Notes: generated by a model not told the origin, from the letters alone. A stretch of DNA of 64,000 bases from an uncultured bacterium (GCA_964589175.1 CAZPRY010000016.1:5559-69558), one strand, 5' to 3'; positions 1 through 64,000 are shown, counted from the stretch's first letter. Translations and numbers: made by a program.

Positions 1-1
1 C

Positions 2-439
2 GAATATCATTTCCTGGACGAACAATTCGACCAGCTCTACCGCAATGAAATTCGCATGGCCGCCATTTTCAAGTATTTCGTGATTCTGGCCTTCTTCATA
101 TCCTGCCTCGGACTATTCGGCATGGCCTCCTTTACGGCCGTGCGCCGCAGAAAGGAAATCGGCATCCGCAAAGTTCAGGGTGCCACGATTTCCGGCGTCA
201 CGTTCCTGCTCTCGAAAGAATTCGCCAAATGGGTGCTGATCTCGAATCTGTTCGCCTGGCCGATTGCCTATTTCGCAATGAATAAGTGGCTGCAGCAATT
301 CGCCTACCGAATGGAACTGACGATCTGGCCCTTCCTTTTTTCGGGAGTTTTAACGCTCACAGTGGCCCTGATGACGGTCAGCTACCAGGCTGTCAAGGCC
401 GCCACGGCCAATCCGATTGAAGCACTTCGTTACGAGTAG
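2..439 (+). CDS. ABC transporter permease (MacB/FtsX family), 3' part; gene starts upstream of the window
   Basis: Frame is open from nt 2 (EYHFLDEQFDQLYRNEIRM...). It has the RRKEIGIRKV-GA motif and ends NPIEALRYE, like the paralogs at 15193, 17745 and 25430. Confidence 0.9.
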   Translation, partial: EYHFLDEQFDQLYRNEIRMAAIFKYFVILAFFISCLGLFGMASFTAVRRRKEIGIRKVQGATISGVTFLLSKEFAKWVLISNLFAWPIAYFAMNKWLQQFAYRMELTIWPFLFSGVLTLTVALMTVSYQAVKAATANPIEALRYE

Positions 440-453
440 CATCGAAGTGCGGA

Positions 454-569
454 GATCCCGAACTCGTTTCGGGATGGAGAGCCTGCGCTACAAGTAAGAT
501 CGACGCTGCAACTGATGCGATAAAACGTATCCGGCATGGAATATCCGGATTCGCAGCTTGCCCCCTACA
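454..569. repeat. Degenerate REP-like palindromic elements
   Basis: Hairpin ATCCCGAA-CTCGT-TTCGGGAT, then an imperfect ATCCGG...CCGGAT repeat, ending GCTTGCCCCCTAC (reverse complement of a GTAGGGG-type REP end). Confidence 0.4.
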
Positions 570-1000
570 ACTTCCACCTATGGTAAAATCAATCCAACAA
601 TGTCGGAACGCGAAACCCAAATAACAAATAAACCTGTGAACCAACTAACCTCTTCACTATCCCAATCTTTATCATTCCATAAAAGGCTTTACTTCTTTTT
701 TAAAAATCACTAATATGGATTCAACGGAGAACTACGAGCGGGAAGAACGCTATTTATGTTTACGTATCAACAAAAAACAATTGATTCCTTGCGAAAATTA
801 GATAAGTTATTAAAGGCATTCTGGTTTGCATATAAAAATGGCGTTCACTGTTCAAAATGTACCTAACTTTAATGGATCAATTTGTGTAAGACGGGTTCAT
901 ATTTGTATTTTGGGGAAGGTAAAATCTAAAAACACTACATATCCACAGGCCAAATCACAATCAATGATAAAGTAATTATGAAAAGGAAATATGAATCAAT

Positions 1001-3289
1001 ATGTTATCAGAAGATCAAATATTTGAAAATGAAGTGAGACGTATTGCTCGTCAACTCTGGCCTATAGCTCAGTATGATGGTGCTTCCATTGTCGAAAACA
1101 GAGAAAGAGATGGTATCTTTGAAACAGAAGAATGCATTCACTTAATAGAAGCAACAACATCAAGAAAAAAAAATAAAGCTTATGATGATAGTAAAAAATT
1201 GATAACTCTTGCAACCAGATATAAAACTAAAAAATGGAAAGCTATCAAATGTTGGTTTATCACAAAAGATGAACCAACAGCAGATCAACGCTCAGAAATT
1301 AATAAACACAAGGGACAAGTAATTGCTTTATCATTCACTCAATTTCAATCAAAATTAATTGATGTAAACACTTACCTATCATTACGAGACAAGTACTATT
1401 TTGGCAGTGTGAGAGATCCCAAGGATGGGGGAATTACTCCACCCATTGATTACATCCCTTTAGATTTAGTAGAGACAGCTGAAAATCGACTATGGTCTAT
1501 CGAAGAAATACGTAATTATCTTAAAGAGGGAAGTAAATTTTTCATTGTAGGTGATTATGGGTCCGGCAAAAGTATGACACTTCGAAAGATTTATCAAGAA
1601 TTCAAAAAGATGTAGATCAAGAATAATACCCAATTATTCCCGATATATATTAATCTGAGAGATCATCTTGGCCAGACCAATGCTTCCGAAATTTTCGAGC
1701 GCCACGCCAGAAACATTGGATTTCCTAATCCATCACATATAGTAAGAGCTTGGCGAGCTGGATACGTTATACTACTTATGGATGGAATTGATGAGTTAAC
1801 TACTGTTGGAATACAAGGAATATGGAAAAAACTTCAAACAATAAGATACGCGGCAATGCAAGGAATAAGAGAAATTATTCGGGACCACCCAAATAATATT
1901 GGTATAATTTTAGCTGGGAGGGAACATTTTTTTGATAGTGAGAAGGAACTCCGAAACGCGCTAGGGCTTTCTAATAGTTATTATCACTTATCAATATCAA
2001 AATTCTCTGATGAACAAATAAAAAAATACCTGGTGGAGAGTGGATTATCCGGTCAGATACCAATGTGGCTTCCAACTAGACCCCTTTTAATTGGATATTT
2101 GGCGGCACATGGATTTTTGGATGAAATGATTAATTGTGAAAATGATAAAGAAAAAAGCCAAATAATTAAAGATCCCGCCATCGGATGGGATTATTTGTTA
2201 GATAAAGTCTGTGAGAGAGAGGCCCAAATTGAAGCGGGTATTGATGGACACACAATTAGAAGAATATTGGAAAGATTAGCAACTAAATCGAGAATAGCCG
2301 AAGATGGACTATGCCCCTTATACCCAGATAAAATTATTTATGTATTCAAGGAAATTTGTGGGTATCTTCCAGATGAAAAAGGACTTTTACTTCTTCAAAG
2401 ATTACCTGGCTTGGGGATAGATAGAGCTGATGAAGAAACTCGAAAGTTCGTCGATGAGGATTTTGCAGATGTTTGCAGAGCCGGCGATATTTGTGAGTAT
2501 ATCTCACATCCATTTGATTTCGATACTTCGCTGTTTCTCGAATCCCAATGTGGCCTTCATGAATTAGGTATTGGTATTTCTATACACATACTTAATAAAT
2601 GTGAGTATAGTGAAAATAAAATAAATTCATCTCTTGACTTTGCCCAAAAAAGAAAAGCATCGGAAATATTAAAATCGGATATTATACGTATACTCATTAG
2701 TGGTCAATGGAATATAACCAATAGGACGGCTATTCAAGGATGTTTAATTCATCTTTTAACAATAGATGAAGACTTACCTGATGCTTCATTAATAATATTT
2801 AAAGATTGCTTTTTTTCTAAAATCGAAATAGGCCCTGATGTAAACTCTAGTAAATGTCCAAAATTTATAGATTGTTATGTTGGAAAAATTGAAGGGCGCG
2901 TTTCTAAAGATGATCTTCCTTCTAATATTTTCAATACAGAATGCATTATTGATGAATTTATTGACCATAAAAGTACTACTAATTCGATAATTGCTTTAGA
3001 TTTACCTTTAGGTACAAAAGTTCTGTTAACGATATTAAAAAAACTATATTTCCAGAGCGGTTCTGGAAGGAAAGAAAAAGCATTGTCTGCAGGCCTAGAT
3101 CACCACGCAAAACGTATTGTATCAGATGTTTTAAAAATTGCTCAATCTGAGGGGCTAATTATACCCTATAAGAGGGGTACTCTTCACATCTGGCTACCGG
3201 ATAGAAACCAAAGGGCAAGAGTTACACGAATTATTTCTTCACCAAATGAATCAGTGGATATATTGATTTCTAAAACTAAGGAGTTGTGA
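1001..3289 (+). pseudogene. NACHT/STAND NTPase with N-terminal PD-(D/E)xK-like nuclease domain, interrupted by one in-frame TAG at 1613-1615
   Basis: ORFs 1001-1615 and 1778-3289 share a frame (offset 777). The gap reads open after the TAG: IKNNTQLFPIYINLRDH...RAGYVILL. Walker A GDYGSGKS precedes the stop and Walker B ILLMDGIDE follows it. N-terminus has FE..V / ERDGIF / IEAT. AT-rich. Confidence 0.85.
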
Positions 3290-3364
3290 TAATTCACTTC
3301 AATGCTACCAACCAACATAACGAATAAGTTATCTAGTATATTAATTGTATCCTTGACTCCGGTA

Positions 3365-3817
3365 AAACTTAGTCAGGTTTCGGTTTTGATTTACGACCTG
3401 AACGACCGCTTGCTGGAAACAATGGTAGAATAAAAACAAAGCCCCGGGGATTATACCGTTCATTGGCAACCGGGCAATATTTCCAGCGGGCTTTATTCTT
3501 CCTTCGAAATACCACAGGTATAAACCTGTGGAAGGAAGTATCCGCTGTCTTATGCTATATTATGTAGATGGAGTACAAGAAACAAGCCCATGCCGTCTAT
3601 TACATGCGATATCACATAGGCTACTTTGAATCGACAGTTGGCATCAATGAAAGTGTGATAAGGGAATATATAGAGAAGCAGTCGCAAGAAGACAGCGGAC
3701 AAGCGAAGCTTGTACTCTGATATTTAATGCTACGGGCGCGAGCCCGTAGTTTTTTACTTTATCATGCTGGAGACTGAAAACGCGCAGAGAGTAAGAAAAA
3801 CGCTGTATTTGAAATAG
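3365..3817 (+). pseudogene. Remnant of a T9SS type-A-like C-terminal sorting domain, interrupted by an IS200 derivative
   Basis: Reads KLSQVSVLIYDLNDRLLETMVE*KQSPGDYTVHWQPGNISSGLY, then the insert at 3497-3757, then FIMLETENAQRVRKTLYLK*. Same pattern as the C-terminus of the GH13 in this window. Confidence 0.75.
3497..3757 (+). mobile_element. Internally deleted IS200-family (Y1 HUH TnpA) element, non-autonomous
   Basis: Left hairpin CCACAGGT-ATAA-ACCTGTGG (3512-3531) and right hairpin CTACGGGC-GCGA-GCCCGTAG (3730-3749). The 50-aa ORF 3568-3720 joins a TnpA N-terminus (MEYKKQAHAVYYMRYHI) to a TnpA C-terminus (GYFESTVGINESVIREYIEKQ). No target duplication. Confidence 0.8.
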
Positions 3818-3838
3818 GCGAATCTTTGGAAGGAAATC

Positions 3839-3976
3839 ACGAAAAACCGTCTTACGTATCTATTTGCCGTCCTTGTACTTTTTTCCTGTTCGAATGAAAT
3901 CCTGAAAGAGATCTCCATACCGTTGAACACCGAATCTGTGGACACTTATCAACTGTCAGGCGGATGGATCGGATAG
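3839..3976 (+). pseudogene. Truncated lipoprotein gene remnant
   Basis: After AGGAAATC the frame reads (ACG)KNRLTYLFAVLVLFSC-SNEILK: a signal peptide with lipobox LFSC, start codon apparently ATG>ACG. It is cut off where the tandem repeat begins. Confidence 0.45.
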
Positions 3977-4203
3977 GCCAGGTGCGAGTACTCCAAAGAC
4001 CTTCGATCTGCCGACCCGATTCTTCGGCCCTATGGGCCTCAGAATGACACTCTTCCCCAGACCGTCATCCTGAACGAAGCGGAGCGGAGTGAAGGATCGG
4101 GTAGGCCAGGCGCGAGTACTCCAGAGACCTACGATTTGCCAACCCGATTCTTCGGGCATTTCATGCCCTCAGAATGACGCCCTTACCCACACCGTCATCC
4201 TGA
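3966..4203. repeat. Tandem palindromic repeat, 128-bp period, about 1.9 copies
   Basis: GGATCGG(A/G)TAGGCCAGG...GATTCTTCGG..hairpin..CTCAGAATGAC...ACCGTCATCCTGA starts at 3966 and again at 4094. Belongs to the GTCATCCTGA...TCAGAATGAC class of dispersed repeats. Confidence 0.8.
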
Positions 4204-4359
4204 GAAACTCTAGCAATTTCGGTCTTCCCCGGAAAAGTATTTGATCCTGCCGAAACAAAATTTAACTTTGGACAAAATTGCAGTGCAAAGGCAATTTTTC
4301 AGAGATTGAAATCGGAAAGCAATGATTCCTCGAGATAGGCAAGCAATAGGAATATTTTC

Positions 4360-5508
4360 ATGAAAAAGAGACTCATTTTCGGTATTCTCGGCGCCGTATT
4401 TTTAGCCTTACTGGCCTGGCGCATTATCCTGCTGGTGACCAAGGACAAAGCTGATTCGTCACGGGCTTTCGCCCGTCCGCCGGTGGCCGTCGAAGTGGAC
4501 ACAGTGCGCCACGAATCCATCCAGGAAACGCTCCAACTGACTGGAACGATCTACCCACTCTATCAATATATCGTCGCACCGAAGGTTTCCGGCCGGATCA
4601 TCCGGATCAACAAGCGTATCGGGGACTGGGTGCGCAAGGGCGAAATCATCGCCCAAATCGACGACGCGGAATACCAGCAGGCGGTGCTTGAAGCCGAAGC
4701 CAATCTGAAAATTTCGCAGGCCAACCTGACGGAAAACGAAATCCAGCATGACCTGGCCCGGCAGGAACTGGAGCGCATCCAGTCACTGCAGCAGAAGGGC
4801 ATCGCCTCCCCGGCCGAACTGGATGCCGTTAACTCCAATTTTTCGGCGCTGCAGTCGCGCATCAAACTGGCCCAGGCGCAGGTCGAACAGCGCGAGGCCG
4901 CCCTCTCTTCCGCCAAAATCCGTCTGAGCTATACGGTCCTGCTGGCCTCCGAGCCCGGTTTCATCGGGGAACGTTTTATCGACGAAGGCAGTCTGCTGGC
5001 GCCCAATTCGCCGGTGGTATCCGTCCTCGGGATCGAAACCGTTATCGTGCGGACAACCGTCATCGAACGGGTTTACGGCCAGATCCGGATCGGGCAGGCG
5101 GCCGAAATCGCAGTGGACGCCTTCCCGGATCGGGCATTTCACGGCAAGGTCTCCCGCATCGCGCCGATGCTGCAGGAATCCTCACGCGTGGCGCAGATGG
5201 AAGTCGAGGTCGCCAACCAGGACCTGTTTCTGAAACCGGGCATGTTCACGAAAGTCATTATCGTACTTGCGGAGTCGCAGAACGCCCAGGTGATTCCCAG
5301 CCCGGCGCTTGTAAACCGCAATGCTGTCAACGGCGTCTTTGTCATCCGGAAGGATGAGACCGTCGCCCATTTCGTGCCTGTCCAAACCGGAATCGGCACG
5401 CTTGACAAAACCGAGATCACTTCGCCTGAAATCGACGGCGTCGTGGTCACGCTTGGACAGCATCTGCTGGAAGACAATGGCAATGTTATTCTGCCACGCA
5501 GGCAGTAG
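4360..5508 (+). CDS. RND efflux periplasmic adaptor (membrane fusion protein)
   Basis: N-terminal TM, APKVSGRI..GDWVRKGEIIAQID lipoyl-like motif, coiled coil, LKPGMF motif; lies upstream of the RND pump. Confidence 0.92.
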   Translation: MKKRLIFGILGAVFLALLAWRIILLVTKDKADSSRAFARPPVAVEVDTVRHESIQETLQLTGTIYPLYQYIVAPKVSGRIIRINKRIGDWVRKGEIIAQIDDAEYQQAVLEAEANLKISQANLTENEIQHDLARQELERIQSLQQKGIASPAELDAVNSNFSALQSRIKLAQAQVEQREAALSSAKIRLSYTVLLASEPGFIGERFIDEGSLLAPNSPVVSVLGIETVIVRTTVIERVYGQIRIGQAAEIAVDAFPDRAFHGKVSRIAPMLQESSRVAQMEVEVANQDLFLKPGMFTKVIIVLAESQNAQVIPSPALVNRNAVNGVFVIRKDETVAHFVPVQTGIGTLDKTEITSPEIDGVVVTLGQHLLEDNGNVILPRRQ

Positions 5509-5551
5509 ACGTACGGGATCGAATCGCTGATTTGAATAAGGAATTGATGAT

Positions 5552-8500
5552 ATGAGTATTGCGCGGGGACCGGTCAACCGTCCGATTTTGACTTCGATTA
5601 TATTTTTGATCGTAATTATCCTGGGGATTGTTTCCCTGTCGCGGCTGTCCATCGATCTCATGCCGGAAATTACCTACCCGACGATCTCGGTGGTAACCAG
5701 TTACGGCAATGTCGGGCCGCAGGAGATGGAAGAGCTGATAACCCGGCCCATCGAAGAGGCTTTGGCTGCGGTACAGGGCGTCGAGGAAATCACCTCCACT
5801 TCTTCGGAGGGGAATAGCCGGGTGCGCGTACTTTTCGGATGGGGTACGGACTTAGACGTTGCCGCCAACGATATCCGTGACCGCATCGACCGCGTTCTGG
5901 GGCGCCTGCCGGAAGACATCGAACGACCCATGATCCGTAAGTTCGATCTCTCCGCCTTCCCTATCCTGCACATCGGCGTATCCAGTAATCTTGACCCCCT
6001 GATCCTGCGCCAGATAATCGACGATCAGGTCAAATATCGCCTGGAACGGGTTCCGGGCGTCGCCGCCGTGGATATCCGGGGCGGTCTGAGCCGCGAAATT
6101 CACATTGATTTGAATTCCGCCCAGATGAAAGCCCTCGGGCTTTCCACCGACGCCGTCTTATCGGCACTCGGCAATGAAAACCGTAACATACCGGCCGGTC
6201 TGTACGATAAAGGCAACTTCGAGATTTTAATCCGCACCCAGGGTGAATTCCTTACCCTGGAGGAAATCCGTAATACCGTCGTGGCGATGCGCCGGGGAAC
6301 GCCCATCCGGATTCGCGATATTGCCAATGTGGAGGATTCCTGGGAAGAAGTGCGCCAGATTATCCGCATCAACGGTCAACCCGGGCTGCGTATCTCGATC
6401 AATAAACAATCCGGGGCCAATACCGTGACCGTCGCCGATGCCGCCAAAGCCGAAATCGCCCGCATCAACCGCGACCTGCCCCAAATCGAGCTGATCCCAT
6501 TAATCGATACATCGAAATACATCCGGCAGTCCATATCCAATGTCGGCAATTCCATTCTGCTCGGCGGAATCCTGGCCATTCTGATCCTCTTCCTGTTCCT
6601 GCGCAACGTATCCAGCACCGCGATTATTGCCATGGCGATTCCGATATCGGTGATCGCCACCTTCGGCGTAATGTACTTCGGCGGATTCACGCTGAACATT
6701 ATGACCTTCGGCGCCCTGGCCCTGGGCATCGGCATGCTCGTCGATAGTTCAATTGTCGTTCTGGAAAACATTTACCGGCACCGGGAAGAAGGCAATTCTC
6801 TGAGGCAGAGTGCGCTCGACGGCACCGCCGAAGTCGGCTCGGCCATTACGGCCAGCGTCCTGACCACAATTGTCGTCTTTCTCCCGGTAATTTTCATTCG
6901 CGGAATGTCCGGCATCATGTTCCAGCAAATGGCTTACGTGGTCAGTTTTTCGTTATTGTGTTCGCTGATCGTCGCACTTACCCTGATCCCGATGTTTTCC
7001 TCCCGTTTTCTGCATCTTCAATCCGCCGATCAGGCTGCCGGAACCGGCTGGCTGCACAGGATTTACGCGGTCAGCGAACGTTCCTTCCGGAGCGTGGAAG
7101 CACGCTATGGCCTCTTGCTGCAGTGGGCACTCGCCCATCGCAGAATTGTGCTTGGCGCAACCGGCATTCTTTTCATTATTTCGGTCGTTCTGATCCGTTT
7201 CATCGGCGTCGAACTCATGCCCACCGCCGATGAAGGCGAAGTCCGTATTAACCTCGAAATGGCCGTTGGCACGCGGCTGGAAATCGTGGACCAGGCGACG
7301 CGCACGGTCGAAAATATCGTCAGGCGCGAAGTCCCCGAACTGGTATCGGTGATATCGCGCATCGGGGGCGGCGGCTATCATTCGGCAGGCGGTCATATGG
7401 CCGAGATCCAGGTGACCCTCGTTCCCAAGAAAGAGCGCCATCGCAGCAGCGAGCAGATCGCCAACGATCTGCGTAAAGCGCTGTCCGGCGTTTCGGGAGT
7501 TACGATCCGCACTCGTGCCGGGCAGGGCCTGTTTTTACTGCGTATGGGTTCATCCTCGACCGACAACATCAGTGTGGAAATCCGCGGCTATAATCTGAAA
7601 ACCGCCCAGGAACTTGCCAAAAAGGTCGAGCAGCGTATCCAGACCGTTCCCGGAATTACCGATACCAAAATCAGCCGCGAAGAGGGCAGCCCCGAACAGA
7701 TCATCCGCATTGACCGGCAGAAAGCCGCGGATTTGGGACTGAGCGTTTCCCGTATCGGGGACGCTTTGCAGACCGCCATCGGTGGCAGCCCCGCATCGTA
7801 TTTCCGTGAGCACGGCAAGCAATACCGGATCGTGGTCAGACTCAGCGAATCGGATCGCCGCAACCTGAGCGATCTCATGGATCTGACCGTCATCAACAAC
7901 CGCGGCGAGCCGGTGATTCTGCGCAACGTCGTCGCCAACATACCGCAGGAAGGCCCGGTATCGCTGGAACGCAAAGACCAGGAGCGCATCATCACGGTTA
8001 ATGCCAATTTTACGGGCCGCGATATGGGTTCGGTGATCGCCGATATCCGCGAGCAGTTGCGCTCGGTGCCGGTTTCCAAGGATTTCAGCATCCTTTTCGG
8101 CGGCGACTACGAAGAACAGCAAAAAGCCTTCCGCGAGCTGATGTTCGGTTTCATCCTGGCCATTCTGCTCGTCTACCTCGTAATGGCCGGGCAATTCGAA
8201 TCATTCCGCGATCCGTTTGTAGTGCTATTTTCGATTCCGATGGCAATTATAGGCATCGTCGTCACCATGATTCTGACCGGCACAACCTTCAGCATGCAGG
8301 CTTTCATGGGCTGCATCATGCTGGCCGGTATCGTCGTCAATAACGCCATTCTGCTGGTGGATACGACCAATCAGCTGCGCCGCAAAGCGGGCATGGCGCT
8401 TATGCAAGCCGTCAGCCTGGCCGGTTCACGCCGGCTGCGCCCGATCCTGATGACAACCCTGACCACCGTACTGGGACTGCTGCCGCTGTCGCTGGGTTTG

Positions 8501-8647
8501 GGTGAGGGCGGTGAGACGCAGGCGCCGCTGGCGCGCGTTGTCATCGGCGGTCTGACCAGTTCAACCCTGATCACGCTCGTGCTGGTACCCGTCATCTACA
8601 GCATTTTCGAGCAGCGGCTCAAATCCAATAATAAATCCGAAGTCTAA
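5552..8647 (+). CDS. RND efflux permease (AcrB/AcrD/AcrF family)
   Basis: 1031 aa; GMLVDSSIVVLENI, GIVVNNAILLVD and RLRPILMTTLTT motifs. Confidence 0.95.
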   Translation: MSIARGPVNRPILTSIIFLIVIILGIVSLSRLSIDLMPEITYPTISVVTSYGNVGPQEMEELITRPIEEALAAVQGVEEITSTSSEGNSRVRVLFGWGTDLDVAANDIRDRIDRVLGRLPEDIERPMIRKFDLSAFPILHIGVSSNLDPLILRQIIDDQVKYRLERVPGVAAVDIRGGLSREIHIDLNSAQMKALGLSTDAVLSALGNENRNIPAGLYDKGNFEILIRTQGEFLTLEEIRNTVVAMRRGTPIRIRDIANVEDSWEEVRQIIRINGQPGLRISINKQSGANTVTVADAAKAEIARINRDLPQIELIPLIDTSKYIRQSISNVGNSILLGGILAILILFLFLRNVSSTAIIAMAIPISVIATFGVMYFGGFTLNIMTFGALALGIGMLVDSSIVVLENIYRHREEGNSLRQSALDGTAEVGSAITASVLTTIVVFLPVIFIRGMSGIMFQQMAYVVSFSLLCSLIVALTLIPMFSSRFLHLQSADQAAGTGWLHRIYAVSERSFRSVEARYGLLLQWALAHRRIVLGATGILFIISVVLIRFIGVELMPTADEGEVRINLEMAVGTRLEIVDQATRTVENIVRREVPELVSVISRIGGGGYHSAGGHMAEIQVTLVPKKERHRSSEQIANDLRKALSGVSGVTIRTRAGQGLFLLRMGSSSTDNISVEIRGYNLKTAQELAKKVEQRIQTVPGITDTKISREEGSPEQIIRIDRQKAADLGLSVSRIGDALQTAIGGSPASYFREHGKQYRIVVRLSESDRRNLSDLMDLTVINNRGEPVILRNVVANIPQEGPVSLERKDQERIITVNANFTGRDMGSVIADIREQLRSVPVSKDFSILFGGDYEEQQKAFRELMFGFILAILLVYLVMAGQFESFRDPFVVLFSIPMAIIGIVVTMILTGTTFSMQAFMGCIMLAGIVVNNAILLVDTTNQLRRKAGMALMQAVSLAGSRRLRPILMTTLTTVLGLLPLSLGLGEGGETQAPLARVVIGGLTSSTLITLVLVPVIYSIFEQRLKSNNKSEV

Positions 8648-8678
8648 TGATTTATTTAGAAACGCTTACAGAGAAATC

Positions 8679-10184
8679 ATGAAACGATTTACGATCCTTT
8701 TCATAATGGCCCAATTCGCGTGGCTGACGACTTTAACAGCAACCGAATCAGGCCTTACCCGCAACACAAGAACGGACACCCTGGCGATCGGTCTGCAGGA
8801 AGCGATCCTGCAAGCCCTGGAACGCAATCCCGCCGTTTCTATTCAGCGTCTCGATCCGGAAATCGCCAAAACCTACACCGGGGAAGCAGGCGCAGCTTTC
8901 GATCCGCAACTGGCGATTACGACCAGCAACAGCGAGACGAAACAGCAGCGTTTCCTGGGCTCGCGACCCGACCCGTTTGAACTAACCACCAAGCGCTCGC
9001 AATATGATGTGAGTATCAGCGAAACGCTGCCCACCGGCACGGCCGTCTCAGCCAATGCCTCCATCAGCGGCACGCTATCCAGTATTTACTCGGATCAATA
9101 TACCGGGAGCGTCGGGCTGACCGTCACCCAATCTTTATTGCAGGGCTTCGGCACCGGCTACAATATGGCCAGCCTGCGTAAAGCCCGCCTGGATGTCGAT
9201 ATCTCAATACTCGAGCTCAAAGCCGTCGCCGAACAGGTTACCGCCGATGTGGAAAGGGCCTATTGGGACCTTTTCCTGGCCGAACAGGAAATGGCGATCC
9301 AGCAAAAATCACTCGATCTGGCAGGACAACAACTTGATGAATCGCGCGAAAGAGTCGCCGTCGGCCGTCTGCCGGAACTGGAGCTCGCCGCCGTCCTGGC
9401 CGAAGTCGCATCACGCAGGGAAGCCCTGATCGATGCCCAGAGCCGCTACGAACAGGCCCGTCTTTATTTCCTTTTCCTGCTGAATCCCGCCCAAGCGAAT
9501 CCGTGGGAACTCTGCCTGATTCCCGTAGATCAACCCTTCATCCCGCTGGACACGCTGGACAGCATTCCCATTCATGAGCAGCTGGCCCGGAAATATCGCG
9601 CCGATCTGCAGCAAGCCCAACTGAATCTTCAGAAAAATAAACTGGATCTCGTGCGCACCCGCAACGGACTGCTGCCGCGCCTGGATCTGTTCATCAACCT
9701 CGGGCGCACTACCTACGCCAAGTCCTTCAAAGAGAGTATACCCGACGTTCAAAGTCCATTTTACGACGCCACCGCCGGTATTTCGTTCGAACTGCCGCTA
9801 CGCAACCGCGAGGCCCGCGCGCAATATTCACGTACGCAATTCACGCGCGACCAGATGGAGCTATCGCTGCTGAATATGGAACGCCTTGTACAGCGCGATG
9901 TGCGTTCCGCCCATATCGAGGTGCTGCGCGCGCGGCAGCAGATTGAGGCAACCCAGGTCGCTCGCGACTTGCAGGAAAAGAAATTTCTGGCCGAACAGGA
10001 AAAATTCCGGGTGGGAAAATCTACGAATTTCCTGGTCCTGCAGACCCAGCGCGATTTCGTTGCCGGACAGCTCGGCGAAGCCCGGGCGAAGGTGGCTTAC
10101 CTGAACGCGCTGGTCGATTTGTACCTGATGGAAGGGACGCTTCTCGAAAGACGGGGCATCCGTTCCTTCAGCGCCCGGCCGTGA
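8679..10184 (+). CDS. TolC-family outer membrane efflux protein
   Basis: Signal peptide, repeated OEP helices, EQEKFRVGKSTNFLVLQ; third gene of the RND operon. Confidence 0.9.
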   Translation: MKRFTILFIMAQFAWLTTLTATESGLTRNTRTDTLAIGLQEAILQALERNPAVSIQRLDPEIAKTYTGEAGAAFDPQLAITTSNSETKQQRFLGSRPDPFELTTKRSQYDVSISETLPTGTAVSANASISGTLSSIYSDQYTGSVGLTVTQSLLQGFGTGYNMASLRKARLDVDISILELKAVAEQVTADVERAYWDLFLAEQEMAIQQKSLDLAGQQLDESRERVAVGRLPELELAAVLAEVASRREALIDAQSRYEQARLYFLFLLNPAQANPWELCLIPVDQPFIPLDTLDSIPIHEQLARKYRADLQQAQLNLQKNKLDLVRTRNGLLPRLDLFINLGRTTYAKSFKESIPDVQSPFYDATAGISFELPLRNREARAQYSRTQFTRDQMELSLLNMERLVQRDVRSAHIEVLRARQQIEATQVARDLQEKKFLAEQEKFRVGKSTNFLVLQTQRDFVAGQLGEARAKVAYLNALVDLYLMEGTLLERRGIRSFSARP

Positions 10185-10460
10185 ACATGATGCATTGAAC
10201 TGGAGCAGACTCCTTTCCCGATACTTCGGGACAGCGACTTTGCAATCGAAAATTTACTCCAGCCGCTAGCGCAGACTGGCTTGGATTGGCATCACGATCG
10301 ACATAAATCCTGGAACAAATCTTTGATACGATAACATGCAGAGAATCCGAGTTCTAAGGTTTTTGTAACATTAAATCAACATTCGGCTCAAAAACAGTGA
10401 ATTAAAATTATTCAGAAATGCCAGCTATTTATTTATCGAGATATCACGAGGAAATCAATA

Positions 10461-13400
10461 TTGCAGAATCGAATCATCGATCAGGAAAAAACAATCGAAC
10501 AGTTATCTGACTTGCGCCGCCAGGTGAGCGAACTCAAAAAAGCCAATTCCGGTTATAAGCGCCGCGAAGAAATTTATCGCCGAGCCGAGGAAAAACATCT
10601 GCGCCTGAAGGCCAATATCCCGGGCATGGTCTATGAATTCGCCCTGCATGCGGACGGACATATGTCGTTTCCGTATGTCAGCGACGCTTCCCAAGACCTT
10701 TTCGGTATTGCTTCCGAAGACCTTATGCGCGATGCCAATTTAATCATCCGGCTGCAGCATCCCGATGATCGCGAGAAGTTTCAGCGCTCCGTTGAGCAAT
10801 CGGCGCAAACACTTCAATCGTTCCGCGAAGAGGTCCGCCATATTGTAAATGGCGAAGTGCGTTTCTACGACTGCATATCCCAGCCGGCCAGGATACCCGG
10901 CGGCCCTATCGTATGGGATGGAATCATGCTGGAAACCACCGCCCAAAAACGCATCGAAAACACCCTGAAAAACACTGAAAATAAATACCGGCGACTATTC
11001 GACACGATGCAGGATGCATTTGTGCGCGTCGATATGGAAGGCAGAATTATAGAATTTAATCAATCTTACAAGGATTTATTGGGCTATACCGAAGAGGAAT
11101 TGCGACGCCTGACCTACATCGATCTGACGCCTGCCCAGTGGCATGTTGTCGAGCAAGAGATTGTCGACCAGCAAATTCTTAAAAGAGACTACTCCGAAGT
11201 ATACGAAAAAGAATACCGGCGCAAAGACGGTACGGTCTTCCCGGTTGAGCTGCGTACTTTTCTGATCCGTGATGATGAAGATCAGCCAATCGGGATGTGG
11301 GCCATCGTTCGGGATATCAGCGAACGTAAAAATGCGGAAAATGCCATTCATCAGCTGGCGAAATTTCCATCGGAAAATCCGAACCCGGTGATGCGCATCA
11401 GCCACGAAGGCATCCTTAGCTATGCCAATGACGCCAGCCTCCCGCTTCTGGAATTTTTAAAGTTCCATGAAGGAGAACCCGTTGACCGCGACTGGCAGAA
11501 TATCGTTTCGGAGGTACTGAAGACAGGTGTCCGCCAGGACATCGAAGTGGATTATGACCATCTGACATTCCTTTTGACTTTTGCGGCCGTTTCCGAATCA
11601 CAACATGTCAATGTCTATGGTCTTGACATTACTGACCGGAAGAAGACCAAGCGCGATCTGCTGCGGACCCAGTTTGCAATCGACCATGCCAAGGAGGCCA
11701 TCTTCTGGCTGGACAAAAGTGGGCGCACCATATACGTCAACGATGAAGCCTGTCGCTCTCTGGGCAACACACGGGAAGAATTACTGTCAATGACCATCTT
11801 CGATTTTGATCCTGTATTTCCCCGGGAAAATTGGCCGGAGCATTGGGAAAAATCCCGCCAGCTGGGCTCTTTTACAATTGAAACACAACATCGCACCAAA
11901 GACGGGCAGATGTTTCCGGTAGAGGTAGCGATCGACTTCATGTATTACGAAGGCCAGGAGTACCATTGCTCTTATATCCGCGATATAACGGAGCGCAAAC
12001 AGGCAGAGCAAATCCTGCGGGAAACTTCGGAACTTTTAGCAAATATCATCAGCACTTCACCTTTGGCAATCGTTACCCTGGATCTGGACAGACGGATTAA
12101 ACGCTGGAATCCGGCCTTCGAAAAGATATTCGGCTGGTCGGAAGCAGAGAGCATCGGTAAAGTTCTGCCGGTCATCGCCCCGAATTCCAGCGAAGAATTC
12201 GATCGGATTTGGGAACAGATACTGGCCGGAAATTCATTTGCCGGGATAGAACTGCACGGTCTGAAGAAAGATGATACAGCAATCGATATCGGTCTCTCCA
12301 TCGCAGCTTTGAAAGATCAAGGCGGAACGATCGTAAAGACGATGGCCATTTTTACCGATATCACTGAACCGAAGGAACTCCAGAGAAAATTACGGGAATC
12401 GGAGGAACTCTATCGTTCAATTATCTCCGCCTCGCCCGACGGCATAGCCCTCATCGATCCGGATGGTAACTTGACCATGGTATCGGATACAACCCCGAAA
12501 ATGTTTGGATATAGCAAGCCCTCGGAAATGATCGGAAGGTCCTTTATGGAGTTCGTCGCTCCCGAAGACCGTGAAAAAGTCGTCCATGATATGGGGGCCC
12601 GGTTCCGGGATGAGATTGACGGAACCATCGATCTGACCATGTTCCGTTCGGACGGAACTCGCTGGAATTGCGAAGGGAATGCCACCTTAATTCGTGACAA
12701 CGACGGAAAGCCGATCACCATCGTCTTGCTGGCGCACGATATCACGCTCCATAAGCAGATGGAAGCTGCCTTACAAGATTCGGAAGAGAAATATCGCAGT
12801 CTTATTGAAAATCTTAATGACACGGTTTTTAGCATAGATCTGAAAGGCGTGGTCACTTATGTCAGCCCAATGATTGAAGCTATCATCCAATACAATCCCA
12901 CTGAAATCGTGGGACATCCGTTCCGGGAATTCGTTCATCCCGAAGATTTTGCCAAGCTCGATACGCGTTTCCGGGAAATTCTGCAAGGCGCCATGAAACC
13001 CTTCGAATACCGGTTAATCCGTAAAGACGGCCAGGTTCGCACCGTATATTCATCCAGCCGGCCGCAAATCAGGAATGAACAATTAATCGGTATCACCGGA
13101 ATCATGTCCGACATTACGGAACGGAAAAAAACCGAAGATGAAATCCGTAAGTTGTCACTTGCCGTTCAACAGAATCCCTCTCCGGTGATCATTACCGATA
13201 TCGAGGGCAATATCGAATACGTCAACAACAAACTGCTCCAGGTTACCGGCTATAGCCGGGAAGAGCTCATTGGCCAGAATCCGCGAATTCTCAAATCCGA
13301 AGAGACACTGCCCGAGGTTTACAAGGATCTTTGGAGCACCATCCTGGCCGGTAAAACCTGGCTGGGTGAACTGTACAATAAACGCAAAAACGGTGAGAAA

Positions 13401-14654
13401 ATCTGTGAAGATGTTATGATCAGCCCAATCTTCAATGAGTCGGGAAACATTACTCATTTTCTTGGATTGATCGAAGATATCACCGAAAAGAAACAGTTGG
13501 AGAGTCAACTCCGCCAATCCCAAAAGATGGAAGCCGTCGGCCATCTTGCCGGTGGTGTTGCCCACGATTTCAATAACCTCCTGACTATTATTAACGGGTA
13601 CAGCGACCTCATGATAGCCAACTTGTCCCGCAATAACACTAATTTTGAAAGAATCACCCAGATTCGACAAGCCGGCCGGCGCGCCGAAGCGCTGACCCGC
13701 CAGCTGCTGGCTTTCAGCCGCAAACAGATCATGAAGCCCCTCGTTTTGAACCCGAACCAGTTGCTGCAGGAGATGGAAAAAATGCTGCGCCGGCTCATCG
13801 GTGAGGATGTCGAATTGACCACGATTTACGATCCCTATCTATATAACGTGAAGGCCGATCCCGGACAGATGGAACAGGTCATTTTAAATTTAGTCGTGAA
13901 TTCAAGGGATGCAATCCAGGGTGGCGGTAAATTGGAAATCGTAACGACCAATATCTTCATGACTCCGGAAGACATCCGTCACCATGCCGGAATGGAGACC
14001 GGTGATTACGCTCGAATCAGCGTCAGCGACAACGGGACCGGTATGGATAGTGAGACTCTGTTGCACATCTTCGAGCCTTTCTTTACGACAAAATCCAAAA
14101 ACAAAGGCACCGGATTGGGACTCTCAACTGTCTACGGAATCATTAAACAAAGCGGCGGTTTTATCTATGTGGACAGCAAACCGGGTGAGGGCACAACTTT
14201 CGATATTTACCTGAAAGCAATCAAGCGGGAAAAGCGCAATGTCATAGGAGACGAACTCGATTTTAATTCGGATTTCGTTGGCAGCGAAACCATCATGCTC
14301 GTCGAAGACGAGGAATCCGTCCGGGATTTTGTGGCCGTCGTGCTCGAACAATATGGCTATACCGTCCTTGAAGCCTCCCATCCTGAGGAAGCTCTGGGAT
14401 ATCTGAAATCCTATAACGGACGCATCGATCTGTTATTGACCGATATCGTAATGCCCGGAATGAACGGCAAGGAACTCGCCGATCAAATCCAACAAATTCT
14501 CCCCGATCTGCAGGTTATCTTTATGTCCGGCTATACGGACAACTCGGTACTTAACAGCGGCGGCGTGCTGGGCCCAAACATTTCCTTTCTGCAGAAGCCA
14601 TTCTCACCGGCGGACCTGGTAAGAATGATACGGAAGCTTTTAGGAGGCAATTAA
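10461..14654 (+). CDS. Cytoplasmic hybrid sensor histidine kinase (about 8 PAS/PAC domains, HisKA, HATPase, receiver)
   Basis: Repeated DITERK-type PAC ends, AGGVAHDFNN H-box, FEPFFTTK and GTGLGL boxes, C-terminal receiver (LVEDE, TDIVMPGMNG, KPF). TTG start after GAGG. Confidence 0.93.
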   Translation: MQNRIIDQEKTIEQLSDLRRQVSELKKANSGYKRREEIYRRAEEKHLRLKANIPGMVYEFALHADGHMSFPYVSDASQDLFGIASEDLMRDANLIIRLQHPDDREKFQRSVEQSAQTLQSFREEVRHIVNGEVRFYDCISQPARIPGGPIVWDGIMLETTAQKRIENTLKNTENKYRRLFDTMQDAFVRVDMEGRIIEFNQSYKDLLGYTEEELRRLTYIDLTPAQWHVVEQEIVDQQILKRDYSEVYEKEYRRKDGTVFPVELRTFLIRDDEDQPIGMWAIVRDISERKNAENAIHQLAKFPSENPNPVMRISHEGILSYANDASLPLLEFLKFHEGEPVDRDWQNIVSEVLKTGVRQDIEVDYDHLTFLLTFAAVSESQHVNVYGLDITDRKKTKRDLLRTQFAIDHAKEAIFWLDKSGRTIYVNDEACRSLGNTREELLSMTIFDFDPVFPRENWPEHWEKSRQLGSFTIETQHRTKDGQMFPVEVAIDFMYYEGQEYHCSYIRDITERKQAEQILRETSELLANIISTSPLAIVTLDLDRRIKRWNPAFEKIFGWSEAESIGKVLPVIAPNSSEEFDRIWEQILAGNSFAGIELHGLKKDDTAIDIGLSIAALKDQGGTIVKTMAIFTDITEPKELQRKLRESEELYRSIISASPDGIALIDPDGNLTMVSDTTPKMFGYSKPSEMIGRSFMEFVAPEDREKVVHDMGARFRDEIDGTIDLTMFRSDGTRWNCEGNATLIRDNDGKPITIVLLAHDITLHKQMEAALQDSEEKYRSLIENLNDTVFSIDLKGVVTYVSPMIEAIIQYNPTEIVGHPFREFVHPEDFAKLDTRFREILQGAMKPFEYRLIRKDGQVRTVYSSSRPQIRNEQLIGITGIMSDITERKKTEDEIRKLSLAVQQNPSPVIITDIEGNIEYVNNKLLQVTGYSREELIGQNPRILKSEETLPEVYKDLWSTILAGKTWLGELYNKRKNGEKICEDVMISPIFNESGNITHFLGLIEDITEKKQLESQLRQSQKMEAVGHLAGGVAHDFNNLLTIINGYSDLMIANLSRNNTNFERITQIRQAGRRAEALTRQLLAFSRKQIMKPLVLNPNQLLQEMEKMLRRLIGEDVELTTIYDPYLYNVKADPGQMEQVILNLVVNSRDAIQGGGKLEIVTTNIFMTPEDIRHHAGMETGDYARISVSDNGTGMDSETLLHIFEPFFTTKSKNKGTGLGLSTVYGIIKQSGGFIYVDSKPGEGTTFDIYLKAIKREKRNVIGDELDFNSDFVGSETIMLVEDEESVRDFVAVVLEQYGYTVLEASHPEEALGYLKSYNGRIDLLLTDIVMPGMNGKELADQIQQILPDLQVIFMSGYTDNSVLNSGGVLGPNISFLQKPFSPADLVRMIRKLLGGN

Positions 14655-14891
14655 TTCAGAATTGAATCCCGCTCCGATGAACGCCCGGGATGCTGGGTTT
14701 CGCCGATTTCTCCGAATTAAAATCATCCGGACTGCGACGGGTATATCCGCAGTACCATCCCGCTACCTTCACGGGAAAAAATCGTTATAGTTTCCCGCTT
14801 CCTGATTTTGTCCCCGCAGTCCCAATTCCACCAACCTTAAAATCGGATTGGCAATCGGATATTTCCTCTGAGTTGCCATTTATTGAATCAA

Positions 14892-14976
14892 TGTTCGCCT
14901 GCGTACAGCTGCTGTATCGCAGGCGTATATATCGCTCATCCCTCACCGAGGGGCAAAGCTCTGGCACAGTAATTGA
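14892..14976 (+). promoter_or_regulatory. Sigma-54-type promoter with two upstream palindromic activator sites
   Basis: TGTTCG-CCTG-CGTACA (14892) and TGTATCG-CAGG-CGTATA (14913), then TGGCAC-AGTAA-TTGA (14962; non-canonical -12). Same layout at 25261-25355. Confidence 0.6.
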
Positions 14977-15031
14977 CCTTATTATCGTGTAAAATCTGTA
15001 GATTCGGATAAACTTAAAAGTGAACCGGCAT

Positions 15032-15148
15032 ATGATTCGCATAGTTCTGAAAATCGTGTTGCTCAATCACCCTGAACGTACCGGATCTCGCTTTGATCCA
15101 CACAGCCCTCAGACAGCAAACCTGGTAAGGGCTTTGTGCTATGAATAG
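15032..15148 (+). pseudogene. Collapsed ABC-permease mini-gene (38 aa)
   Basis: MIRIVLKIVLLNH...TANLVRALCYE*: degenerate permease N-terminus joined to a degenerate permease C-terminus. Confidence 0.6.
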
Positions 15149-15192
15149 ACTTCCGGTGACGCATAACAATCGGTATTGCTGACGGAGAAAAA

Positions 15193-17622
15193 ATGTTCAA
15201 AAACTATTTCCTGCTCACCCTTCGCAACCTGAAAAAGCATTCTTTCTTTTCGATGATCAACATCGCCAGCCTGGCGATCGGAATGGCGGCTTTTATTCTG
15301 ATCATTTTCTACATTCAATTTGAATGCAGCTACGATCGATTTCACCAAAAGGCCGATTCCATTTACAGGGTGGAAAGTCGCTTCCTCATCGGCGACGAAA
15401 CGAAAATGCAATACGCCACTGTCTCCAACGGATACATGCCGGCCATGAAGGCGGAATTGCCCGAAATCGAGGATTATGCCCGCGTCTGGCTCTGGGACCT
15501 CGAGAAGGTTGTCCAATTTGAGGACCAAAAATTCAAAGAGCCCAACGTCTATTTCGTCGATCCGTCGTTTCTGACAATTTTCTCGTTTGCGATGATCGAG
15601 GGCGATCCCGAGACCGCACTGACGGAACCGAACAGCGTCGTGATCACCCGGTCTGCGGCGCGTAAGTATTTCGGTGCCGCCGATCCGCTCGGCCAGATGA
15701 TTAAGATCAGCACCCCGGAAGGGCATGACCTGTGTACGGTTACAGGAGTTCTGGAGGATCCACCGCGCAACTCACATCTGCAATTCAATTTCCTGATTTC
15801 CTGGAAAACAATGCTGGCCCGCAAACCGTATCAGGAGAATTTTTGGTACCAGCACTCAGCCTATGGCTTTGTTCTCCTTAAACAGGACGCTAATCCACAC
15901 GACATCGAAATGAAATTCCCGGCGATTTCAAAAGAGCACAAGACCCGCAATGATCTGAAAGAATATACCTGGGGCGTCGAACTGATACCTTTGCGCAACA
16001 TTCATCTGAAACCGCTGTTATCCTGTGAACGGGAAATCAAGGGCAGCCGGATCGGCGTTTACGCGCTGCTGGCCGCCGGTATATTCGTACTCCTGATCGC
16101 CTGGATCAATTTCGTAAATTTGACCACCGCCAAGTCGATCGAGCGTGCCCGCGAAGTCGGCATTCGCAAGGTCATCGGCGCCAACCGGCGGCAGTTGATG
16201 AAACAATTCATTTTCGAATCCGTCGTCATTAATCTGCTCGCCTTGATCCTGGCCGTCGGTATTTTCGAACTGGCCCGCCCTTCCTTCAGCAATATCTCGG
16301 GTATACCGAATCCGGGCTATCTGCTCTCCCCCGAATTGTTCCTGCTTTTGTCCGGTATCTTCTTGCTGGGAGTTTTGCTTTCCGGACTCTACCCGGCGAT
16401 GCTGTTATCCTCCCATCGACCGATTAACGTCTTGACTGGAAAGTTTGGATCTGTTTCACAAAACATCTCTCTCCGGAAAAGCCTGGTAATTTTTCAATTT
16501 ACGGCAATGATCATTCTGCTGTCTGTCGTATTCATTTTCTATCGCCAGATCCGCTATATGCATAGCCAGAATCTGGGTATTGAGACCGAGCAAATCCTTG
16601 TTCTCAAGACGCCGGTCGATACCGATCATAGCAGCGAAAATATCGAAGCATTTCGCAGCGAAGCACTCTCTCATCCATCCATTCTGAATGTCAGCGGTTC
16701 GAGCTCGGTACCGGGTAAAGAGGTCGGAATGCACCTTGCCAATCGGCTCTACTCCGAAGAACCCGAACACAACAAACTCTATGAAATGCTGCGAACCGAT
16801 CAACATTTTATCGACACTTACGAATTAAAGCTGAAATACGGACGGGGATTTTCGGAAAAATATCCGACCGATAACGATGCCCTGGTCATAAATGAAAGTG
16901 CGGCCAGGTACCTGGGGTTTGCAGATCCGAAAGAGGCTCTGAACCAGGAAATCCATCTGGAAGTCTCCCGGAAAGCGTTTACCGTGATTGGCATTATCGA
17001 GGATTATCACCATCAATCCCTCAAAGAAGATTTTACCCCGGTAATGCTCTTCATCGCGGGCGAATACGGGTGGATCCAGAAGCAGTATTACTCCCTCAAA
17101 TTCAAACCGCAGCAGGCTGGTGAAGTCATCGCATTCGTCAGGGATATCTGGGCCAGAACTTTTCCTAACAGTGCTTTCGATTATTTTATCCTCGACGATT
17201 TTTACAATGCCCAGTATCAAGCCGATATTCGCTTCGAAAAAGTACTCACGCTCTTCACCGGATTGGCTATTTTTATCGCCCTGCTGGGTCTTTTCGGTTT
17301 GATCGTTTTGGCCTCGGAACAACGCATCAAGGAAATCGGAATCCGCAAAATCCTCGGCGCCACAACTGCTAATCTGACTTTATTGTTCGCGCGGGAATAT
17401 TCGATCTCCATTCTATTATCCGGGTTTATCGCACTGCCCCTGTCCGGGTTGATCTCACACAGAATATTGACCGACTTCGCCTTCCGAATCGACCTGAATC
17501 ATTATATCTGGGTTTTTCCGTCGGCAGCGATAATCGCGCTGATGATCGCCCTCCTGACCATTACGATCCAGGTAATTCGGGTGTCCGGAATCAATCCGGC
17601 GAAATCTTTAAGACACGAGTAG
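15193..17622 (+). CDS. ABC transporter permease (MacB_PCD + FtsX, duplicated)
   Basis: MFKNYFLLTLRNL start, SYDRFH, RAREVGIRKVIGA, RIKEIGIRKILGA, NPAKSLRHE end. Confidence 0.93.
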   Translation: MFKNYFLLTLRNLKKHSFFSMINIASLAIGMAAFILIIFYIQFECSYDRFHQKADSIYRVESRFLIGDETKMQYATVSNGYMPAMKAELPEIEDYARVWLWDLEKVVQFEDQKFKEPNVYFVDPSFLTIFSFAMIEGDPETALTEPNSVVITRSAARKYFGAADPLGQMIKISTPEGHDLCTVTGVLEDPPRNSHLQFNFLISWKTMLARKPYQENFWYQHSAYGFVLLKQDANPHDIEMKFPAISKEHKTRNDLKEYTWGVELIPLRNIHLKPLLSCEREIKGSRIGVYALLAAGIFVLLIAWINFVNLTTAKSIERAREVGIRKVIGANRRQLMKQFIFESVVINLLALILAVGIFELARPSFSNISGIPNPGYLLSPELFLLLSGIFLLGVLLSGLYPAMLLSSHRPINVLTGKFGSVSQNISLRKSLVIFQFTAMIILLSVVFIFYRQIRYMHSQNLGIETEQILVLKTPVDTDHSSENIEAFRSEALSHPSILNVSGSSSVPGKEVGMHLANRLYSEEPEHNKLYEMLRTDQHFIDTYELKLKYGRGFSEKYPTDNDALVINESAARYLGFADPKEALNQEIHLEVSRKAFTVIGIIEDYHHQSLKEDFTPVMLFIAGEYGWIQKQYYSLKFKPQQAGEVIAFVRDIWARTFPNSAFDYFILDDFYNAQYQADIRFEKVLTLFTGLAIFIALLGLFGLIVLASEQRIKEIGIRKILGATTANLTLLFAREYSISILLSGFIALPLSGLISHRILTDFAFRIDLNHYIWVFPSAAIIALMIALLTITIQVIRVSGINPAKSLRHE

Positions 17623-17668
17623 TTGACATCAAAACCGATGAAGCGAAGAATTACTAAAGGGTAACACT

Positions 17669-17725
17669 GTGGTTAAAGAATACCTGAAAATCGCCAACCC
17701 GGTCGAAGCTTTGCGCTATGAATAA
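17669..17725 (+). pseudogene. Collapsed ABC-permease mini-gene (18 aa)
   Basis: GTG start after AAAGGG; reads MVKEYLKIA/NPVEALRYE*, the first 9 and last 9-10 residues of a permease fused in frame. Confidence 0.8.
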
Positions 17726-17744
17726 TAAGTGAAGAGGGAACGGA

Positions 17745-20081
17745 ATGTTTAGACACCACCTGGTATTGGCTTTTCGCAATCTGAATAAATACCGCGGGTA
17801 TTCCTTTATCAATATATTCGGACTGGCGATCGGCATGACCTGCACCATCCTGATCCTGATGTGGATTCAGGATGAAATGAGTTATGACCGCTTTCATGAA
17901 AACGCGAACAATATCTACCGCGTTGCCCTTGCCGACCTTACCTATCAGCCGACTCATAACTATCCGGTCACCCCGCCGGCGCTGGCTAAGGCGATGCGCG
18001 AGAGTTTTCCCGAGATTCAGGCGGCCGTCTCATATTTTCAAAAAGAGGAGATACTCGTTCGGTATAATGATAAATCCTTCAAAGAGCATATCGGTTTCGC
18101 GTCAGCGGAGATCTTCGATATTTTCACGCTGCCGCTCGTGGAAGGCAATGCGCAAACGGCTTTACAGGCTCCCTGGTCTGTTCTGCTGACGGAAGAAATG
18201 GCCGGGAAGCTGTTCGGCTCACAGAATCCGCTGGGTAACATGATTATCGTTGATAACAAATTCAATTTCACTGTCACCGGTGTGCTGAAGGATATTCCTT
18301 CAGGCAGTTATCTGAATTTCGGATTACTAACCTCCAATGATCACATCGCGGAAATCACCGGCAGAGGAAACATGGACAGCTGGAATCAGTGGGGCAACGA
18401 TACTTTCATACTTCTGGGCCAGCAGACGGATGTCGCCGGTTTCAATGCGAAAATCGCCGACTTCGCCGCGCAATCCTACACCTACGAATGGCAACCCAGT
18501 CTTTTCCTGCAGCCGCTGACGGATATTCACATCCGCGATTTGAATGGCGGCGGGATGATTACCTATATCTATATTTTTGGAATCATTGCCGGTTTTGTGC
18601 TGCTGATCGCCTGCATCAATTTTATGAATCTCGCCACCGCCCGTTCAACGCTCCGCGCTAAGGAAATCGGGCTTCGCAAAGTCGTCGGCGCCGGGAAATC
18701 CAGCCTGATCCGGCAGTTCTACGGCGAAGCATTCATCACCGTCCTGCTGGCCCTGCTGATGAGTTTGTTGCTGGTTGAACTGCTGCTGCCGGCCTTCAAC
18801 AGCCTGACCGGAAAAACATTGAGCCTGGATTTTGCGGGAAATTATCATTTGATTTTAGTGTTAATTGCGATAGCGCTCGTGACCGGTTCGATTTCCGGCA
18901 GTTACCCGGCGCTGTACCTATCTTCAATCCGCCCGATAAGCGCCCTAAAAGGCGCAAAATTATCCGGCTCCACACTTTTTCGAAAATTCCTGGTTGTCTT
19001 TCAATTTCTGCTCTCGATTACACTTATCATCGCCACAATGGTCGTTTCCGACCAGATGCGGTTCATACGGAATCGAAACCTGGGATTTAACAAAGAACAG
19101 ATCGTCTATCTCCCGCTGAACCAGGATTTGAAATCCAAATACAGCACTCTGAAAAGCGAATTATTGCAGAACTCCGGCATTTTACACGTCACGGCAAGCT
19201 CCAGTAAACTCGGTGTCCGGGCTTACGGCAGCACCGATGTGAACCAGTGGGAAGGTAATCCTGGAGAACGATCCCTGCTGATGAACATGATTTTCGCGGA
19301 CTATGATTTTACCGAAACCTTTGGCCTGTCAGTGGTTCAGGGCCGTTTCTTTTCGGAGCAATTCGCCGGCGACAGCGATGCCGTTGTCTTGAATGAAACA
19401 GCGGTTCGTGAAATGGGACTCAGCAACCCGGTTGGTACAAAAATTTATGATAAGATTCCCATCATCGGAGTTATCCGGGATTTCAATTTCCAGTCCCTGC
19501 ACACCATTGTCAAACCGCTGGCCCTGTTTATGAAGTCCGATGAATTCGATTTCATGGCGATCAAAATCGACGGCAATGATATTCCGGCAACCATTAAGGT
19601 CATTGAAACCATCACGACTCGAATCGCTCCTGATTTTCCCTTTGAATACCAGTTTCTGGACGAAGAATTCGACAATCTGTACCGTTCCGAGCTACGGCTG
19701 GGCAGGATTTTCAACTATTTTTCGATACTGGCGATTATTATCTCCTGCCTGGGCCTGTTCGGACTTGCCTCTTTTATGGTCAGCCGCCGCACCAAAGAAA
19801 TCGGCATCCGCAAGGCCATCGGCGCCTCGACGCCCAACATTATTGTCCTGACCTCTTCATCATTTATCAAGTGGGTCATGGTCGCCAACCTGCTGGCCTG
19901 GCCGATCGCCTGGTTCGCCATGCACCGCTGGCTGGAAACCTTCGCCTATCGAATTACGATTCACTGGTGGACATTCCTGCTCGCCGGTTCGCTGGCGCTG
20001 ACGATCACCATTCTGACGGTCAGTTATCAGTCCGTCAAAGCCGCCATTGCGAATCCGGTGAAAAGTCTACGCTACGAATGA
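17745..20081 (+). CDS. ABC transporter permease (MacB_PCD + FtsX, duplicated)
   Basis: SYDRFH, ACINFMNLATARS, RTKEIGIRKAIGA, NPVKSLRYE. Confidence 0.93.
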   Translation: MFRHHLVLAFRNLNKYRGYSFINIFGLAIGMTCTILILMWIQDEMSYDRFHENANNIYRVALADLTYQPTHNYPVTPPALAKAMRESFPEIQAAVSYFQKEEILVRYNDKSFKEHIGFASAEIFDIFTLPLVEGNAQTALQAPWSVLLTEEMAGKLFGSQNPLGNMIIVDNKFNFTVTGVLKDIPSGSYLNFGLLTSNDHIAEITGRGNMDSWNQWGNDTFILLGQQTDVAGFNAKIADFAAQSYTYEWQPSLFLQPLTDIHIRDLNGGGMITYIYIFGIIAGFVLLIACINFMNLATARSTLRAKEIGLRKVVGAGKSSLIRQFYGEAFITVLLALLMSLLLVELLLPAFNSLTGKTLSLDFAGNYHLILVLIAIALVTGSISGSYPALYLSSIRPISALKGAKLSGSTLFRKFLVVFQFLLSITLIIATMVVSDQMRFIRNRNLGFNKEQIVYLPLNQDLKSKYSTLKSELLQNSGILHVTASSSKLGVRAYGSTDVNQWEGNPGERSLLMNMIFADYDFTETFGLSVVQGRFFSEQFAGDSDAVVLNETAVREMGLSNPVGTKIYDKIPIIGVIRDFNFQSLHTIVKPLALFMKSDEFDFMAIKIDGNDIPATIKVIETITTRIAPDFPFEYQFLDEEFDNLYRSELRLGRIFNYFSILAIIISCLGLFGLASFMVSRRTKEIGIRKAIGASTPNIIVLTSSSFIKWVMVANLLAWPIAWFAMHRWLETFAYRITIHWWTFLLAGSLALTITILTVSYQSVKAAIANPVKSLRYE

Positions 20082-20169
20082 TTCTCAGGGTAAAGGAAAT
20101 CGCAGAAATCATCTCCGCATGAGCGCCTTCCGGGGACGGTCTTAGACTTTCACCGTTGAATCTTTAAAA

Positions 20170-20486
20170 ATCCTGTGGGGATTACAGGTCGGTAAAAACG
20201 CGACGATCCGGTTTGGTTTCGTCCCGGACGGGACGGGAGATAACCGGGCACGTCTCCCTTCTACCGACTTCACATGTCTGACGGCACAAAACAAAACCTG
20301 ATCTGCTAATGAAAACGATGAAGAATACATTATTGATCGCCCATCATAAAAACATGGCATTCACATCCCGTAGGGATGATAGGTCGGTAAAAACGCAACG
20401 ACCCGGTTTCGGTTTCGTCCCGGACGGGACGGGAGTAGCCCCGGACTGAGGATCTTCTTTACCGATCTATTAGGCCTGACGGCATA
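20170..20486. repeat. Two copies of a ~120-bp REP-like element (third, partial copy at 42170-42241)
   Basis: ATCC(T/C)GT(G/A)GGGAT..AGGTCGGTAAAAACGC.ACGA.CCGG...GTCCCGGACGGGACGGGAG...TACCGA...CTGACGGCA at 20170 and 20365. Confidence 0.75.
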
Positions 20487-20672
20487 GACGATATTCATCG
20501 AGGAGGCATCGTACTTGTGTTAAGTGATTTTGGAGAAAGCCCTGAAACCGGGGCTAATCTATCGGTAAAATCACTTGACATAAGTACTTTTCTATTTCTG
20601 CGAAAACATCAAGAGTTTTGCGGCCGCGCTCGGGAGCCAAGGAAAGGCGGAACCGGAGTCACTGCCTTAGCA

Positions 20673-20807
20673 TGCGTATGTTACGAAATTTCCATGCGCA
20701 TGAAAAAAAATTATCTAACGTCCAAAAAATATTTTCGTGCGTATGAAAATAAATTATGAAGCGTATGTTGGTGACTGATCATGCGTACGGAAATAAATTA
20801 GCTAACG
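20673..20807. repeat. Phased ~22-bp-period array of TGCGTATG-like motifs
   Basis: Cores at 20673, 20695, 20738, 20760 and 20782, with a higher-order 87-bp duplication. Confidence 0.55.
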
Positions 20808-20929
20808 CTTGTTCGAGGACTATCCACCACAGCATCAAAGACTGATGTACGCAGGATCACGCAGATTCCCGCGTATAACGGCGCGGCGGAGTCGCCCGGC
20901 GGATTTTTATCGGGGCCTTGCATTAACCC

Positions 20930-20958
20930 TTGAATAATGATTTATTTATGATTAAAAT
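20930..20958 (+). promoter_or_regulatory. Sigma-70-like promoter pointing into the cassette array (Pc-like)
   Basis: TTGAAT-N17-TAAAAT. Confidence 0.45.
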
Positions 20959-21030
20959 GCTTTCAAATGAATAAAAATCCACACAGTGGATGTAAAAGCG
21001 GGTCTGCAATGAGACTTCCAGGTTTCTTGA

Positions 21031-21129
21031 TGCAGAAACCTTCCGAAAAAATCACTGAATGCAGAAACTTGTTTCCGGATACAGTAACCTGTTCTGAGGG
21101 CAAATGTGCAGGATAAACAGATGTTATGC
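21031..21129 (+). other. attI-like integron recombination site
   Basis: GGATAAA-CAGAT-GTTATGC (21111-21129) has the TAAA-N5-GTT geometry of attI1. Upstream direct repeats TGCAGAAAC at 21031 and 21060. Directly precedes cassette 1. Confidence 0.55.
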
Positions 21130-21157
21130 GTACTTTAAAAATATTTAGGAGGAAGTT

Positions 21158-21967
21158 TTGAGAATCCCATTTATTTCTATTATCTGTATCGTGACAATAT
21201 CAAATTGTGGAGTTCCTCGGTCAGAGTATAATAAACTTAAAGATGAGAATGATTCACTTAAAATTGTAATAGAAGATTACAAATATGGAGCAGAAAGAAT
21301 AATTGCAGAAGTTGAAAAAGCTTTTAATGAGAAAAAATATTTACTTGCACGACAAAATATTGAGTTACTCTACTCAAAACATCCTGAATCGTCTAAAAAT
21401 CAAGAATTCAAAATTTTATTAAAAACAATTGAAAATCTGGAGTTAAAAGAGAAAAAAAGAAAGGAAGCCGAGGAAAAAGAAAAAATTAGGTTGGCTAATA
21501 TAAATAATACTGGAATTTGGAGTATCAACTATTATGTAGATGATTTTGGAGAACCAACCAAGACTGGGTATATAACAAATACGATTTTAATTCGAGGCAC
21601 ATTTAGTAATACAGCAACTGAAGATTCAGAATTAGATGTCATATTTTTAATTTCTAATGCATCAAATATTTCAATAAAACTATTTGAATATGCAGGAAAT
21701 AATCCAGTTAAAGCATATTCTACAAAAAGCTATACTGTTTTAGTCCAAGATAATGATAAAAATCGCCTAAAACTCAGGGCAAACAATTATTCCGATAGAC
21801 TCAGTTTTGATAAAATAGCGTCTGAAAATATACACAATGCTTTATTGAAAGGCGGTACCATAATATTTAGGATAACTGAGGATGACTCTCCAACAACTCA
21901 GTATAACTTTACTATTCAGAATGCGGATTGGTATGGTAATGCTTTTCAAAAATTAAAAGAATCCTAA
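21158..21967 (+). CDS. Hypothetical lipoprotein (gene cassette 1)
   Basis: TTG start after AGGAGG; lipobox-like ISNC, coiled coil and a helical pair, then a beta-rich domain. AT-rich. Confidence 0.75.
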   Translation: MRIPFISIICIVTISNCGVPRSEYNKLKDENDSLKIVIEDYKYGAERIIAEVEKAFNEKKYLLARQNIELLYSKHPESSKNQEFKILLKTIENLELKEKKRKEAEEKEKIRLANINNTGIWSINYYVDDFGEPTKTGYITNTILIRGTFSNTATEDSELDVIFLISNASNISIKLFEYAGNNPVKAYSTKSYTVLVQDNDKNRLKLRANNYSDRLSFDKIASENIHNALLKGGTIIFRITEDDSPTTQYNFTIQNADWYGNAFQKLKES

Positions 21968-21989
21968 AAATATTCTATGTTAAAATGCC

Positions 21990-22121
21990 ACATATCCATT
22001 GGCTGGAGATAACTCGGTGAGCTCTTCGATAAATTTGAGATTTTCGGATTTTCAGAAGGAATTTGAAAATTGAAGGATTATCGCTTTGTATCACCTTGTA
22101 TCTCAGCCTTGTTCGTTAGGG
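21990..22121 (+). other. attC site 1 (132 bp, degenerate R'')
   Basis: ACATATC...GGCTGGAGATA...GGTGA / TCACC...TATCTCAGCC...GTTAGGG: imperfect inverted repeat with one extrahelical base. Confidence 0.65.
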
Positions 22122-22137
22122 CACAAGAGGAATAATA

Positions 22138-22818
22138 ATGAGTAGTGGATTTCCGCAAAACCAAATTCTTGATTGTAACTACTGTGGAAACCGCACACCA
22201 CACGTTCTTCGTTTCGAATATGAGCACTCGATGTTCTTTGATGAGTTTGATAACAATGAAAAACTATATGAACCATTCACATGGCTTTGTTATTCTTGTG
22301 GAACCTGTGGTGGATTAAATATCTTCGGGGCATTCCAATTTGAGTTTCCAATTGATTCACTTGAACATGCACGGTTGTATCCTAGAGGTGCTGATATCCT
22401 ACCTCCATCACACACTCTTTCTCCAAATCAACCAGTTCCATTAAAGATTATTACTCTATATGAAGAGGTCTGGCCACTTCGTCATCGTGCTCCTGCTGCT
22501 TTTATTGGTCAAGTGAGAAGATTGTTGGAATTTGTTTGTGCCGACAAAGAAGCATCTGGAAAAGATCTATATTCTAAGTTGCAGGATCTCAGTGCTAAAG
22601 GTGTCCTTCCCGGTTATTTCACTCAAATATCCGACCTACTTCGCAAGGTTGGGAACATAGGTGTTCACGCTGTTGATGAAAACCTATCTGTATGGGATGC
22701 TGAACTCATTGATGACTTTTTTCGCTCTATTATCGATTATGTTTATATTGCTCCTGCAAGAATTAAACGCATGGAAAATCGTATGCAAAAACACGATAAA
22801 AAAATTGAAAAGCCCTAA
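22138..22818 (+). CDS. DUF4145-like (HEPN-like) protein with N-terminal CxxC...CxxC zinc ribbon (gene cassette 2)
   Basis: CNYC and CGTC; RRLLEFVC...L.SKL..L...LRKVGNIGVH with Rx6H spacing. The stop codon lies inside the attC R'' box. Confidence 0.75.
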   Translation: MSSGFPQNQILDCNYCGNRTPHVLRFEYEHSMFFDEFDNNEKLYEPFTWLCYSCGTCGGLNIFGAFQFEFPIDSLEHARLYPRGADILPPSHTLSPNQPVPLKIITLYEEVWPLRHRAPAAFIGQVRRLLEFVCADKEASGKDLYSKLQDLSAKGVLPGYFTQISDLLRKVGNIGVHAVDENLSVWDAELIDDFFRSIIDYVYIAPARIKRMENRMQKHDKKIEKP

Positions 22819-22869
22819 CCATCGGTTCCAGCAGACGCGCTACGCGCGCCACTGACCGGTTCGTTATAA
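22813..22869 (+). other. attC site 2 (57 bp)
   Basis: GCCCTAAC at the cassette end is the exact complement of GTTAGGGC at its start. Central GCGC-TAC-GCGC hairpin; ends GTTATAA. Confidence 0.85.
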
Positions 22870-22894
22870 TCTATATTTTTAATAGGAGTCTATA

Positions 22895-23380
22895 ATGGAA
22901 AATTCTATTAATCTAGCTAATGATAATGATGAGAAGGCGAAATTTGGTTATCAGATGGCCGTAAACATGGTTGGAATATTAGGCCAAGAAATTTATAGTA
23001 GGTTTAATGCAATGCTTACTGCAAACAGTATCATAATTGCAGCATATGTATTAATTTTTTCTGAAAATAACAACATGCCAGATTTTCTTAAAATCTTCTT
23101 ACCAATTTTTGGAATTGTTCTTTGCTTTTTATGGTTTGTATTTATTCACCATGGAATTTTTCGGCAAAGGCAATATCGAAATGAAGCTGAAAGATTAGAG
23201 GAAGTATATTTTAAATCCTCATTCATTTTGCTTCGTATTGATTATTCTGAAGATCCGTGTCTTCTAAAGTGTTTTAGATTCAAATTTACTTCTATATTTG
23301 TGGTATTTATTTTTATTGTTTTGCATTTGGCCATTCTGTTATATCTATGTCACAAAATCGTCTTTCTTACCATTTGTTGA
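22895..23380 (+). CDS. Small 3-TM membrane protein (gene cassette 3), resembling RipA-like membrane proteins
   Basis: YSRFNAMLTANS, TM pair, LCFLW...AERLEE, C-terminal TM. RBS AGGAG. Confidence 0.7.
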   Translation: MENSINLANDNDEKAKFGYQMAVNMVGILGQEIYSRFNAMLTANSIIIAAYVLIFSENNNMPDFLKIFLPIFGIVLCFLWFVFIHHGIFRQRQYRNEAERLEEVYFKSSFILLRIDYSEDPCLLKCFRFKFTSIFVVFIFIVLHLAILLYLCHKIVFLTIC

Positions 23381-23388
23381 ATAATGGC

Positions 23389-23448
23389 TTATAACGAATC
23401 TGCTTTGCACCTATTCGCGTAGAGTCAGTGTACAAGCTGTAGTTGAAC
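23389..23448 (+). other. attC site 3 (60 bp)
   Basis: TTATAAC is the exact complement of GTTATAA at the start of cassette 3. Inner arms GCTTTGCAC / GTACAAGC; ends GTTGAAC. Confidence 0.75.
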
Positions 23449-23552
23449 GAAGCCCCATATCTGGAAATTGCTGACAGCCTAAAACAAGTTCCGAAGGAAT
23501 CCTCCATAGGAGTCTCAAACGGGAGCCCTTCGAACCTTCGTAACCTACGGGA

Positions 23553-23595
23553 CCATTCTACTATTTCCGTCTGATGCCAGACCTCTGATCGGCAG
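23553..23595 (+). repeat. Left-flank direct repeat of TA module 1 (second copy 24528-24570)
   Basis: 36/43 identical positions by manual alignment, core TTTCCGTCTGATGCC. Confidence 0.75.
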
Positions 23596-23784
23596 TGTCC
23601 GAGATATTGGATCCGCGGGCGTACATTATCGGCTACGTTCAAAACACCGGCGCCGTGTGACATAGAGGCCTACAACTCCGGGCTTTTGAAGAATTTGTGA
23701 ATTTGCTTTTCGTTTTTCATAGAATGTAATCCTTGCGCGGTTCACGCCTTGTCCGTCAGCAGTATAAAAGAATCTATTGTGACG

Positions 23785-23799
23785 GACCATAATATGGTC
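23785..23799 (+). promoter_or_regulatory. Probable TA operator palindrome
   Basis: GACCAT-AAT-ATGGTC about 35 nt upstream of the antitoxin start. Confidence 0.5.
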
Positions 23800-23831
23800 T
23801 ATATTTAGTCGGGTACTATGGAGATTGAAAA

Positions 23832-24116
23832 ATGAAAGCAAGTGAAGCCGTCAAACCTATCAGTTATCTGAAAGCCCACGCCTCGGAAATAATCAGAGAT
23901 ATTATCGATACGCATAAAACACTCGTGATTACTCAGAACGGCGAGGCAAAAGCAATCCTCCAGGATATAAAAAAATATGAACAGACCCAGGATAGCCTGG
24001 CGCTATTAAAAATACTTGCCCTGAGTAATAAAAGTCTGAAAGATAAAGACTATAAATCCGCGGTGGAATCATTCACTTCTATTCGCGATCGAATCAATAA
24101 AAGCAATATCCGGTGA
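23832..24116 (+). CDS. Type II antitoxin, Phd/YefM family
   Basis: VKPISYLKAHASEII...LVITQNGEAKAIL; overlaps the toxin start (GTGA). Confidence 0.9.
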   Translation: MKASEAVKPISYLKAHASEIIRDIIDTHKTLVITQNGEAKAILQDIKKYEQTQDSLALLKILALSNKSLKDKDYKSAVESFTSIRDRINKSNIR

Positions 24117-24436
24117 GTTACACTGTTTATATTATATCCGATGCTGAAGAGGATATATTCCGTATCCATAGATATGCTGCGATTAACGATTCTGTTCAAA
24201 AAGCGGATATTTTACTCAAAAATATAGAAGAAAAAATATCCAATTTATCCGGGATGGCGAATCGCGGCCATACACCGCCGGAATTGGAACAGATTGGGAT
24301 TTACGAATATCGAGAGATACATTTTAAGCCCTATAGAATAATCTATCAAATAATCGAGTCTGATGTTTTCATTCACTGTGTTTTGGATGGACGCCGAGAT
24401 TTAGAGGATTTACTTCAGGAAAGGCTTTTGCGTTAA
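24113..24436 (+). CDS. Type II toxin, RelE/ParE family
   Basis: YTVYIISDAEEDI...RG..PPEL...YREIHFKPYRIIY...VLDGRRDL. Confidence 0.9.
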   Translation: MSYTVYIISDAEEDIFRIHRYAAINDSVQKADILLKNIEEKISNLSGMANRGHTPPELEQIGIYEYREIHFKPYRIIYQIIESDVFIHCVLDGRRDLEDLLQERLLR

Positions 24437-24452
24437 TTCAAAGGCTGACCAT

Positions 24453-24479
24453 CCGCTGCTTTCAGATTAAAAACAACAA
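24453..24479 (+). repeat. Right-flank direct repeat of TA module 1 (second copy 25163-25188)
   Basis: CCGC..CTTTCAGATTAA.AAC..CAA lies 15-16 nt after each toxin stop codon. Confidence 0.6.
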
Positions 24480-24651
24480 ATATTTGCCTTAAGCAGAGAT
24501 TAACTTGATTGCATAAAGTCTTGAATTCCATCCTACTCTTTCCGTCTGATGCCGGATCTCCAATCGGCGGAGAACAGGTATAACCTAACTTGATCGGTTG
24601 ACAATCGTGTGTATAATACTGTATATTATGATGTGACATTTGGAGATAAAA

Positions 24652-24882
24652 ATGATTGAAAAACATACCCGAATTAACATTACTTTACCTGAAACGCTGG
24701 AAGAAGAACTTAGCGCGGTATCCCGGGAATTAAACCAAAAAAAAAGCCACATTATTGCCCGGGCACTCAATTTATATTTCGATGAACTGGATACTCTAAT
24801 CGCGGATAATCGTTATAAGAAATATAAAGAAGGTAAATCAAAAACCTATACCCTATCTGATCTGGAAAAGGTAATCGGGTAG
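24652..24882 (+). CDS. Type II antitoxin, ribbon-helix-helix (RelB-like)
   Basis: TRINITLPETLEEEL...KSHIIARAL; GGAG RBS and TTGACA upstream; precedes RelE. Confidence 0.8.
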   Translation: MIEKHTRINITLPETLEEELSAVSRELNQKKSHIIARALNLYFDELDTLIADNRYKKYKEGKSKTYTLSDLEKVIG

Positions 24883-24886
24883 TATT

Positions 24887-25147
24887 TTGTATTCCGTTGA
24901 GTTTCTCAAAGAGGCCGTCGAAGAATTAAGTCATATAGATCCAATCTGGCAAAAACGTATTCTGAATAAGATCAGGATTCTGGCTGCCGATCCCAAAAAT
25001 CTTGCGAATAATATCAAGAAGCTCACAGGTAAATACCATGAATATTACCGATTACGAGTTGGTGATTACCGGGTGATTTATAGCCTGGAAAATGAACGAC
25101 TGGTTATATTAATTATCCGCATCGGACAAAGAAAAGCAATATATTAA
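24887..25147 (+). CDS. Type II toxin, RelE/StbE family
   Basis: YSVEF...IKKLTG...YRLRVGDYRVIY...IGQRKAIY. Confidence 0.9.
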   Translation: MYSVEFLKEAVEELSHIDPIWQKRILNKIRILAADPKNLANNIKKLTGKYHEYYRLRVGDYRVIYSLENERLVILIIRIGQRKAIY

Positions 25148-25260
25148 AGACCTATTGTTTCCCCGCACTTTCAGATTAAGAACGGCAATCAATGTGAAAC
25201 TCCACGGCTTTCAAGCCGTTGCTTTCTGTGAAGGCTGAGAAACGATTGAATACTCGAATT

Positions 25261-25355
25261 CGTCCGTTGGCGGACACCGGCTGTATCGCAATCGGATAGC
25301 CGCGTCCCGGATCGCGGAGATCGCCCGGCGGGATCGCGTTTGGCACCCGACTTGC
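25261..25355 (+). promoter_or_regulatory. Sigma-54 promoter with two upstream palindromic activator sites
   Basis: CGTCCG-TTGG-CGGACA (25261), TGTATCG-CAAT-CGGATA (25282), and canonical TGGCAC-CCGAC-TTGC (25341-25355). Confidence 0.75.
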
Positions 25356-25429
25356 CTTATAGACAGTATTGGAGGATGATTGGTTTTTAAAAAAAGTATG
25401 CCGAAATTTTCAATCATGACGGAGTGTCT

Positions 25430-27892
25430 ATGATCGGCCACTATCTTAAAAGCGCAATCCGCAACCTCAGGAAACATACCTTCTTCTCTTTCATCAATAT
25501 CGTCAGCCTGGCGATCGGAATCGCGGCTTTCATCCTGATCCTCCTGTATGTCCGGTTCGAACACAGCTACGACCGCTTCCACACGAAAGCCGACCGCATC
25601 TGCCGCGTCACCCGGAAGTATGACAATCCCAACGGCTACCAGCGCCATTTTGCGCGCACCCCCGAGACCTGGATCAACGAGTTGCCGGCCGAATTTCCGG
25701 AGATCGAAACGCTGATCCGTTTTCAACATACGGAAGACGCCGGAATCCGCATCGGCGATCATATTCTGCGCGACGATCACTGGTTCACCACCGATCCCGA
25801 AGTTTTCGATGTCTTCGATTTTCAGCTCACGGAAGGCGACGCCTCCACGGCACTGCGGGAACCGCGTTCCGTGGTTCTCAGCGCAAGCATGGCTCGTAAA
25901 TACTTCGGAGAACAAAATCCGATTGGCGAGGAGCTTCAGTTGATCGGCTGGGGGCCCAACCAGGATACCGGCTATAAAATAACCGGAATCATGAAGGATA
26001 CACCGTCGAATTCTCATTTTCAGGTTCATTTCCTGTGCTCCTGGCGCACGCCGCAGGAAAGGCAGGGGTGGGCCTATGTTTACATCCTGCTGAAACCCGG
26101 CTTTGATCTTCCGGCCCTGGAGTCCAAACTTCCCGCTTTCATCGAAAAGCACGGCGGCGAAGAAAGCCGGCGCTATAGCAGCATGCCGCTTCAAAAATTA
26201 ACGGATATTCACCTGCATTCGAATATCGATCGCGAACTGGAAGTCAACGGCGATATCCGCACTGTGCGCCTGTTTTCCCTGATCAGTTTTTTCATCCTTC
26301 TGATCGCGGCTTTTAATTTTATGAATTTATCAACCGCCCGATCGTTGAACCGGGCTCGCGAAATCGGCGTTCGCAAGGTGCTGGGTTCCAGCCGCAGGCA
26401 GTTGATTCGCTATTTTCTGAGCGAATCATTGCTTTACGTTCTGGTTGCGCTGGTCTTGAGTCTTACTCTCCTCGAATTTATTCTGCCCTGGTTCGGCTCG
26501 ATGCTCGGCATTCAGATGAGTTTGAATTTCTTTCGGGATTGGAATTTCCTGCTGCTTTGCCTCTGCGGTTCGATACTGCTGGGTATCTTCGCCGGTCTCT
26601 ATCCGGCGCTCTATCTTTCCTCTTTTCGACCCGCGCAGGTGCTCGGCGGAAAATCGTTTAAAGTCTCGTCGGCCGGGAAATCCGGATCGGTTCTCGCGCG
26701 CCGGCTGCTGGTGATCCTGCAGTTCAGCATCTCCACCGGGCTCATCATCTGCACACTCATCAACTACCGGCAATTTCGCTTCCTGCAACATAAACATCTC
26801 GGCTTCAATACGGAACAAATCGTCGCGCTCCGTAATATCAGGCCCAATTTAAAGATCAAATACGGCGCCTTCCGAAATGCCGTTCTTGAAAAATCAGAGA
26901 TTATCGATTTCACGGGAGTTATGGATGAACCCTCCAAACCGGTTCTGGATGCCGGTTCGACAGTGGTCGAGGGCAGCAGCGACACTGAGAACGGCACAAT
27001 CGTGTATATCCTCCCCTGCGATGAAAATTTTATCGATTTCATGAACATTTCGCAAGTCGCCGGGCATGACTTTTTCCCACGGAATTTAAGCGATCCCGAA
27101 AGGATGTATTTCCCAAACCTGGATGAAACCGTGGCTGCGATTAATCAGACCGAGCGTGAGTATATTCTGAATGAACGGGCCCTCAGCGTTCTGGGCTTCA
27201 ATTCTGCTGAGGAAGCTCTCGGCCGGCAAATTGAATGGGGAAACGCTCTCTTTCATCTGCAGAGAGGACCGATCGTCGGCGTCGTTCAGGATTTCCACTA
27301 CTCCAGCCTGCACGATGAAATCAAGCCCATGCTGCTGATCCATGAACCGTTTTTCATTTTCACCTACCTGATCAAGATTCGCGGCAGTGATGCCCGACTG
27401 GCGCTGCGACAGATTGAGGAAGCCTGGAAGGAAGTTTATCCCGATCAGCCGTTCGAGTACTTTTTTCTCGATGATATGTTTGAGCAGCTTTATCGCGCCG
27501 AGGAGCTGCAGGGGAAAGTTATGCTCTTATTTTCCGCACTGGCCATCTTCATCGCCTATCTCGGCCTGTTCGGGCTGACCGCGTTCAGCACTGAACAACG
27601 TAAAAAAGAAATCGGCATTCGCAAGGTCCTGGGCGCTTCAATTCCCAATCTGGCGAAAATACTCACGAAAGAGATCTTCATCAGTGTCATTCTCTCCGTT
27701 CTCATCGCCTCGCCTCTGGCGTGGTTGATCATGGAACGCTGGCTGCAGAACTTCGCCTACCACACCGGCATCGCCTGGTGGATATTCCCGCTGGCCGGCT
27801 GTCTGGCCCTGGCAATTGCGGCCGTTACGACCGGCTTCCAGGTCTTCCGGGCTGCTTCATCCAATCCGGTCGAGAGTTTGAAGTACGAGTAA
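25430..27892 (+). CDS. ABC transporter permease (MacB_PCD + FtsX, duplicated)
   Basis: MIGHYLKSAIRNL, SYDRFH, RAREIGVRKVLG, NPVESLKYE. Confidence 0.93.
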   Translation: MIGHYLKSAIRNLRKHTFFSFINIVSLAIGIAAFILILLYVRFEHSYDRFHTKADRICRVTRKYDNPNGYQRHFARTPETWINELPAEFPEIETLIRFQHTEDAGIRIGDHILRDDHWFTTDPEVFDVFDFQLTEGDASTALREPRSVVLSASMARKYFGEQNPIGEELQLIGWGPNQDTGYKITGIMKDTPSNSHFQVHFLCSWRTPQERQGWAYVYILLKPGFDLPALESKLPAFIEKHGGEESRRYSSMPLQKLTDIHLHSNIDRELEVNGDIRTVRLFSLISFFILLIAAFNFMNLSTARSLNRAREIGVRKVLGSSRRQLIRYFLSESLLYVLVALVLSLTLLEFILPWFGSMLGIQMSLNFFRDWNFLLLCLCGSILLGIFAGLYPALYLSSFRPAQVLGGKSFKVSSAGKSGSVLARRLLVILQFSISTGLIICTLINYRQFRFLQHKHLGFNTEQIVALRNIRPNLKIKYGAFRNAVLEKSEIIDFTGVMDEPSKPVLDAGSTVVEGSSDTENGTIVYILPCDENFIDFMNISQVAGHDFFPRNLSDPERMYFPNLDETVAAINQTEREYILNERALSVLGFNSAEEALGRQIEWGNALFHLQRGPIVGVVQDFHYSSLHDEIKPMLLIHEPFFIFTYLIKIRGSDARLALRQIEEAWKEVYPDQPFEYFFLDDMFEQLYRAEELQGKVMLLFSALAIFIAYLGLFGLTAFSTEQRKKEIGIRKVLGASIPNLAKILTKEIFISVILSVLIASPLAWLIMERWLQNFAYHTGIAWWIFPLAGCLALAIAAVTTGFQVFRAASSNPVESLKYE

Positions 27893-28083
27893 AGCTCGTA
27901 AAATCCAGTAATAGATTACTATATCGCAATCCAGGCAATCCGCCTGAATAAAATTTGGAGCGCAGTCATATTATTGCCGATAAGAGATTTCTTTCGCGCC
28001 AACGTTCTTCCCTCAGGTCTTGCATTCGAACAGTCGATACTGTAAAATTGGGTGCAATGAGAATTCGCCGTCGTATTCAGTTT

Positions 28084-28851
28084 ATGAAACTTCTACCGTT
28101 ATTCCTGGCGCTCGGCATCTCTCTTTCCCACACGACTTGCGCTCCGCCCCCGGCAGAACCTGAACCGGAGGCCGGAAAACCCGCCGCACCATCCGCCGGG
28201 CAACTGTATCAGCAGGCCGTAAATACCCAAAATCCTGAGGAAAAGATCGATCTGCTGAGCCGGGCAATCGAATCCAATCCCGCCTACGAAACCGCCTGGA
28301 TGGAGCGTGGTAAAACCTATTCCGAACTGGGTGATTTCAAATCCGCTGTTGCGGATTTCAGCACCGTTTTGGCAAAAAATCCCGAATCGGCGGAAGCACT
28401 TTTCGAGCGGGCCCACAGCTTTCAAAATATGTTGTTCTGGCAAAAAGCGCTGGCCGATTATTCAAGCGCGATCGAGATCGATCCGCGAGGCGGGCTTTAC
28501 GCCGCCCGAGCCGACTGCTACCTCGCTCATAAAGAATACGCCAACGCAATTCCAGACTATACAAAGGCGATTGCAATGGATACTCAGAATGCCGAGTTAT
28601 ATACCAACCGCGGTGTCTGTTACCAAAAATTATCTGAATACGATAAGGCCATTGCCGATTACCAAAGAGCCAGCCGGCTGAAGCCTGAAGAGCCATCGCT
28701 CTATTACAACCTCGGATCGATCTACTGGGAGCTGGGTGAGTGGAGCAAAGTTCTCGGGGCCTGGCAAAAATGCCTCGATATTGACCCGGATTACGGAAAT
28801 ATCAAAATGTATTTGCCGACCGTCAGGAAGCGAGCTATCGGCAAGCATTAA
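28084..28851 (+). CDS. Exported tetratricopeptide-repeat protein (possible lipoprotein)
   Basis: Signal peptide MKLLPLFLALG..TTC, Pro-rich linker, about 6 TPRs (YTNRGVCY..AIADY). Confidence 0.85.
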   Translation: MKLLPLFLALGISLSHTTCAPPPAEPEPEAGKPAAPSAGQLYQQAVNTQNPEEKIDLLSRAIESNPAYETAWMERGKTYSELGDFKSAVADFSTVLAKNPESAEALFERAHSFQNMLFWQKALADYSSAIEIDPRGGLYAARADCYLAHKEYANAIPDYTKAIAMDTQNAELYTNRGVCYQKLSEYDKAIADYQRASRLKPEEPSLYYNLGSIYWELGEWSKVLGAWQKCLDIDPDYGNIKMYLPTVRKRAIGKH

Positions 28852-29018
28852 AACTGTCCATTTTTGAAAATCTTCCTTTTTATTGGAGTATCATATCGGA
28901 ATATCTTCATTATCCATTCACAATCACAATGTTTTTCCTTTTTATTTTTTTAAAATATAAAGATATTAATTTCCGATGCGAAGCCCTCGAAACGCTAAAA
29001 TTTTCAAGGAGTGAAAGA

Positions 29019-30689
29019 ATGCACACCACATTGCAGATAAAAAGCATTTTGGGATTAATGATCGGAGTGATTACGATGAGCGTATTCATCAGTGCCTGCG
29101 GGCAAAAGGTGATCTCTCACAAAGCCCCGCGCGAATATGTCCGGGGTGAACTGGATAAATTGGCGCCGGTTGAAATGAAAGCCGATTTATCCCGGCTTTC
29201 GGAAAATGATCAGAAAGCGGTTGCACGGCTCATGGAAGCTGCGCGTATCATCGATGAGTTATTTCTGATCCAGGTTTCCCCGTCAAATCCGCAGATCCGG
29301 AGCGAACTTCAAAAGAGTCCGGCGAACGAAGATTATCTCAGTTTATTTAATATCATGTTCGGATCTTGGAATCGCATGGAAGACGAGAGACCGTTTATCA
29401 ATAAAAAAGCAAAACCGGCCGGGGCGGGCTATTACCCGGAAGACATGACCAAGTCCGAATTTGAGACATTTCTCCAGGAGAATCCGGAACTGGCCGCCAA
29501 ATTTCAGAATGAATTCACGGTGATCCGGCGCCGGGAAGGCAAATTAGTCGCCGTGCCGTACCACGAAGAATACGCCGATAAAGTCCGGATGATCAGCAAA
29601 TTACTCGACGAGGCAGCTAAATTGACGGACGATACTTCGTTGAAGACCTTTCTGCAACTGCGCGCCCGTGATTTTCTGACCGATGATTTTTTTGAGAGCG
29701 ATATGGCCTGGATGGATCTGACCGGCGATCTGGAAATCGTCATTGGTCCGTATGAAGTTTACGAAGATCAGTTGTATGGTTATAAAGCTGCCTATGAAGC
29801 CTTCATCTGCGTGGTCGATCATGCCGAAAGCCAGAAGTTGGAGAAGACCGTCGCGTACCTTAATGAAATGGAGAAAAATCTACCTATCGACGATAAATAC
29901 AAGAACTTCAATCGTGGTACGTCCTCGCCCATCAAAGTCGTACAGGAAATATTTTCCGCCGGCGATACCAAGGCGGGCATCCAGACGACGGCCTTCAACC
30001 TTCCCAACGACGAACGCGTTCGGGAAGCCAAGGGCTCCAAGAAGGTTATGCTGAAAAACGTGGCCCAGGCCAAATATGAAAAATGCTGGATTCCGATTGT
30101 CAATACGATTTTAGCCGAGGAACCGCTGCAGAATGTGTCTTTCGAGGCTTACTTCAACCACGTCCTCCTGCATGAAATCAGTCACGGTCTCGGTCCCGGT
30201 ATCATCACGCTGGAAAACGGAACTCAGACCACGGTCAGCCGCGAATTAAAAGAACTCTATCCGTTGATCGAGGAGTGCAAAGCCGATATTCTCGGAATGT
30301 ACAATCTCCTTTTCCTGATTGACAAAGGTGTTTTCCCCGAGACTATGCGCAAATCAGCATTTGCCAGCTACCTGGGCGGAATGTTCCGTTCAATCCGCTT
30401 TGGTATCAATGAAGCCCATGGTGGGGGTGTGGCCGCGCAGTTCAACTACATGATAGAAAAAGGTGCCTTTATTGCCGATTCCGCCGACAAACTGTCATTG
30501 GATGAGGCCCGGTTAGAGGCCGCCATCCGCGATTTGTCTCGCGATGTGCTGATCATTGAAGCCCTGGGAGATTACTCTGCGGCAGAGGCCTTTGCTCAAA
30601 AATACGCGGTCATGACGCCGCTCATGGAGAGGATCGTCAACAGTTTAATCCATGTTCCGATCGACATCAAGCCGATCTTTCCGATCTAA
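29019..30689 (+). CDS. Peptidase family M49 (dipeptidyl-peptidase III-like) lipoprotein
   Basis: AFNLPNDERVR..KGSK, HEISHGLGPG, EECKAD; lipobox ISAC; AGGAG before ATG 29019. Confidence 0.85.
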   Translation: MHTTLQIKSILGLMIGVITMSVFISACGQKVISHKAPREYVRGELDKLAPVEMKADLSRLSENDQKAVARLMEAARIIDELFLIQVSPSNPQIRSELQKSPANEDYLSLFNIMFGSWNRMEDERPFINKKAKPAGAGYYPEDMTKSEFETFLQENPELAAKFQNEFTVIRRREGKLVAVPYHEEYADKVRMISKLLDEAAKLTDDTSLKTFLQLRARDFLTDDFFESDMAWMDLTGDLEIVIGPYEVYEDQLYGYKAAYEAFICVVDHAESQKLEKTVAYLNEMEKNLPIDDKYKNFNRGTSSPIKVVQEIFSAGDTKAGIQTTAFNLPNDERVREAKGSKKVMLKNVAQAKYEKCWIPIVNTILAEEPLQNVSFEAYFNHVLLHEISHGLGPGIITLENGTQTTVSRELKELYPLIEECKADILGMYNLLFLIDKGVFPETMRKSAFASYLGGMFRSIRFGINEAHGGGVAAQFNYMIEKGAFIADSADKLSLDEARLEAAIRDLSRDVLIIEALGDYSAAEAFAQKYAVMTPLMERIVNSLIHVPIDIKPIFPI

Positions 30690-30737
30690 AATTCTCAGTA
30701 AAAACAGCTATTTGGGAAAATTTTTGAAGCTTGGGAT

Positions 30738-30892
30738 AAAAGGGGGAGGGCCGCTGAATCAGCGGCCCTTTTATGATCATCTAACACGATGAGATACCCT
30801 CCCCGAATATTATTGAGGGGATTGTGAGGGATATTACGGCACATCCGGGGAGGGGGAGGGAAATATGCTTGCATCTAAATTTCAAAGTACAT
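30738..30892 (-). ncRNA. Candidate sigma-54-dependent small RNA with C-rich motifs
   Basis: Minus-strand TGGCACGTTTATTGTA at 30917-30902, several CCCUC motifs downstream, and a terminator hairpin, in a 480-bp intergenic gap. Confidence 0.4.
30747..30772. terminator. Intrinsic terminator hairpin, possibly bidirectional
   Basis: AGGGCCGCTG-AAT-CAGCGGCCCT followed by T; an A-run lies shortly upstream. Confidence 0.7.
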
Positions 30893-31167
30893 CTATATTG
30901 GTACAATAAACGTGCCAATATTACATCAAAAAATCTCGAATTCAAATACCTTTTTCCTAATGAACGTAACCGGTACTTAAAAGTTCCGCGATATTCATCG
31001 TAATGTATTCCGTATCAATTGTTAAAAAACCGACATACGCCAATTAGACAAGCGACTAGAGTATTTGGTTACAAATAATTTATAATCTAAATAGTATTCT
31101 CGATCAAAATTTTCTTTTTTGATTTTCTTTCCAATTTCGATATCTTACGACTGTCAGAGGAGAATAG

Positions 31168-31920
31168 ATGCGAAAAATTCTGGTTGTTGATGATGATCCC
31201 GACATTTTAGAGTTAACCAAAGATTTTCTGGAATCTCATAATATCCAGATCATCACGACAACGGAAGGGCTGGCAGTTCTCGAACTTGCCATACATGAAG
31301 AACCCGATCTTATCTTACTGGATATTGTATTGCCCGATGTTGATGGAATACAGGTTCTGAAAACCCTGCGCTCCAACACTCTCACAGCCTTCATTCCGGT
31401 GATCATGCTGACCGGACAGGCTGCCCCAACCTATCAGGTTGACGGCCTGGTTTCCGGTGCGGACGACTATGTCACAAAACCTTTCGATTTGAATGTCCTC
31501 TATGCGCGCGTGCTCACCGTTCTGCGCCGATCTCTTCAGCAAACTCGCAGCAAACAGGATGAAACCAATCTTTTACGGCATCTGATTTCGGTTTACGAAA
31601 AACGCGGATACGAAATTTTCAGCAAGCTTTTACCCGAATTCGATGACGCTCCGCCAGGCTGGAAAGGGTATTTCGCCGATCTGATCATCCGTAAACATCA
31701 GAAGGCACGCTGTTTTAGTTTTGAGAATAGTCAATCCCTGATGAGTGAGACTCTAATTGCGCGATTCAAAGAACTGATGAATCTTTCGACCTACCAGGGA
31801 AAGTTTATCGAAGTCACCATAATTGTTCGCAGTCAGGAGAACCACGATCTACTCCTGCGCATCCTCAAAGAGAATTTGTTCCCCTTCAAGACCAAAATAA
31901 TTAAAAAGCACGCCGCTTGA
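31168..31920 (+). CDS. Response regulator receiver domain fused to an atypical C-terminal domain
   Basis: ILVVDDD, LLDIVLPDVDG, GADDYVTKPF; the C-terminus has no OmpR, LuxR or GGDEF motif. Confidence 0.85.
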   Translation: MRKILVVDDDPDILELTKDFLESHNIQIITTTEGLAVLELAIHEEPDLILLDIVLPDVDGIQVLKTLRSNTLTAFIPVIMLTGQAAPTYQVDGLVSGADDYVTKPFDLNVLYARVLTVLRRSLQQTRSKQDETNLLRHLISVYEKRGYEIFSKLLPEFDDAPPGWKGYFADLIIRKHQKARCFSFENSQSLMSETLIARFKELMNLSTYQGKFIEVTIIVRSQENHDLLLRILKENLFPFKTKIIKKHAA

Positions 31921-32098
31921 GTCCGGATCACCGAGGAAATACCGTTTTTAAATTGAAATTATATCTCTCCATGCCGTCTTTTTTATAGTCTTAAAATAAG
32001 ACAATCTTAAAAATTATGTTAATATTGCTAAATTTATTGTTGTATGTATTTTAAATTGTTCTAAATTAAGATCGTAAGGGGGTATTTTCATATACAAA

Positions 32099-32131
32099 GG
32101 GGCGAAAAACTTTTCGCCCCGTCTTTTTTTT
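32099..32131. terminator. Hairpin between convergent genes (terminator or REP-derived)
   Basis: GGGGCGAAAA-AC-TTTTCGCCCC followed by GTC and a T-run. Confidence 0.55.
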
Positions 32132-32147
32132 ACATAATCCGGTGATC

Positions 32148-33392
32148 TCAGATGCTCTTTTCCACCCAGATTTGGAGCAGTTTCACGATTGTCGACACGG
32201 CTTTTTCCATGGCCTGAATGGCAATCCACTCCTGCCTGCTGTGAAAGTTGTGTCCACCCGTAAAAATATTCGGGGTCAGTAATCCCATGAAACAAAGCCG
32301 GGCTCCATCCGTCCCGCCCCGGATTATTTGCAGGTTGGGAGTCAGTCCAGCCCGTTTGACGGCTTCCAGGGCGTATTCGACGACTTCCGACGCTTCATCC
32401 AGTTTGACTTTCATGTTTTCATAGGATTCTTTGATATCCAGATCAACCTTGGCCCGCGGATACCTGGCAGCGATTTCGTCCCGAATCTCACCCAATCTTC
32501 GCCCCTTTTCCAGCATTCCGTTTTTATCAAAGTCCCGGATCAGGAGTTTCAGGCTGGCTTTTTCGACGCCGCCTTCGATCGCCATGGGATGCAGATAGCC
32601 CTCACGCTTCTCGGTTGTCTCTGGAGATGGATCCTTTTCCAGATTGCGTGTGATTTCGGAAATAATACGAATCGCGTTGACCATTTTTCCTTTGGCGTAC
32701 CCGGGATGAACATTGATCCCGTGTACCGTAAAAGTGGCCGTGCTGGCATTGAAAGTCTCGTTTTCGATTTCGCCTGCCGTCTCACCGTCTATCGTATAGG
32801 CGTATTTCGCATTGAATTTCCGGACATCAAAATACTTTGTCCCGTTGCCGACTTCTTCATCCGGCGTAAAACCAATCCGAATATCACCGTGCCTGATTTC
32901 GGGATGCTCCTGCAAATACGCCACCGCCGTCATGATTTCGGCAATCCCGGCCTTATTGTCAGCGCCGAGCAGGGTTGTACCATCGGAAGTGATTATATCG
33001 TCGCCAATATGCTCCTGCAAGGCCGGGTTTTCAGCCAAACGCAGCACCTGCTGCGATTCTGCCGAAAGCTCGATGTCGCCGCCGTTATAATTCTTGTGAA
33101 TCACCGGTTTCACATTTTCACCGCTGACATCCGGGGAAGTATCGACATGTGCGATCAGACCGATCACGGGCACTTTCCGATTGTCGGGTAAATTTCCGGG
33201 AAGCGTCGCCATTACGTAGCCGTATTGATCCATTCCGGCATCCTGCAATCCGATCTCCCGGAGTTCCTGGACCAGCATCGTCAGAAGATTCTTCTGTTTC
33301 TCCGTGCTCGGATATCTATCCTCCACATCTTCGCGGGATTGGGTATCGATTTTTACGTAGCGAAAAAATCTGTCAATCATGTTCTTGTACAT
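32148..33392 (-). CDS. pepT: Peptidase T (M20B tripeptidase)
   Basis: RYVKIDTQS, IAHVDTSPD, TLLGADNKAG, FTPDEEVG, ENETFNA, IRGGTDG, HNFHS. Confidence 0.95.
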   Translation of the reverse strand: MYKNMIDRFFRYVKIDTQSREDVEDRYPSTEKQKNLLTMLVQELREIGLQDAGMDQYGYVMATLPGNLPDNRKVPVIGLIAHVDTSPDVSGENVKPVIHKNYNGGDIELSAESQQVLRLAENPALQEHIGDDIITSDGTTLLGADNKAGIAEIMTAVAYLQEHPEIRHGDIRIGFTPDEEVGNGTKYFDVRKFNAKYAYTIDGETAGEIENETFNASTATFTVHGINVHPGYAKGKMVNAIRIISEITRNLEKDPSPETTEKREGYLHPMAIEGGVEKASLKLLIRDFDKNGMLEKGRRLGEIRDEIAARYPRAKVDLDIKESYENMKVKLDEASEVVEYALEAVKRAGLTPNLQIIRGGTDGARLCFMGLLTPNIFTGGHNFHSRQEWIAIQAMEKAVSTIVKLLQIWVEKSI

Positions 33393-33587
33393 CTCGATTC
33401 CTTCCTGTTTTATAGCATAAACTAAGAATTCTCACCCAGAATTTGTAGCTTAAACCTAAAGTATCCGAGATTAAATCCATTCGTGCTGGAATCGCATATC
33501 ACAAGCCTGTCTTCTCTGTTTGAAATTGTTAAATTTAGTCGTATTTGGATTGCGGTCATTTCGAACTTATTTACACTGGAGTGAAAC

Positions 33588-35375
33588 ATGTTTCCTAGCG
33601 TACCCCACCTGCTCTTTAGCACGATCTCAAAGTATCCGGACAATATCGCTCTGAGCTGGCACCATGAGGGAGAATTGAAGAACCTCAGCTACCACGAGTT
33701 CGGCGAACGGATCATCGATCTCACGAACGGTCTGGCCAGTCTCGGTCTTCAGGCCAATGATAAAATTGCCATTCTCTCGAATAATCGCGTCGAATGGACA
33801 ATTTCGGACTTTGCGGCGCTCTCCCTGGGCTGTGTCGTCGTCCCGATTTACCAGACATTACCACCCAACCAGATTGCCTACTTGCTGCACGATTCGGAGT
33901 CACGGGCCATTTTCGTGGAAGACAACGAACAGTTCAAGAAACTCAGCGAAATCCGAAATCAGCTGCCCCATCTCGAATTCATCTTCAGCTACGATACGAT
34001 CCAGGCAGCCGATTCTAAAGTACGGCCTTATTCCGAGATCATGCGTTCCGGCCGGCAACATCGCAAGGCCCAACCCAACTTTTATCAACAGGCGATAGAA
34101 AATATAAAAGAGGAAAATATCTGCAGCATCGTTTATACTTCGGGAACCACCGGTGAGCCGAAAGGAGTTATGCTGCATCATAAGGGTTTTGTATGGGACA
34201 TTATCAATTCGGAAGCCACCCTGAACCTCGCGCCCGAGGATGTCTTTCTATCCTTTCTGCCCCTGAGCCATCTCTACGAAAGACTGGCTGGGCATTGGTG
34301 CCCGATGTACCGTGGTAGCCACATCCATTATGCGCGCAGCATCAATACCGTCATCGAGGATATTCAAATCGCCAAACCGACGGTTGTAACCAGCGTTCCG
34401 CGTGTTTTCGAGAAAATTGCCGCGCGTGTTTTGGAGAAAGTCGAGCACGGCTCATTCATCAAGCAGAAACTCTTCTTCTGGGCCCTCAAAACCGGCCGGA
34501 AGTATTTCAACCAGAGCATTGAAGGCACGGTGACCCGACAGCTGCAGAGCAAATACAACCTGGCCGAAAAGCTCGTCTTTCAGAAAATTCGCGAAATCCT
34601 CGGCGGACGCCTGCGCTATCCGATTGCCGGGGGAGCACCGTTATCCATAGAAACGTTGAAATTTTTCGAAGCCCTGGGGGCGCGGATTATAGAAGGCTAC
34701 GGCATGACCGAATGCCACCTGATCATCACGCTGACGCCTTACGGTAAGACGCGTTACGGCTCCTGCGGAACGGCTATCGGTGGCGTCGAATTACGGATCA
34801 GTCCCTCCGGGGAAATACTGGTCAAAGGCCCCACCGTAATGGCCGGATATTACAACAATCCCGAAAAAACCCGCGAAATTATCGATGAGGAAGGCTGGCT
34901 GCATACCGGCGATATCGGCCATCTCGATCAGGACGGCTACCTTTTCATTACCGACCGGATTAAAAACATCATCGTCACTTCCGGCGGTAAGAACATCTCT
35001 TCAGCGCCGATTGAAAACCGCCTTAAAAGCAGCAGATATGTCGATGAGATCTGTCTCGTCGGCAACCAACGCAAATTTGTGAGCGCCCTGATCGTTCCCA
35101 ATTTCGAAGCCCTGCAATCCTGGAGCAAACAGCACAATCTCGGGACTCAGGACAACATGGAACTCGTCCGGCACCCGAAAGTGCTGGAATTCCTGAATAA
35201 CGAGATGGAGATTCTGCAGATGGATCTGGCGCGCTACGAAAAAGTTAAAAAATTCATCCTGCTGCCGGAACCTTTCTCAATCGAAAAGGACGAACTTACT
35301 CCGAGTTTGAAAGTCAAACGCAGGGTAGTTGAAAATCGCTACAAGGAGCAGATCGATGCTCTTTATCAAGACTGA
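33588..35375 (+). CDS. Long-chain fatty acid--CoA ligase (AMP-dependent synthetase)
   Basis: YTSGTTGEPKG, EGYGMTE, GWLHTGDIG, ELTPSLKVKR. Confidence 0.93.
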   Translation: MFPSVPHLLFSTISKYPDNIALSWHHEGELKNLSYHEFGERIIDLTNGLASLGLQANDKIAILSNNRVEWTISDFAALSLGCVVVPIYQTLPPNQIAYLLHDSESRAIFVEDNEQFKKLSEIRNQLPHLEFIFSYDTIQAADSKVRPYSEIMRSGRQHRKAQPNFYQQAIENIKEENICSIVYTSGTTGEPKGVMLHHKGFVWDIINSEATLNLAPEDVFLSFLPLSHLYERLAGHWCPMYRGSHIHYARSINTVIEDIQIAKPTVVTSVPRVFEKIAARVLEKVEHGSFIKQKLFFWALKTGRKYFNQSIEGTVTRQLQSKYNLAEKLVFQKIREILGGRLRYPIAGGAPLSIETLKFFEALGARIIEGYGMTECHLIITLTPYGKTRYGSCGTAIGGVELRISPSGEILVKGPTVMAGYYNNPEKTREIIDEEGWLHTGDIGHLDQDGYLFITDRIKNIIVTSGGKNISSAPIENRLKSSRYVDEICLVGNQRKFVSALIVPNFEALQSWSKQHNLGTQDNMELVRHPKVLEFLNNEMEILQMDLARYEKVKKFILLPEPFSIEKDELTPSLKVKRRVVENRYKEQIDALYQD

Positions 35376-35555
35376 AGATTATTCAGCGAGCTCCGGAACC
35401 AATTCGCCCATTTTCACCTGATTGATCCGTCCCGGGACCTGCCGGGCCGTCATATGGCCATAAACGTGCTTGTTTACGGTGACAACCGACGACAAGGTAC
35501 AGCGTCCCGTACAGCCGGTTTACCTCATATTGGGATTCTTTCTCCCGGATTTTTC

Positions 35556-35584
35556 TTGAGTATCGCCCCGTTATGAAGTATAAT
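35556..35584 (+). promoter_or_regulatory. Sigma-70-like promoter
   Basis: TTGAGT-N17-TATAAT upstream of the CDF gene. Confidence 0.45.
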
Positions 35585-35640
35585 TAAGCCATGACGCGGC
35601 CGGTACTCGCCGCCCTTTGAGAGGGATACGAATAAGCATT

Positions 35641-36531
35641 ATGCACGATCATTCGCAGCATCACAAACACCCGGGTTCAACCCAAAGCAATCTTAAAACC
35701 GCTTTCTTCCTGAACCTGACTTTTACGATCCTGGAAATTTTCGGCGGCATCTGGACCAATAGTATGGCGATCGTCTCGGACGCCTTCCACGATTTCGCCG
35801 ATAGCCTGGTGCTGGGCTTCTCCTGGCATCTGGAAAAATACGCGCAAAAAGGCAGCGACCAGCGCTATTCTTACGGCTACAAACGGTTTTCGCTGCTGAG
35901 CGCCCTGGTGAGCGGCATGGTCCTGATCACCGGATCAATCATCATCCTTTACAAGGTTATTCCGCGTATATTCCACCCCGAACCCACCAACGCACAGGGC
36001 ATGATGATCTTCGCGATCGCCGGTGTTTTGATCAATGGATTGGCGGTCCTGCGCCTGCGAAACGGCAAAACGCTGAACGCCCGGGTCGTCAGCTGGCACC
36101 TGCTGGAGGATGTCTTCGGCTGGATCGCCATTCTGATTGTCAGTATCATTTTAAGGTTTACCGACCTGTATATTCTCGATCCCATCCTGTCCTGTCTGTT
36201 CACGATCTACGTGCTTTTTCATGTCATCGGCATTTTCAGGAAAACGCTGGGCGCCTGTTTAATGGCCATACCGGAAAATATCGACCCGAAATTACTGGAA
36301 GCGAAAATCCTGAAACTCGACAAAGTGATCTCCACCCACCATACTCACCTCTGGTCGCTGGATGGTGAACAGCATGTTATCAGCACGCACATCGTCGTCG
36401 ACAGTGCAAGTACGAAAGACGAACTCATCCGCATCAAACAGAGCGTCTACGGGATGGTCAAGGAACTCGATTGCGAACATATTACGATCGAATTCGAATA
36501 CGCCGACGAGCGCTGCGGCCTGAGCCACTGA
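35641..36531 (+). CDS. Cation diffusion facilitator (CzcD-like Zn/Co/Cd exporter)
   Basis: His-rich N-terminus, SDAFHDFAD, YSYGYKR, HLLED, HLWSLDG. Confidence 0.92.
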   Translation: MHDHSQHHKHPGSTQSNLKTAFFLNLTFTILEIFGGIWTNSMAIVSDAFHDFADSLVLGFSWHLEKYAQKGSDQRYSYGYKRFSLLSALVSGMVLITGSIIILYKVIPRIFHPEPTNAQGMMIFAIAGVLINGLAVLRLRNGKTLNARVVSWHLLEDVFGWIAILIVSIILRFTDLYILDPILSCLFTIYVLFHVIGIFRKTLGACLMAIPENIDPKLLEAKILKLDKVISTHHTHLWSLDGEQHVISTHIVVDSASTKDELIRIKQSVYGMVKELDCEHITIEFEYADERCGLSH

Positions 36532-36577
36532 GGCGTCGGTAAATGTCATTAATAAACCTAAAAAACGGCAGAATCTT

Positions 36578-37039
36578 ATGAAATCAAACCGTACGCTCTT
36601 CAAGTTTCTAAAATATCTTGTTATCGGAAACCTGATCTTCTGCTTCCTGATCAGTTCGCTGCGCCTGATTGTCGGTCCGCAAAAAGCCATGCTGCTGTCG
36701 GCTTATCCTCAAAACCTGATCTGGGGCAGCCTGATCGGAATCCTTGTTTTCCTGTTTTCGCTCGTCGACCGAAAGACCGTAACGCTGGCCCTGCCGTCCG
36801 AAGCTGCGGTCCCGGCCCTGCGCAAGGCCCTCAGCGAGAATAAGTATGTCGTGCTCGAAGAAAAGGGAAACGTTCTCAATCTGCGCTCGCTGAGTCTCTA
36901 CAAGCGAATCAACTATTTCGGCGAGGATTTCCTGCGCATCGAAATCCACCAGCAGAGCATTGCCGTCAATGGACTGCTTACCGATATCCGTGCAATCCGC
37001 AAGATGCTGCTCAAGATCGGCACCGAAATCAATACTTAG
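36578..37039 (+). CDS. Hypothetical membrane protein (2 TM plus soluble domain)
   Basis: 153-aa ORF with host-like composition, co-oriented with its neighbours. Confidence 0.65.
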   Translation: MKSNRTLFKFLKYLVIGNLIFCFLISSLRLIVGPQKAMLLSAYPQNLIWGSLIGILVFLFSLVDRKTVTLALPSEAAVPALRKALSENKYVVLEEKGNVLNLRSLSLYKRINYFGEDFLRIEIHQQSIAVNGLLTDIRAIRKMLLKIGTEINT

Positions 37040-37213
37040 AAAATCCCCGCTACGGTGCGCAGCCGGCCGGGAGCAGGACGGCTAATCCCTGCAAGCACTT
37101 TACGGAACGGATCAAAGAATGTTAGTCCCTTTTATTTTTTATTTTATGTATATTGCGGCATATTTAACTGTCACCGAAATACCATCGACATCATGCTGCC
37201 TAGGAGAAAAATC

Positions 37214-37906
37214 ATGGAAAATCACAAAAGAAGACATTCGCATCAGCCATGGGTCGGGATTATCCTGATCGTTCTCGGCGTTCTGTTCCTCGCCGATGCG
37301 CTTAACCTCGCCGAATCCGGCCGGATACTGCATCACTGGTGGCCGCTGATTCTGATCATCGGCGGTTTGATTAAACTCAGCAGCGACGATAAAAACGGCG
37401 GATTAATAATGCTGATCATCGGCGGATTATTCCTGCTGAGCAATCTGCATATCATCCACTGGAACGTGATCGGACACCTATGGCCGATCGTTCTGATCCT
37501 GGTTGGCTTCAGCATGCTGCTCGGCCGCAACCGCATGCATAAGTACCACCGGGTCGAAGGCATCGATAACAGTACCGATGACAGTCTGAAGATCACAACG
37601 ATCTTTGGTGCTACGGAACGGGTGATTCACTCCAACAATTTTATAGGCGGTGAAGTAACGGCCACTTTCGGCAATGCGGAGATCGATCTCAGCTCCGTAA
37701 AAATTTCCCCGCAGGGTTGCCACCTGGCGCTCGACGCGATCTTCGGTTCAATCGAAATTCGGGTTCCGTCAAACATCCAGGTGAAAATATCCGGGACCCC
37801 GATCTTTGGCGGCATCGACAACAAAACCCAGAACATTGCCACCGGCAGTCAGATTATGCACTGTCATTGCTCGGCTATATTCGGCAGTATCGATATCAAA
37901 AACTAG
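37214..37906 (+). CDS. LiaF-like cell-envelope stress membrane protein (DUF5668 + DUF2154-like)
   Basis: Repeated WWPLILI / LWPIVLI TM motif; FG..EIDL / AIFGSIEIRVP beta repeats; AGGAG before ATG 37214. Confidence 0.85.
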   Translation: MENHKRRHSHQPWVGIILIVLGVLFLADALNLAESGRILHHWWPLILIIGGLIKLSSDDKNGGLIMLIIGGLFLLSNLHIIHWNVIGHLWPIVLILVGFSMLLGRNRMHKYHRVEGIDNSTDDSLKITTIFGATERVIHSNNFIGGEVTATFGNAEIDLSSVKISPQGCHLALDAIFGSIEIRVPSNIQVKISGTPIFGGIDNKTQNIATGSQIMHCHCSAIFGSIDIKN

Positions 37907-38008
37907 CAGTCCCTGGTTATCGCCGCTGTTTGTCCCGGCATCATTTCCGGGTTGCGCATTTGGTGTAATTCTCATTTCAATAAAATGACCGGCAAAGGAG
38001 AGCCTGAA

Positions 38009-38479
38009 ATGCAACGCTTCGATAAAAAAGGCATGATGATCATTCCCAATCCCGGCAAGAAAGAACTGCGCGAAGCCCGCGAGGTCGTGCTGATTAACGA
38101 ATTGTATTGCCCCAACGGCCACAGCCTCATCAGCAAACGCTGCTCGTTCAATGGACATCCCGGCGTGCTGCTCTGTATCAAACAGGGCAACCAGCAGGGT
38201 ATCATGGCGCTGAGTCCCGTCTTCGGGGACAAAACCCGGGTCACGCTCGACATCGATCTCTACAGCGGCGAAACCGTGGCGCTCTGCTGCCCGACTTGCG
38301 GTGACGATCTGCCGGTGCACTCTCCGTGTGCCTGCGGGGCGGACATGGTCACCCTTTTTCTGACCAAGAAAGCGGACTTCTCAAATTGCGTCGGCATTTG
38401 CAACCGCGTGGATTGCGTCAATGCCCATATCATCGAAAGCGGCGAGCTGTTCAATCAGGCCCGGCTGGAACTGGGCTGA
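38009..38479 (+). CDS. Cys-rich hypothetical protein (putative metal binding)
   Basis: CPNGH, CCPTC, CAC, CNRVDC..AH; AGGAG RBS. Confidence 0.75.
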   Translation: MQRFDKKGMMIIPNPGKKELREAREVVLINELYCPNGHSLISKRCSFNGHPGVLLCIKQGNQQGIMALSPVFGDKTRVTLDIDLYSGETVALCCPTCGDDLPVHSPCACGADMVTLFLTKKADFSNCVGICNRVDCVNAHIIESGELFNQARLELG

Positions 38480-38524
38480 GAGCCCGGAAGAAAATCCTAC
38501 CCCACTACGCTGCATCAAATGTAC

Positions 38525-38552
38525 TTGTGTCAGGTGTGAGCACCCGACACAA
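38525..38552. repeat. Palindromic hairpin between convergent genes
   Basis: TTGTGTCAGGTG-TGAG-CACCCGACACAA; related half GCGCCTGACACA near 42133 and 42895. Confidence 0.45.
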
Positions 38553-38643
38553 TCATCTATTGGGAAGCCCCTAAAAATCCCGAAGGAGTGAGATGATTAT
38601 AGCAGCTTCTTTCCGGCCGGGTGGTGCAGACGTTGATGTGGAT

Positions 38644-39606
38644 TTACAAAATCAGATTGAGCAATTTCGGCAAAATTGAATATTCGCAGGGCGGAGTGCC
38701 GATGATTTCGCCATCGGTTTCGACCGCAACGGTCAATTTTTCGCCCGATAGTGTGACCCTGTATCCCTGGTAATATTCGGCATTGGCCCTTTTTAACACG
38801 GAACCGGAATAAAGCGACGGAATGTAACTCAGGGTTTTCAAGCGGCCCATTTCAGTAATCAGGGCGACATGCAGTTTACCGTCATTATAAGAAGAGGGTA
38901 CACCGTAGTTCATGCCGCCGCCAAAATTGGCGCATTTGAAGACTGTCAGGTTTTTTAGAGAACGGCTAAAGTGATCGATTCGGTCTATCGTGATATCCGC
39001 TGAGAAATTAGCAAAACTCATTACATTCCCAAAGCCAGCGAAGAGCGCCGCAACATCGACATTCAGGCGCTTCAGGAAGGACATCAATGCCGTTTGACGA
39101 TTGAACGCCACGATCGATTCACTGATGACTCCCACGCTGGAGTTTGCCAGAAAATACCGGGAACTCGGGTTCCCGCTTTTATCGTTGCAGATGACTTTCG
39201 CCACATCCACCGCATAGGGCTTTTTCGATAACACCCGGTCGAATAGCGGAAGGCGGTCAGGAAACATTTTTTCCACATCGCAGCTGCTGCCGGCGCCCAG
39301 AAAGACAAGTTGAATGTCCAGATCAAGCAGGCGATCGTCCTTAATAATGCCGTTCAGTACTTCATTCAGGGTTCCGTCACCGCCAAAAACAACAATGCGT
39401 TTGGCCCCCTCCTCCACAGCCTGTTTGGCCAGTTCAAGCGCATGTCCCGGATATTCAGTAGTGTGGCAATCAATTCCGAATTCACTGCCTTGCGACTCCT
39501 CGACAAATGTCTTCCACCGTTTGCGGGCTTGACCGCCGCCAGCCAGCAGGTTGGTGATAAAAAAGAGTTCCGGTTTTGGTTTTAATGCAGCGATAAATCC
39601 TCCCAC
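38644..39606 (-). CDS. Diacylglycerol/lipid kinase family protein (YegS/DAGK-like)
   Basis: N..AGGG, TEYPGHA, GGDGTLNEVLNG, FGGGM, DGE; start uncertain. Confidence 0.88.
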   Translation of the reverse strand: MGGFIAALKPKPELFFITNLLAGGGQARKRWKTFVEESQGSEFGIDCHTTEYPGHALELAKQAVEEGAKRIVVFGGDGTLNEVLNGIIKDDRLLDLDIQLVFLGAGSSCDVEKMFPDRLPLFDRVLSKKPYAVDVAKVICNDKSGNPSSRYFLANSSVGVISESIVAFNRQTALMSFLKRLNVDVAALFAGFGNVMSFANFSADITIDRIDHFSRSLKNLTVFKCANFGGGMNYGVPSSYNDGKLHVALITEMGRLKTLSYIPSLYSGSVLKRANAEYYQGYRVTLSGEKLTVAVETDGEIIGTPPCEYSILPKLLNLIL

Positions 39607-40655
39607 ACCAGTGACTGTTTCAGATGATTGACCATGTCATCCCGATCGGGATCACCGGACCGGAAAACCGTATAGAAATTAACGGGGATCGACACCCCCC
39701 TGAATTTATCAACGACTTCCGCCTGCGGCGAGTGGAGCGGGTATCCGCAGCGGAAGAACCGGTATTTCCGACGATTATTTTGAATTGCCCATTTCAGTAA
39801 ATCGGCAGCCGCATCGCGGTATCCGTCCTTAAAGGCCAGATGGCGGATTACCAGTTCCGATAAGGGTTGTCCCTCGGGCGGCACTAATCGCAGCGGACTC
39901 ATGATTTTTTTCAGAAATGCGAATTTGCCGCCGTAACGGCTTATGACCGTATTCTTAAATTGCGCCTGGTCCCAAAGACTGATGGCTGCCACGATGGTAT
40001 CATTGTGAATCGCCAGGCCGGTGTTGTCCAGGTTGAAATCTTTCTGGGTGTAAAGTGAAGCTAAATATTCAGCTGTCCAATTCGGTTTCAATTCATATCC
40101 GGCATAGAACTGCCGGTACAATTCGGCCATCTCCGGGATATCGGTCTGGGTGGCAAGGCGCAAACCGTACTTCTTCCCCGGCCGCAGCAAGGGGAGCGGA
40201 AAAATGTTTTTAACCCGATAATGACTTACCAGATCGAATGCGGGTATCCCGGCCCGGCCGGATAGCAAGGCTTCCATGGCATGATTCGCGCCAATAACCA
40301 GAATGAATCCGAGTTTGATTGGCGTATCCATCAGGTAATCCGTGACATGCTTCATCAGGCGAAATGCCAGCATTGTATTTTGGGATGGGTTCTCGATTTT
40401 TATACCGCCGATATAGGCAATCGAAATGGGATTTCCCTGGTATTCCACTGTTCGGAAAACGATGCCGACCGTGCCGATGATTCCGCCGTTCTTTTCCGCA
40501 ACAAAAACAACGAACTTATCTCCCATTAATTCATCCAGGTAGAAATAATCCGGGCTACGGTCGTTGTTCACGACCAGTTTCGCAGCCATCGGCGCCTGCC
40601 GGGATAAATCCAGAAGCGCCTGATTATCATCTTTTGTAGCAACCCGAATGAGCAT
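39582..40655 (-). CDS. Tandem GNAT-fold acyltransferase
   Basis: IRVATKDD and LRLATQTDI GNAT starts, FVAEKNGGIIG; overlaps the kinase gene. Confidence 0.75.
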   Translation of the reverse strand: MLIRVATKDDNQALLDLSRQAPMAAKLVVNNDRSPDYFYLDELMGDKFVVFVAEKNGGIIGTVGIVFRTVEYQGNPISIAYIGGIKIENPSQNTMLAFRLMKHVTDYLMDTPIKLGFILVIGANHAMEALLSGRAGIPAFDLVSHYRVKNIFPLPLLRPGKKYGLRLATQTDIPEMAELYRQFYAGYELKPNWTAEYLASLYTQKDFNLDNTGLAIHNDTIVAAISLWDQAQFKNTVISRYGGKFAFLKKIMSPLRLVPPEGQPLSELVIRHLAFKDGYRDAAADLLKWAIQNNRRKYRFFRCGYPLHSPQAEVVDKFRGVSIPVNFYTVFRSGDPDRDDMVNHLKQSLVWEDLSLH

Positions 40656-40842
40656 AAGCACCTGAGGTTTCTCTTTGTTGATTTTAGACCAGACAGAAAA
40701 AAGATGCAAGATTAAATGTACATGTTTTACGATTCAGGGCGACTTCGATACCAGGTTCGAGGCCTCTGTTTCCATCTTATAAAATGACGTCCGGAAAATG
40801 GAATCCTGCCGGGCAGGGAAAAGGCCGGCGGGCAGCGGCCGC

Positions 40843-40871
40843 TTGACAATGGAAAATGGATTGAGTAATAT
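40843..40871 (+). promoter_or_regulatory. Sigma-70-like promoter
   Basis: TTGACA-N17-TAATAT upstream of the AT-rich gene at 41049. Confidence 0.5.
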
Positions 40872-41048
40872 CCTAAGAAATGAAACCATAACCAGTCCTG
40901 TGAGAGGAACGATTACGGTGATAGATTGTAAAAATAATCAACTGTCAGGCAAAGGTTTTGAGAGAAAATCCTGACCGTAATGGGAAAGGTTATTGCACAT
41001 TTAACAGAATACACAATATCGAAGGTAAAATAAGTTGGCGGTAATGTT

Positions 41049-42065
41049 ATGACGACAGTAATACATATAGTGCTTGCCTTGATGTTATTCCTAATTCAAA
41101 ACTGGATAGGGAGTAAAGCATATTCAAAAGGATACATACGCTTTTCCTTGTTAGATGACAAAGACGAAGCATTATCTCTAAACTATGTGATTAAAGTATT
41201 CGGGCCTATTGTCTATCTAATTATCTGTGTAGCAATTTTTCAATATTTCAAATTGAATCATTTCATTGGCAACATCTTAAATGTAGTTTACTACTACTTA
41301 ATAATTCGTTTGACATTAATTTTCCTTTATGAAAGAGCAACAATTGTCAATTGGTTGCGCATTGCTTATTACTATGCCTCAATTATCATTATTTCAACAA
41401 TAATTTATAAGAACTTTATCAACTCCGTAGATAATCTTTTACCTGACTTCGTGCAGATCAAGAACGAAATATGGTTATTAATCATTATTTTCATTTACCA
41501 GATTGGCAATGGTTTTGAAGAAAAAGGTCCAAACAGTCATCTTACTGAAACTATAAATGCCTATTTACCAGAAATAAAAAAACGAAAACGAAAATACATA
41601 ATCAAAATGCTCGAAAAAATAAAACGACTATATGAAAAGACGATAAATGAACTCTCCAATAGCGACAATTCCTTTAACCTTATAATTTTCTCAATCCTGA
41701 TTTTTGAAAACTTCAACAGACCCAGAATAATTCGATGGCTTGAACGAATTTGGGTTAGAATCACAAAGGAAAATACTACTCAAGGAATAATGCAAACTTC
41801 ATCTGATAAGCCTATTTCAGACATTGATAGTGTAAAGTTGGGGACTAAATACTTATATGACAAGTATTCGGAATTAGGCAAAGATAAATACAAACACTAT
41901 CTTTTCAGGCGAATAATTAAAAAGCATTGCCCCGATAGGAAGTATATTCGTCAAATATTATTTATAGCAAAAGCAATTGTCGATAATCAGCAAAACAAAG
42001 ATAATTACTCTAACATCTTGGAAGAAATAAAATCAGAGTTTGGACTTTACGACTACTATGATTGA
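41049..42065 (+). CDS. AT-rich multi-TM membrane protein with possible lysozyme/SLT-like C-terminal domain
   Basis: About 5 TM segments, then SILIFENFNRP...TTQGIMQ; composition differs from the flanks. Confidence 0.7.
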   Translation: MTTVIHIVLALMLFLIQNWIGSKAYSKGYIRFSLLDDKDEALSLNYVIKVFGPIVYLIICVAIFQYFKLNHFIGNILNVVYYYLIIRLTLIFLYERATIVNWLRIAYYYASIIIISTIIYKNFINSVDNLLPDFVQIKNEIWLLIIIFIYQIGNGFEEKGPNSHLTETINAYLPEIKKRKRKYIIKMLEKIKRLYEKTINELSNSDNSFNLIIFSILIFENFNRPRIIRWLERIWVRITKENTTQGIMQTSSDKPISDIDSVKLGTKYLYDKYSELGKDKYKHYLFRRIIKKHCPDRKYIRQILFIAKAIVDNQQNKDNYSNILEEIKSEFGLYDYYD

Positions 42066-42169
42066 ACGTTCCTTCAGGTCCTCAGACCTAACATTATTTG
42101 AAAGCATGAGGATGAGTTTTTGTTTGGTATGAGCGCCTGACACAAGCACTAATACGCATTATGCCAAAA

Positions 42170-42241
42170 ATCCCGAAAGGATTACAGGTCGGTAGAAACG
42201 CGACGACCCGATACGGTTCCGTCCCGGACGGGCCGGGAGAT
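42170..42241. repeat. Partial copy of the REP-like element at 20170/20365
   Basis: ATCCCGAAAGGATTACAGGTCGGTAGAAACGCGACGACCCG...GTCCCGGACGGGCCGGGAGAT. Confidence 0.75.
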
Positions 42242-42328
42242 GCTATGGCGAAAGCGCTGGTAAGACGGCCTTCCGCGGCAAGAGCCGCGGGTTACGGTTG
42301 ACAATAAAAAATTGATGGAGGTGCAAGT

Positions 42329-42856
42329 ATGTCTAAAAACGCGCTTCTCAAATATTCCATAATGATCATTGTCATCGGTTCATTCTTTTCCATTTCCCGT
42401 TGCAGCCGGGGAAACGACGAATTGGAAAACGGGGTTTTCAACATATACCTGGTATTTAATTCGGAATTGACCGCACTGGAATTCGACCAGCTCCCGATCG
42501 AAAATATCAAGTTACCCAAAAATCCGGTTGCAACGGCGGAGGATATCGATACTTATAAAATATTTCAGGGCATCAGCAGTTTATCGTTGAGTCATTCCAT
42601 AATATTCAAATCCGAAATGAAGGAGCGCTTCGGAAGCGAGAATTGTCACTTTGTGGTGGTGGTGAACGGCCTGCGGATGTACAAAGGCGCCTATTGGGCC
42701 AATTTTATGGACACCATGGGCCCGGATGTTATGATTTATCCCTACCGGGACGATGAATTTCATATCACGTCAATTGAAGAGGGAACAGCTAAAATCAATG
42801 ATTCGAGAATCATCGATGCTTTGATCGAGGCCGGCATCAATGTGGTATACGTGTGA
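42329..42856 (+). CDS. Hypothetical exported protein (possible lipoprotein)
   Basis: GGAGG RBS; hydrophobic N-terminus ending ISRC. Confidence 0.7.
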   Translation: MSKNALLKYSIMIIVIGSFFSISRCSRGNDELENGVFNIYLVFNSELTALEFDQLPIENIKLPKNPVATAEDIDTYKIFQGISSLSLSHSIIFKSEMKERFGSENCHFVVVVNGLRMYKGAYWANFMDTMGPDVMIYPYRDDEFHITSIEEGTAKINDSRIIDALIEAGINVVYV

Positions 42857-42989
42857 AGGCCTGAAACATTATGAAGATCATCCGCCGGATTTATGCGCCT
42901 GACACAGTAAAAAATGGCGACTCTGTGTAGCTAACACTTCTCAATTACATCTAACCTTATGATCAATAACATAACAAAGGAGGTATCTC

Positions 42990-43706
42990 ATGGAATCCCA
43001 GAATGAAATGCAAAGTTTCCCGATGCCCCGGATTGGCGACAAGGCTCCTGAATTCAAGGCAGTCACTACCCAGGGTCCACTCGATTTCCCGGCTCAATTT
43101 GTCGGCCAATGGGTCATTCTCTTCAGTCATCCGGCCGACTTTACGCCGGTCTGTACTTCCGAATTTGTCACATTTGCCTCGATGGAGGACAAGCTAGCCG
43201 AAGCCAACTGTAAGCTGGTGGGTCTCTCGATCGACGGGCTTTACAGTCACATCGCCTGGCTGAGAACGATCAAGGAGAAAATCGAGTACCGGGGTATGAA
43301 AAATGTCGAGGTCAATTTTCCGCTGATCGAAGACATCACGATGGAGATTGCGAAGAAGTACGGCATGATTCAGCCGGGAGAGGCCACAACCAAAGCGGTC
43401 CGCGCCGTATTCTTTATCGATCCCAAGGGCATGATCCGGACGATTATTTACTACCCCCTGAGCCTGGGGCGTAACTTCGACGAAATTTACCGGGTGCTCT
43501 TAGCCCTGCAAACCGCCGACGCGTTTAATGTCGCTACGCCGGCGGATTGGCGTCCCGGTGACGATGTGATTATTTCACCGGCCGGTTCCTGCGGCGCCGC
43601 TAAAAGCCGCATGGAAGGCAAAGAAGACATGGTTTGCCAGGACTGGTTTTTCTGTACGAAGAAACTTGACAAAGATAAGGTTCTGAAAACGATTCTCAAA
43701 AAATAG
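42990..43706 (+). CDS. Peroxiredoxin (Prx6 group, CxDWFFC C-terminal type)
   Basis: FSHPADFTPVCTSEF, GRNFDEI, TPADW, CQDWFFC. Confidence 0.95.
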   Translation: MESQNEMQSFPMPRIGDKAPEFKAVTTQGPLDFPAQFVGQWVILFSHPADFTPVCTSEFVTFASMEDKLAEANCKLVGLSIDGLYSHIAWLRTIKEKIEYRGMKNVEVNFPLIEDITMEIAKKYGMIQPGEATTKAVRAVFFIDPKGMIRTIIYYPLSLGRNFDEIYRVLLALQTADAFNVATPADWRPGDDVIISPAGSCGAAKSRMEGKEDMVCQDWFFCTKKLDKDKVLKTILKK

Positions 43707-43741
43707 GCTTTTCACAGGTCTGTACTGAGACTTTCATTCTT

Positions 43742-43798
43742 GCGGCTCTTTGGTCTGCACGGCTCCCCGGCCGGCGGACCGAAGAGCCGCTGACTTTT
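43742..43798 (+). terminator. Long hairpin downstream of the peroxiredoxin gene
   Basis: GCGGCTCTTTGGTCTGC...GCGGACCGAAGAGCCGC followed by TGACTTTT. Confidence 0.5.
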
Positions 43799-43987
43799 GA
43801 TATTTCCTATCGGGGACAATAATACATCTTCAAAACCGAATTCGGGATAGATCAGAGATTCGGCTTGACTCTGATCCACTTTTTCCGTACGCTTCGCAAA
43901 GGCATAATTTTGCCTGAAAAACCTGTGGTAAAAGATTTTGATTACTTTACTCTTCGGATAGGAAACCGTTTAAAAAGGAGTCGCGTT

Positions 43988-44701
43988 ATGCAGCAAAAAC
44001 ATCGAATCGGAAGCGTATTATTGGTTTTGCTCTTACCCATAGTTCTGGCCTATCCCCAGATTGGTAATGGATCTTTCTCCGTCGGTCTGCACAGCAATCT
44101 GGCAATGCCGCAAACTCCCGGCGAATTCAAAGCTTCCTACCGATCGGGGCCCGGATTCGGAGCCGAGTTTCGTTACAATTTCAATGAAATGTGCGGCATC
44201 ATGATCGATTGTTCATACCGGAATCAGAATATCAAAACCAGCCAGGATACAATCCTGATGGAACTGATCGGCTTCCTCGAGTGGGACGGGGTCCGTTTCA
44301 AGGTCGAGGGCGGCAACCTGGTGACCAAGAGTGTTTCCACCAACCTGTTCCGCTATTTCTCCAAACCCGATGCTTTTCTGCGCTTCTACCTTACGGCCGG
44401 CTGCGGATTTTATGTACTCGACGCGAAAAGTCTGAAAGCCGGCGCTACCTATAACGGCGAACCGTTCATCGGTATCCAGTATTGGGGACCGGAACCGCTG
44501 GTCAAGATCGGATTAAGTGAGGGACTCGGAATTGAAAAGAAATTCAGCAAACGCTTCACGGCTTATCTTGAAACGAAATACAACTATATTTTCTCGGAGA
44601 GCCTGACGTATGAATTTATCTGGTCGCACGAAGGCGGTTCGGACCCGGACGCCCGGCTTTCATACCTTACTTTTCAGGGAGGTGTCAGGCTGAACTTCTG
44701 A
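43988..44701 (+). CDS. Outer membrane beta-barrel protein (OmpA-like 8-strand)
   Basis: Signal peptide, amphipathic beta strands, terminal GVRLNF; AGGAG before ATG 43988. Confidence 0.8.
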   Translation: MQQKHRIGSVLLVLLLPIVLAYPQIGNGSFSVGLHSNLAMPQTPGEFKASYRSGPGFGAEFRYNFNEMCGIMIDCSYRNQNIKTSQDTILMELIGFLEWDGVRFKVEGGNLVTKSVSTNLFRYFSKPDAFLRFYLTAGCGFYVLDAKSLKAGATYNGEPFIGIQYWGPEPLVKIGLSEGLGIEKKFSKRFTAYLETKYNYIFSESLTYEFIWSHEGGSDPDARLSYLTFQGGVRLNF

Positions 44702-44729
44702 TGGCGAATTGCTCTCGCGCGGTTTATTT

Positions 44730-45656
44730 TTAGCGATTCCTTATTAAAGCATAGACCTGCTCGGAAAGGGCTTTCATCTTCGGCAGAGCGTCATCTTCCC
44801 GTAACGGCATGAAGCAGGCGATAACGTAACGGCATTCGCCGTCATCTACGATCCCCACATCATTGGTCCAATAAGAGAACCAGCCGGTCTTATGATAAAA
44901 AACGGCATTGCCGGGCAGTCCGGCGGCAAGTTTGGAATTGTCGAGTTGATTACCGAGCAGAACTTTCAAATGCATGCTCACCCACGGGTTCACCATCTGA
45001 CGTGTCTCAATACGGTACATGAAATCAGCGGCATGCAGGGCGCAGGTTTCCGTGCCGCGAACTTCCGCATAATCAGAATCTTCGAATTTACGGCCCAGGA
45101 ATTTACGCGTGACCTCGCTGCCATACCAGCCGTAATCGTGCAGCATGGCATTGATGTTTTCACGCCTGGCCAGATCAATCAGGCAATTTGCGGCCGAATT
45201 ATCGCTGCGCGTGATCATCAAATCCAGAAGATACTGCACCGTCACGCTGTCGCCGTTGTGCAGCAAGGGGCGCGGATCGTGGCTTAGTTCACTGCTCCGG
45301 TCCACATCATTCGGCGCGCGGACAACGTACGGTTCGAAAAGTGAGTGTTTTGCTTCGGAAACCTGGTGCAGAACTTCCGCCGCAATGTACATTTTATAAA
45401 CTGAAGCCGGATAGATGAAATTATCGTAATTCACACCGCCCAGGCGCGGCTCGGATTTGTTCAGATCGATCACCACCAGTGAGATTTGTTCGATGCCATC
45501 TTCGCCGACATCGTAATCGCCATCCAGCCCCAGCTCAGCGACAATTTCATGGAGTTTGGCGGATAGGTTTTGATCCAATGTATAATATTCCGGAACGGTC
45601 ACCTCCTGCCCCCAAAGCATAGAAGTCAGTGTCATTATTCCCCATAGCCTCTTCAT
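44730..45656 (-). CDS. Serine hydrolase, class A beta-lactamase-like fold
   Basis: PASVYK (SxxK), SDN and HKTG motifs; signal peptide. Confidence 0.88.
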   Translation of the reverse strand: MKRLWGIMTLTSMLWGQEVTVPEYYTLDQNLSAKLHEIVAELGLDGDYDVGEDGIEQISLVVIDLNKSEPRLGGVNYDNFIYPASVYKMYIAAEVLHQVSEAKHSLFEPYVVRAPNDVDRSSELSHDPRPLLHNGDSVTVQYLLDLMITRSDNSAANCLIDLARRENINAMLHDYGWYGSEVTRKFLGRKFEDSDYAEVRGTETCALHAADFMYRIETRQMVNPWVSMHLKVLLGNQLDNSKLAAGLPGNAVFYHKTGWFSYWTNDVGIVDDGECRYVIACFMPLREDDALPKMKALSEQVYALIRNR

Positions 45657-45931
45657 ACCCAATCCTTTCCGCGAAAAATTCAAAGCGTGTGCCGGATTCA
45701 TCCACAAATTAATTCCAAACGACTTAATTTCTCCGGAATTTTCCGCTGAGGTGACGATTTCTCCCCCCCGACATAAATCCGTCTTTTAGATGGAATTTTC
45801 AGCCGGATGTGATAAATTATCCCGGACGGCCTGACAAGGAAAAGACAAAGTGTAAAGTTCAAAGGTGTATGTGATCTCGCAATCAGTGAAACGCTTTCGA
45901 TTGTCTACTTGAATTTATACGCGGAGCTGGC

Positions 45932-47362
45932 ATGAATCCGATATTGATTGGCTTGATTTTGTACCTGGCGGCGGTGCTCGTGATCGGTTTCCGGGCTGTT
46001 GAAAAGAACAAAACGCAATCAGACTTCATCGTCGCGAACCGCAAGCTGGGCGCTTGGCCGATTGCGCTTTCCGAAAGAGCCAGCGGCGAGTCGGCCTGGC
46101 TGCTGATCGGTCTACCTGGCGCGGCGCTGGCCGTTGGCTACCTCGAAATCTGGTCCGCCATCGGCTGCCTGCTGGGCATCATTTTCTCCTGGCTCTTCAT
46201 CGCTGCGCCGCTGCGGCGGCTGGCCGGCAAGTATAATGTGATCACGCTGCCCGACCTGATCGCCACTCATTTCGGCGGGCAGAACCTGTTTCTGCGCATC
46301 ATCGCTTCCCTGATCATCACCTTCTTCTTCATTCTGTACGTCGCCGCCCAATTCAACGGCGCCGGTAAGGTGCTGAATGTCACCTTCGGTATTTCGCATC
46401 TCTCCGGGATGATCATCGGAGCGGGCATCATTCTGCTCTACACGATCATGGGCGGCTTCCGCGCCGTGGTTTGGACAGATATGCTGCAAGCCCTGTTGAT
46501 GTTTTCTACGCTGGTCATCCTGCCGATCGTCGGCTTTATCGAAATCCAGTCCCTTGATCCCGCGGCTTTGCATCCTCTGAGCAATTCTTCCCTTTCGTGG
46601 ACCGGTGAAAAGACGGGTGTTTTTGCGGTCCTGGCGGTCATCGGCGGCTTGAGCTGGGGCTTCGGCTATACCGGCCAACCGCATCTGCTGGCGCGCTTTC
46701 TGGCGATTCGCGACGAGGGCGAAGTCCGGCGTGGACGCATCATCGCCTATAGCTGGGCGATTCCAGCTTTTTTCGGCGCGTTTTTCATGGGCATTGTCGG
46801 AGTCGTTCTTTACGGCTCACAGCATTTCAGCGACCCGGAGATGATCATGCCTTATATGGCCACCCACCTGCTCCCCGGCTGGTTCGCCGGCATCCTGATC
46901 TCGGGCGCGATCGCGGCCATGATGTCCACCGCCGACTCGCAGCTGCTGGTTACGACTTCCGCCCTGACGGAGGATATCTACCATAAAATCTATCGCCGGC
47001 AGACATCGCCCGAGCGGCTGCTCAGGCTTAGCCGGATCGCGACGATCGTCATCGGTATCATTGCCTTTGCAATGGCTTACAATTCGACGGAACTGGTCTT
47101 CTCGCTGGTTTCATATGCCTGGTCGGGATTGGGCGCCAGCTTTGGGCCGGTACTGCTGTGTATCCTGTACTGGAAAGGCCTTACCAAGGCCGGCGCGACT
47201 GCCGGAATGCTCACGGGCGCGCTGTCTACAATTCTCTGGAAAAATATCGCCGTCCTGCAGAATATCATTTCCGAACGGTTTGCGAGCTACGTTCTCGCCT
47301 TTGCGGTGATTGTTTTGGTGAGTTTACTGACACGCGCCCGGACAGTCCATTCAGCCGATTAA
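45932..47362 (+). CDS. putP: Sodium/proline symporter (SSS family)
   Basis: ALSERASGESAWLLIGLPG, GGFRAVVWTD, GYTGQPH, AAMMSTADSQLL, AWSGLGASFGP. Confidence 0.88.
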   Translation: MNPILIGLILYLAAVLVIGFRAVEKNKTQSDFIVANRKLGAWPIALSERASGESAWLLIGLPGAALAVGYLEIWSAIGCLLGIIFSWLFIAAPLRRLAGKYNVITLPDLIATHFGGQNLFLRIIASLIITFFFILYVAAQFNGAGKVLNVTFGISHLSGMIIGAGIILLYTIMGGFRAVVWTDMLQALLMFSTLVILPIVGFIEIQSLDPAALHPLSNSSLSWTGEKTGVFAVLAVIGGLSWGFGYTGQPHLLARFLAIRDEGEVRRGRIIAYSWAIPAFFGAFFMGIVGVVLYGSQHFSDPEMIMPYMATHLLPGWFAGILISGAIAAMMSTADSQLLVTTSALTEDIYHKIYRRQTSPERLLRLSRIATIVIGIIAFAMAYNSTELVFSLVSYAWSGLGASFGPVLLCILYWKGLTKAGATAGMLTGALSTILWKNIAVLQNIISERFASYVLAFAVIVLVSLLTRARTVHSAD

Positions 47363-47364
47363 AC

Positions 47365-50274
47365 CTATTTCAACAGCGTCACTTTTTGGGTGGCGGTGCG
47401 GTCCCCATTTTTCAGGATGATAAAATAGATTCCCGACTGCAGCGGTTCCTGGGCGGCTGTCATCCCGTCCCAATAGAAATGATAACGCCCGGGTTGCGTC
47501 GATCCCATCGAGAGGGCGTAGACTTCGCGGCCGGTCACATCGACAATTCGAACGGATGTCTCTCCCGCCCTGTCCAGTTCGAAGACCAGGTTGGTGCCGG
47601 GATTGAAGGGATTAGGATAATTCGGTTCCAGCCGGAATTCATAGGCCATCGGTTCGGAATCGCCCTGTACCAATTGCGTGAGAATTCCGCCCTCCGGCAT
47701 TTCCAATTCCCGGTCAGTGTAGAGGCGCAATTCGCCCGGACGCAGATAAAACGTATGCGCGCCGTCCGGGACATCCATCTGCTCACCGCGAAAATACTCG
47801 TACCATCTCCCGGAATGCGGAAACTGCAGGGTCGCCGTCTGCGCCACCACGTCGAAGTTTCCAAGGACCGCAGCGCACATGCCCTGATGGGTGAGAGTGA
47901 TACTTTTAACCTCTTTATCCACATCCATGATCAGGCTGGTCTGATCGCTGAAGAAGACTTCCTGCTCGCGGCGCAGTTTGATCAGCGCCTGGAAAATTTT
48001 ATACAGGTTCTCGCGATTCGGATGATGAGGATAGTCCCAGACAATCGGCTTTTCGCCGAGACGGCTGTTGTAGTCGATCGAGAAGTCGTAGCCGACCTCT
48101 CCGAATTGCCAAATCATTTTGGGCCCCGGAATGGTGAAAAAAAACGGCGCCGCCAGTTTGATACGGTTCAACGCCGTCGGTAAATCCTTAACCTGATACA
48201 CTCCGCTGCCGTTGCCGTATTGCAGGTTCTTGTACATCTGGCGCTCCTCGTCGTGGCTTTCCATATAGGTGACCAGGTTGGCGCGGGACCAGCCGCGTGT
48301 CCCGTAATAGGCCCAGGACAGGTCCGACTTCCCGTAGTCCGAACCGGTTTTATGGTAGCCCATCGTGGCTTCATTGTAATTATCGGTCATCTTGCCCCAG
48401 AGCAGCATCCCGGCGTCGGCCAACTCCGTCTCTTCGCGGTTCTCGCCCAGGTGCTCCAGGATGATGTAGGCCTCCGGATCGAATTCCCGAATGCGATCAG
48501 CCATGCGTTTAAGCAGGGCGATCCTGGAAGCATTGTAATTGTAAAAATCGCCGGTCTGCATAAAACCCTTGGAAAGATCGAAACGGAAACCATCTACTTT
48601 ATACTCCCTCAGCCAGAAGGCGTTCACACGATCGACAAAAGCCTGGGTTGCCGGGCTCTCGTGATTGAAATCGTAGCCTACATTGTAAGGATGTTTTTCG
48701 ACGGGATTGAACCAGGGACTCTCGGGTGCCGGGCGCTTATTGGCCTGGTCCCAGTAGAGCCGCACCATCGGCGACTGGCCGAAGGAGTGGTTCAGCACCA
48801 TATCCAGGATGACGGCAATCCCGCGCCGGTGGCACTCGTCGATCAGGGCCTTCAAATCCCCGGCCGGGCCGTAATATTTATCGAGTGCGAAATAGAAAGA
48901 GGGATTATAGCCCCAGCTGGAATTGCCTTCAAATTCGTTGACCGGCATCAGTTCGATGGCATTGACGCCCAAACGCTCTATATAATTCAACGTATCCTGC
49001 AATGTCTTAAAATCATGAGCCCGCAGGAAATCGCGCAGTAGAATTTCATAGATGATCAGTTCCTCTTTATGCGGCCGCTGAAAGTCCATGCTCTGCCACT
49101 CGAATTCCGCTTCATCGATCTTCAATGTCGAAACAATCTCGGAAGTCTTGCCATCCGGGTAAGCCGGCAGGTTCGGGTAGGTGCTGCTCGTGATATACCG
49201 ATCGTTCCAGGGATCGAGAACTGTATGTGTATACGGATCGGCAATGCGCAAGCTGCCGTCTACCAGGTACTGAAATCCGTATTCCTTATCCGGGTTCAAA
49301 CCGGGAATCTCGAGCCACCAATAGACGCTGTCCGCATCGACTGTGTAACGCTGCATGAAATAGTCGGTGTCCACCCTCCAGTCATTAAAATCGCCGATTA
49401 CGTAGACAAATTCCTTGTACGGCGCGAACAGGGTCAGGATCAGTCGGTCGTCATCGATGATATTGATTCCGCTACGGCAACCCATCGGCAGCGGTGCTTC
49501 GGAAACCGGCGGATTGACCACCACATAGAATGATATGCTATCCGTCTCTGCGGCCGTGCCGACTACAACCGCCGTGATTTCTATAGAACCCTGAATCTCC
49601 GTTGCGGGTAAAAAATCGTACACCAGCACCGTATCGGCCGCCTCGGCTTGCAGTTCACCATCGATAAATATCTGTAGTTTGTTGATCTGGGTGCCGATCG
49701 CCGCCGCTTTCAAAACAATCCGCACGGCCTCGCCGGCCTTGGCGAATACCGGCGAACGCAGGGGATCTCCGTAAGACAAATCGATTCGTGGCTCGTCGAT
49801 AATCACAGTCAGTCCCGGCTCATACAGGTCCAGAAAGATATCTGCTCCGCCAATGTCCTTTCCTTCTCGCGAGCCGTCCGCGTTGCGAAAGACAAAAGCC
49901 AACTTCAGGATTTTCTCGCTGGCGGGGATATGCGCTCCGCTGCTGTGATCAACATAATAGTCGCGCGGATAGCCGATTGAAAGTTTCCACAGGTTACCGC
50001 TTACGCGCTCGAGTTTGTTTTTGGAGAGGTTGGCATTGCCGCTGCCGGGCCAGGGCGAGACCACGTATTTCCAGACGGTACTCTTATCCGTGATTACACC
50101 GGTATGAGCATAGACGTCGCCCGTAAAATCCTTCAACCCGGCGTTGCCCTGGGCAGCATCGAAATAGACTACGATCGCGTCGTTCTGCGTTGCAAATTCG
50201 GGATCGGACCAGACAACCGGAGCGCTCCGGACTATTTCGATCAATAAAAAGCAGAGAATCGATATTTTTTTCAT
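47365..50274 (-). CDS. Secreted GH13 alpha-amylase-family glycosidase with T9SS type-A-like C-terminal domain
   Basis: IELMPVNEF..SWGYNP, DMVLNH, DGFRFDLSKG, ILEH, ESHDE; C-terminal NYPNPFNP...SGIYF...KVTLLK. Confidence 0.93.
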   Translation of the reverse strand: MKKISILCFLLIEIVRSAPVVWSDPEFATQNDAIVVYFDAAQGNAGLKDFTGDVYAHTGVITDKSTVWKYVVSPWPGSGNANLSKNKLERVSGNLWKLSIGYPRDYYVDHSSGAHIPASEKILKLAFVFRNADGSREGKDIGGADIFLDLYEPGLTVIIDEPRIDLSYGDPLRSPVFAKAGEAVRIVLKAAAIGTQINKLQIFIDGELQAEAADTVLVYDFLPATEIQGSIEITAVVVGTAAETDSISFYVVVNPPVSEAPLPMGCRSGINIIDDDRLILTLFAPYKEFVYVIGDFNDWRVDTDYFMQRYTVDADSVYWWLEIPGLNPDKEYGFQYLVDGSLRIADPYTHTVLDPWNDRYITSSTYPNLPAYPDGKTSEIVSTLKIDEAEFEWQSMDFQRPHKEELIIYEILLRDFLRAHDFKTLQDTLNYIERLGVNAIELMPVNEFEGNSSWGYNPSFYFALDKYYGPAGDLKALIDECHRRGIAVILDMVLNHSFGQSPMVRLYWDQANKRPAPESPWFNPVEKHPYNVGYDFNHESPATQAFVDRVNAFWLREYKVDGFRFDLSKGFMQTGDFYNYNASRIALLKRMADRIREFDPEAYIILEHLGENREETELADAGMLLWGKMTDNYNEATMGYHKTGSDYGKSDLSWAYYGTRGWSRANLVTYMESHDEERQMYKNLQYGNGSGVYQVKDLPTALNRIKLAAPFFFTIPGPKMIWQFGEVGYDFSIDYNSRLGEKPIVWDYPHHPNRENLYKIFQALIKLRREQEVFFSDQTSLIMDVDKEVKSITLTHQGMCAAVLGNFDVVAQTATLQFPHSGRWYEYFRGEQMDVPDGAHTFYLRPGELRLYTDRELEMPEGGILTQLVQGDSEPMAYEFRLEPNYPNPFNPGTNLVFELDRAGETSVRIVDVTGREVYALSMGSTQPGRYHFYWDGMTAAQEPLQSGIYFIILKNGDRTATQKVTLLK

Positions 50275-50364
50275 TCTATCAACCTGCGGATTTCATGGAT
50301 TTAGCATTACTGCGGCTGGCTATCCGGCGGGATAAAAGGATCACCCCGCAAGTCAGTAAACGCG

Positions 50365-51177
50365 TCACCCGATACTTTTACGAATCATTTGTTCGAGATA
50401 ATCGTTTTTCTCCGGCATGAGTTTCTCAACGGTTTTACTGACATTCAGTTTTTTGCGCTGCCCGAAGAGCGTAATGTCGAGAATGATGTAATTGGTCGCA
50501 ATACTGAGGACGGCTTTGTTCTGCGTCCAGATTGCCTGCTCGTCGACTTCGATGTTGGCGGGTCCCATGATGAGCTCCCGCCCATCCACGACCAGAATGA
50601 TCTTATGATCCCAGATGCGAACCAGTTTCTCCTCGGGGATGCCGTAAGAGAATACCTTTCCGAATTTCTGATCGATATCCGTAAAGGAGAAAATAACGAT
50701 TTCCACTCCGCGGCGTTTGGCCGCCAGAAGCGCTTTCTCGAGTTGCTTGATTTCCCGGCTCCACCCGGAGATATAGATGGTCTGAGCAGCATCCCGGATC
50801 AGCGCGTCGCAGGTCTGGACCAGGGACTCATAGCCGTTGATATTCCAGAAGCCCTCATTCTCAGGCCGGCTGTTGAACATTGCCAGTTCTTTCTTCAGGG
50901 AAGATAATCGCGATGAAAAATCCGTCGCCAGGCGCGAAAACAGTTGCTTGGGCGAGAGCGGAATATATTTACGTGGTTTCTCGTGAATGGAGATCACCAC
51001 TCCGCGCGCCTCCAGTTTGCGTAAAACGGCATAGATCACCGACCTTGGGACCTCGACTTCCTTGCTCACCTCGTATCCGGTCGCCGGATTGTGATTAAGG
51101 AGTCCCAGGTAGGTCTTGGCCTCGTAGGAGGTGAATCCCAATCGAACCATACGATTTACTAAATCATCTGGTAACAT
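50365..51177 (-). CDS. TrmB-family transcriptional regulator
   Basis: LGFTSYEAKTYLGLL...TGYEVSK..VPRSVIY.VL.KL wHTH, plus C-terminal effector domain. Confidence 0.9.
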   Translation of the reverse strand: MLPDDLVNRMVRLGFTSYEAKTYLGLLNHNPATGYEVSKEVEVPRSVIYAVLRKLEARGVVISIHEKPRKYIPLSPKQLFSRLATDFSSRLSSLKKELAMFNSRPENEGFWNINGYESLVQTCDALIRDAAQTIYISGWSREIKQLEKALLAAKRRGVEIVIFSFTDIDQKFGKVFSYGIPEEKLVRIWDHKIILVVDGRELIMGPANIEVDEQAIWTQNKAVLSIATNYIILDITLFGQRKKLNVSKTVEKLMPEKNDYLEQMIRKSIG

Positions 51178-51304
51178 TTACCGTAATCTCCCTGTATAAT
51201 TCCGTTGTCTCTTATCGTTCCGAATCGCCGGCTCCCGAAAGAATCGTCGATAAAAGCCAAGACCGATTCGGGATTCAATCTGACCTCCTGCCGACCATGC
51301 ACGA

Positions 51305-53113
51305 CTAATCTTCCTTAACCTCCGTGGATAAATGCCTGAACCATGAGAAATAAAGGATTATCGACAGAACGATTACTACCGTCAGCAGAATGGCAAAGGT
51401 ATCGAAGCGTTTCATAACCAGCACCAACCACATCATGAACAGGCAAACCTGCCATGGCACAGCTATAAAAGTCGAGAAGATATCACGCCGGTTTTCTGCT
51501 TTTACCTGGCTCCTGAATTTATCCGAGAAATGCGCGCGGACGGGATTCCAGAAACCAAAAGGACGGGTAACCTTGTAAAAATTTTGCAGCACCTTGTCAT
51601 CTGTCGGCTGCGTCAGAAATGTGCCGATAATGGTTCCCGCCAGGGCCATTCCAGCCGCAAACAGGAAGGCGAAATATTCCTCGGTTCCTTCCGGCATCAC
51701 CAGTTTCCAGATGATCGAAGCCAGCATACCGCTAGCCATACCGATGGCGTAGCCATAGCCGTTCAGTCGCCACCAATACCAGCGAATCAGTTGCGGAATG
51801 ATCAATCCCGCCCCGATGCTCATCGTGATCCAGCCCCAAATTTCGTTGATATTACGGATAAACAGCATCATGACCAGTCCCACCAGAATGATCAGGATGG
51901 AGGCGCTGTAACTCTGCGTCATTTGCTTTTTATCAGAAGCCTTGGGATTGATATAAACAAGGTAGATATCCTTGACCCAGTAGGCCGCCCCGGCATTCAC
52001 GGTCGAATCGAAAGTCGACATAGCCGCGGCCATCAACCCGGCTACGAGGAAACCTTTGACGCCGATCGGTAATTGGCTCACCACCAGCGGTAAAACCATT
52101 TCCGGGTCATGCACCTGGCCCGCCAAAGACACACCCCAGACCGCCAGCGCGCCGATAAAGGGCCAGCGAAAGGAGAGCAGAAAGGTCCAGAAAAGGGAGA
52201 GCAATCCGGCTTCCCGGTCGCTTTTAGCCGCGAAATAGCGCTGGATCATGTAGCCGCCGGTGCCGCCGCTGCCTTCGATCACGACCTTGAAAATATAGAA
52301 CATGATTGCGATCCCGAATAAATTGTACATCGAGTAGAGGCTCGCCGAATCCATTCCCAGCTTCCAGTGCGGCAGTACGCTCGTCCACTCTTTATAATTC
52401 GTCGCAAATGACTTGAAGCCGCCGCCCGCGACTTCACGAATCGGCATGGATACCGCGAACTGTTCCGGCAAATGAATCCCAAAAGATTTGGTAACGACAA
52501 AGATGATCGCCAGAAAAATGAGGGTTCCCTGAAATACGTCGGTCCAAACGACTCCGTAAAACCCCGACGCAACCGTATAGATGGAGGCAATCAGAATCAG
52601 TATCGAAGCCGCCCAGAATTCCGACGGCAAGCCCAGCCAGGCATGAATTCCGAGAATCCTGTCCAAAAATTTCCCGCCGCCGATGGCAAAATAGGTGATC
52701 ATCGCCACTGTCACGATGATAGAGGTGATGGCGGTGATCAGGCGCGCCAGCCGTCCTTCACGGTCATCCCCGAATCGGAATTGCATCCATTCTGCGAGGG
52801 TCATCACGTTCGCGCGACGGTTCCATTTGCCCATGAAAATCATCAAAAACGCCATGATCAGCGTGACGCCGCCCCGGATTTCGATATAGAATCCCTTCGA
52901 ACCCAGCGCATAAATCAGCGCTACGATGATCATGGTCCCGCTGATATCCAGGTTCGAGGCCATTCCGGAAGCTCCGAGCACCCACCAGGGCAGGTTGCGG
53001 TTCCCCAGGAAATAGGAATCGATCCCATTCGAAGCTTTACGCTGAAAATAGAGGCCGACGATAACCAGCCCGACGATATACACAAATACGATCGCGAAAT
53101 CAATAAAAGTCAT
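51305..53113 (-). CDS. Sodium:solute symporter (probable sugar)
   Basis: YFLGNRNLPWW, GVVWTD, QRYFAAKS, AAAMSTFDS; many TM helices. Confidence 0.9.
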   Translation of the reverse strand: MTFIDFAIVFVYIVGLVIVGLYFQRKASNGIDSYFLGNRNLPWWVLGASGMASNLDISGTMIIVALIYALGSKGFYIEIRGGVTLIMAFLMIFMGKWNRRANVMTLAEWMQFRFGDDREGRLARLITAITSIIVTVAMITYFAIGGGKFLDRILGIHAWLGLPSEFWAASILILIASIYTVASGFYGVVWTDVFQGTLIFLAIIFVVTKSFGIHLPEQFAVSMPIREVAGGGFKSFATNYKEWTSVLPHWKLGMDSASLYSMYNLFGIAIMFYIFKVVIEGSGGTGGYMIQRYFAAKSDREAGLLSLFWTFLLSFRWPFIGALAVWGVSLAGQVHDPEMVLPLVVSQLPIGVKGFLVAGLMAAAMSTFDSTVNAGAAYWVKDIYLVYINPKASDKKQMTQSYSASILIILVGLVMMLFIRNINEIWGWITMSIGAGLIIPQLIRWYWWRLNGYGYAIGMASGMLASIIWKLVMPEGTEEYFAFLFAAGMALAGTIIGTFLTQPTDDKVLQNFYKVTRPFGFWNPVRAHFSDKFRSQVKAENRRDIFSTFIAVPWQVCLFMMWLVLVMKRFDTFAILLTVVIVLSIILYFSWFRHLSTEVKED

Positions 53114-53188
53114 GAATTACTCCCCGATTGTAATTTCCATTTCATCAAATGAGGTTCACTATTTCTCTCAGTAAACTAAGCGTTTAAA

Positions 53189-54586
53189 TCAACGGTAAAG
53201 TTCCTGTAACCGATCATCAAAAATCCGGACCGCGGTTTGCGTTCGATGGTCCTGCAGATATTCAGCCCGCCGCTTGCGCCATTGCTGCAGGCGGTACAGG
53301 TAGACATCTTCATCCGTAAAATTAGCGCGCCTCTCCACGGGCGTATCCTCGAACAACAGCTGCGTCTCCGCCCGGGCCAGCCAGTCATTGGAACGCAGCC
53401 GCACCTGTGCGCGCACCTCCGGCCGGCGGTCCAACCCTTCCCGGTAAGCCTTCTGCGCCAGGATGTCATTGCGCAGGGCAAAGGCCACGGCCTTGTCCAT
53501 TTCATACAAAACAAACTGAACCGGCAATTCCGGTATGCGTTTCACGAAATCGGCGACCGTCCACTCGCCGCCTCGGTAATGAATCAGCGTATCCTGCAGC
53601 AGGTCGGACAGGCGCAGGCTTATTTTACCCAGTTCATTGGCCGGAATCTTTTGGAGCTGTAAATCCTCGGGATAAAGCACATCCCGGTAATAGCTTTTAA
53701 TTTGCGCGGCCACCAATCGCAGAAGCGGCACATTGAGCTGCAAGTGCTGATCCCGCATATAATTTGACAGGTAGCCCGCCAGTTTCTCCTCGCCGTAGAT
53801 GCGCTGCAATTTGGGGCGTTCTTTGACGCAGAAATGCTCATAATCAAGCCGGGATGGAATCAGGTCACGCCGGATGGCCTCAAGCTTGACGATATGCCAG
53901 CCGAATTTGCTCTGAAACGGTTTCGAAATTCCGCCCTCCTGCAACTGATAGAGGACATTCTCAAACTGCAAATCGGTATCGCCCCAGGAAATCCATCCCA
54001 GCAGCCCACCATTGCGCTGCAACGTGGAATCCCGGAATACCTCGGACGCCAGCTGCTCGAAAGTAGATCCCTGCGATGTCAATTTGCGATATAACACTTC
54101 GATTGCCTGCCGGTCCTTAGCATAGAGGTGCCGCGCCAGGCGGCTCTCCCGGGAGCGCCGGAAGGCTTCCCGCAGCTGGTTCTCATCGACTTCGATCCCT
54201 TCCCGAATCCGATCGAACTGCAGTTCGCGCATGGCCTCGCGTTCGGCCATCTCGCGTTGATAGCGAAATACGGCCAGAGTATCCAGATGCTCCATCCGGG
54301 CGGTTTGGGCCAGCAGGTATGCATCGGTCATCTGTTGTAAATGCATCCTTCGGTTTTCCGGACTATCCGCCTGCGAAGATCGCAGCATAGCCAGCTCATA
54401 AGATTTTTTAAACTGAAACACCGTAATCGTATCCTCGCCGATGATCGCCAGCGCCTTCTGATCTGCATTCGGTACCGGTTTTTCGGTTCGCGAACAGGTC
54501 GGAACCATTAAAAGCCAAAGCAGCGGGATCACAAACCAGATAACACTGCCGATCTTCCGCTGTTTTACGTTCGCTAGGTTTTTCAC
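53189..54586 (-). CDS. Parvulin-type peptidyl-prolyl isomerase (SurA/PrsA-like)
   Basis: ARHL, FEQLA, GGLLGW, ISKPFQSKFGWHIVKL; GTG start overlaps the upstream stop. Confidence 0.85.
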   Translation of the reverse strand: MKNLANVKQRKIGSVIWFVIPLLWLLMVPTCSRTEKPVPNADQKALAIIGEDTITVFQFKKSYELAMLRSSQADSPENRRMHLQQMTDAYLLAQTARMEHLDTLAVFRYQREMAEREAMRELQFDRIREGIEVDENQLREAFRRSRESRLARHLYAKDRQAIEVLYRKLTSQGSTFEQLASEVFRDSTLQRNGGLLGWISWGDTDLQFENVLYQLQEGGISKPFQSKFGWHIVKLEAIRRDLIPSRLDYEHFCVKERPKLQRIYGEEKLAGYLSNYMRDQHLQLNVPLLRLVAAQIKSYYRDVLYPEDLQLQKIPANELGKISLRLSDLLQDTLIHYRGGEWTVADFVKRIPELPVQFVLYEMDKAVAFALRNDILAQKAYREGLDRRPEVRAQVRLRSNDWLARAETQLLFEDTPVERRANFTDEDVYLYRLQQWRKRRAEYLQDHRTQTAVRIFDDRLQELYR

Positions 54587-55605
54587 TTGAAATTGATACT
54601 CGTTGCAAAATGATGGACATCGGTCAGGTGATCGAATCCCTGGAAAGCATAATCGAACTGAATCGCGAGATTCGAACGCATTCTGAAAACTACTCCCGTG
54701 CCGAAGGTCAGGCCCTGTTCTTTGTAATCACCCTGGAACATATTCTTCCAACCAGCCCGCAACGAAAAAAGATCGTACAGCGTGTATTCGACACCCAGGT
54801 TGGCCATTTTGACGTTGTCGCTGGGATAGACGCCGTCGGCGGCCAGCCAGACTTTGTGATTTTTGGTATCCATGACTGGCATCGCCGCCCCGATCCGGAA
54901 AACCAGCGGCATGTTCCATTGGTCGGTCCGCAGTTCGGAGATGATCTTCTCGTTATTGCCGTAGATCGATTCATCGATGTCATGAAAGGCAAAGAGGTCG
55001 CGACCGGTCATCTGCATCTTGCTGCCGAAATTATTGATGCTGATCCCGAGACGCATATCGTTAAAACGCGTGATGTACAGGGTACCGACATCCAGCGCCA
55101 GCCCTTCAGCCTTCTCGTTATAGATCGACTGGGCGATATATTTCACTGTCGCGCCGATACTGAACCGATCGGTCAGGTTCCGCGCAAAAGAGAGTCCCAG
55201 CGAGATATCGTTGGCCGAGAAAACTTCACCTGTGCCGTAAGGATTTTCAATCGTGGTCACCTGCATTTCGCCGTAGTCTACGAAAGTCACGCTGACACCC
55301 AATGCGCCCACGGCCGGCAGTTGATAAATCACCGAAGCGTACTGGATATTGATGTCGGCAAACCAGTTCAAATAACTAAAATAGGCGGAATTCTTCTCGC
55401 TCCGCGAGATCGAACCAACATTCCACAAGATGCCCGATCCGTCATCCGAGACGCCCCCGAAGGCTGCTCCCATCGCCACCGCTTTGGCGCCGATTTCAAG
55501 ACCCAGAAAAGGCGCCGCCGAAGTGCCGACCTTACTCTGCGCGGATACCGTCTGCATCGACAGCAGGGCCGCTAAGGCCAAATAAATGATAGATGCTCGT
55601 TTCAT
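54583..55605 (-). CDS. PorV/PorQ-family outer membrane barrel
   Basis: KVGTSAAPFL..EIGAKAVAMG.A, FSIGATVKYI, ALDVGTLY, PLVFRIG, GVEY...SLRAG. Confidence 0.85.
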   Translation of the reverse strand: MKRASIIYLALAALLSMQTVSAQSKVGTSAAPFLGLEIGAKAVAMGAAFGGVSDDGSGILWNVGSISRSEKNSAYFSYLNWFADINIQYASVIYQLPAVGALGVSVTFVDYGEMQVTTIENPYGTGEVFSANDISLGLSFARNLTDRFSIGATVKYIAQSIYNEKAEGLALDVGTLYITRFNDMRLGISINNFGSKMQMTGRDLFAFHDIDESIYGNNEKIISELRTDQWNMPLVFRIGAAMPVMDTKNHKVWLAADGVYPSDNVKMANLGVEYTLYDLFSLRAGWKNMFQGDYKEQGLTFGTGVVFRMRSNLAIQFDYAFQGFDHLTDVHHFATSINFK

Positions 55606-55627
55606 CTTCTATGTCCTTTGTTTTAGT

Positions 55628-58600
55628 TCAACGTATAATCGCCAGTTTGCCGGTCTTCTCACCGAGAGTACTACTGGTGATATGATAAATATAGATGCCG
55701 AAGGCCACCTTTTTGCCGGACTCGTTCAACAGATCCCAGGCAAGCGTACCGTCGAAAATATCACCGGTGTGCTGTAGTTTGCGAACCAAGTCGCCGCGCA
55801 CCGTATAAATGCGCAAAACCGCATCGGCCGTCAGATTGATAAACGCTACTTTATTCGGGAAATTGCCGGGCAGATCAGGCGAATAATCCCAGGAAGCCGA
55901 AACGATATAAGGATTGGGGACGACGCTGAAATTGCTCCAGCCGTCATCCGTGACAAGACCCTGGGAAGCTGCAAGCGTACTGAAGCGATAATTATCATCG
56001 CTGCTAAACTTGATGGTCGTCGCGACATCGAGAAAATCTCCGTCCGCGTAGCGGTATTTTTCCGTGATGGAGATGTCATAGATCCAGAGCGTATCGTCAC
56101 CGGTCGAATGCCAGACCACCTGCAAATTGCCGGCTTGATCGATCTCGATCGGAATTTTCAGCTCCGTAAAGCTCTGCCCGACGGTGAAGGTCGTGTTCTG
56201 CCCCCCGATTCCGAAGGATAAACTCTGCTCGCTGGTGGATTTCATCCAGCCTTTAAAATAAAACAGGCCCGGATTCAGCAGCGTATCGCTCTTCAAAGTC
56301 ACATTCACCGGATTGGCCTGAGAGGGCACAAGGACGTTATCGTCCCAGTACACGATCGTCGCGTCGCCGGCTTTCAGTGGGGGCAGATTTTTCGAACCGC
56401 TAACCCGCTCGTAGAGGATCGTGCTGTCCGGGTCCTGCCAGTAAAAAAGTCCGCCTTTATCGGCCGCCTGCAGCGAAATCAGGTTTGCGCTGTCGAAAAT
56501 GAGTTTGATGTACCAGCTGGACTTATAGGGATAATTCACCGGGTTGGTGGTTTTATCCAGCGTATCCTCAAACAACGGATAGAGGATGAAGTCATCCTTA
56601 CCGGTGACTGCGCGGTAGGCAACCTTCACATCCTTATTCCCGATCATATCGAAGACTTTCAATTTGACGGGTCGCGCGTTGAGGGTCACAAAACCGGACT
56701 TATAAGATTGCGAAGTGTCGACAATCTCGTCATAAAATGTCAGGCGGTACCTGACCGGAAAGCGATTCCCGCTAAGATCCGAAAGATTCATCAGGATTTC
56801 GGGGTGGGCCAGGTCGCTTCCCGACCAGCGGATACTATCCGGGATGATATTAATCCGGTCGGCATTGGTCAACTGCAGGCGCAGGCCCTCGAATACCGGC
56901 GAAGGTTTATCGATCGACGAGACATAGGCAAGCAGGGTATCGCCGGTTGTCACATTGCGCACCCCGTAAGCCGTCGTCTTCTTGGCGAAGAAATCGATCG
57001 TCGAGGTCAACGCGTAATTGGGATCGGTGGACGAATCATAGAAATAAATCTCGTATTCGGAATCATTCACAATCTTCCTGTCATCGACGATGTCCAGGCT
57101 GACGCTGCCGGTAGCATGGCCGGTATGGATAATCCCCGCGGAGTTCAAAGCGGCCGGCTGGTAGCCCTTGCTGTACGGATTCGGAATCGCCATTACCGTA
57201 TTCGAATCGAACACGTACCGGTCGGATTCCAGCGTAATACGTTTGCTGCCTTCCGACGGTAAAATATTGAACAGCGAATCGCCGGAATCGTAGGCCACGA
57301 CCGCATAGAAATAGCGCTGGCCGTTGTTCACGCTCGTATCCACATAGGTGTACTGAAGCCCGGAATTACTGCCCAGGTACTGGGCCAGGCCGGCGCTGCC
57401 ATCCAGGAAACTCTTGGCGAATTGACCGTTCATCAGTGAATAGCTATCTCCCGAAGGCGCTTCCAATGTGATGTCCAATTCGTAGAGCCAGGGATGGGCG
57501 ATGTCCAGAGTGACCCGGAAATCGTCCCAGTTTTGCGACGCTCCCTCAACATCGATCGCGGTCGAAACTTCGGGATACAGGTTCAGGCCCCATTTGCTGT
57601 TGCCGATCATAACCAGGCTGTCCAGGATGAATTCCCCCTGACCCTTCCATTCGTCGGCGTTCACGTCGACCCGGTAGAAGAAGATACCGTCCTGCATATC
57701 TTCCGGGGCATCGAAACTGCGCGAAAAATACTGATAGGTGTTCTTGTTGACAGTACTCTCAACACCGTACTGCCGGAATTCTTTGACCACTTGATTCGGC
57801 TGGTAGGCCCGGTAGCCGGGAGCAACGACAATCCCGGGATCATTCTCATAGATTTTCGTCTTCCACTCGTAATGGGCGCCCGGCACCACGCGCGACAGGC
57901 GCTGGTAGACTTCCTGGGTCATATATTCGGCCGTTGAAGCCCGGAACTGGTCCACATACAGAACAGTGCCCTGGCCATTTCCGACGTACAGGTTTGCGCT
58001 GGTCAGACGGCTGTTGAGACGCCGGTAATAATGCAGTTCCGTCGTATTAGCCGGAATGAGGCCGAGATCCACTACTTTTTCCTGACCGTTATTCAACGAC
58101 AGGTAAAGATGACCGTTCGGGGTTCTGTTCTCAGAGGCGATCCGGACGGTGAACGCCACCCAGGTGTTCGGCTCAAACTGGCTGGCCGTCGCCAGATTCC
58201 AGCACAGGCCGGAGTTGGAATTAGAGTTGATTTTCATCGTCAGCCAGCCGCTGGAAAGCGACGCGTATTCTGCCACCCAGCCGAGAGCGACTGCGGCATT
58301 ATCCGTCAGTTGATCCCAACCGGTTGTATCGGCCGGTTCCTCGAAATCACCGTTATCGATGCGGTTCTTGGTACTGACCTCCCAGAAATTATCGATTGAG
58401 ATCTTGAGCGCGTCGCCTGTCGCCGCCTCGTTGGGGCTATGTTCAAAAAACATACTCTCGGGCTGGTAGCGCTCCCAGCTTTCTGGATCGGTTTTAGCCG
58501 CATCCGCAAAACGGTTGAAACCCGAATTTTCCACCACGTTCAGATCGGTGATCGTACCCTTGTGTCTGACATAGCCGGTATCGCCCGCTGCTTTAAAACC

Positions 58601-59191
58601 GATTTCCCAGTTGACCAGCTGGCCGGAGTTTTTGGAGGTATCGGCATCGGCGATATGCAGTCGCCAGCTGCCGTTGCCGGATTCGCCGAACAGCTCCGCG
58701 GGCATGTCCATCGGCTGGATATCCGGGTAAAACGGCGGGAGTGAATTGTCAAACGTATTCTCGCTGGAGTTCGTAAAAACCAGGGGGATTCCCAACCCGC
58801 TATTGCCTTTGAAATAGCCTTCGATCTTATTGAATTTATCGAATACAACCAGCGGTTTGTAATACAGTTTGTGCCCAAGTCCGTCGGTGATAGAGTGGAC
58901 TTCCTCAAATTCGTAGTCGGTTGCCCGGTAGATTTTGTAGCCCTCGAAATTGTTCCATTTGGCGGGAACATCCGGGTAAAGCTTCTGCAAAACACTGTCA
59001 ATATCGCTCTCGGGTTTGGCGTTCCAGTACACCTTCACAAAGCCGTCGCCCGGAACGGCATCCACATCCGGATTCGTGGGCGACACGGGCTCAAGATACT
59101 GGGCCTGCCCCAAACTGATCATAAACACAATTGTACCCAGCGCCCGGGAAAATCCTTTCATAACGAAGTCCTTGTTGATCTTTCTTATCAT
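55628..59191 (-). CDS. Large secreted protein: Fn3-like core, inserted P-domain and CBM-like modules, VVPNPY-type C-terminal domain
   Basis: ATG 59191 overlaps the upstream stop (ATGA); alternative start 59161. Motifs AVPGDG.V.VYW, FEGYKIYRATD, YFYAVVAYD, SVVPNPY...GKLAIIR. Confidence 0.85.
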   Translation of the reverse strand: MIRKINKDFVMKGFSRALGTIVFMISLGQAQYLEPVSPTNPDVDAVPGDGFVKVYWNAKPESDIDSVLQKLYPDVPAKWNNFEGYKIYRATDYEFEEVHSITDGLGHKLYYKPLVVFDKFNKIEGYFKGNSGLGIPLVFTNSSENTFDNSLPPFYPDIQPMDMPAELFGESGNGSWRLHIADADTSKNSGQLVNWEIGFKAAGDTGYVRHKGTITDLNVVENSGFNRFADAAKTDPESWERYQPESMFFEHSPNEAATGDALKISIDNFWEVSTKNRIDNGDFEEPADTTGWDQLTDNAAVALGWVAEYASLSSGWLTMKINSNSNSGLCWNLATASQFEPNTWVAFTVRIASENRTPNGHLYLSLNNGQEKVVDLGLIPANTTELHYYRRLNSRLTSANLYVGNGQGTVLYVDQFRASTAEYMTQEVYQRLSRVVPGAHYEWKTKIYENDPGIVVAPGYRAYQPNQVVKEFRQYGVESTVNKNTYQYFSRSFDAPEDMQDGIFFYRVDVNADEWKGQGEFILDSLVMIGNSKWGLNLYPEVSTAIDVEGASQNWDDFRVTLDIAHPWLYELDITLEAPSGDSYSLMNGQFAKSFLDGSAGLAQYLGSNSGLQYTYVDTSVNNGQRYFYAVVAYDSGDSLFNILPSEGSKRITLESDRYVFDSNTVMAIPNPYSKGYQPAALNSAGIIHTGHATGSVSLDIVDDRKIVNDSEYEIYFYDSSTDPNYALTSTIDFFAKKTTAYGVRNVTTGDTLLAYVSSIDKPSPVFEGLRLQLTNADRINIIPDSIRWSGSDLAHPEILMNLSDLSGNRFPVRYRLTFYDEIVDTSQSYKSGFVTLNARPVKLKVFDMIGNKDVKVAYRAVTGKDDFILYPLFEDTLDKTTNPVNYPYKSSWYIKLIFDSANLISLQAADKGGLFYWQDPDSTILYERVSGSKNLPPLKAGDATIVYWDDNVLVPSQANPVNVTLKSDTLLNPGLFYFKGWMKSTSEQSLSFGIGGQNTTFTVGQSFTELKIPIEIDQAGNLQVVWHSTGDDTLWIYDISITEKYRYADGDFLDVATTIKFSSDDNYRFSTLAASQGLVTDDGWSNFSVVPNPYIVSASWDYSPDLPGNFPNKVAFINLTADAVLRIYTVRGDLVRKLQHTGDIFDGTLAWDLLNESGKKVAFGIYIYHITSSTLGEKTGKLAIIR

Positions 59192-62100
59192 TTGATCACC
59201 GCAAATTTTCCAATAAAGTCTTCTTTCAAATTGGGTCCCGAGACATGAAAAACATAAACGCCGTAGGCAATCGGCAACCCATCGCGACTGAGCAGGTTCC
59301 ACGAAACCGCACCGCTCGTGTAGGAGCCGTTTTGACGGAGCGTCTGGACCAGATCGCCGCGCACGGAGTAAACTCGTATCGTTGATGCCACCGGAATATT
59401 GATGAAATCGATGCGCCGTTCCGCGCGTCCCTGTTCCAGGTTATTACGCGGTTCCCAGATGGCCGTACACAGGTAAGGATTGGGTACCACCGAAATCTTT
59501 CCCCGCTCGCGGGTGGCCACATCGGGGTCACTACGCGCACCGGTAATCGTGATCGTAAATTCATCAACCCGGCTGAGCGGTTTTTGCGTAGTAATGTTCA
59601 GATCAATTTGCGTTGCAGGCAGGGCAGCACCGGTCACCAATCCCCGAAAAGTCAGCATCCAGGTAGCGTGTTTCTGAACCGCATTCGGATTCGAAGCTGT
59701 GGCCGCCGGCAGCGATTCGAAGAAAACCAGGGTATCCTCTACTCCGAAGATTTGATCGCCGTTGTCGCGAACCGCCAGGTCGACAGCTTTGCCGCTGCGC
59801 AGGTTGCCGGCCGATACATTGATATCCATGCTTTCAAATTGTCCATAAGCGCCATCCGTTGCATACGAGGCGTAGGCAATGCTGCTGAACGTGAGCCTGT
59901 AATCATCCGGGACCTGGTGCCCGCCCATTCTCCATTTGCGCAATTGCGGCTCGACGGTGACACCGCTGCTGCTCCAGGTCAATGAGGACAGTTCCGCCAG
60001 CCAGGTATTATCAATGAAAAGTTGCATCCCCAAAGGATAATCCGGGATGGTCGTAAAACTTTTAGGAAATATCAGCGACGGCATTGTATTGAGTGAACGG
60101 GCGATATTCGCCAGGCTCTGATCATCAATACCGAAACGGCTGCTCTTATCCACAACGGTATCGATCACCGCCTGCCCGTCGGTATCCTGATGATAATCAT
60201 AAATCGCATAGTAGCTCGTGGTTCGCGCAAAAGCTTCGTCGGCGTCGCGCAGGGTCGGCGGAAAAATGAGCAGCGTATCTTTGGAGTCCTGGGCTGTTCT
60301 GAAGCGGATATTAATTAATTGGGTGTCGATGCTGGCGGCTATATAGATCAGTGAATCCCGGAATTGATACACCAGTGTATCTTCGCAATAGTCAAGGCCG
60401 TCGCCGTCATTGTCGACGCGATCCGTCGCAGTGTCCCAGAAATTGACATGAATTTCATGCTCGGTCTCGGCCGCCAGAACTCCCGGATTGATCAATTTAT
60501 AGAAGAGGTTGCCGTCGCCGTCACCACTGACCCGGGCCACGCCCCGCGACGTATCCGGAGGAATGTACCCGGCCACATTGGCGGTCGGTTGAATAACCAC
60601 CGTATTTTTATCGAGTAGAACCCGGCCGCCCAACTCCTGAATCGTCTTCGAGCATTCGGCCGGAAATATGGCGGTGCTGGCGTCACCGTGATCGTACGAG
60701 ACGACGGCATAATAGTAATTCATACCGTTGTTAACGGTCGTATCCGTATAGGTATAACGGAGACCGCTGTCATTGCCGAGGTAAAACGAGATTCCGCCCG
60801 TAAACGAGGCATCGCCCCGGTAGAATCCCTTGATCCCGTTTTTGAGGTCGAACTGGACAATCGGTTCGTAAAAATACTTGATCCCGTCGGCATTCGTGAT
60901 AGTGTTTACTTCGTTAAAACCGATGTCGGTGGCGCGATAAATTTTGTAGCCTTCGAAATCCTGTCCCAGCACCGGATCCACCGAGAACTCGGCCGCATTG
61001 TCCCAGTACAGCGTCACCCTCCCATCACCGGCAACCGCATGGACAATGGGTTTATCCGGAGGTCGTGTGAACTGGTAATTGTTGTCGTAAATCTGCTGAT
61101 TGATCTCCTTGTTGCGCAGGATATCTTCGAAATCTTCGCCGAACAGCAAAGCCATGGAGAAACGTTCACTGAAGCCGACCGGCAACGGAAAATAGCCTGA
61201 GCCATAGATAAAATCACCATCGGCCGGTTCTAAGACGATTTCATCGTAGTTACCCGGCGTCTGGCGTGTCCAGAGTTCACCGGGCGCCCCGCTGGACCAT
61301 TTATAATCGTCGCTCATGCGCACCTTGCCGGGTGGTGTAAAGTAATTGAAACTGGTCAGGCCGATCTGGTCGGACTCGTTGACGTCAACCCCATCGAAAT
61401 TGGGTTCACCGGCGGTCGGCACGCCGTCGCCTTCGCCGTCATCCGCCGATCCGGGAACACCATCGGCGCCGACATCATGCAACACGGCATCCCAATCGCC
61501 GTCGTTATCGATACCATCATTGCGGCGTTCATCGATCAACAGATCCTGCTTCCCGGCGCCCGTCAGATAATCCACATACTTCAGCGGCGGCAGCGGTTCA
61601 AAACCTTCCCCGCGGTTGCGGCGGTTATAGTAATGCGTATAGTAATCTTCATCGATGATGCCGTTGAGATTGTCATCGATCAGGTTACCGACAATATCTT
61701 CCAGCGCCAACCCGGCGTTCAGAATGATGCGCTTGCCGCCGGTGTAGACCGTATCCGGAAAACTTTCGATCGTATGGATTTCCCGCTCATAGGTATTCGG
61801 CGCAATCAGGATCACCCGGTCGCCCACCTGGTAGGTTCGCGGTAAAAAGGTGGATTCAGACATGTATGGCGACGCGGCATCGTGGCTGTCGCCGTCGTTA
61901 TCGATACCGTCGAAGGGATTACCCGGGCTTTCCAGGAAAGCGTATCCGGCGTAACCCACCGGTCCGTCATAACAGGGACTGTAAGCGGGCGGAGCGTCCC
62001 AGCTGTAGGTGATATCGTTCTCGTTATCGAAGAAAGAGAGATCGTCCTGGGCGTCGATATGATCGTTGCAGCGCCCACCGCTCAATGACCCGACCATCAT

Positions 62101-63045
62101 TCCGAATGTCACTTTGGGGTAGTTGGTGGTGCCGTTGTTGTTCACTTCGTACAACCAGTAGATGATATCTTCCGCCAGGAAGTGTGACCACTGCAATCCG
62201 CGTACCGATACCTTGAGGGCCGAACCGTACTTGGCCGGATTCATGGAATCGGGCATAAAAACCCGGGGACCGTCACCCTGGTAGAAAAAATTAAACTCCC
62301 CGTCCTTGGAATCATCCATCACAAAATAGGATTCCTGGTCCGCCGCCATGACACCGCGTCCGAAATAACCGTTCCAATAGGGTACCCCGGTCGGATCCAC
62401 CCAACTGGGTTTATCGGGCCAGAACCAGGGCCATGTATCCGGCTTTCCATCTTCATCATTATCGAGATCGTCGGAAAGGGCGATACTCTCCTGCCTCTCA
62501 TCGGCATAACCGGGCAATGGCTCCAGCGTCCAGGTAATCTGTCCGCTGCCGGGGCCGTCCGTCCAGCCGCGCGGACCATCGGAAGTCGCCACAGAAGTCA
62601 CCGTATCCGCAAATCGGACATAAAGCGTATCGTTGCTCTGGCGATGCGATTGATAGTCCGGCCGGCGCATGAGTTTTGTGAGAGAATCGAGGCCCGAAAT
62701 CTGGTAGTCGATTCCACTGATGGTTCCGGTGCTGCTGTTGTATAAAAATCTCCATTCCCAGCTGCGCGCCAATTGAACGCCGAAGAGCGGACTGACATCC
62801 CCGACATAGTTATTGCCGCTGCCCCGCGGCCATTCGCCTTCGGGGCTGGTGCCGGTCACATCCCCGGCTACCAAACCGGTATTGCGAAAGAGGGTCCTGA
62901 CTTTATTGCCGTTATGGATGCCCTCCTTGCGATAGGTTCGGTCACCCAGGGCTTCCGTATTCTGGGCAGCGAGATATTGGCTAAAAACGGATAAAACAAT
63001 GAAAGCGATAAAGTACTTTTTCATGGATTTCATGCTTATTCTCAT
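59188..63045 (-). CDS. Large secreted protein with DGxDNDGD Ca-binding-like repeats, Fn3-like core and VVPNPY-type C-terminal domain
   Basis: Signal peptide (likely start 63024), HNGNKVRT.F.N.G, EWPRGSG, DGIDNDGD repeats, AGDGRVTLYW, FEGYKIYRATD, SVVPNPY...GKFAVIK. Confidence 0.88.
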   Translation of the reverse strand: MRISMKSMKKYFIAFIVLSVFSQYLAAQNTEALGDRTYRKEGIHNGNKVRTLFRNTGLVAGDVTGTSPEGEWPRGSGNNYVGDVSPLFGVQLARSWEWRFLYNSSTGTISGIDYQISGLDSLTKLMRRPDYQSHRQSNDTLYVRFADTVTSVATSDGPRGWTDGPGSGQITWTLEPLPGYADERQESIALSDDLDNDEDGKPDTWPWFWPDKPSWVDPTGVPYWNGYFGRGVMAADQESYFVMDDSKDGEFNFFYQGDGPRVFMPDSMNPAKYGSALKVSVRGLQWSHFLAEDIIYWLYEVNNNGTTNYPKVTFGMMVGSLSGGRCNDHIDAQDDLSFFDNENDITYSWDAPPAYSPCYDGPVGYAGYAFLESPGNPFDGIDNDGDSHDAASPYMSESTFLPRTYQVGDRVILIAPNTYEREIHTIESFPDTVYTGGKRIILNAGLALEDIVGNLIDDNLNGIIDEDYYTHYYNRRNRGEGFEPLPPLKYVDYLTGAGKQDLLIDERRNDGIDNDGDWDAVLHDVGADGVPGSADDGEGDGVPTAGEPNFDGVDVNESDQIGLTSFNYFTPPGKVRMSDDYKWSSGAPGELWTRQTPGNYDEIVLEPADGDFIYGSGYFPLPVGFSERFSMALLFGEDFEDILRNKEINQQIYDNNYQFTRPPDKPIVHAVAGDGRVTLYWDNAAEFSVDPVLGQDFEGYKIYRATDIGFNEVNTITNADGIKYFYEPIVQFDLKNGIKGFYRGDASFTGGISFYLGNDSGLRYTYTDTTVNNGMNYYYAVVSYDHGDASTAIFPAECSKTIQELGGRVLLDKNTVVIQPTANVAGYIPPDTSRGVARVSGDGDGNLFYKLINPGVLAAETEHEIHVNFWDTATDRVDNDGDGLDYCEDTLVYQFRDSLIYIAASIDTQLINIRFRTAQDSKDTLLIFPPTLRDADEAFARTTSYYAIYDYHQDTDGQAVIDTVVDKSSRFGIDDQSLANIARSLNTMPSLIFPKSFTTIPDYPLGMQLFIDNTWLAELSSLTWSSSGVTVEPQLRKWRMGGHQVPDDYRLTFSSIAYASYATDGAYGQFESMDINVSAGNLRSGKAVDLAVRDNGDQIFGVEDTLVFFESLPAATASNPNAVQKHATWMLTFRGLVTGAALPATQIDLNITTQKPLSRVDEFTITITGARSDPDVATRERGKISVVPNPYLCTAIWEPRNNLEQGRAERRIDFINIPVASTIRVYSVRGDLVQTLRQNGSYTSGAVSWNLLSRDGLPIAYGVYVFHVSGPNLKEDFIGKFAVIK

Positions 63046-63052
63046 ACCACTG

Positions 63053-64000
63053 TTAAAAGTCTACCTGATAGCCAAAGGTGATACGCATCGGGCTGCTGTA
63101 GCGGGACGGATCGTTGAAGTACTCCCGCAGCGAGTTAATCGCCTGCCCGAACTCACCATGATGGAAGGTGTTCTCGACCTGTGTATAGGTCGAGCGCCCG
63201 CTATCACCATAAACATTGGTTTCGTTCAATGCGTCAAAGAGATTATTGATTTTGGTATAGATCGTGTGATCCAAACCGAAAATCCGGAAGGTCTTGGTGG
63301 CTTTAAAATCCACATTCGTATAAAACGGTTTGCGGCCATCGTTTCTCAGGAAGGGCGAAGGCGTGCTGCGCGATTCGGCGTTGTACGGCAGGCCGCTGCC
63401 CAGCGTCATGAGGAAACTCGCCGTCCAGTTACCGGGATTGCCAAGAACCACGTTGGCGTTCAGCGTATGACGGCGATCCCAGTCCAGCGGCAGAATTTGC
63501 TTCTCAATTTCCGTTCCCGAAGTCAAACGGCTGATGCCCGCGTTGGGATCGGAACCGGTTCCCTCGGCAATTTGAAAAGTGTAGTCGATGCTGAAGCTGT
63601 AGCCGGTGTCGAAGCGGCGGCGCAACTGCAGCGTAATGCCGCGGATGCTGGCGAACTCGGAATTGATATACTGATCGTAGAGGCGGCCGTCCCGGGCTTT
63701 CACGCGGCGTTCCTTGTTGATCCAACCGCGCACATCGCGTACATAATAATCGATATTGGCCTTGATATTGCTCCCCAGTTGCTGTTGCAAACCGATCTCA
63801 TAACTAATGGTCTGCTCGGCTTCCAAATCCGGATTGCCCATCGTCTCGATGGCCGAAATATCGTTACCAAGTTCCCATTCCGGGTTGGTGTACAAATTTT
63901 CAAAATTAGGGATCTGAAAGAAATGACCGTAAGAAATGTGAATCACGCCCTGGTCGGTGATCGGATAGGCCAATCCCAGCCGCGGGCTGATCTGCACTTT
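63053..64000 (-). CDS. TonB-dependent receptor, C-terminal part (gene starts beyond the window)
   Basis: ISPRLGLAYPI, SYGHFFQ.P, GNPDL.AEQT.SYEIG, LDWDRRH, INNLFD..N, terminal F. Confidence 0.92.
   Translation of the reverse strand, partial: KVQISPRLGLAYPITDQGVIHISYGHFFQIPNFENLYTNPEWELGNDISAIETMGNPDLEAEQTISYEIGLQQQLGSNIKANIDYYVRDVRGWINKERRVKARDGRLYDQYINSEFASIRGITLQLRRRFDTGYSFSIDYTFQIAEGTGSDPNAGISRLTSGTEIEKQILPLDWDRRHTLNANVVLGNPGNWTASFLMTLGSGLPYNAESRSTPSPFLRNDGRKPFYTNVDFKATKTFRIFGLDHTIYTKINNLFDALNETNVYGDSGRSTYTQVENTFHHGEFGQAINSLREYFNDPSRYSSPMRITFGYQVDF

Follow-up and report, generated by a model that had tools for sequence, protein, structure and literature searches.

Organization of the locus

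How a TonB-dependent receptor could serve glycan uptake without a SusD partner is the question raised by a minus-strand gene run in a 64,000-nucleotide stretch of DNA (the window) from an uncultured bacterium. The sequence-only reading of the window had described a glycan-uptake locus in which surface proteins, held by their own PorV-like barrel through a distinct C-terminal domain, replace SusD; its description of the locus was confirmed as a whole by gene calls, protein families, junctions and genomic co-location. We consider it rather likely that the run serves the use of alpha-glucans (starch, glycogen or pullulan type) in a Marinimicrobia/Fidelibacterota-like bacterium, as an operon built on a SusD-free outer-membrane module.

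In operon order, the genes encode a GH13 lipoprotein, the TonB receptor, two giant proteins (G1 and G2), a PorV/PorQ-family barrel, a parvulin that is a probable lipoprotein, a sodium:solute symporter (SSS), a TrmB-family regulator, and a secreted GH13, with successive intergenic gaps of 15, 7, -4, 22, -4, 75, 127, and 90 bp, the receptor and G1 being 7 bp apart. The genes for the GH13 lipoprotein and the receptor both begin outside the window, and those ahead of them are unrelated to the operon. The proposed single tight run withstood a re-reading of its overlapping or short junctions, including ATGA at 59188-59191 and GTGA at 54583-54586. Four RNA libraries from lake water yielded contigs over 25, 25, 19, and 20 of 30 bins; of 114 contigs, 103 are at least 99% identical, and there is one contig across the G1/G2 junction and one across parvulin/barrel. 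With DNA carry-over possible and no silent-stretch control, they give a hint of expression.

The receptor and the absence of SusD

The window contains the C-terminal 315 aa of the receptor (63053..64000, minus strand; PF00593, 78 bits on this part), while the full protein of 958 aa extends past the window to G000:C16:71487 and comprises CarboxypepD_reg, Plug, and barrel domains (PF13620, PF07715, and PF00593). Membership of the SusC/RagA family was rejected, as TIGR04056 scored only 73.8 bits against a cut-off of 368.25, with the match confined to model positions 2-209 and the N-terminal 200 aa of the receptor. Nowhere in the genome, 93.5% complete, did the SusD families PF07980 and PF14322 have a match, in a search with a positive Bacteroides control. 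The locus is free of SusD, as had been claimed: no locus protein is a SusD homologue, and upstream of the window lie the receptor, the second GH13, and then unrelated genes. Classification as a SusC/SusD-type polysaccharide utilization locus (PUL) was likewise rejected, since no SusD/RagB lipoprotein gene lies beside the receptor and the receptor fails TIGR04056. Of 101 sampled genomes of the phylum, 91 have the G1 head and only 16 a SusD-family gene, a contrast in favor of the SusD-free module, against which the 16 carriers themselves nonetheless count. Also against the module stands the fact that carbohydrate TonB receptors in Proteobacteria operate without any lid.

Architecture of G1 and G2

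G1 (59188..63045, minus strand) is a secreted surface protein of 1285 aa, in which a signal peptide is followed by a supersandwich head, an FN3-like domain, a beta-rich middle, and a PorZ-like tail. Whole G1 has no match in Pfam or NCBIfam, and its relatives, at least 2970 in number, are every one unnamed or 'hypothetical'. As modeled with AF2 (pLDDT 76.6, pTM 0.77), the head (residues about 28-660; 61066..62964, minus strand) is a galactose-mutarotase-like beta-supersandwich, a fold known from sugar-handling enzymes, with long Asp-rich loop insertions. VIA-align placed the model closest to 9ju0 (Z 18.6, rmsd 3.3, 261 aligned) and to the N-domains of 1ulv and 1lf6 (Z 17.3), followed by mutarotase-like proteins (Z about 13); the top matches (Z 18.6 to 17.3) represent the N-terminal region of dextran dextrinase and the N-domains of glucodextranase and bacterial glucoamylase. 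The fold alone indicates no function for the head, in which no sugar-binding site was identified; numerous Asp, Glu, and Trp residues are invariant.

The FN3-like domain of G1 (residues about 659-823; 60577..61071, minus strand; FN3 structural matches at Z about 10) is common to G2 and to cassette proteins of roughly 700 aa (BLASTP; phmmer against paralogs). G2 (55628..59191, minus strand) has 1187 aa, or 1177 aa from an alternative annotated start 10 codons later, and repeats the FN3-middle-tail scaffold of G1, with about 440 aa inserted within the FN3-like domain. That the two giants after the receptor are paralogs with a common tail, as first read from the sequence, was substantiated by BLASTP matches over three stretches (E 3e-23, 6e-21, and 2e-19), which correspond to the FN3-like domain, a portion of the middle, and the C-terminal domain. 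G2 further matches P_proprotein (42.4 bits) and, below the respective cut-offs, CHU_C (22.8 bits) and the PorZ tail (27.5 bits); it has only 5 full-length relatives, all from close kin.

Affinities of the C-terminal tail

The C-terminal domain of G1 (residues about 1172-1285; 59191..59532, minus strand) carries VVPNPY at residue 1186 and a conserved E...GRGER loop, and ends in ...AVIK. That of G2 (55631..55960, minus strand), with VVPNPY at residue 1090, belongs to the same class, the two tails being 34% identical over 137 aa (BLASTP). They do differ, as proposed, from the tail of the secreted GH13, which has NYPNPFNP near residue 885 and passes the type-A model (TIGR04183, 35.9 bits against a cut-off of 23). 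Assignment of the G1 tail as a type-A sorting domain (TIGR04183/PF18962) was rejected at 15.4 bits against the same cut-off of 23, and its scores on every matched curated model of such domains are far under the cut-offs. In a sample of 34 orthologous tails, the PorZ tail (tail region of NF052228) matched 32, the PorU tail (tail region of NF033707) 30, type A 25, and type B one. The type-A matches are weak (best E 1.3e-4), and PF18962 matches 6 of the 34; type B (TIGR04131/PF13585) was rejected, the single TIGR04131 match having an E of 0.13. CHU_C matches 27 of the 34 tails (best E 7.5e-7), with G2 below the cut-off of 27 and G1 without a match. Variant tails scored 36-59 bits on an iterated type-A HMM built from the source genome, which indicates real relatedness, and the G2 tail reached 114 bits on the variant-tail HMM versus 52 bits on the type-A HMM.

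Structural comparison yielded the PorZ C-terminal domain 5m11 as the best match of the G1 tail (Z 11.4, rmsd 2.5, 92 aligned, 23% identity), with PorU 6za2 at Z 9.3. Sequence and fold both relate the G1 tail, though diverged, to the tails of PorZ and PorU, which stay uncleaved. The proposal of a tail class of its own held insofar as the curated type-A and type-B models are failed; as a class, the tail is not wholly novel, being a diverged variant of the type-A-like fold with the tails of PorZ and PorU as its nearest counterparts. According to the available part of a review, PorU and PorZ tails remain uncleaved and bind PorV and PorQ (PMC10202324). By this likeness of the modeled fold, the G1 and G2 tails would stay uncleaved and barrel-bound after export.

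The barrel and its predicted complex with the tail

The barrel gene (54583..55605, minus strand) encodes an outer-membrane protein of 340 aa with a signal peptide, which passes the PorV/PorQ family model NF033709 over its full length (204.7 bits against a cut-off of 90). It was rejected both as PorV proper (NF033710, 81.9 bits against 250) and as PorQ proper (NF033711, 114.7 bits against 220), so that the earlier label of a PorV-like barrel stood at the level of the family, the scores being closer to the PorQ model than to the PorV model.

An interface between tail and barrel, which had been anticipated, was predicted in models of the barrel with the G1 tail, with ipSAE values of 0.89, 0.89, and 0.90 and a best value of 0.00 among three controls; at least 92% of contacts are common to the runs, and the partner pLDDT is at least 67. 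Of 80 solved complexes, 58 attain the ipSAE mark, as do 2 of 110 mismatched pairs; this calibration is rough, since own alignments were used. As PorV structures have been solved (6h3i, 8gl series), the complex score may partly reflect likeness to them. The invariant E...GRGER loop lies outside the confident interface and is modeled with low confidence. The paralogs of tail and barrel in the source genome diverge in parallel (Mantel r 0.59, reached by 0 of 5000 permutations). The barrel is probably, on the basis of these models, the docking site for the G1 and G2 tails. Against anchoring by the barrel stands the single barrel gene for two giants, a stoichiometry that this reading does not account for.

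Distribution of the receptor-protein-barrel cassette

Genome-wide co-location of the tail with TonB receptors and PorV/PorQ-like barrels, as the sequence-only reading had envisaged, was found in the source genome and across phyla. Among variant-tail ORFs of the source genome, 25 of 28 lie near a TonB receptor or PorV-like gene (within 300 bp, same strand), versus 18 of 150 type-A-tail ORFs (Fisher p 7e-16), and about 25 receptor-protein(-barrel) cassettes are present. The 80 related loci come from Neomarinimicrobiota, Ignavibacteriota, Calditrichota, KSB1, Cloacimonetes, and others. Of 74 assessable loci, 70 have a TonB receptor gene immediately before G1, and the remaining 4 have the order receptor, PorV-like barrel, G1. 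Directly downstream of G1, a PorV-like barrel is found in 60 of 66 loci, the other six having a parvulin (3), a G2-like gene (2), or neither (1). The arrangement of receptor, surface protein, and barrel is widespread, and no description of the module as a system was found in the literature searched.

The genome also contains a type IX secretion system (T9SS) core. SprA, which the sequence-only reading had named as a gene to look for, is present, as are PorU (772 bits) and a PorZ-like gene (212.5 bits, under the cut-off of 260); outside the locus, the strongest PorV-like and PorQ-like candidates are likewise below cut-off.

Substrate context and helper genes

The secreted GH13 (47365..50274, minus strand; 969 aa) is assigned to family 13 by PF00128 (90.5 bits) and carries CBM48 (CBM_48, 23.3 bits) and a type-A T9SS tail. 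The upstream GH13 (611 aa) is likewise assigned by PF00128 (160.8 bits), and its best NCBIfam matches are to a maltodextrin glucosidase-type and a cyclomaltodextrinase-type model, neither reaching its cut-off. The alpha-glucan substrate suggested earlier agrees with the comparative context, since G1 orthologues stand beside GH13, CBM20, GH66, or GH31, which fits alpha-glucan use. GH13 occurs in 25 of the 80 related loci; among the 32 that span at least 22 kb, 17 have it. Of 11 proteins directly after the barrel, 6 match CBM20 (2 above cut-off) and one is a GH66, and GH31 is found in 5 related loci. In the source genome, G1-type paralogs have GH26, GH5, or GH94 as neighbors instead and lie outside the clade of the window's G1. 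Against the glucan reading, 55 of the 80 loci are without GH13, many on short contigs. The GH13 label is also unclustered on the tree (10 changes versus a shuffled mean of 11.8).

The SSS gene (51305..53113, minus strand; 602 aa; PF00474, 112.5 bits) probably encodes an inner-membrane sugar importer. The TrmB-family sugar-sensing transcription regulator (50365..51177, minus strand; 270 aa) has both the HTH domain (PF01978, 76 bits) and the sugar-sensing domain (PF11495, 36.7 bits). In the related loci, SSS is present in 8 of 80, TrmB in 5, and parvulin in 22. The parvulin-type peptidyl-prolyl isomerase (53189..54586, minus strand; 465 aa) contains a PPIC-type rotamase domain (PF00639, 64.2 bits) and a weak SurA-N-like region (SurA_N_3, 16.9 bits, below cut-off), and is a probable lipoprotein by its signal, a Cys after a hydrophobic stretch. 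All four of its close paralogs in the genome sit in or beside G1-type cassettes, a gene association which suggests that it may fold or otherwise help the giants.

Proposed mechanism and alternative explanations

In the SusD-free alpha-glucan module that we propose, G1 and G2 would leave the cell via Sec and then the T9SS, and their uncleaved PorZ/PorU-like tails would dock in the co-encoded PorQ-like barrel, holding the giants on the surface beside the TonB-dependent receptor, with which G1 would be in contact. Glucan chains would be bound and captured by the supersandwich head of G1, probably also by a jelly-roll insert of G2, and cleaved by the T9SS-secreted GH13 with its CBM48. The receptor would admit the oligosaccharides, the GH13 lipoprotein would trim them, and the SSS carrier would take the sugar across the inner membrane, with the operon under TrmB control and the parvulin lipoprotein as a putative periplasmic helper for large cargo or barrels.

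A different division of labor, possible yet rather doubtful, would have the receptor act alone, like its carbohydrate-importing counterparts in Proteobacteria, with G1 and G2 as co-regulated T9SS cargo, i.e., surface or released glucan-binding proteins, and the barrel as a dedicated secretion shuttle resembling PorP/SprF for type-B tails, rather than a permanent anchor or a part of an uptake complex. The available part of the review does describe dedicated PorV-like barrels for particular cargo classes (PMC10202324); moreover, the receptor is outside the SusC/RagA family, and the complex model shows contact between tail and barrel only. However, the position of the receptor directly upstream of G1 in nearly all assessable loci, and at so short a distance in the window, is tighter than co-regulation alone requires; in the four exceptions the barrel directly precedes G1, with the receptor just before it. 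The number of cassettes in one genome also argues against a lone receptor, as does the tail, which is more like the retained ones of PorZ/PorU than like those cleaved from cargo.

It is unlikely that G1 is instead an enzyme, its head serving as a novel catalytic domain for glucans at the cell surface, e.g., a glycanase, lyase, or transglycosylase. The very strong conservation of the head, with its invariant Asp and Glu residues, would suit such a role, as would its structural neighbors, which are nearly all carbohydrate-active enzymes, the mutarotase fold being catalytic in some families. In the best matches, from GH15, GH65, and GH94, the aligned part is, however, the non-catalytic N-terminal supersandwich, and G1, predicted to be almost all beta, would have no helical catalytic domain. 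Many of the invariant acidic residues fall in the Asp-rich loops, which by motif reading we take to be of the typical calcium-site type. Least probable by far is a FadL-type channel, in which the barrel would pass a small hydrophobic or sugar-derived compound and would adjoin the tail proteins incidentally. PorV is described as a FadL homologue in the available part of the source (PMC12578637), but the score of the barrel on the PorV/PorQ family model, its co-divergence with the adjoining tails, and the confident tail interface, which the controls did not yield, speak against it.

Comparison with known systems

The SusD-free module resembles the SusC/SusD (RagA/RagB) core of PULs in its large TonB receptor with an N-terminal carboxypeptidase-regulatory-like domain and a surface-protein gene immediately after it. 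As in Bacteroidota PULs, including the starch (Sus) system, this pair has GH13 enzymes, a sugar regulator, and an inner-membrane carrier for neighbors, and many paralogous cassettes per genome adjoin different glycoside hydrolases. Unlike in SusC/SusD, there is no SusD homologue, the receptor fails the SusC/RagA model, and a PorV/PorQ-family barrel forms the third gene of the unit; the partner, 700-1300 aa long, is not a lipoprotein but a substrate of Sec and the T9SS that ends in a sorting-type domain.

The T9SS attachment complex of Porphyromonas gingivalis (PorZ-PorQ/PorU-PorV) is nearest to the locus in the sequence and fold of the tail, and the barrel, whose PorQ score exceeds its PorV score, recalls PorZ-PorQ. 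The locus pairs are, in contrast, multi-copy, substrate-locus-specific, and TonB-linked, and are not parts of the secretion machinery; their passenger domains have no relation to PorZ or PorU, which are represented in the genome by a PorU gene and a PorZ-like gene of their own, and the tail has the extra conserved E...GRGER loop. A special tail class served by a dedicated adjacent barrel is also seen in Flavobacterium SprB/SprF type-B cargo, as given in the available part of the review (PMC10202324), whereas here the tail is not type B and the barrel passes the PorV/PorQ family model.

For Melioribacter roseus, which grows on starch, the accessible portion of a 2013 PLoS One paper reports a 'sus operon', Mros0764-0758, that comprises two GH13 enzymes, one of them secreted and with CBM48, a GH31, and three outer-membrane genes named SusC, SusD, and SusE (PMC3534657). 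That portion of the paper describes no tail-barrel anchoring module, and M. roseus proteins are absent from the best 120 matches of a Melioribacteraceae G1 orthologue. The content and order of the operon, as reported there, resemble G1-type cassettes of Melioribacteraceae genomes (L018, L049, and L063), and the names 'SusD' and 'SusE' may, by analogy with the Sus components, have been given there to a G1-type protein and a PorV-like barrel.

Operon organization and host genome

The operon is tightly packed on the minus strand, and its transcription begins 9.3 kb past the right end of the window. The first gene, beyond the window, encodes a 611-aa GH13 protein with a lipoprotein-type signal, which resembles a cyclomaltodextrinase or maltodextrin glucosidase. 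It is followed by a 958-aa TonB-dependent receptor (CarboxypepD_reg, Plug and barrel), of which the last 315 residues are encoded inside the window. Downstream, all on the minus strand, lie the genes for the giant surface proteins G1 (1285 aa; 59188-63045) and G2 (1187 aa; 55628-59191), a PorV/PorQ-family barrel of 340 aa (54583-55605) and a parvulin (53189-54586; 465 aa, probable lipoprotein signal). After them come those for an SSS carrier at 51305-53113, a TrmB regulator at 50365-51177 and, last, a GH13 of 969 aa (47365-50274) that carries CBM48 and a T9SS tail of type A. In transcription order, the intergenic gaps are 15, 7, -4, 22, -4, 75, 127 and 90 bp; the ATGA and GTGA overlaps described in the sequence-only reading are exact. 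G1 and G2 are, as that reading had it, paralogs with a common C-terminal domain, and they additionally share an FN3-like domain and part of the middle region. Upstream of the operon no susD gene was found, and the further upstream genes are unrelated (tetrapyrrole methylase, aldehyde dehydrogenase and others), as are the remaining genes of the window (RND efflux pump, PAS hybrid kinase, MacB/FtsX permeases and others).

A second sodium:solute symporter gene (45932-47362, plus strand; PF00474, 280 bits) converges on the operon end, 2 bp from the GH13 stop. Three stretches of low GC content (0.37-0.39, against 0.45-0.57 elsewhere), at 1-4000, 20001-24000 and 40001-42000, may represent islands or foreign DNA. 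In G1 (…LAA/QNT), G2 (…GQA/QYL) and the barrel (…VSA/QSK), glutamine directly follows the predicted signal-peptide cleavage site, which recalls the ‘Q-rule’; according to the abstract of PMC5837995, this rule holds for Bacteroidetes without extending to the FCB group as a whole.

The genome (4.43 Mb, 93.5% complete) encodes SprA, the T9SS component for which the sequence-only reading had advised a search, together with PorU (772 bits), a PorZ-like gene (212.5 bits, under the cut-off of 260) and, elsewhere, candidate canonical barrels that are both under cut-off, the best PorV-like one on contig C7 and the best PorQ-like one on contig C1 near 199 kb. The suspected lack of SusD extends to the genome, in which neither of the two SusD families searched (PF07980 and PF14322) has a match at this completeness. 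When 101 genomes were sampled evenly from the phylum, 16 had SusD and 91 had the G1 head (E ≤ 1e-20). The nearest relative of G1 (76% identity) is labelled Candidatus Marinimicrobia, and lake-water metagenome runs contain almost all of this DNA. A second, PorU-like protein of 1671 aa (G000:C31:23742-29731; 237 + 99 bits on the PorU model, under cut-off) directly adjoins another PorV-like barrel.

Receptor–tail–barrel cassettes across the genome and across phyla

A two-sequence HMM of the VVPNPY tail matched approximately 29 ORFs in the genome at E < 1e-7, and ORF tails were classed as variant or type A by the higher-scoring HMM. A TonB receptor or PorV-like gene lies within 300 bp on the same strand for 25/28 variant-tail ORFs, compared with 18/150 type-A-tail ORFs (Fisher p 7e-16), which bears out the genome-wide co-location anticipated from the sequence. 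The genome contains 26 PorV/PorQ-like paralogs (E < 1e-20) and 44 receptor matches. Pairwise identities of tails and of their neighbouring barrels correlate (18 tails; Mantel r 0.59, reached by 0/5000 permutations), which shows that the cassettes duplicate and diverge as units and is, by itself, no proof of binding. In the smaller cassette proteins, of ~700 aa, the head is variable and is followed by the FN3-like domain and then the tail.

At least 2970 of 8000 candidates scored are relatives of G1. All source names displayed for them read ‘hypothetical protein’, and a precomputed Pfam domain accompanies 1 of 120 listed. In a scan with one genome per species, 585 of 600 matched stretches were confirmed, and the best 80 loci were analysed, their ORFs labelled with HMMs from this genome's own proteins. 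These loci belong to Neomarinimicrobiota, Ignavibacteriota (including Melioribacteraceae), Calditrichota, KSB1, Cloacimonetes, Kryptonium and Stahlbacteria, as well as to MAGs with assorted Bacteroidota labels. The receptor is directly upstream of G1 in 70 of the 74 assessable loci; the other four show the order receptor, barrel, G1, with the parvulin directly after G1 in three of them. Directly downstream of G1, a PorV-like gene is present in 60 of 66 assessable loci, the remainder having the parvulin (3), a G2-like gene (2) or neither (1).

The genome holds a second two-giant cassette (G000:C4:116435-128036; locus L085), which comprises a receptor, two G1-type proteins of ~1,100 aa, a parvulin and a barrel, and which adjoins GH5 and MGH1-like genes. 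Its duplication looks recent, judging from the identical scores of both tails on both HMMs (162.4 and 49.7 bits).

Tail class and predicted docking in the barrel

Among 34 orthologous tails, the NCBIfam tail-region models matched were PorZ (32), PorU (30), type A (25) and type B (1), all matches of the first member of the set being far under the curated cut-offs; in Pfam, CHU_C matched 27 and Por_Secre_tail 6. The variant tails still score 36-59 bits on an iterated type-A HMM from this genome. For an AF2 model of G1 residues 640-1285 (pLDDT 72.9, pTM 0.66), the best fold match of the whole search was the C-terminal domain of PorZ (5m11; Z 11.4, rmsd 2.5, 92 aligned, 23% identity), and PorU (6za2) gave Z 9.3. 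On these profile and structural matches, the G1 tail is a divergent version of the type-A-like Ig fold, and its nearest counterparts are the PorZ and PorU tails. The earlier proposal of a CTD class of its own therefore does not stand as a wholly separate class; what does set these tails apart is an extra loop of ~15 residues after VVPNPY, with an invariant Glu and a GRG.R motif in 34/34 tails. According to part of a review (PMC10202324), the PorU and PorZ tails stay uncleaved and bind PorV and PorQ.

The PorV/PorQ family model recognizes the operon's barrel. On the two equivalog models the barrel stays under cut-off, with more bits for PorQ (114.7) than for PorV (81.9). Barrel residues 21-340 and the 135-aa G1 tail, each with a 34-row alignment, were co-folded, resulting in ipSAE values of 0.89, 0.89 and 0.90 against 0.00 for the best of three controls; the mark used, which 58 of 80 solved complexes attained along with 2 of 110 mismatched pairs, is a rough guide only, as own alignments were used. 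Contact agreement between runs was at least 92% and partner pLDDT at least 67. A confident contact between tail and barrel, as envisaged in the sequence-only reading, is thus predicted. It involves the VVPNP, IRVYSVRGD and GVYVFHV strands and the C-terminal ...AVIK of the tail, and many barrel strands together with the N-terminal segment of the barrel. Since PorV structures have been solved (6h3i and six 8gl entries), likeness to them may contribute to the score. The GRGER loop (G1 residues ~1192-1210; tail at 59191-59532) is modelled outside the confident interface with pLDDT < 50, and its partner may be a different one, for example LPS or the receptor.

Head fold of G1 and the insertion in G2

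Whole G1 matches no Pfam or NCBIfam family. In a Foldseek search of the PDB with an AF2 model of residues 1-800 (pLDDT 76.6, pTM 0.77), no convincing match was obtained (TM < 0.2), and the fold was seen only with a wide VIA-align search. The latter returned the N-terminal region of dextran dextrinase (Z 18.6, 261 aligned, rmsd 3.3), the N-domains of glucodextranase and bacterial glucoamylase (Z 17.3), GH94 and GH65 phosphorylases (Z 13-17) and free-standing galactose-mutarotase-like proteins (Z ~13). Many carbohydrate enzymes have such a beta-supersandwich next to their catalytic domains; the G1 head is modelled as one with long Asp-rich loop insertions and without a helical catalytic domain.

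G2 is a lineage-specific second surface protein, since only five full-length relatives were found, all of them close kin. Its FN3-like domain is interrupted by ~440 residues. A CBM assignment is not claimed for this insertion: the ESM Atlas lead to CBM_4_9 was weak (0.78, under the guide of 0.9), and Pfam at E up to 1 matched this family in one of six orthologues (E 0.076). Residues ~150-610 of G2 (encoded within 55628-59191) match P_proprotein (P-domain) in two pieces of swapped order, with profile positions 54-85 at residues ~156-198 and 3-58 at ~558-609 of the orthologues, a pattern pointing to either a circular permutation or a nested insertion within the interrupted domain.

Substrate context and apparent head specialization

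GH13 genes are present in 25 of the 80 loci; among the 32 loci at least 22 kb long, 17 have one. This genome has only five GH13-like genes in 4.4 Mb. In 40 loci, a protein with a type-A tail directly follows the barrel. Among 11 such proteins scanned, six matched CBM20, a starch-binding module (two above cut-off), and one matched a dextranase-type GH66. GH31 occurs in five loci, and none of the six loci with GH94 or PF10091 has a GH13. The context of the orthologous loci thus points to alpha-glucans. A ‘cluster 0’ of unlabelled neighbour genes was discarded as a grouping: type-A tails were what united it, and its representative, once stripped of the tail, is without relatives in this genome. 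Its members were therefore scanned singly.

Other G1-type cassettes of this genome adjoin a GH26 together with a separate CBM9 protein (contig C1), GH5 and MGH1-like enzymes (C4), or GH94 and PF10091 (C47). In a FastTree analysis of 41 heads, the genome's own paralogs fall outside a supported 35-row clade that holds the window's G1. The tree comprises five own paralogs and the 36 of 80 loci with a one-piece head match of at least 500 aa, a filter by which the other 44 were dropped, and on it the GH13 label is no more clustered than chance. Given these different neighbouring enzymes and the position of the paralogs, the heads appear to be specialized by substrate, and the window's orthogroup appears to be the alpha-glucan one.

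In a Calditrichota genome, the gene after the barrel at L017:14603-16402 encodes a GH66 (598 bits) in which no T9SS tail was detected, a hint that dextran, and not starch, is the substrate of some G1 orthologues. Additionally, at G000:C10:4851-14778 of the window's own genome, a GH13-like gene precedes by ~2 kb a cassette of the small type, with a receptor, a tail protein of 618 aa and a barrel; the genome may thus have a second module for alpha-glucan.

Proposed uptake mechanism and alternatives

Taken as a whole, an alpha-glucan uptake system in which T9SS-exported giants dock in the barrel beside the receptor is the reading we consider probable. G1 and G2, both of which have signal peptides, would cross the inner membrane via Sec and the outer membrane via the T9SS, presumably keeping their PorZ-type tails, which would dock in the PorQ-like barrel of the operon. 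Docking would hold the giants beside the receptor, whose gene lies 7 bp before G1 and which may contact G1. The supersandwich head would bind glucan chains, and the secreted GH13-CBM48 would cut them; oligosaccharides would enter through the receptor and be trimmed by the GH13 lipoprotein, the SSS carrier would import the sugar, and TrmB would regulate the operon.

The receptor might instead work alone, with the giants as co-regulated cargo; the tight spacing and the recurrent placement of G1 next to the receptor go beyond what co-regulation would require, and we judge such independence unlikely. An enzymatic G1, to which the catalytic relatives of its fold might lead, is still less probable for a head modelled without the helical domain. 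That the barrel is itself a channel seems very improbable indeed, given a predicted interface in which the tail engages many of its strands. For the proposed docked complex, the locus is a useful entry point since its substrate can be named, on the basis of its two GH13 genes and of CBM20, GH66 or GH31 in orthologous loci; therefore, the complex of receptor, surface protein and barrel is directly testable with starch-type glucans.

Relation to known systems

Oceans, lakes and sediments harbour Marinimicrobia (SAR406), Ignavibacteria and Calditrichota as abundant degraders, which to our knowledge are mostly without SusD. In its proposed mode of action the module resembles SusC/SusD, yet it is not a member of that system: it has no SusD, and its receptor scores 73.8 bits on the SusC/RagA model, against a cut-off of 368. 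Its proposed anchoring is like that of PorZ–PorQ, from which it differs in that its pairs are multi-copy, locus-tied and receptor-linked.

The literature searched contained no description of the module. In the closest paper, a section of the Melioribacter roseus genome report (2013, PMC3534657) names Mros0761-0759 ‘SusC, SusD and SusE’ and places them in a ‘sus operon’ with GH13 and GH31. These genes may belong to the module described here and owe their names to analogy; an M. roseus orthologue was not among the best 120 matches listed in a search by G1-type sequence. The consulted part of PMC5317091 on Caldithrix abyssi mentions growth on starch and not the module, and an excerpt of a Bacteroidota BAM paper mentions PorV in passing only.

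More broadly, we tentatively put forward, as quite possible, a mode of glycan import in Marinimicrobia, Ignavibacteriota, Calditrichota, KSB1 and allied phyla that relies on three outer-membrane parts and differs from SusCD, in which a receptor cooperates with a T9SS-exported cap or feeder held by an uncleaved PorZ-type tail in a dedicated PorQ-like barrel, the heads being diversified by substrate and G1 being the alpha-glucan version. If true, the T9SS would be a builder of nutrient-uptake complexes, and lipid-free anchoring a possible sister or forerunner of the SusD lipoprotein solution. The PorZ/PorQ type of tail–barrel pairing would be extended from secretion machinery to nutrient uptake, and a fold and likely role given to a family of thousands that are unnamed or ‘hypothetical’ in their sources.

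Parvulin and environmental RNA

All four close parvulin paralogs of the genome are encoded in or beside G1-type cassettes (contigs C16, C4, C1 and C65), and a parvulin lies within 10 kb in 22 of the 80 related loci. From this placement we infer that it may help the giants or the barrels, whether as a chaperone or as a foldase.

In four lake-water RNA libraries, contigs cover 25, 25, 19 and 20 of the 30 operon bins, the 5-11 uncovered bins being uninformative, and 103 of 114 contigs are at ≥ 99% identity; DNA carry-over is possible, and neither levels nor strand are given by such contigs. One contig bridges the G1/G2 junction (58684-59375) and another the parvulin/barrel junction (54272-54746), a hint that the operon is expressed in situ in lake water.
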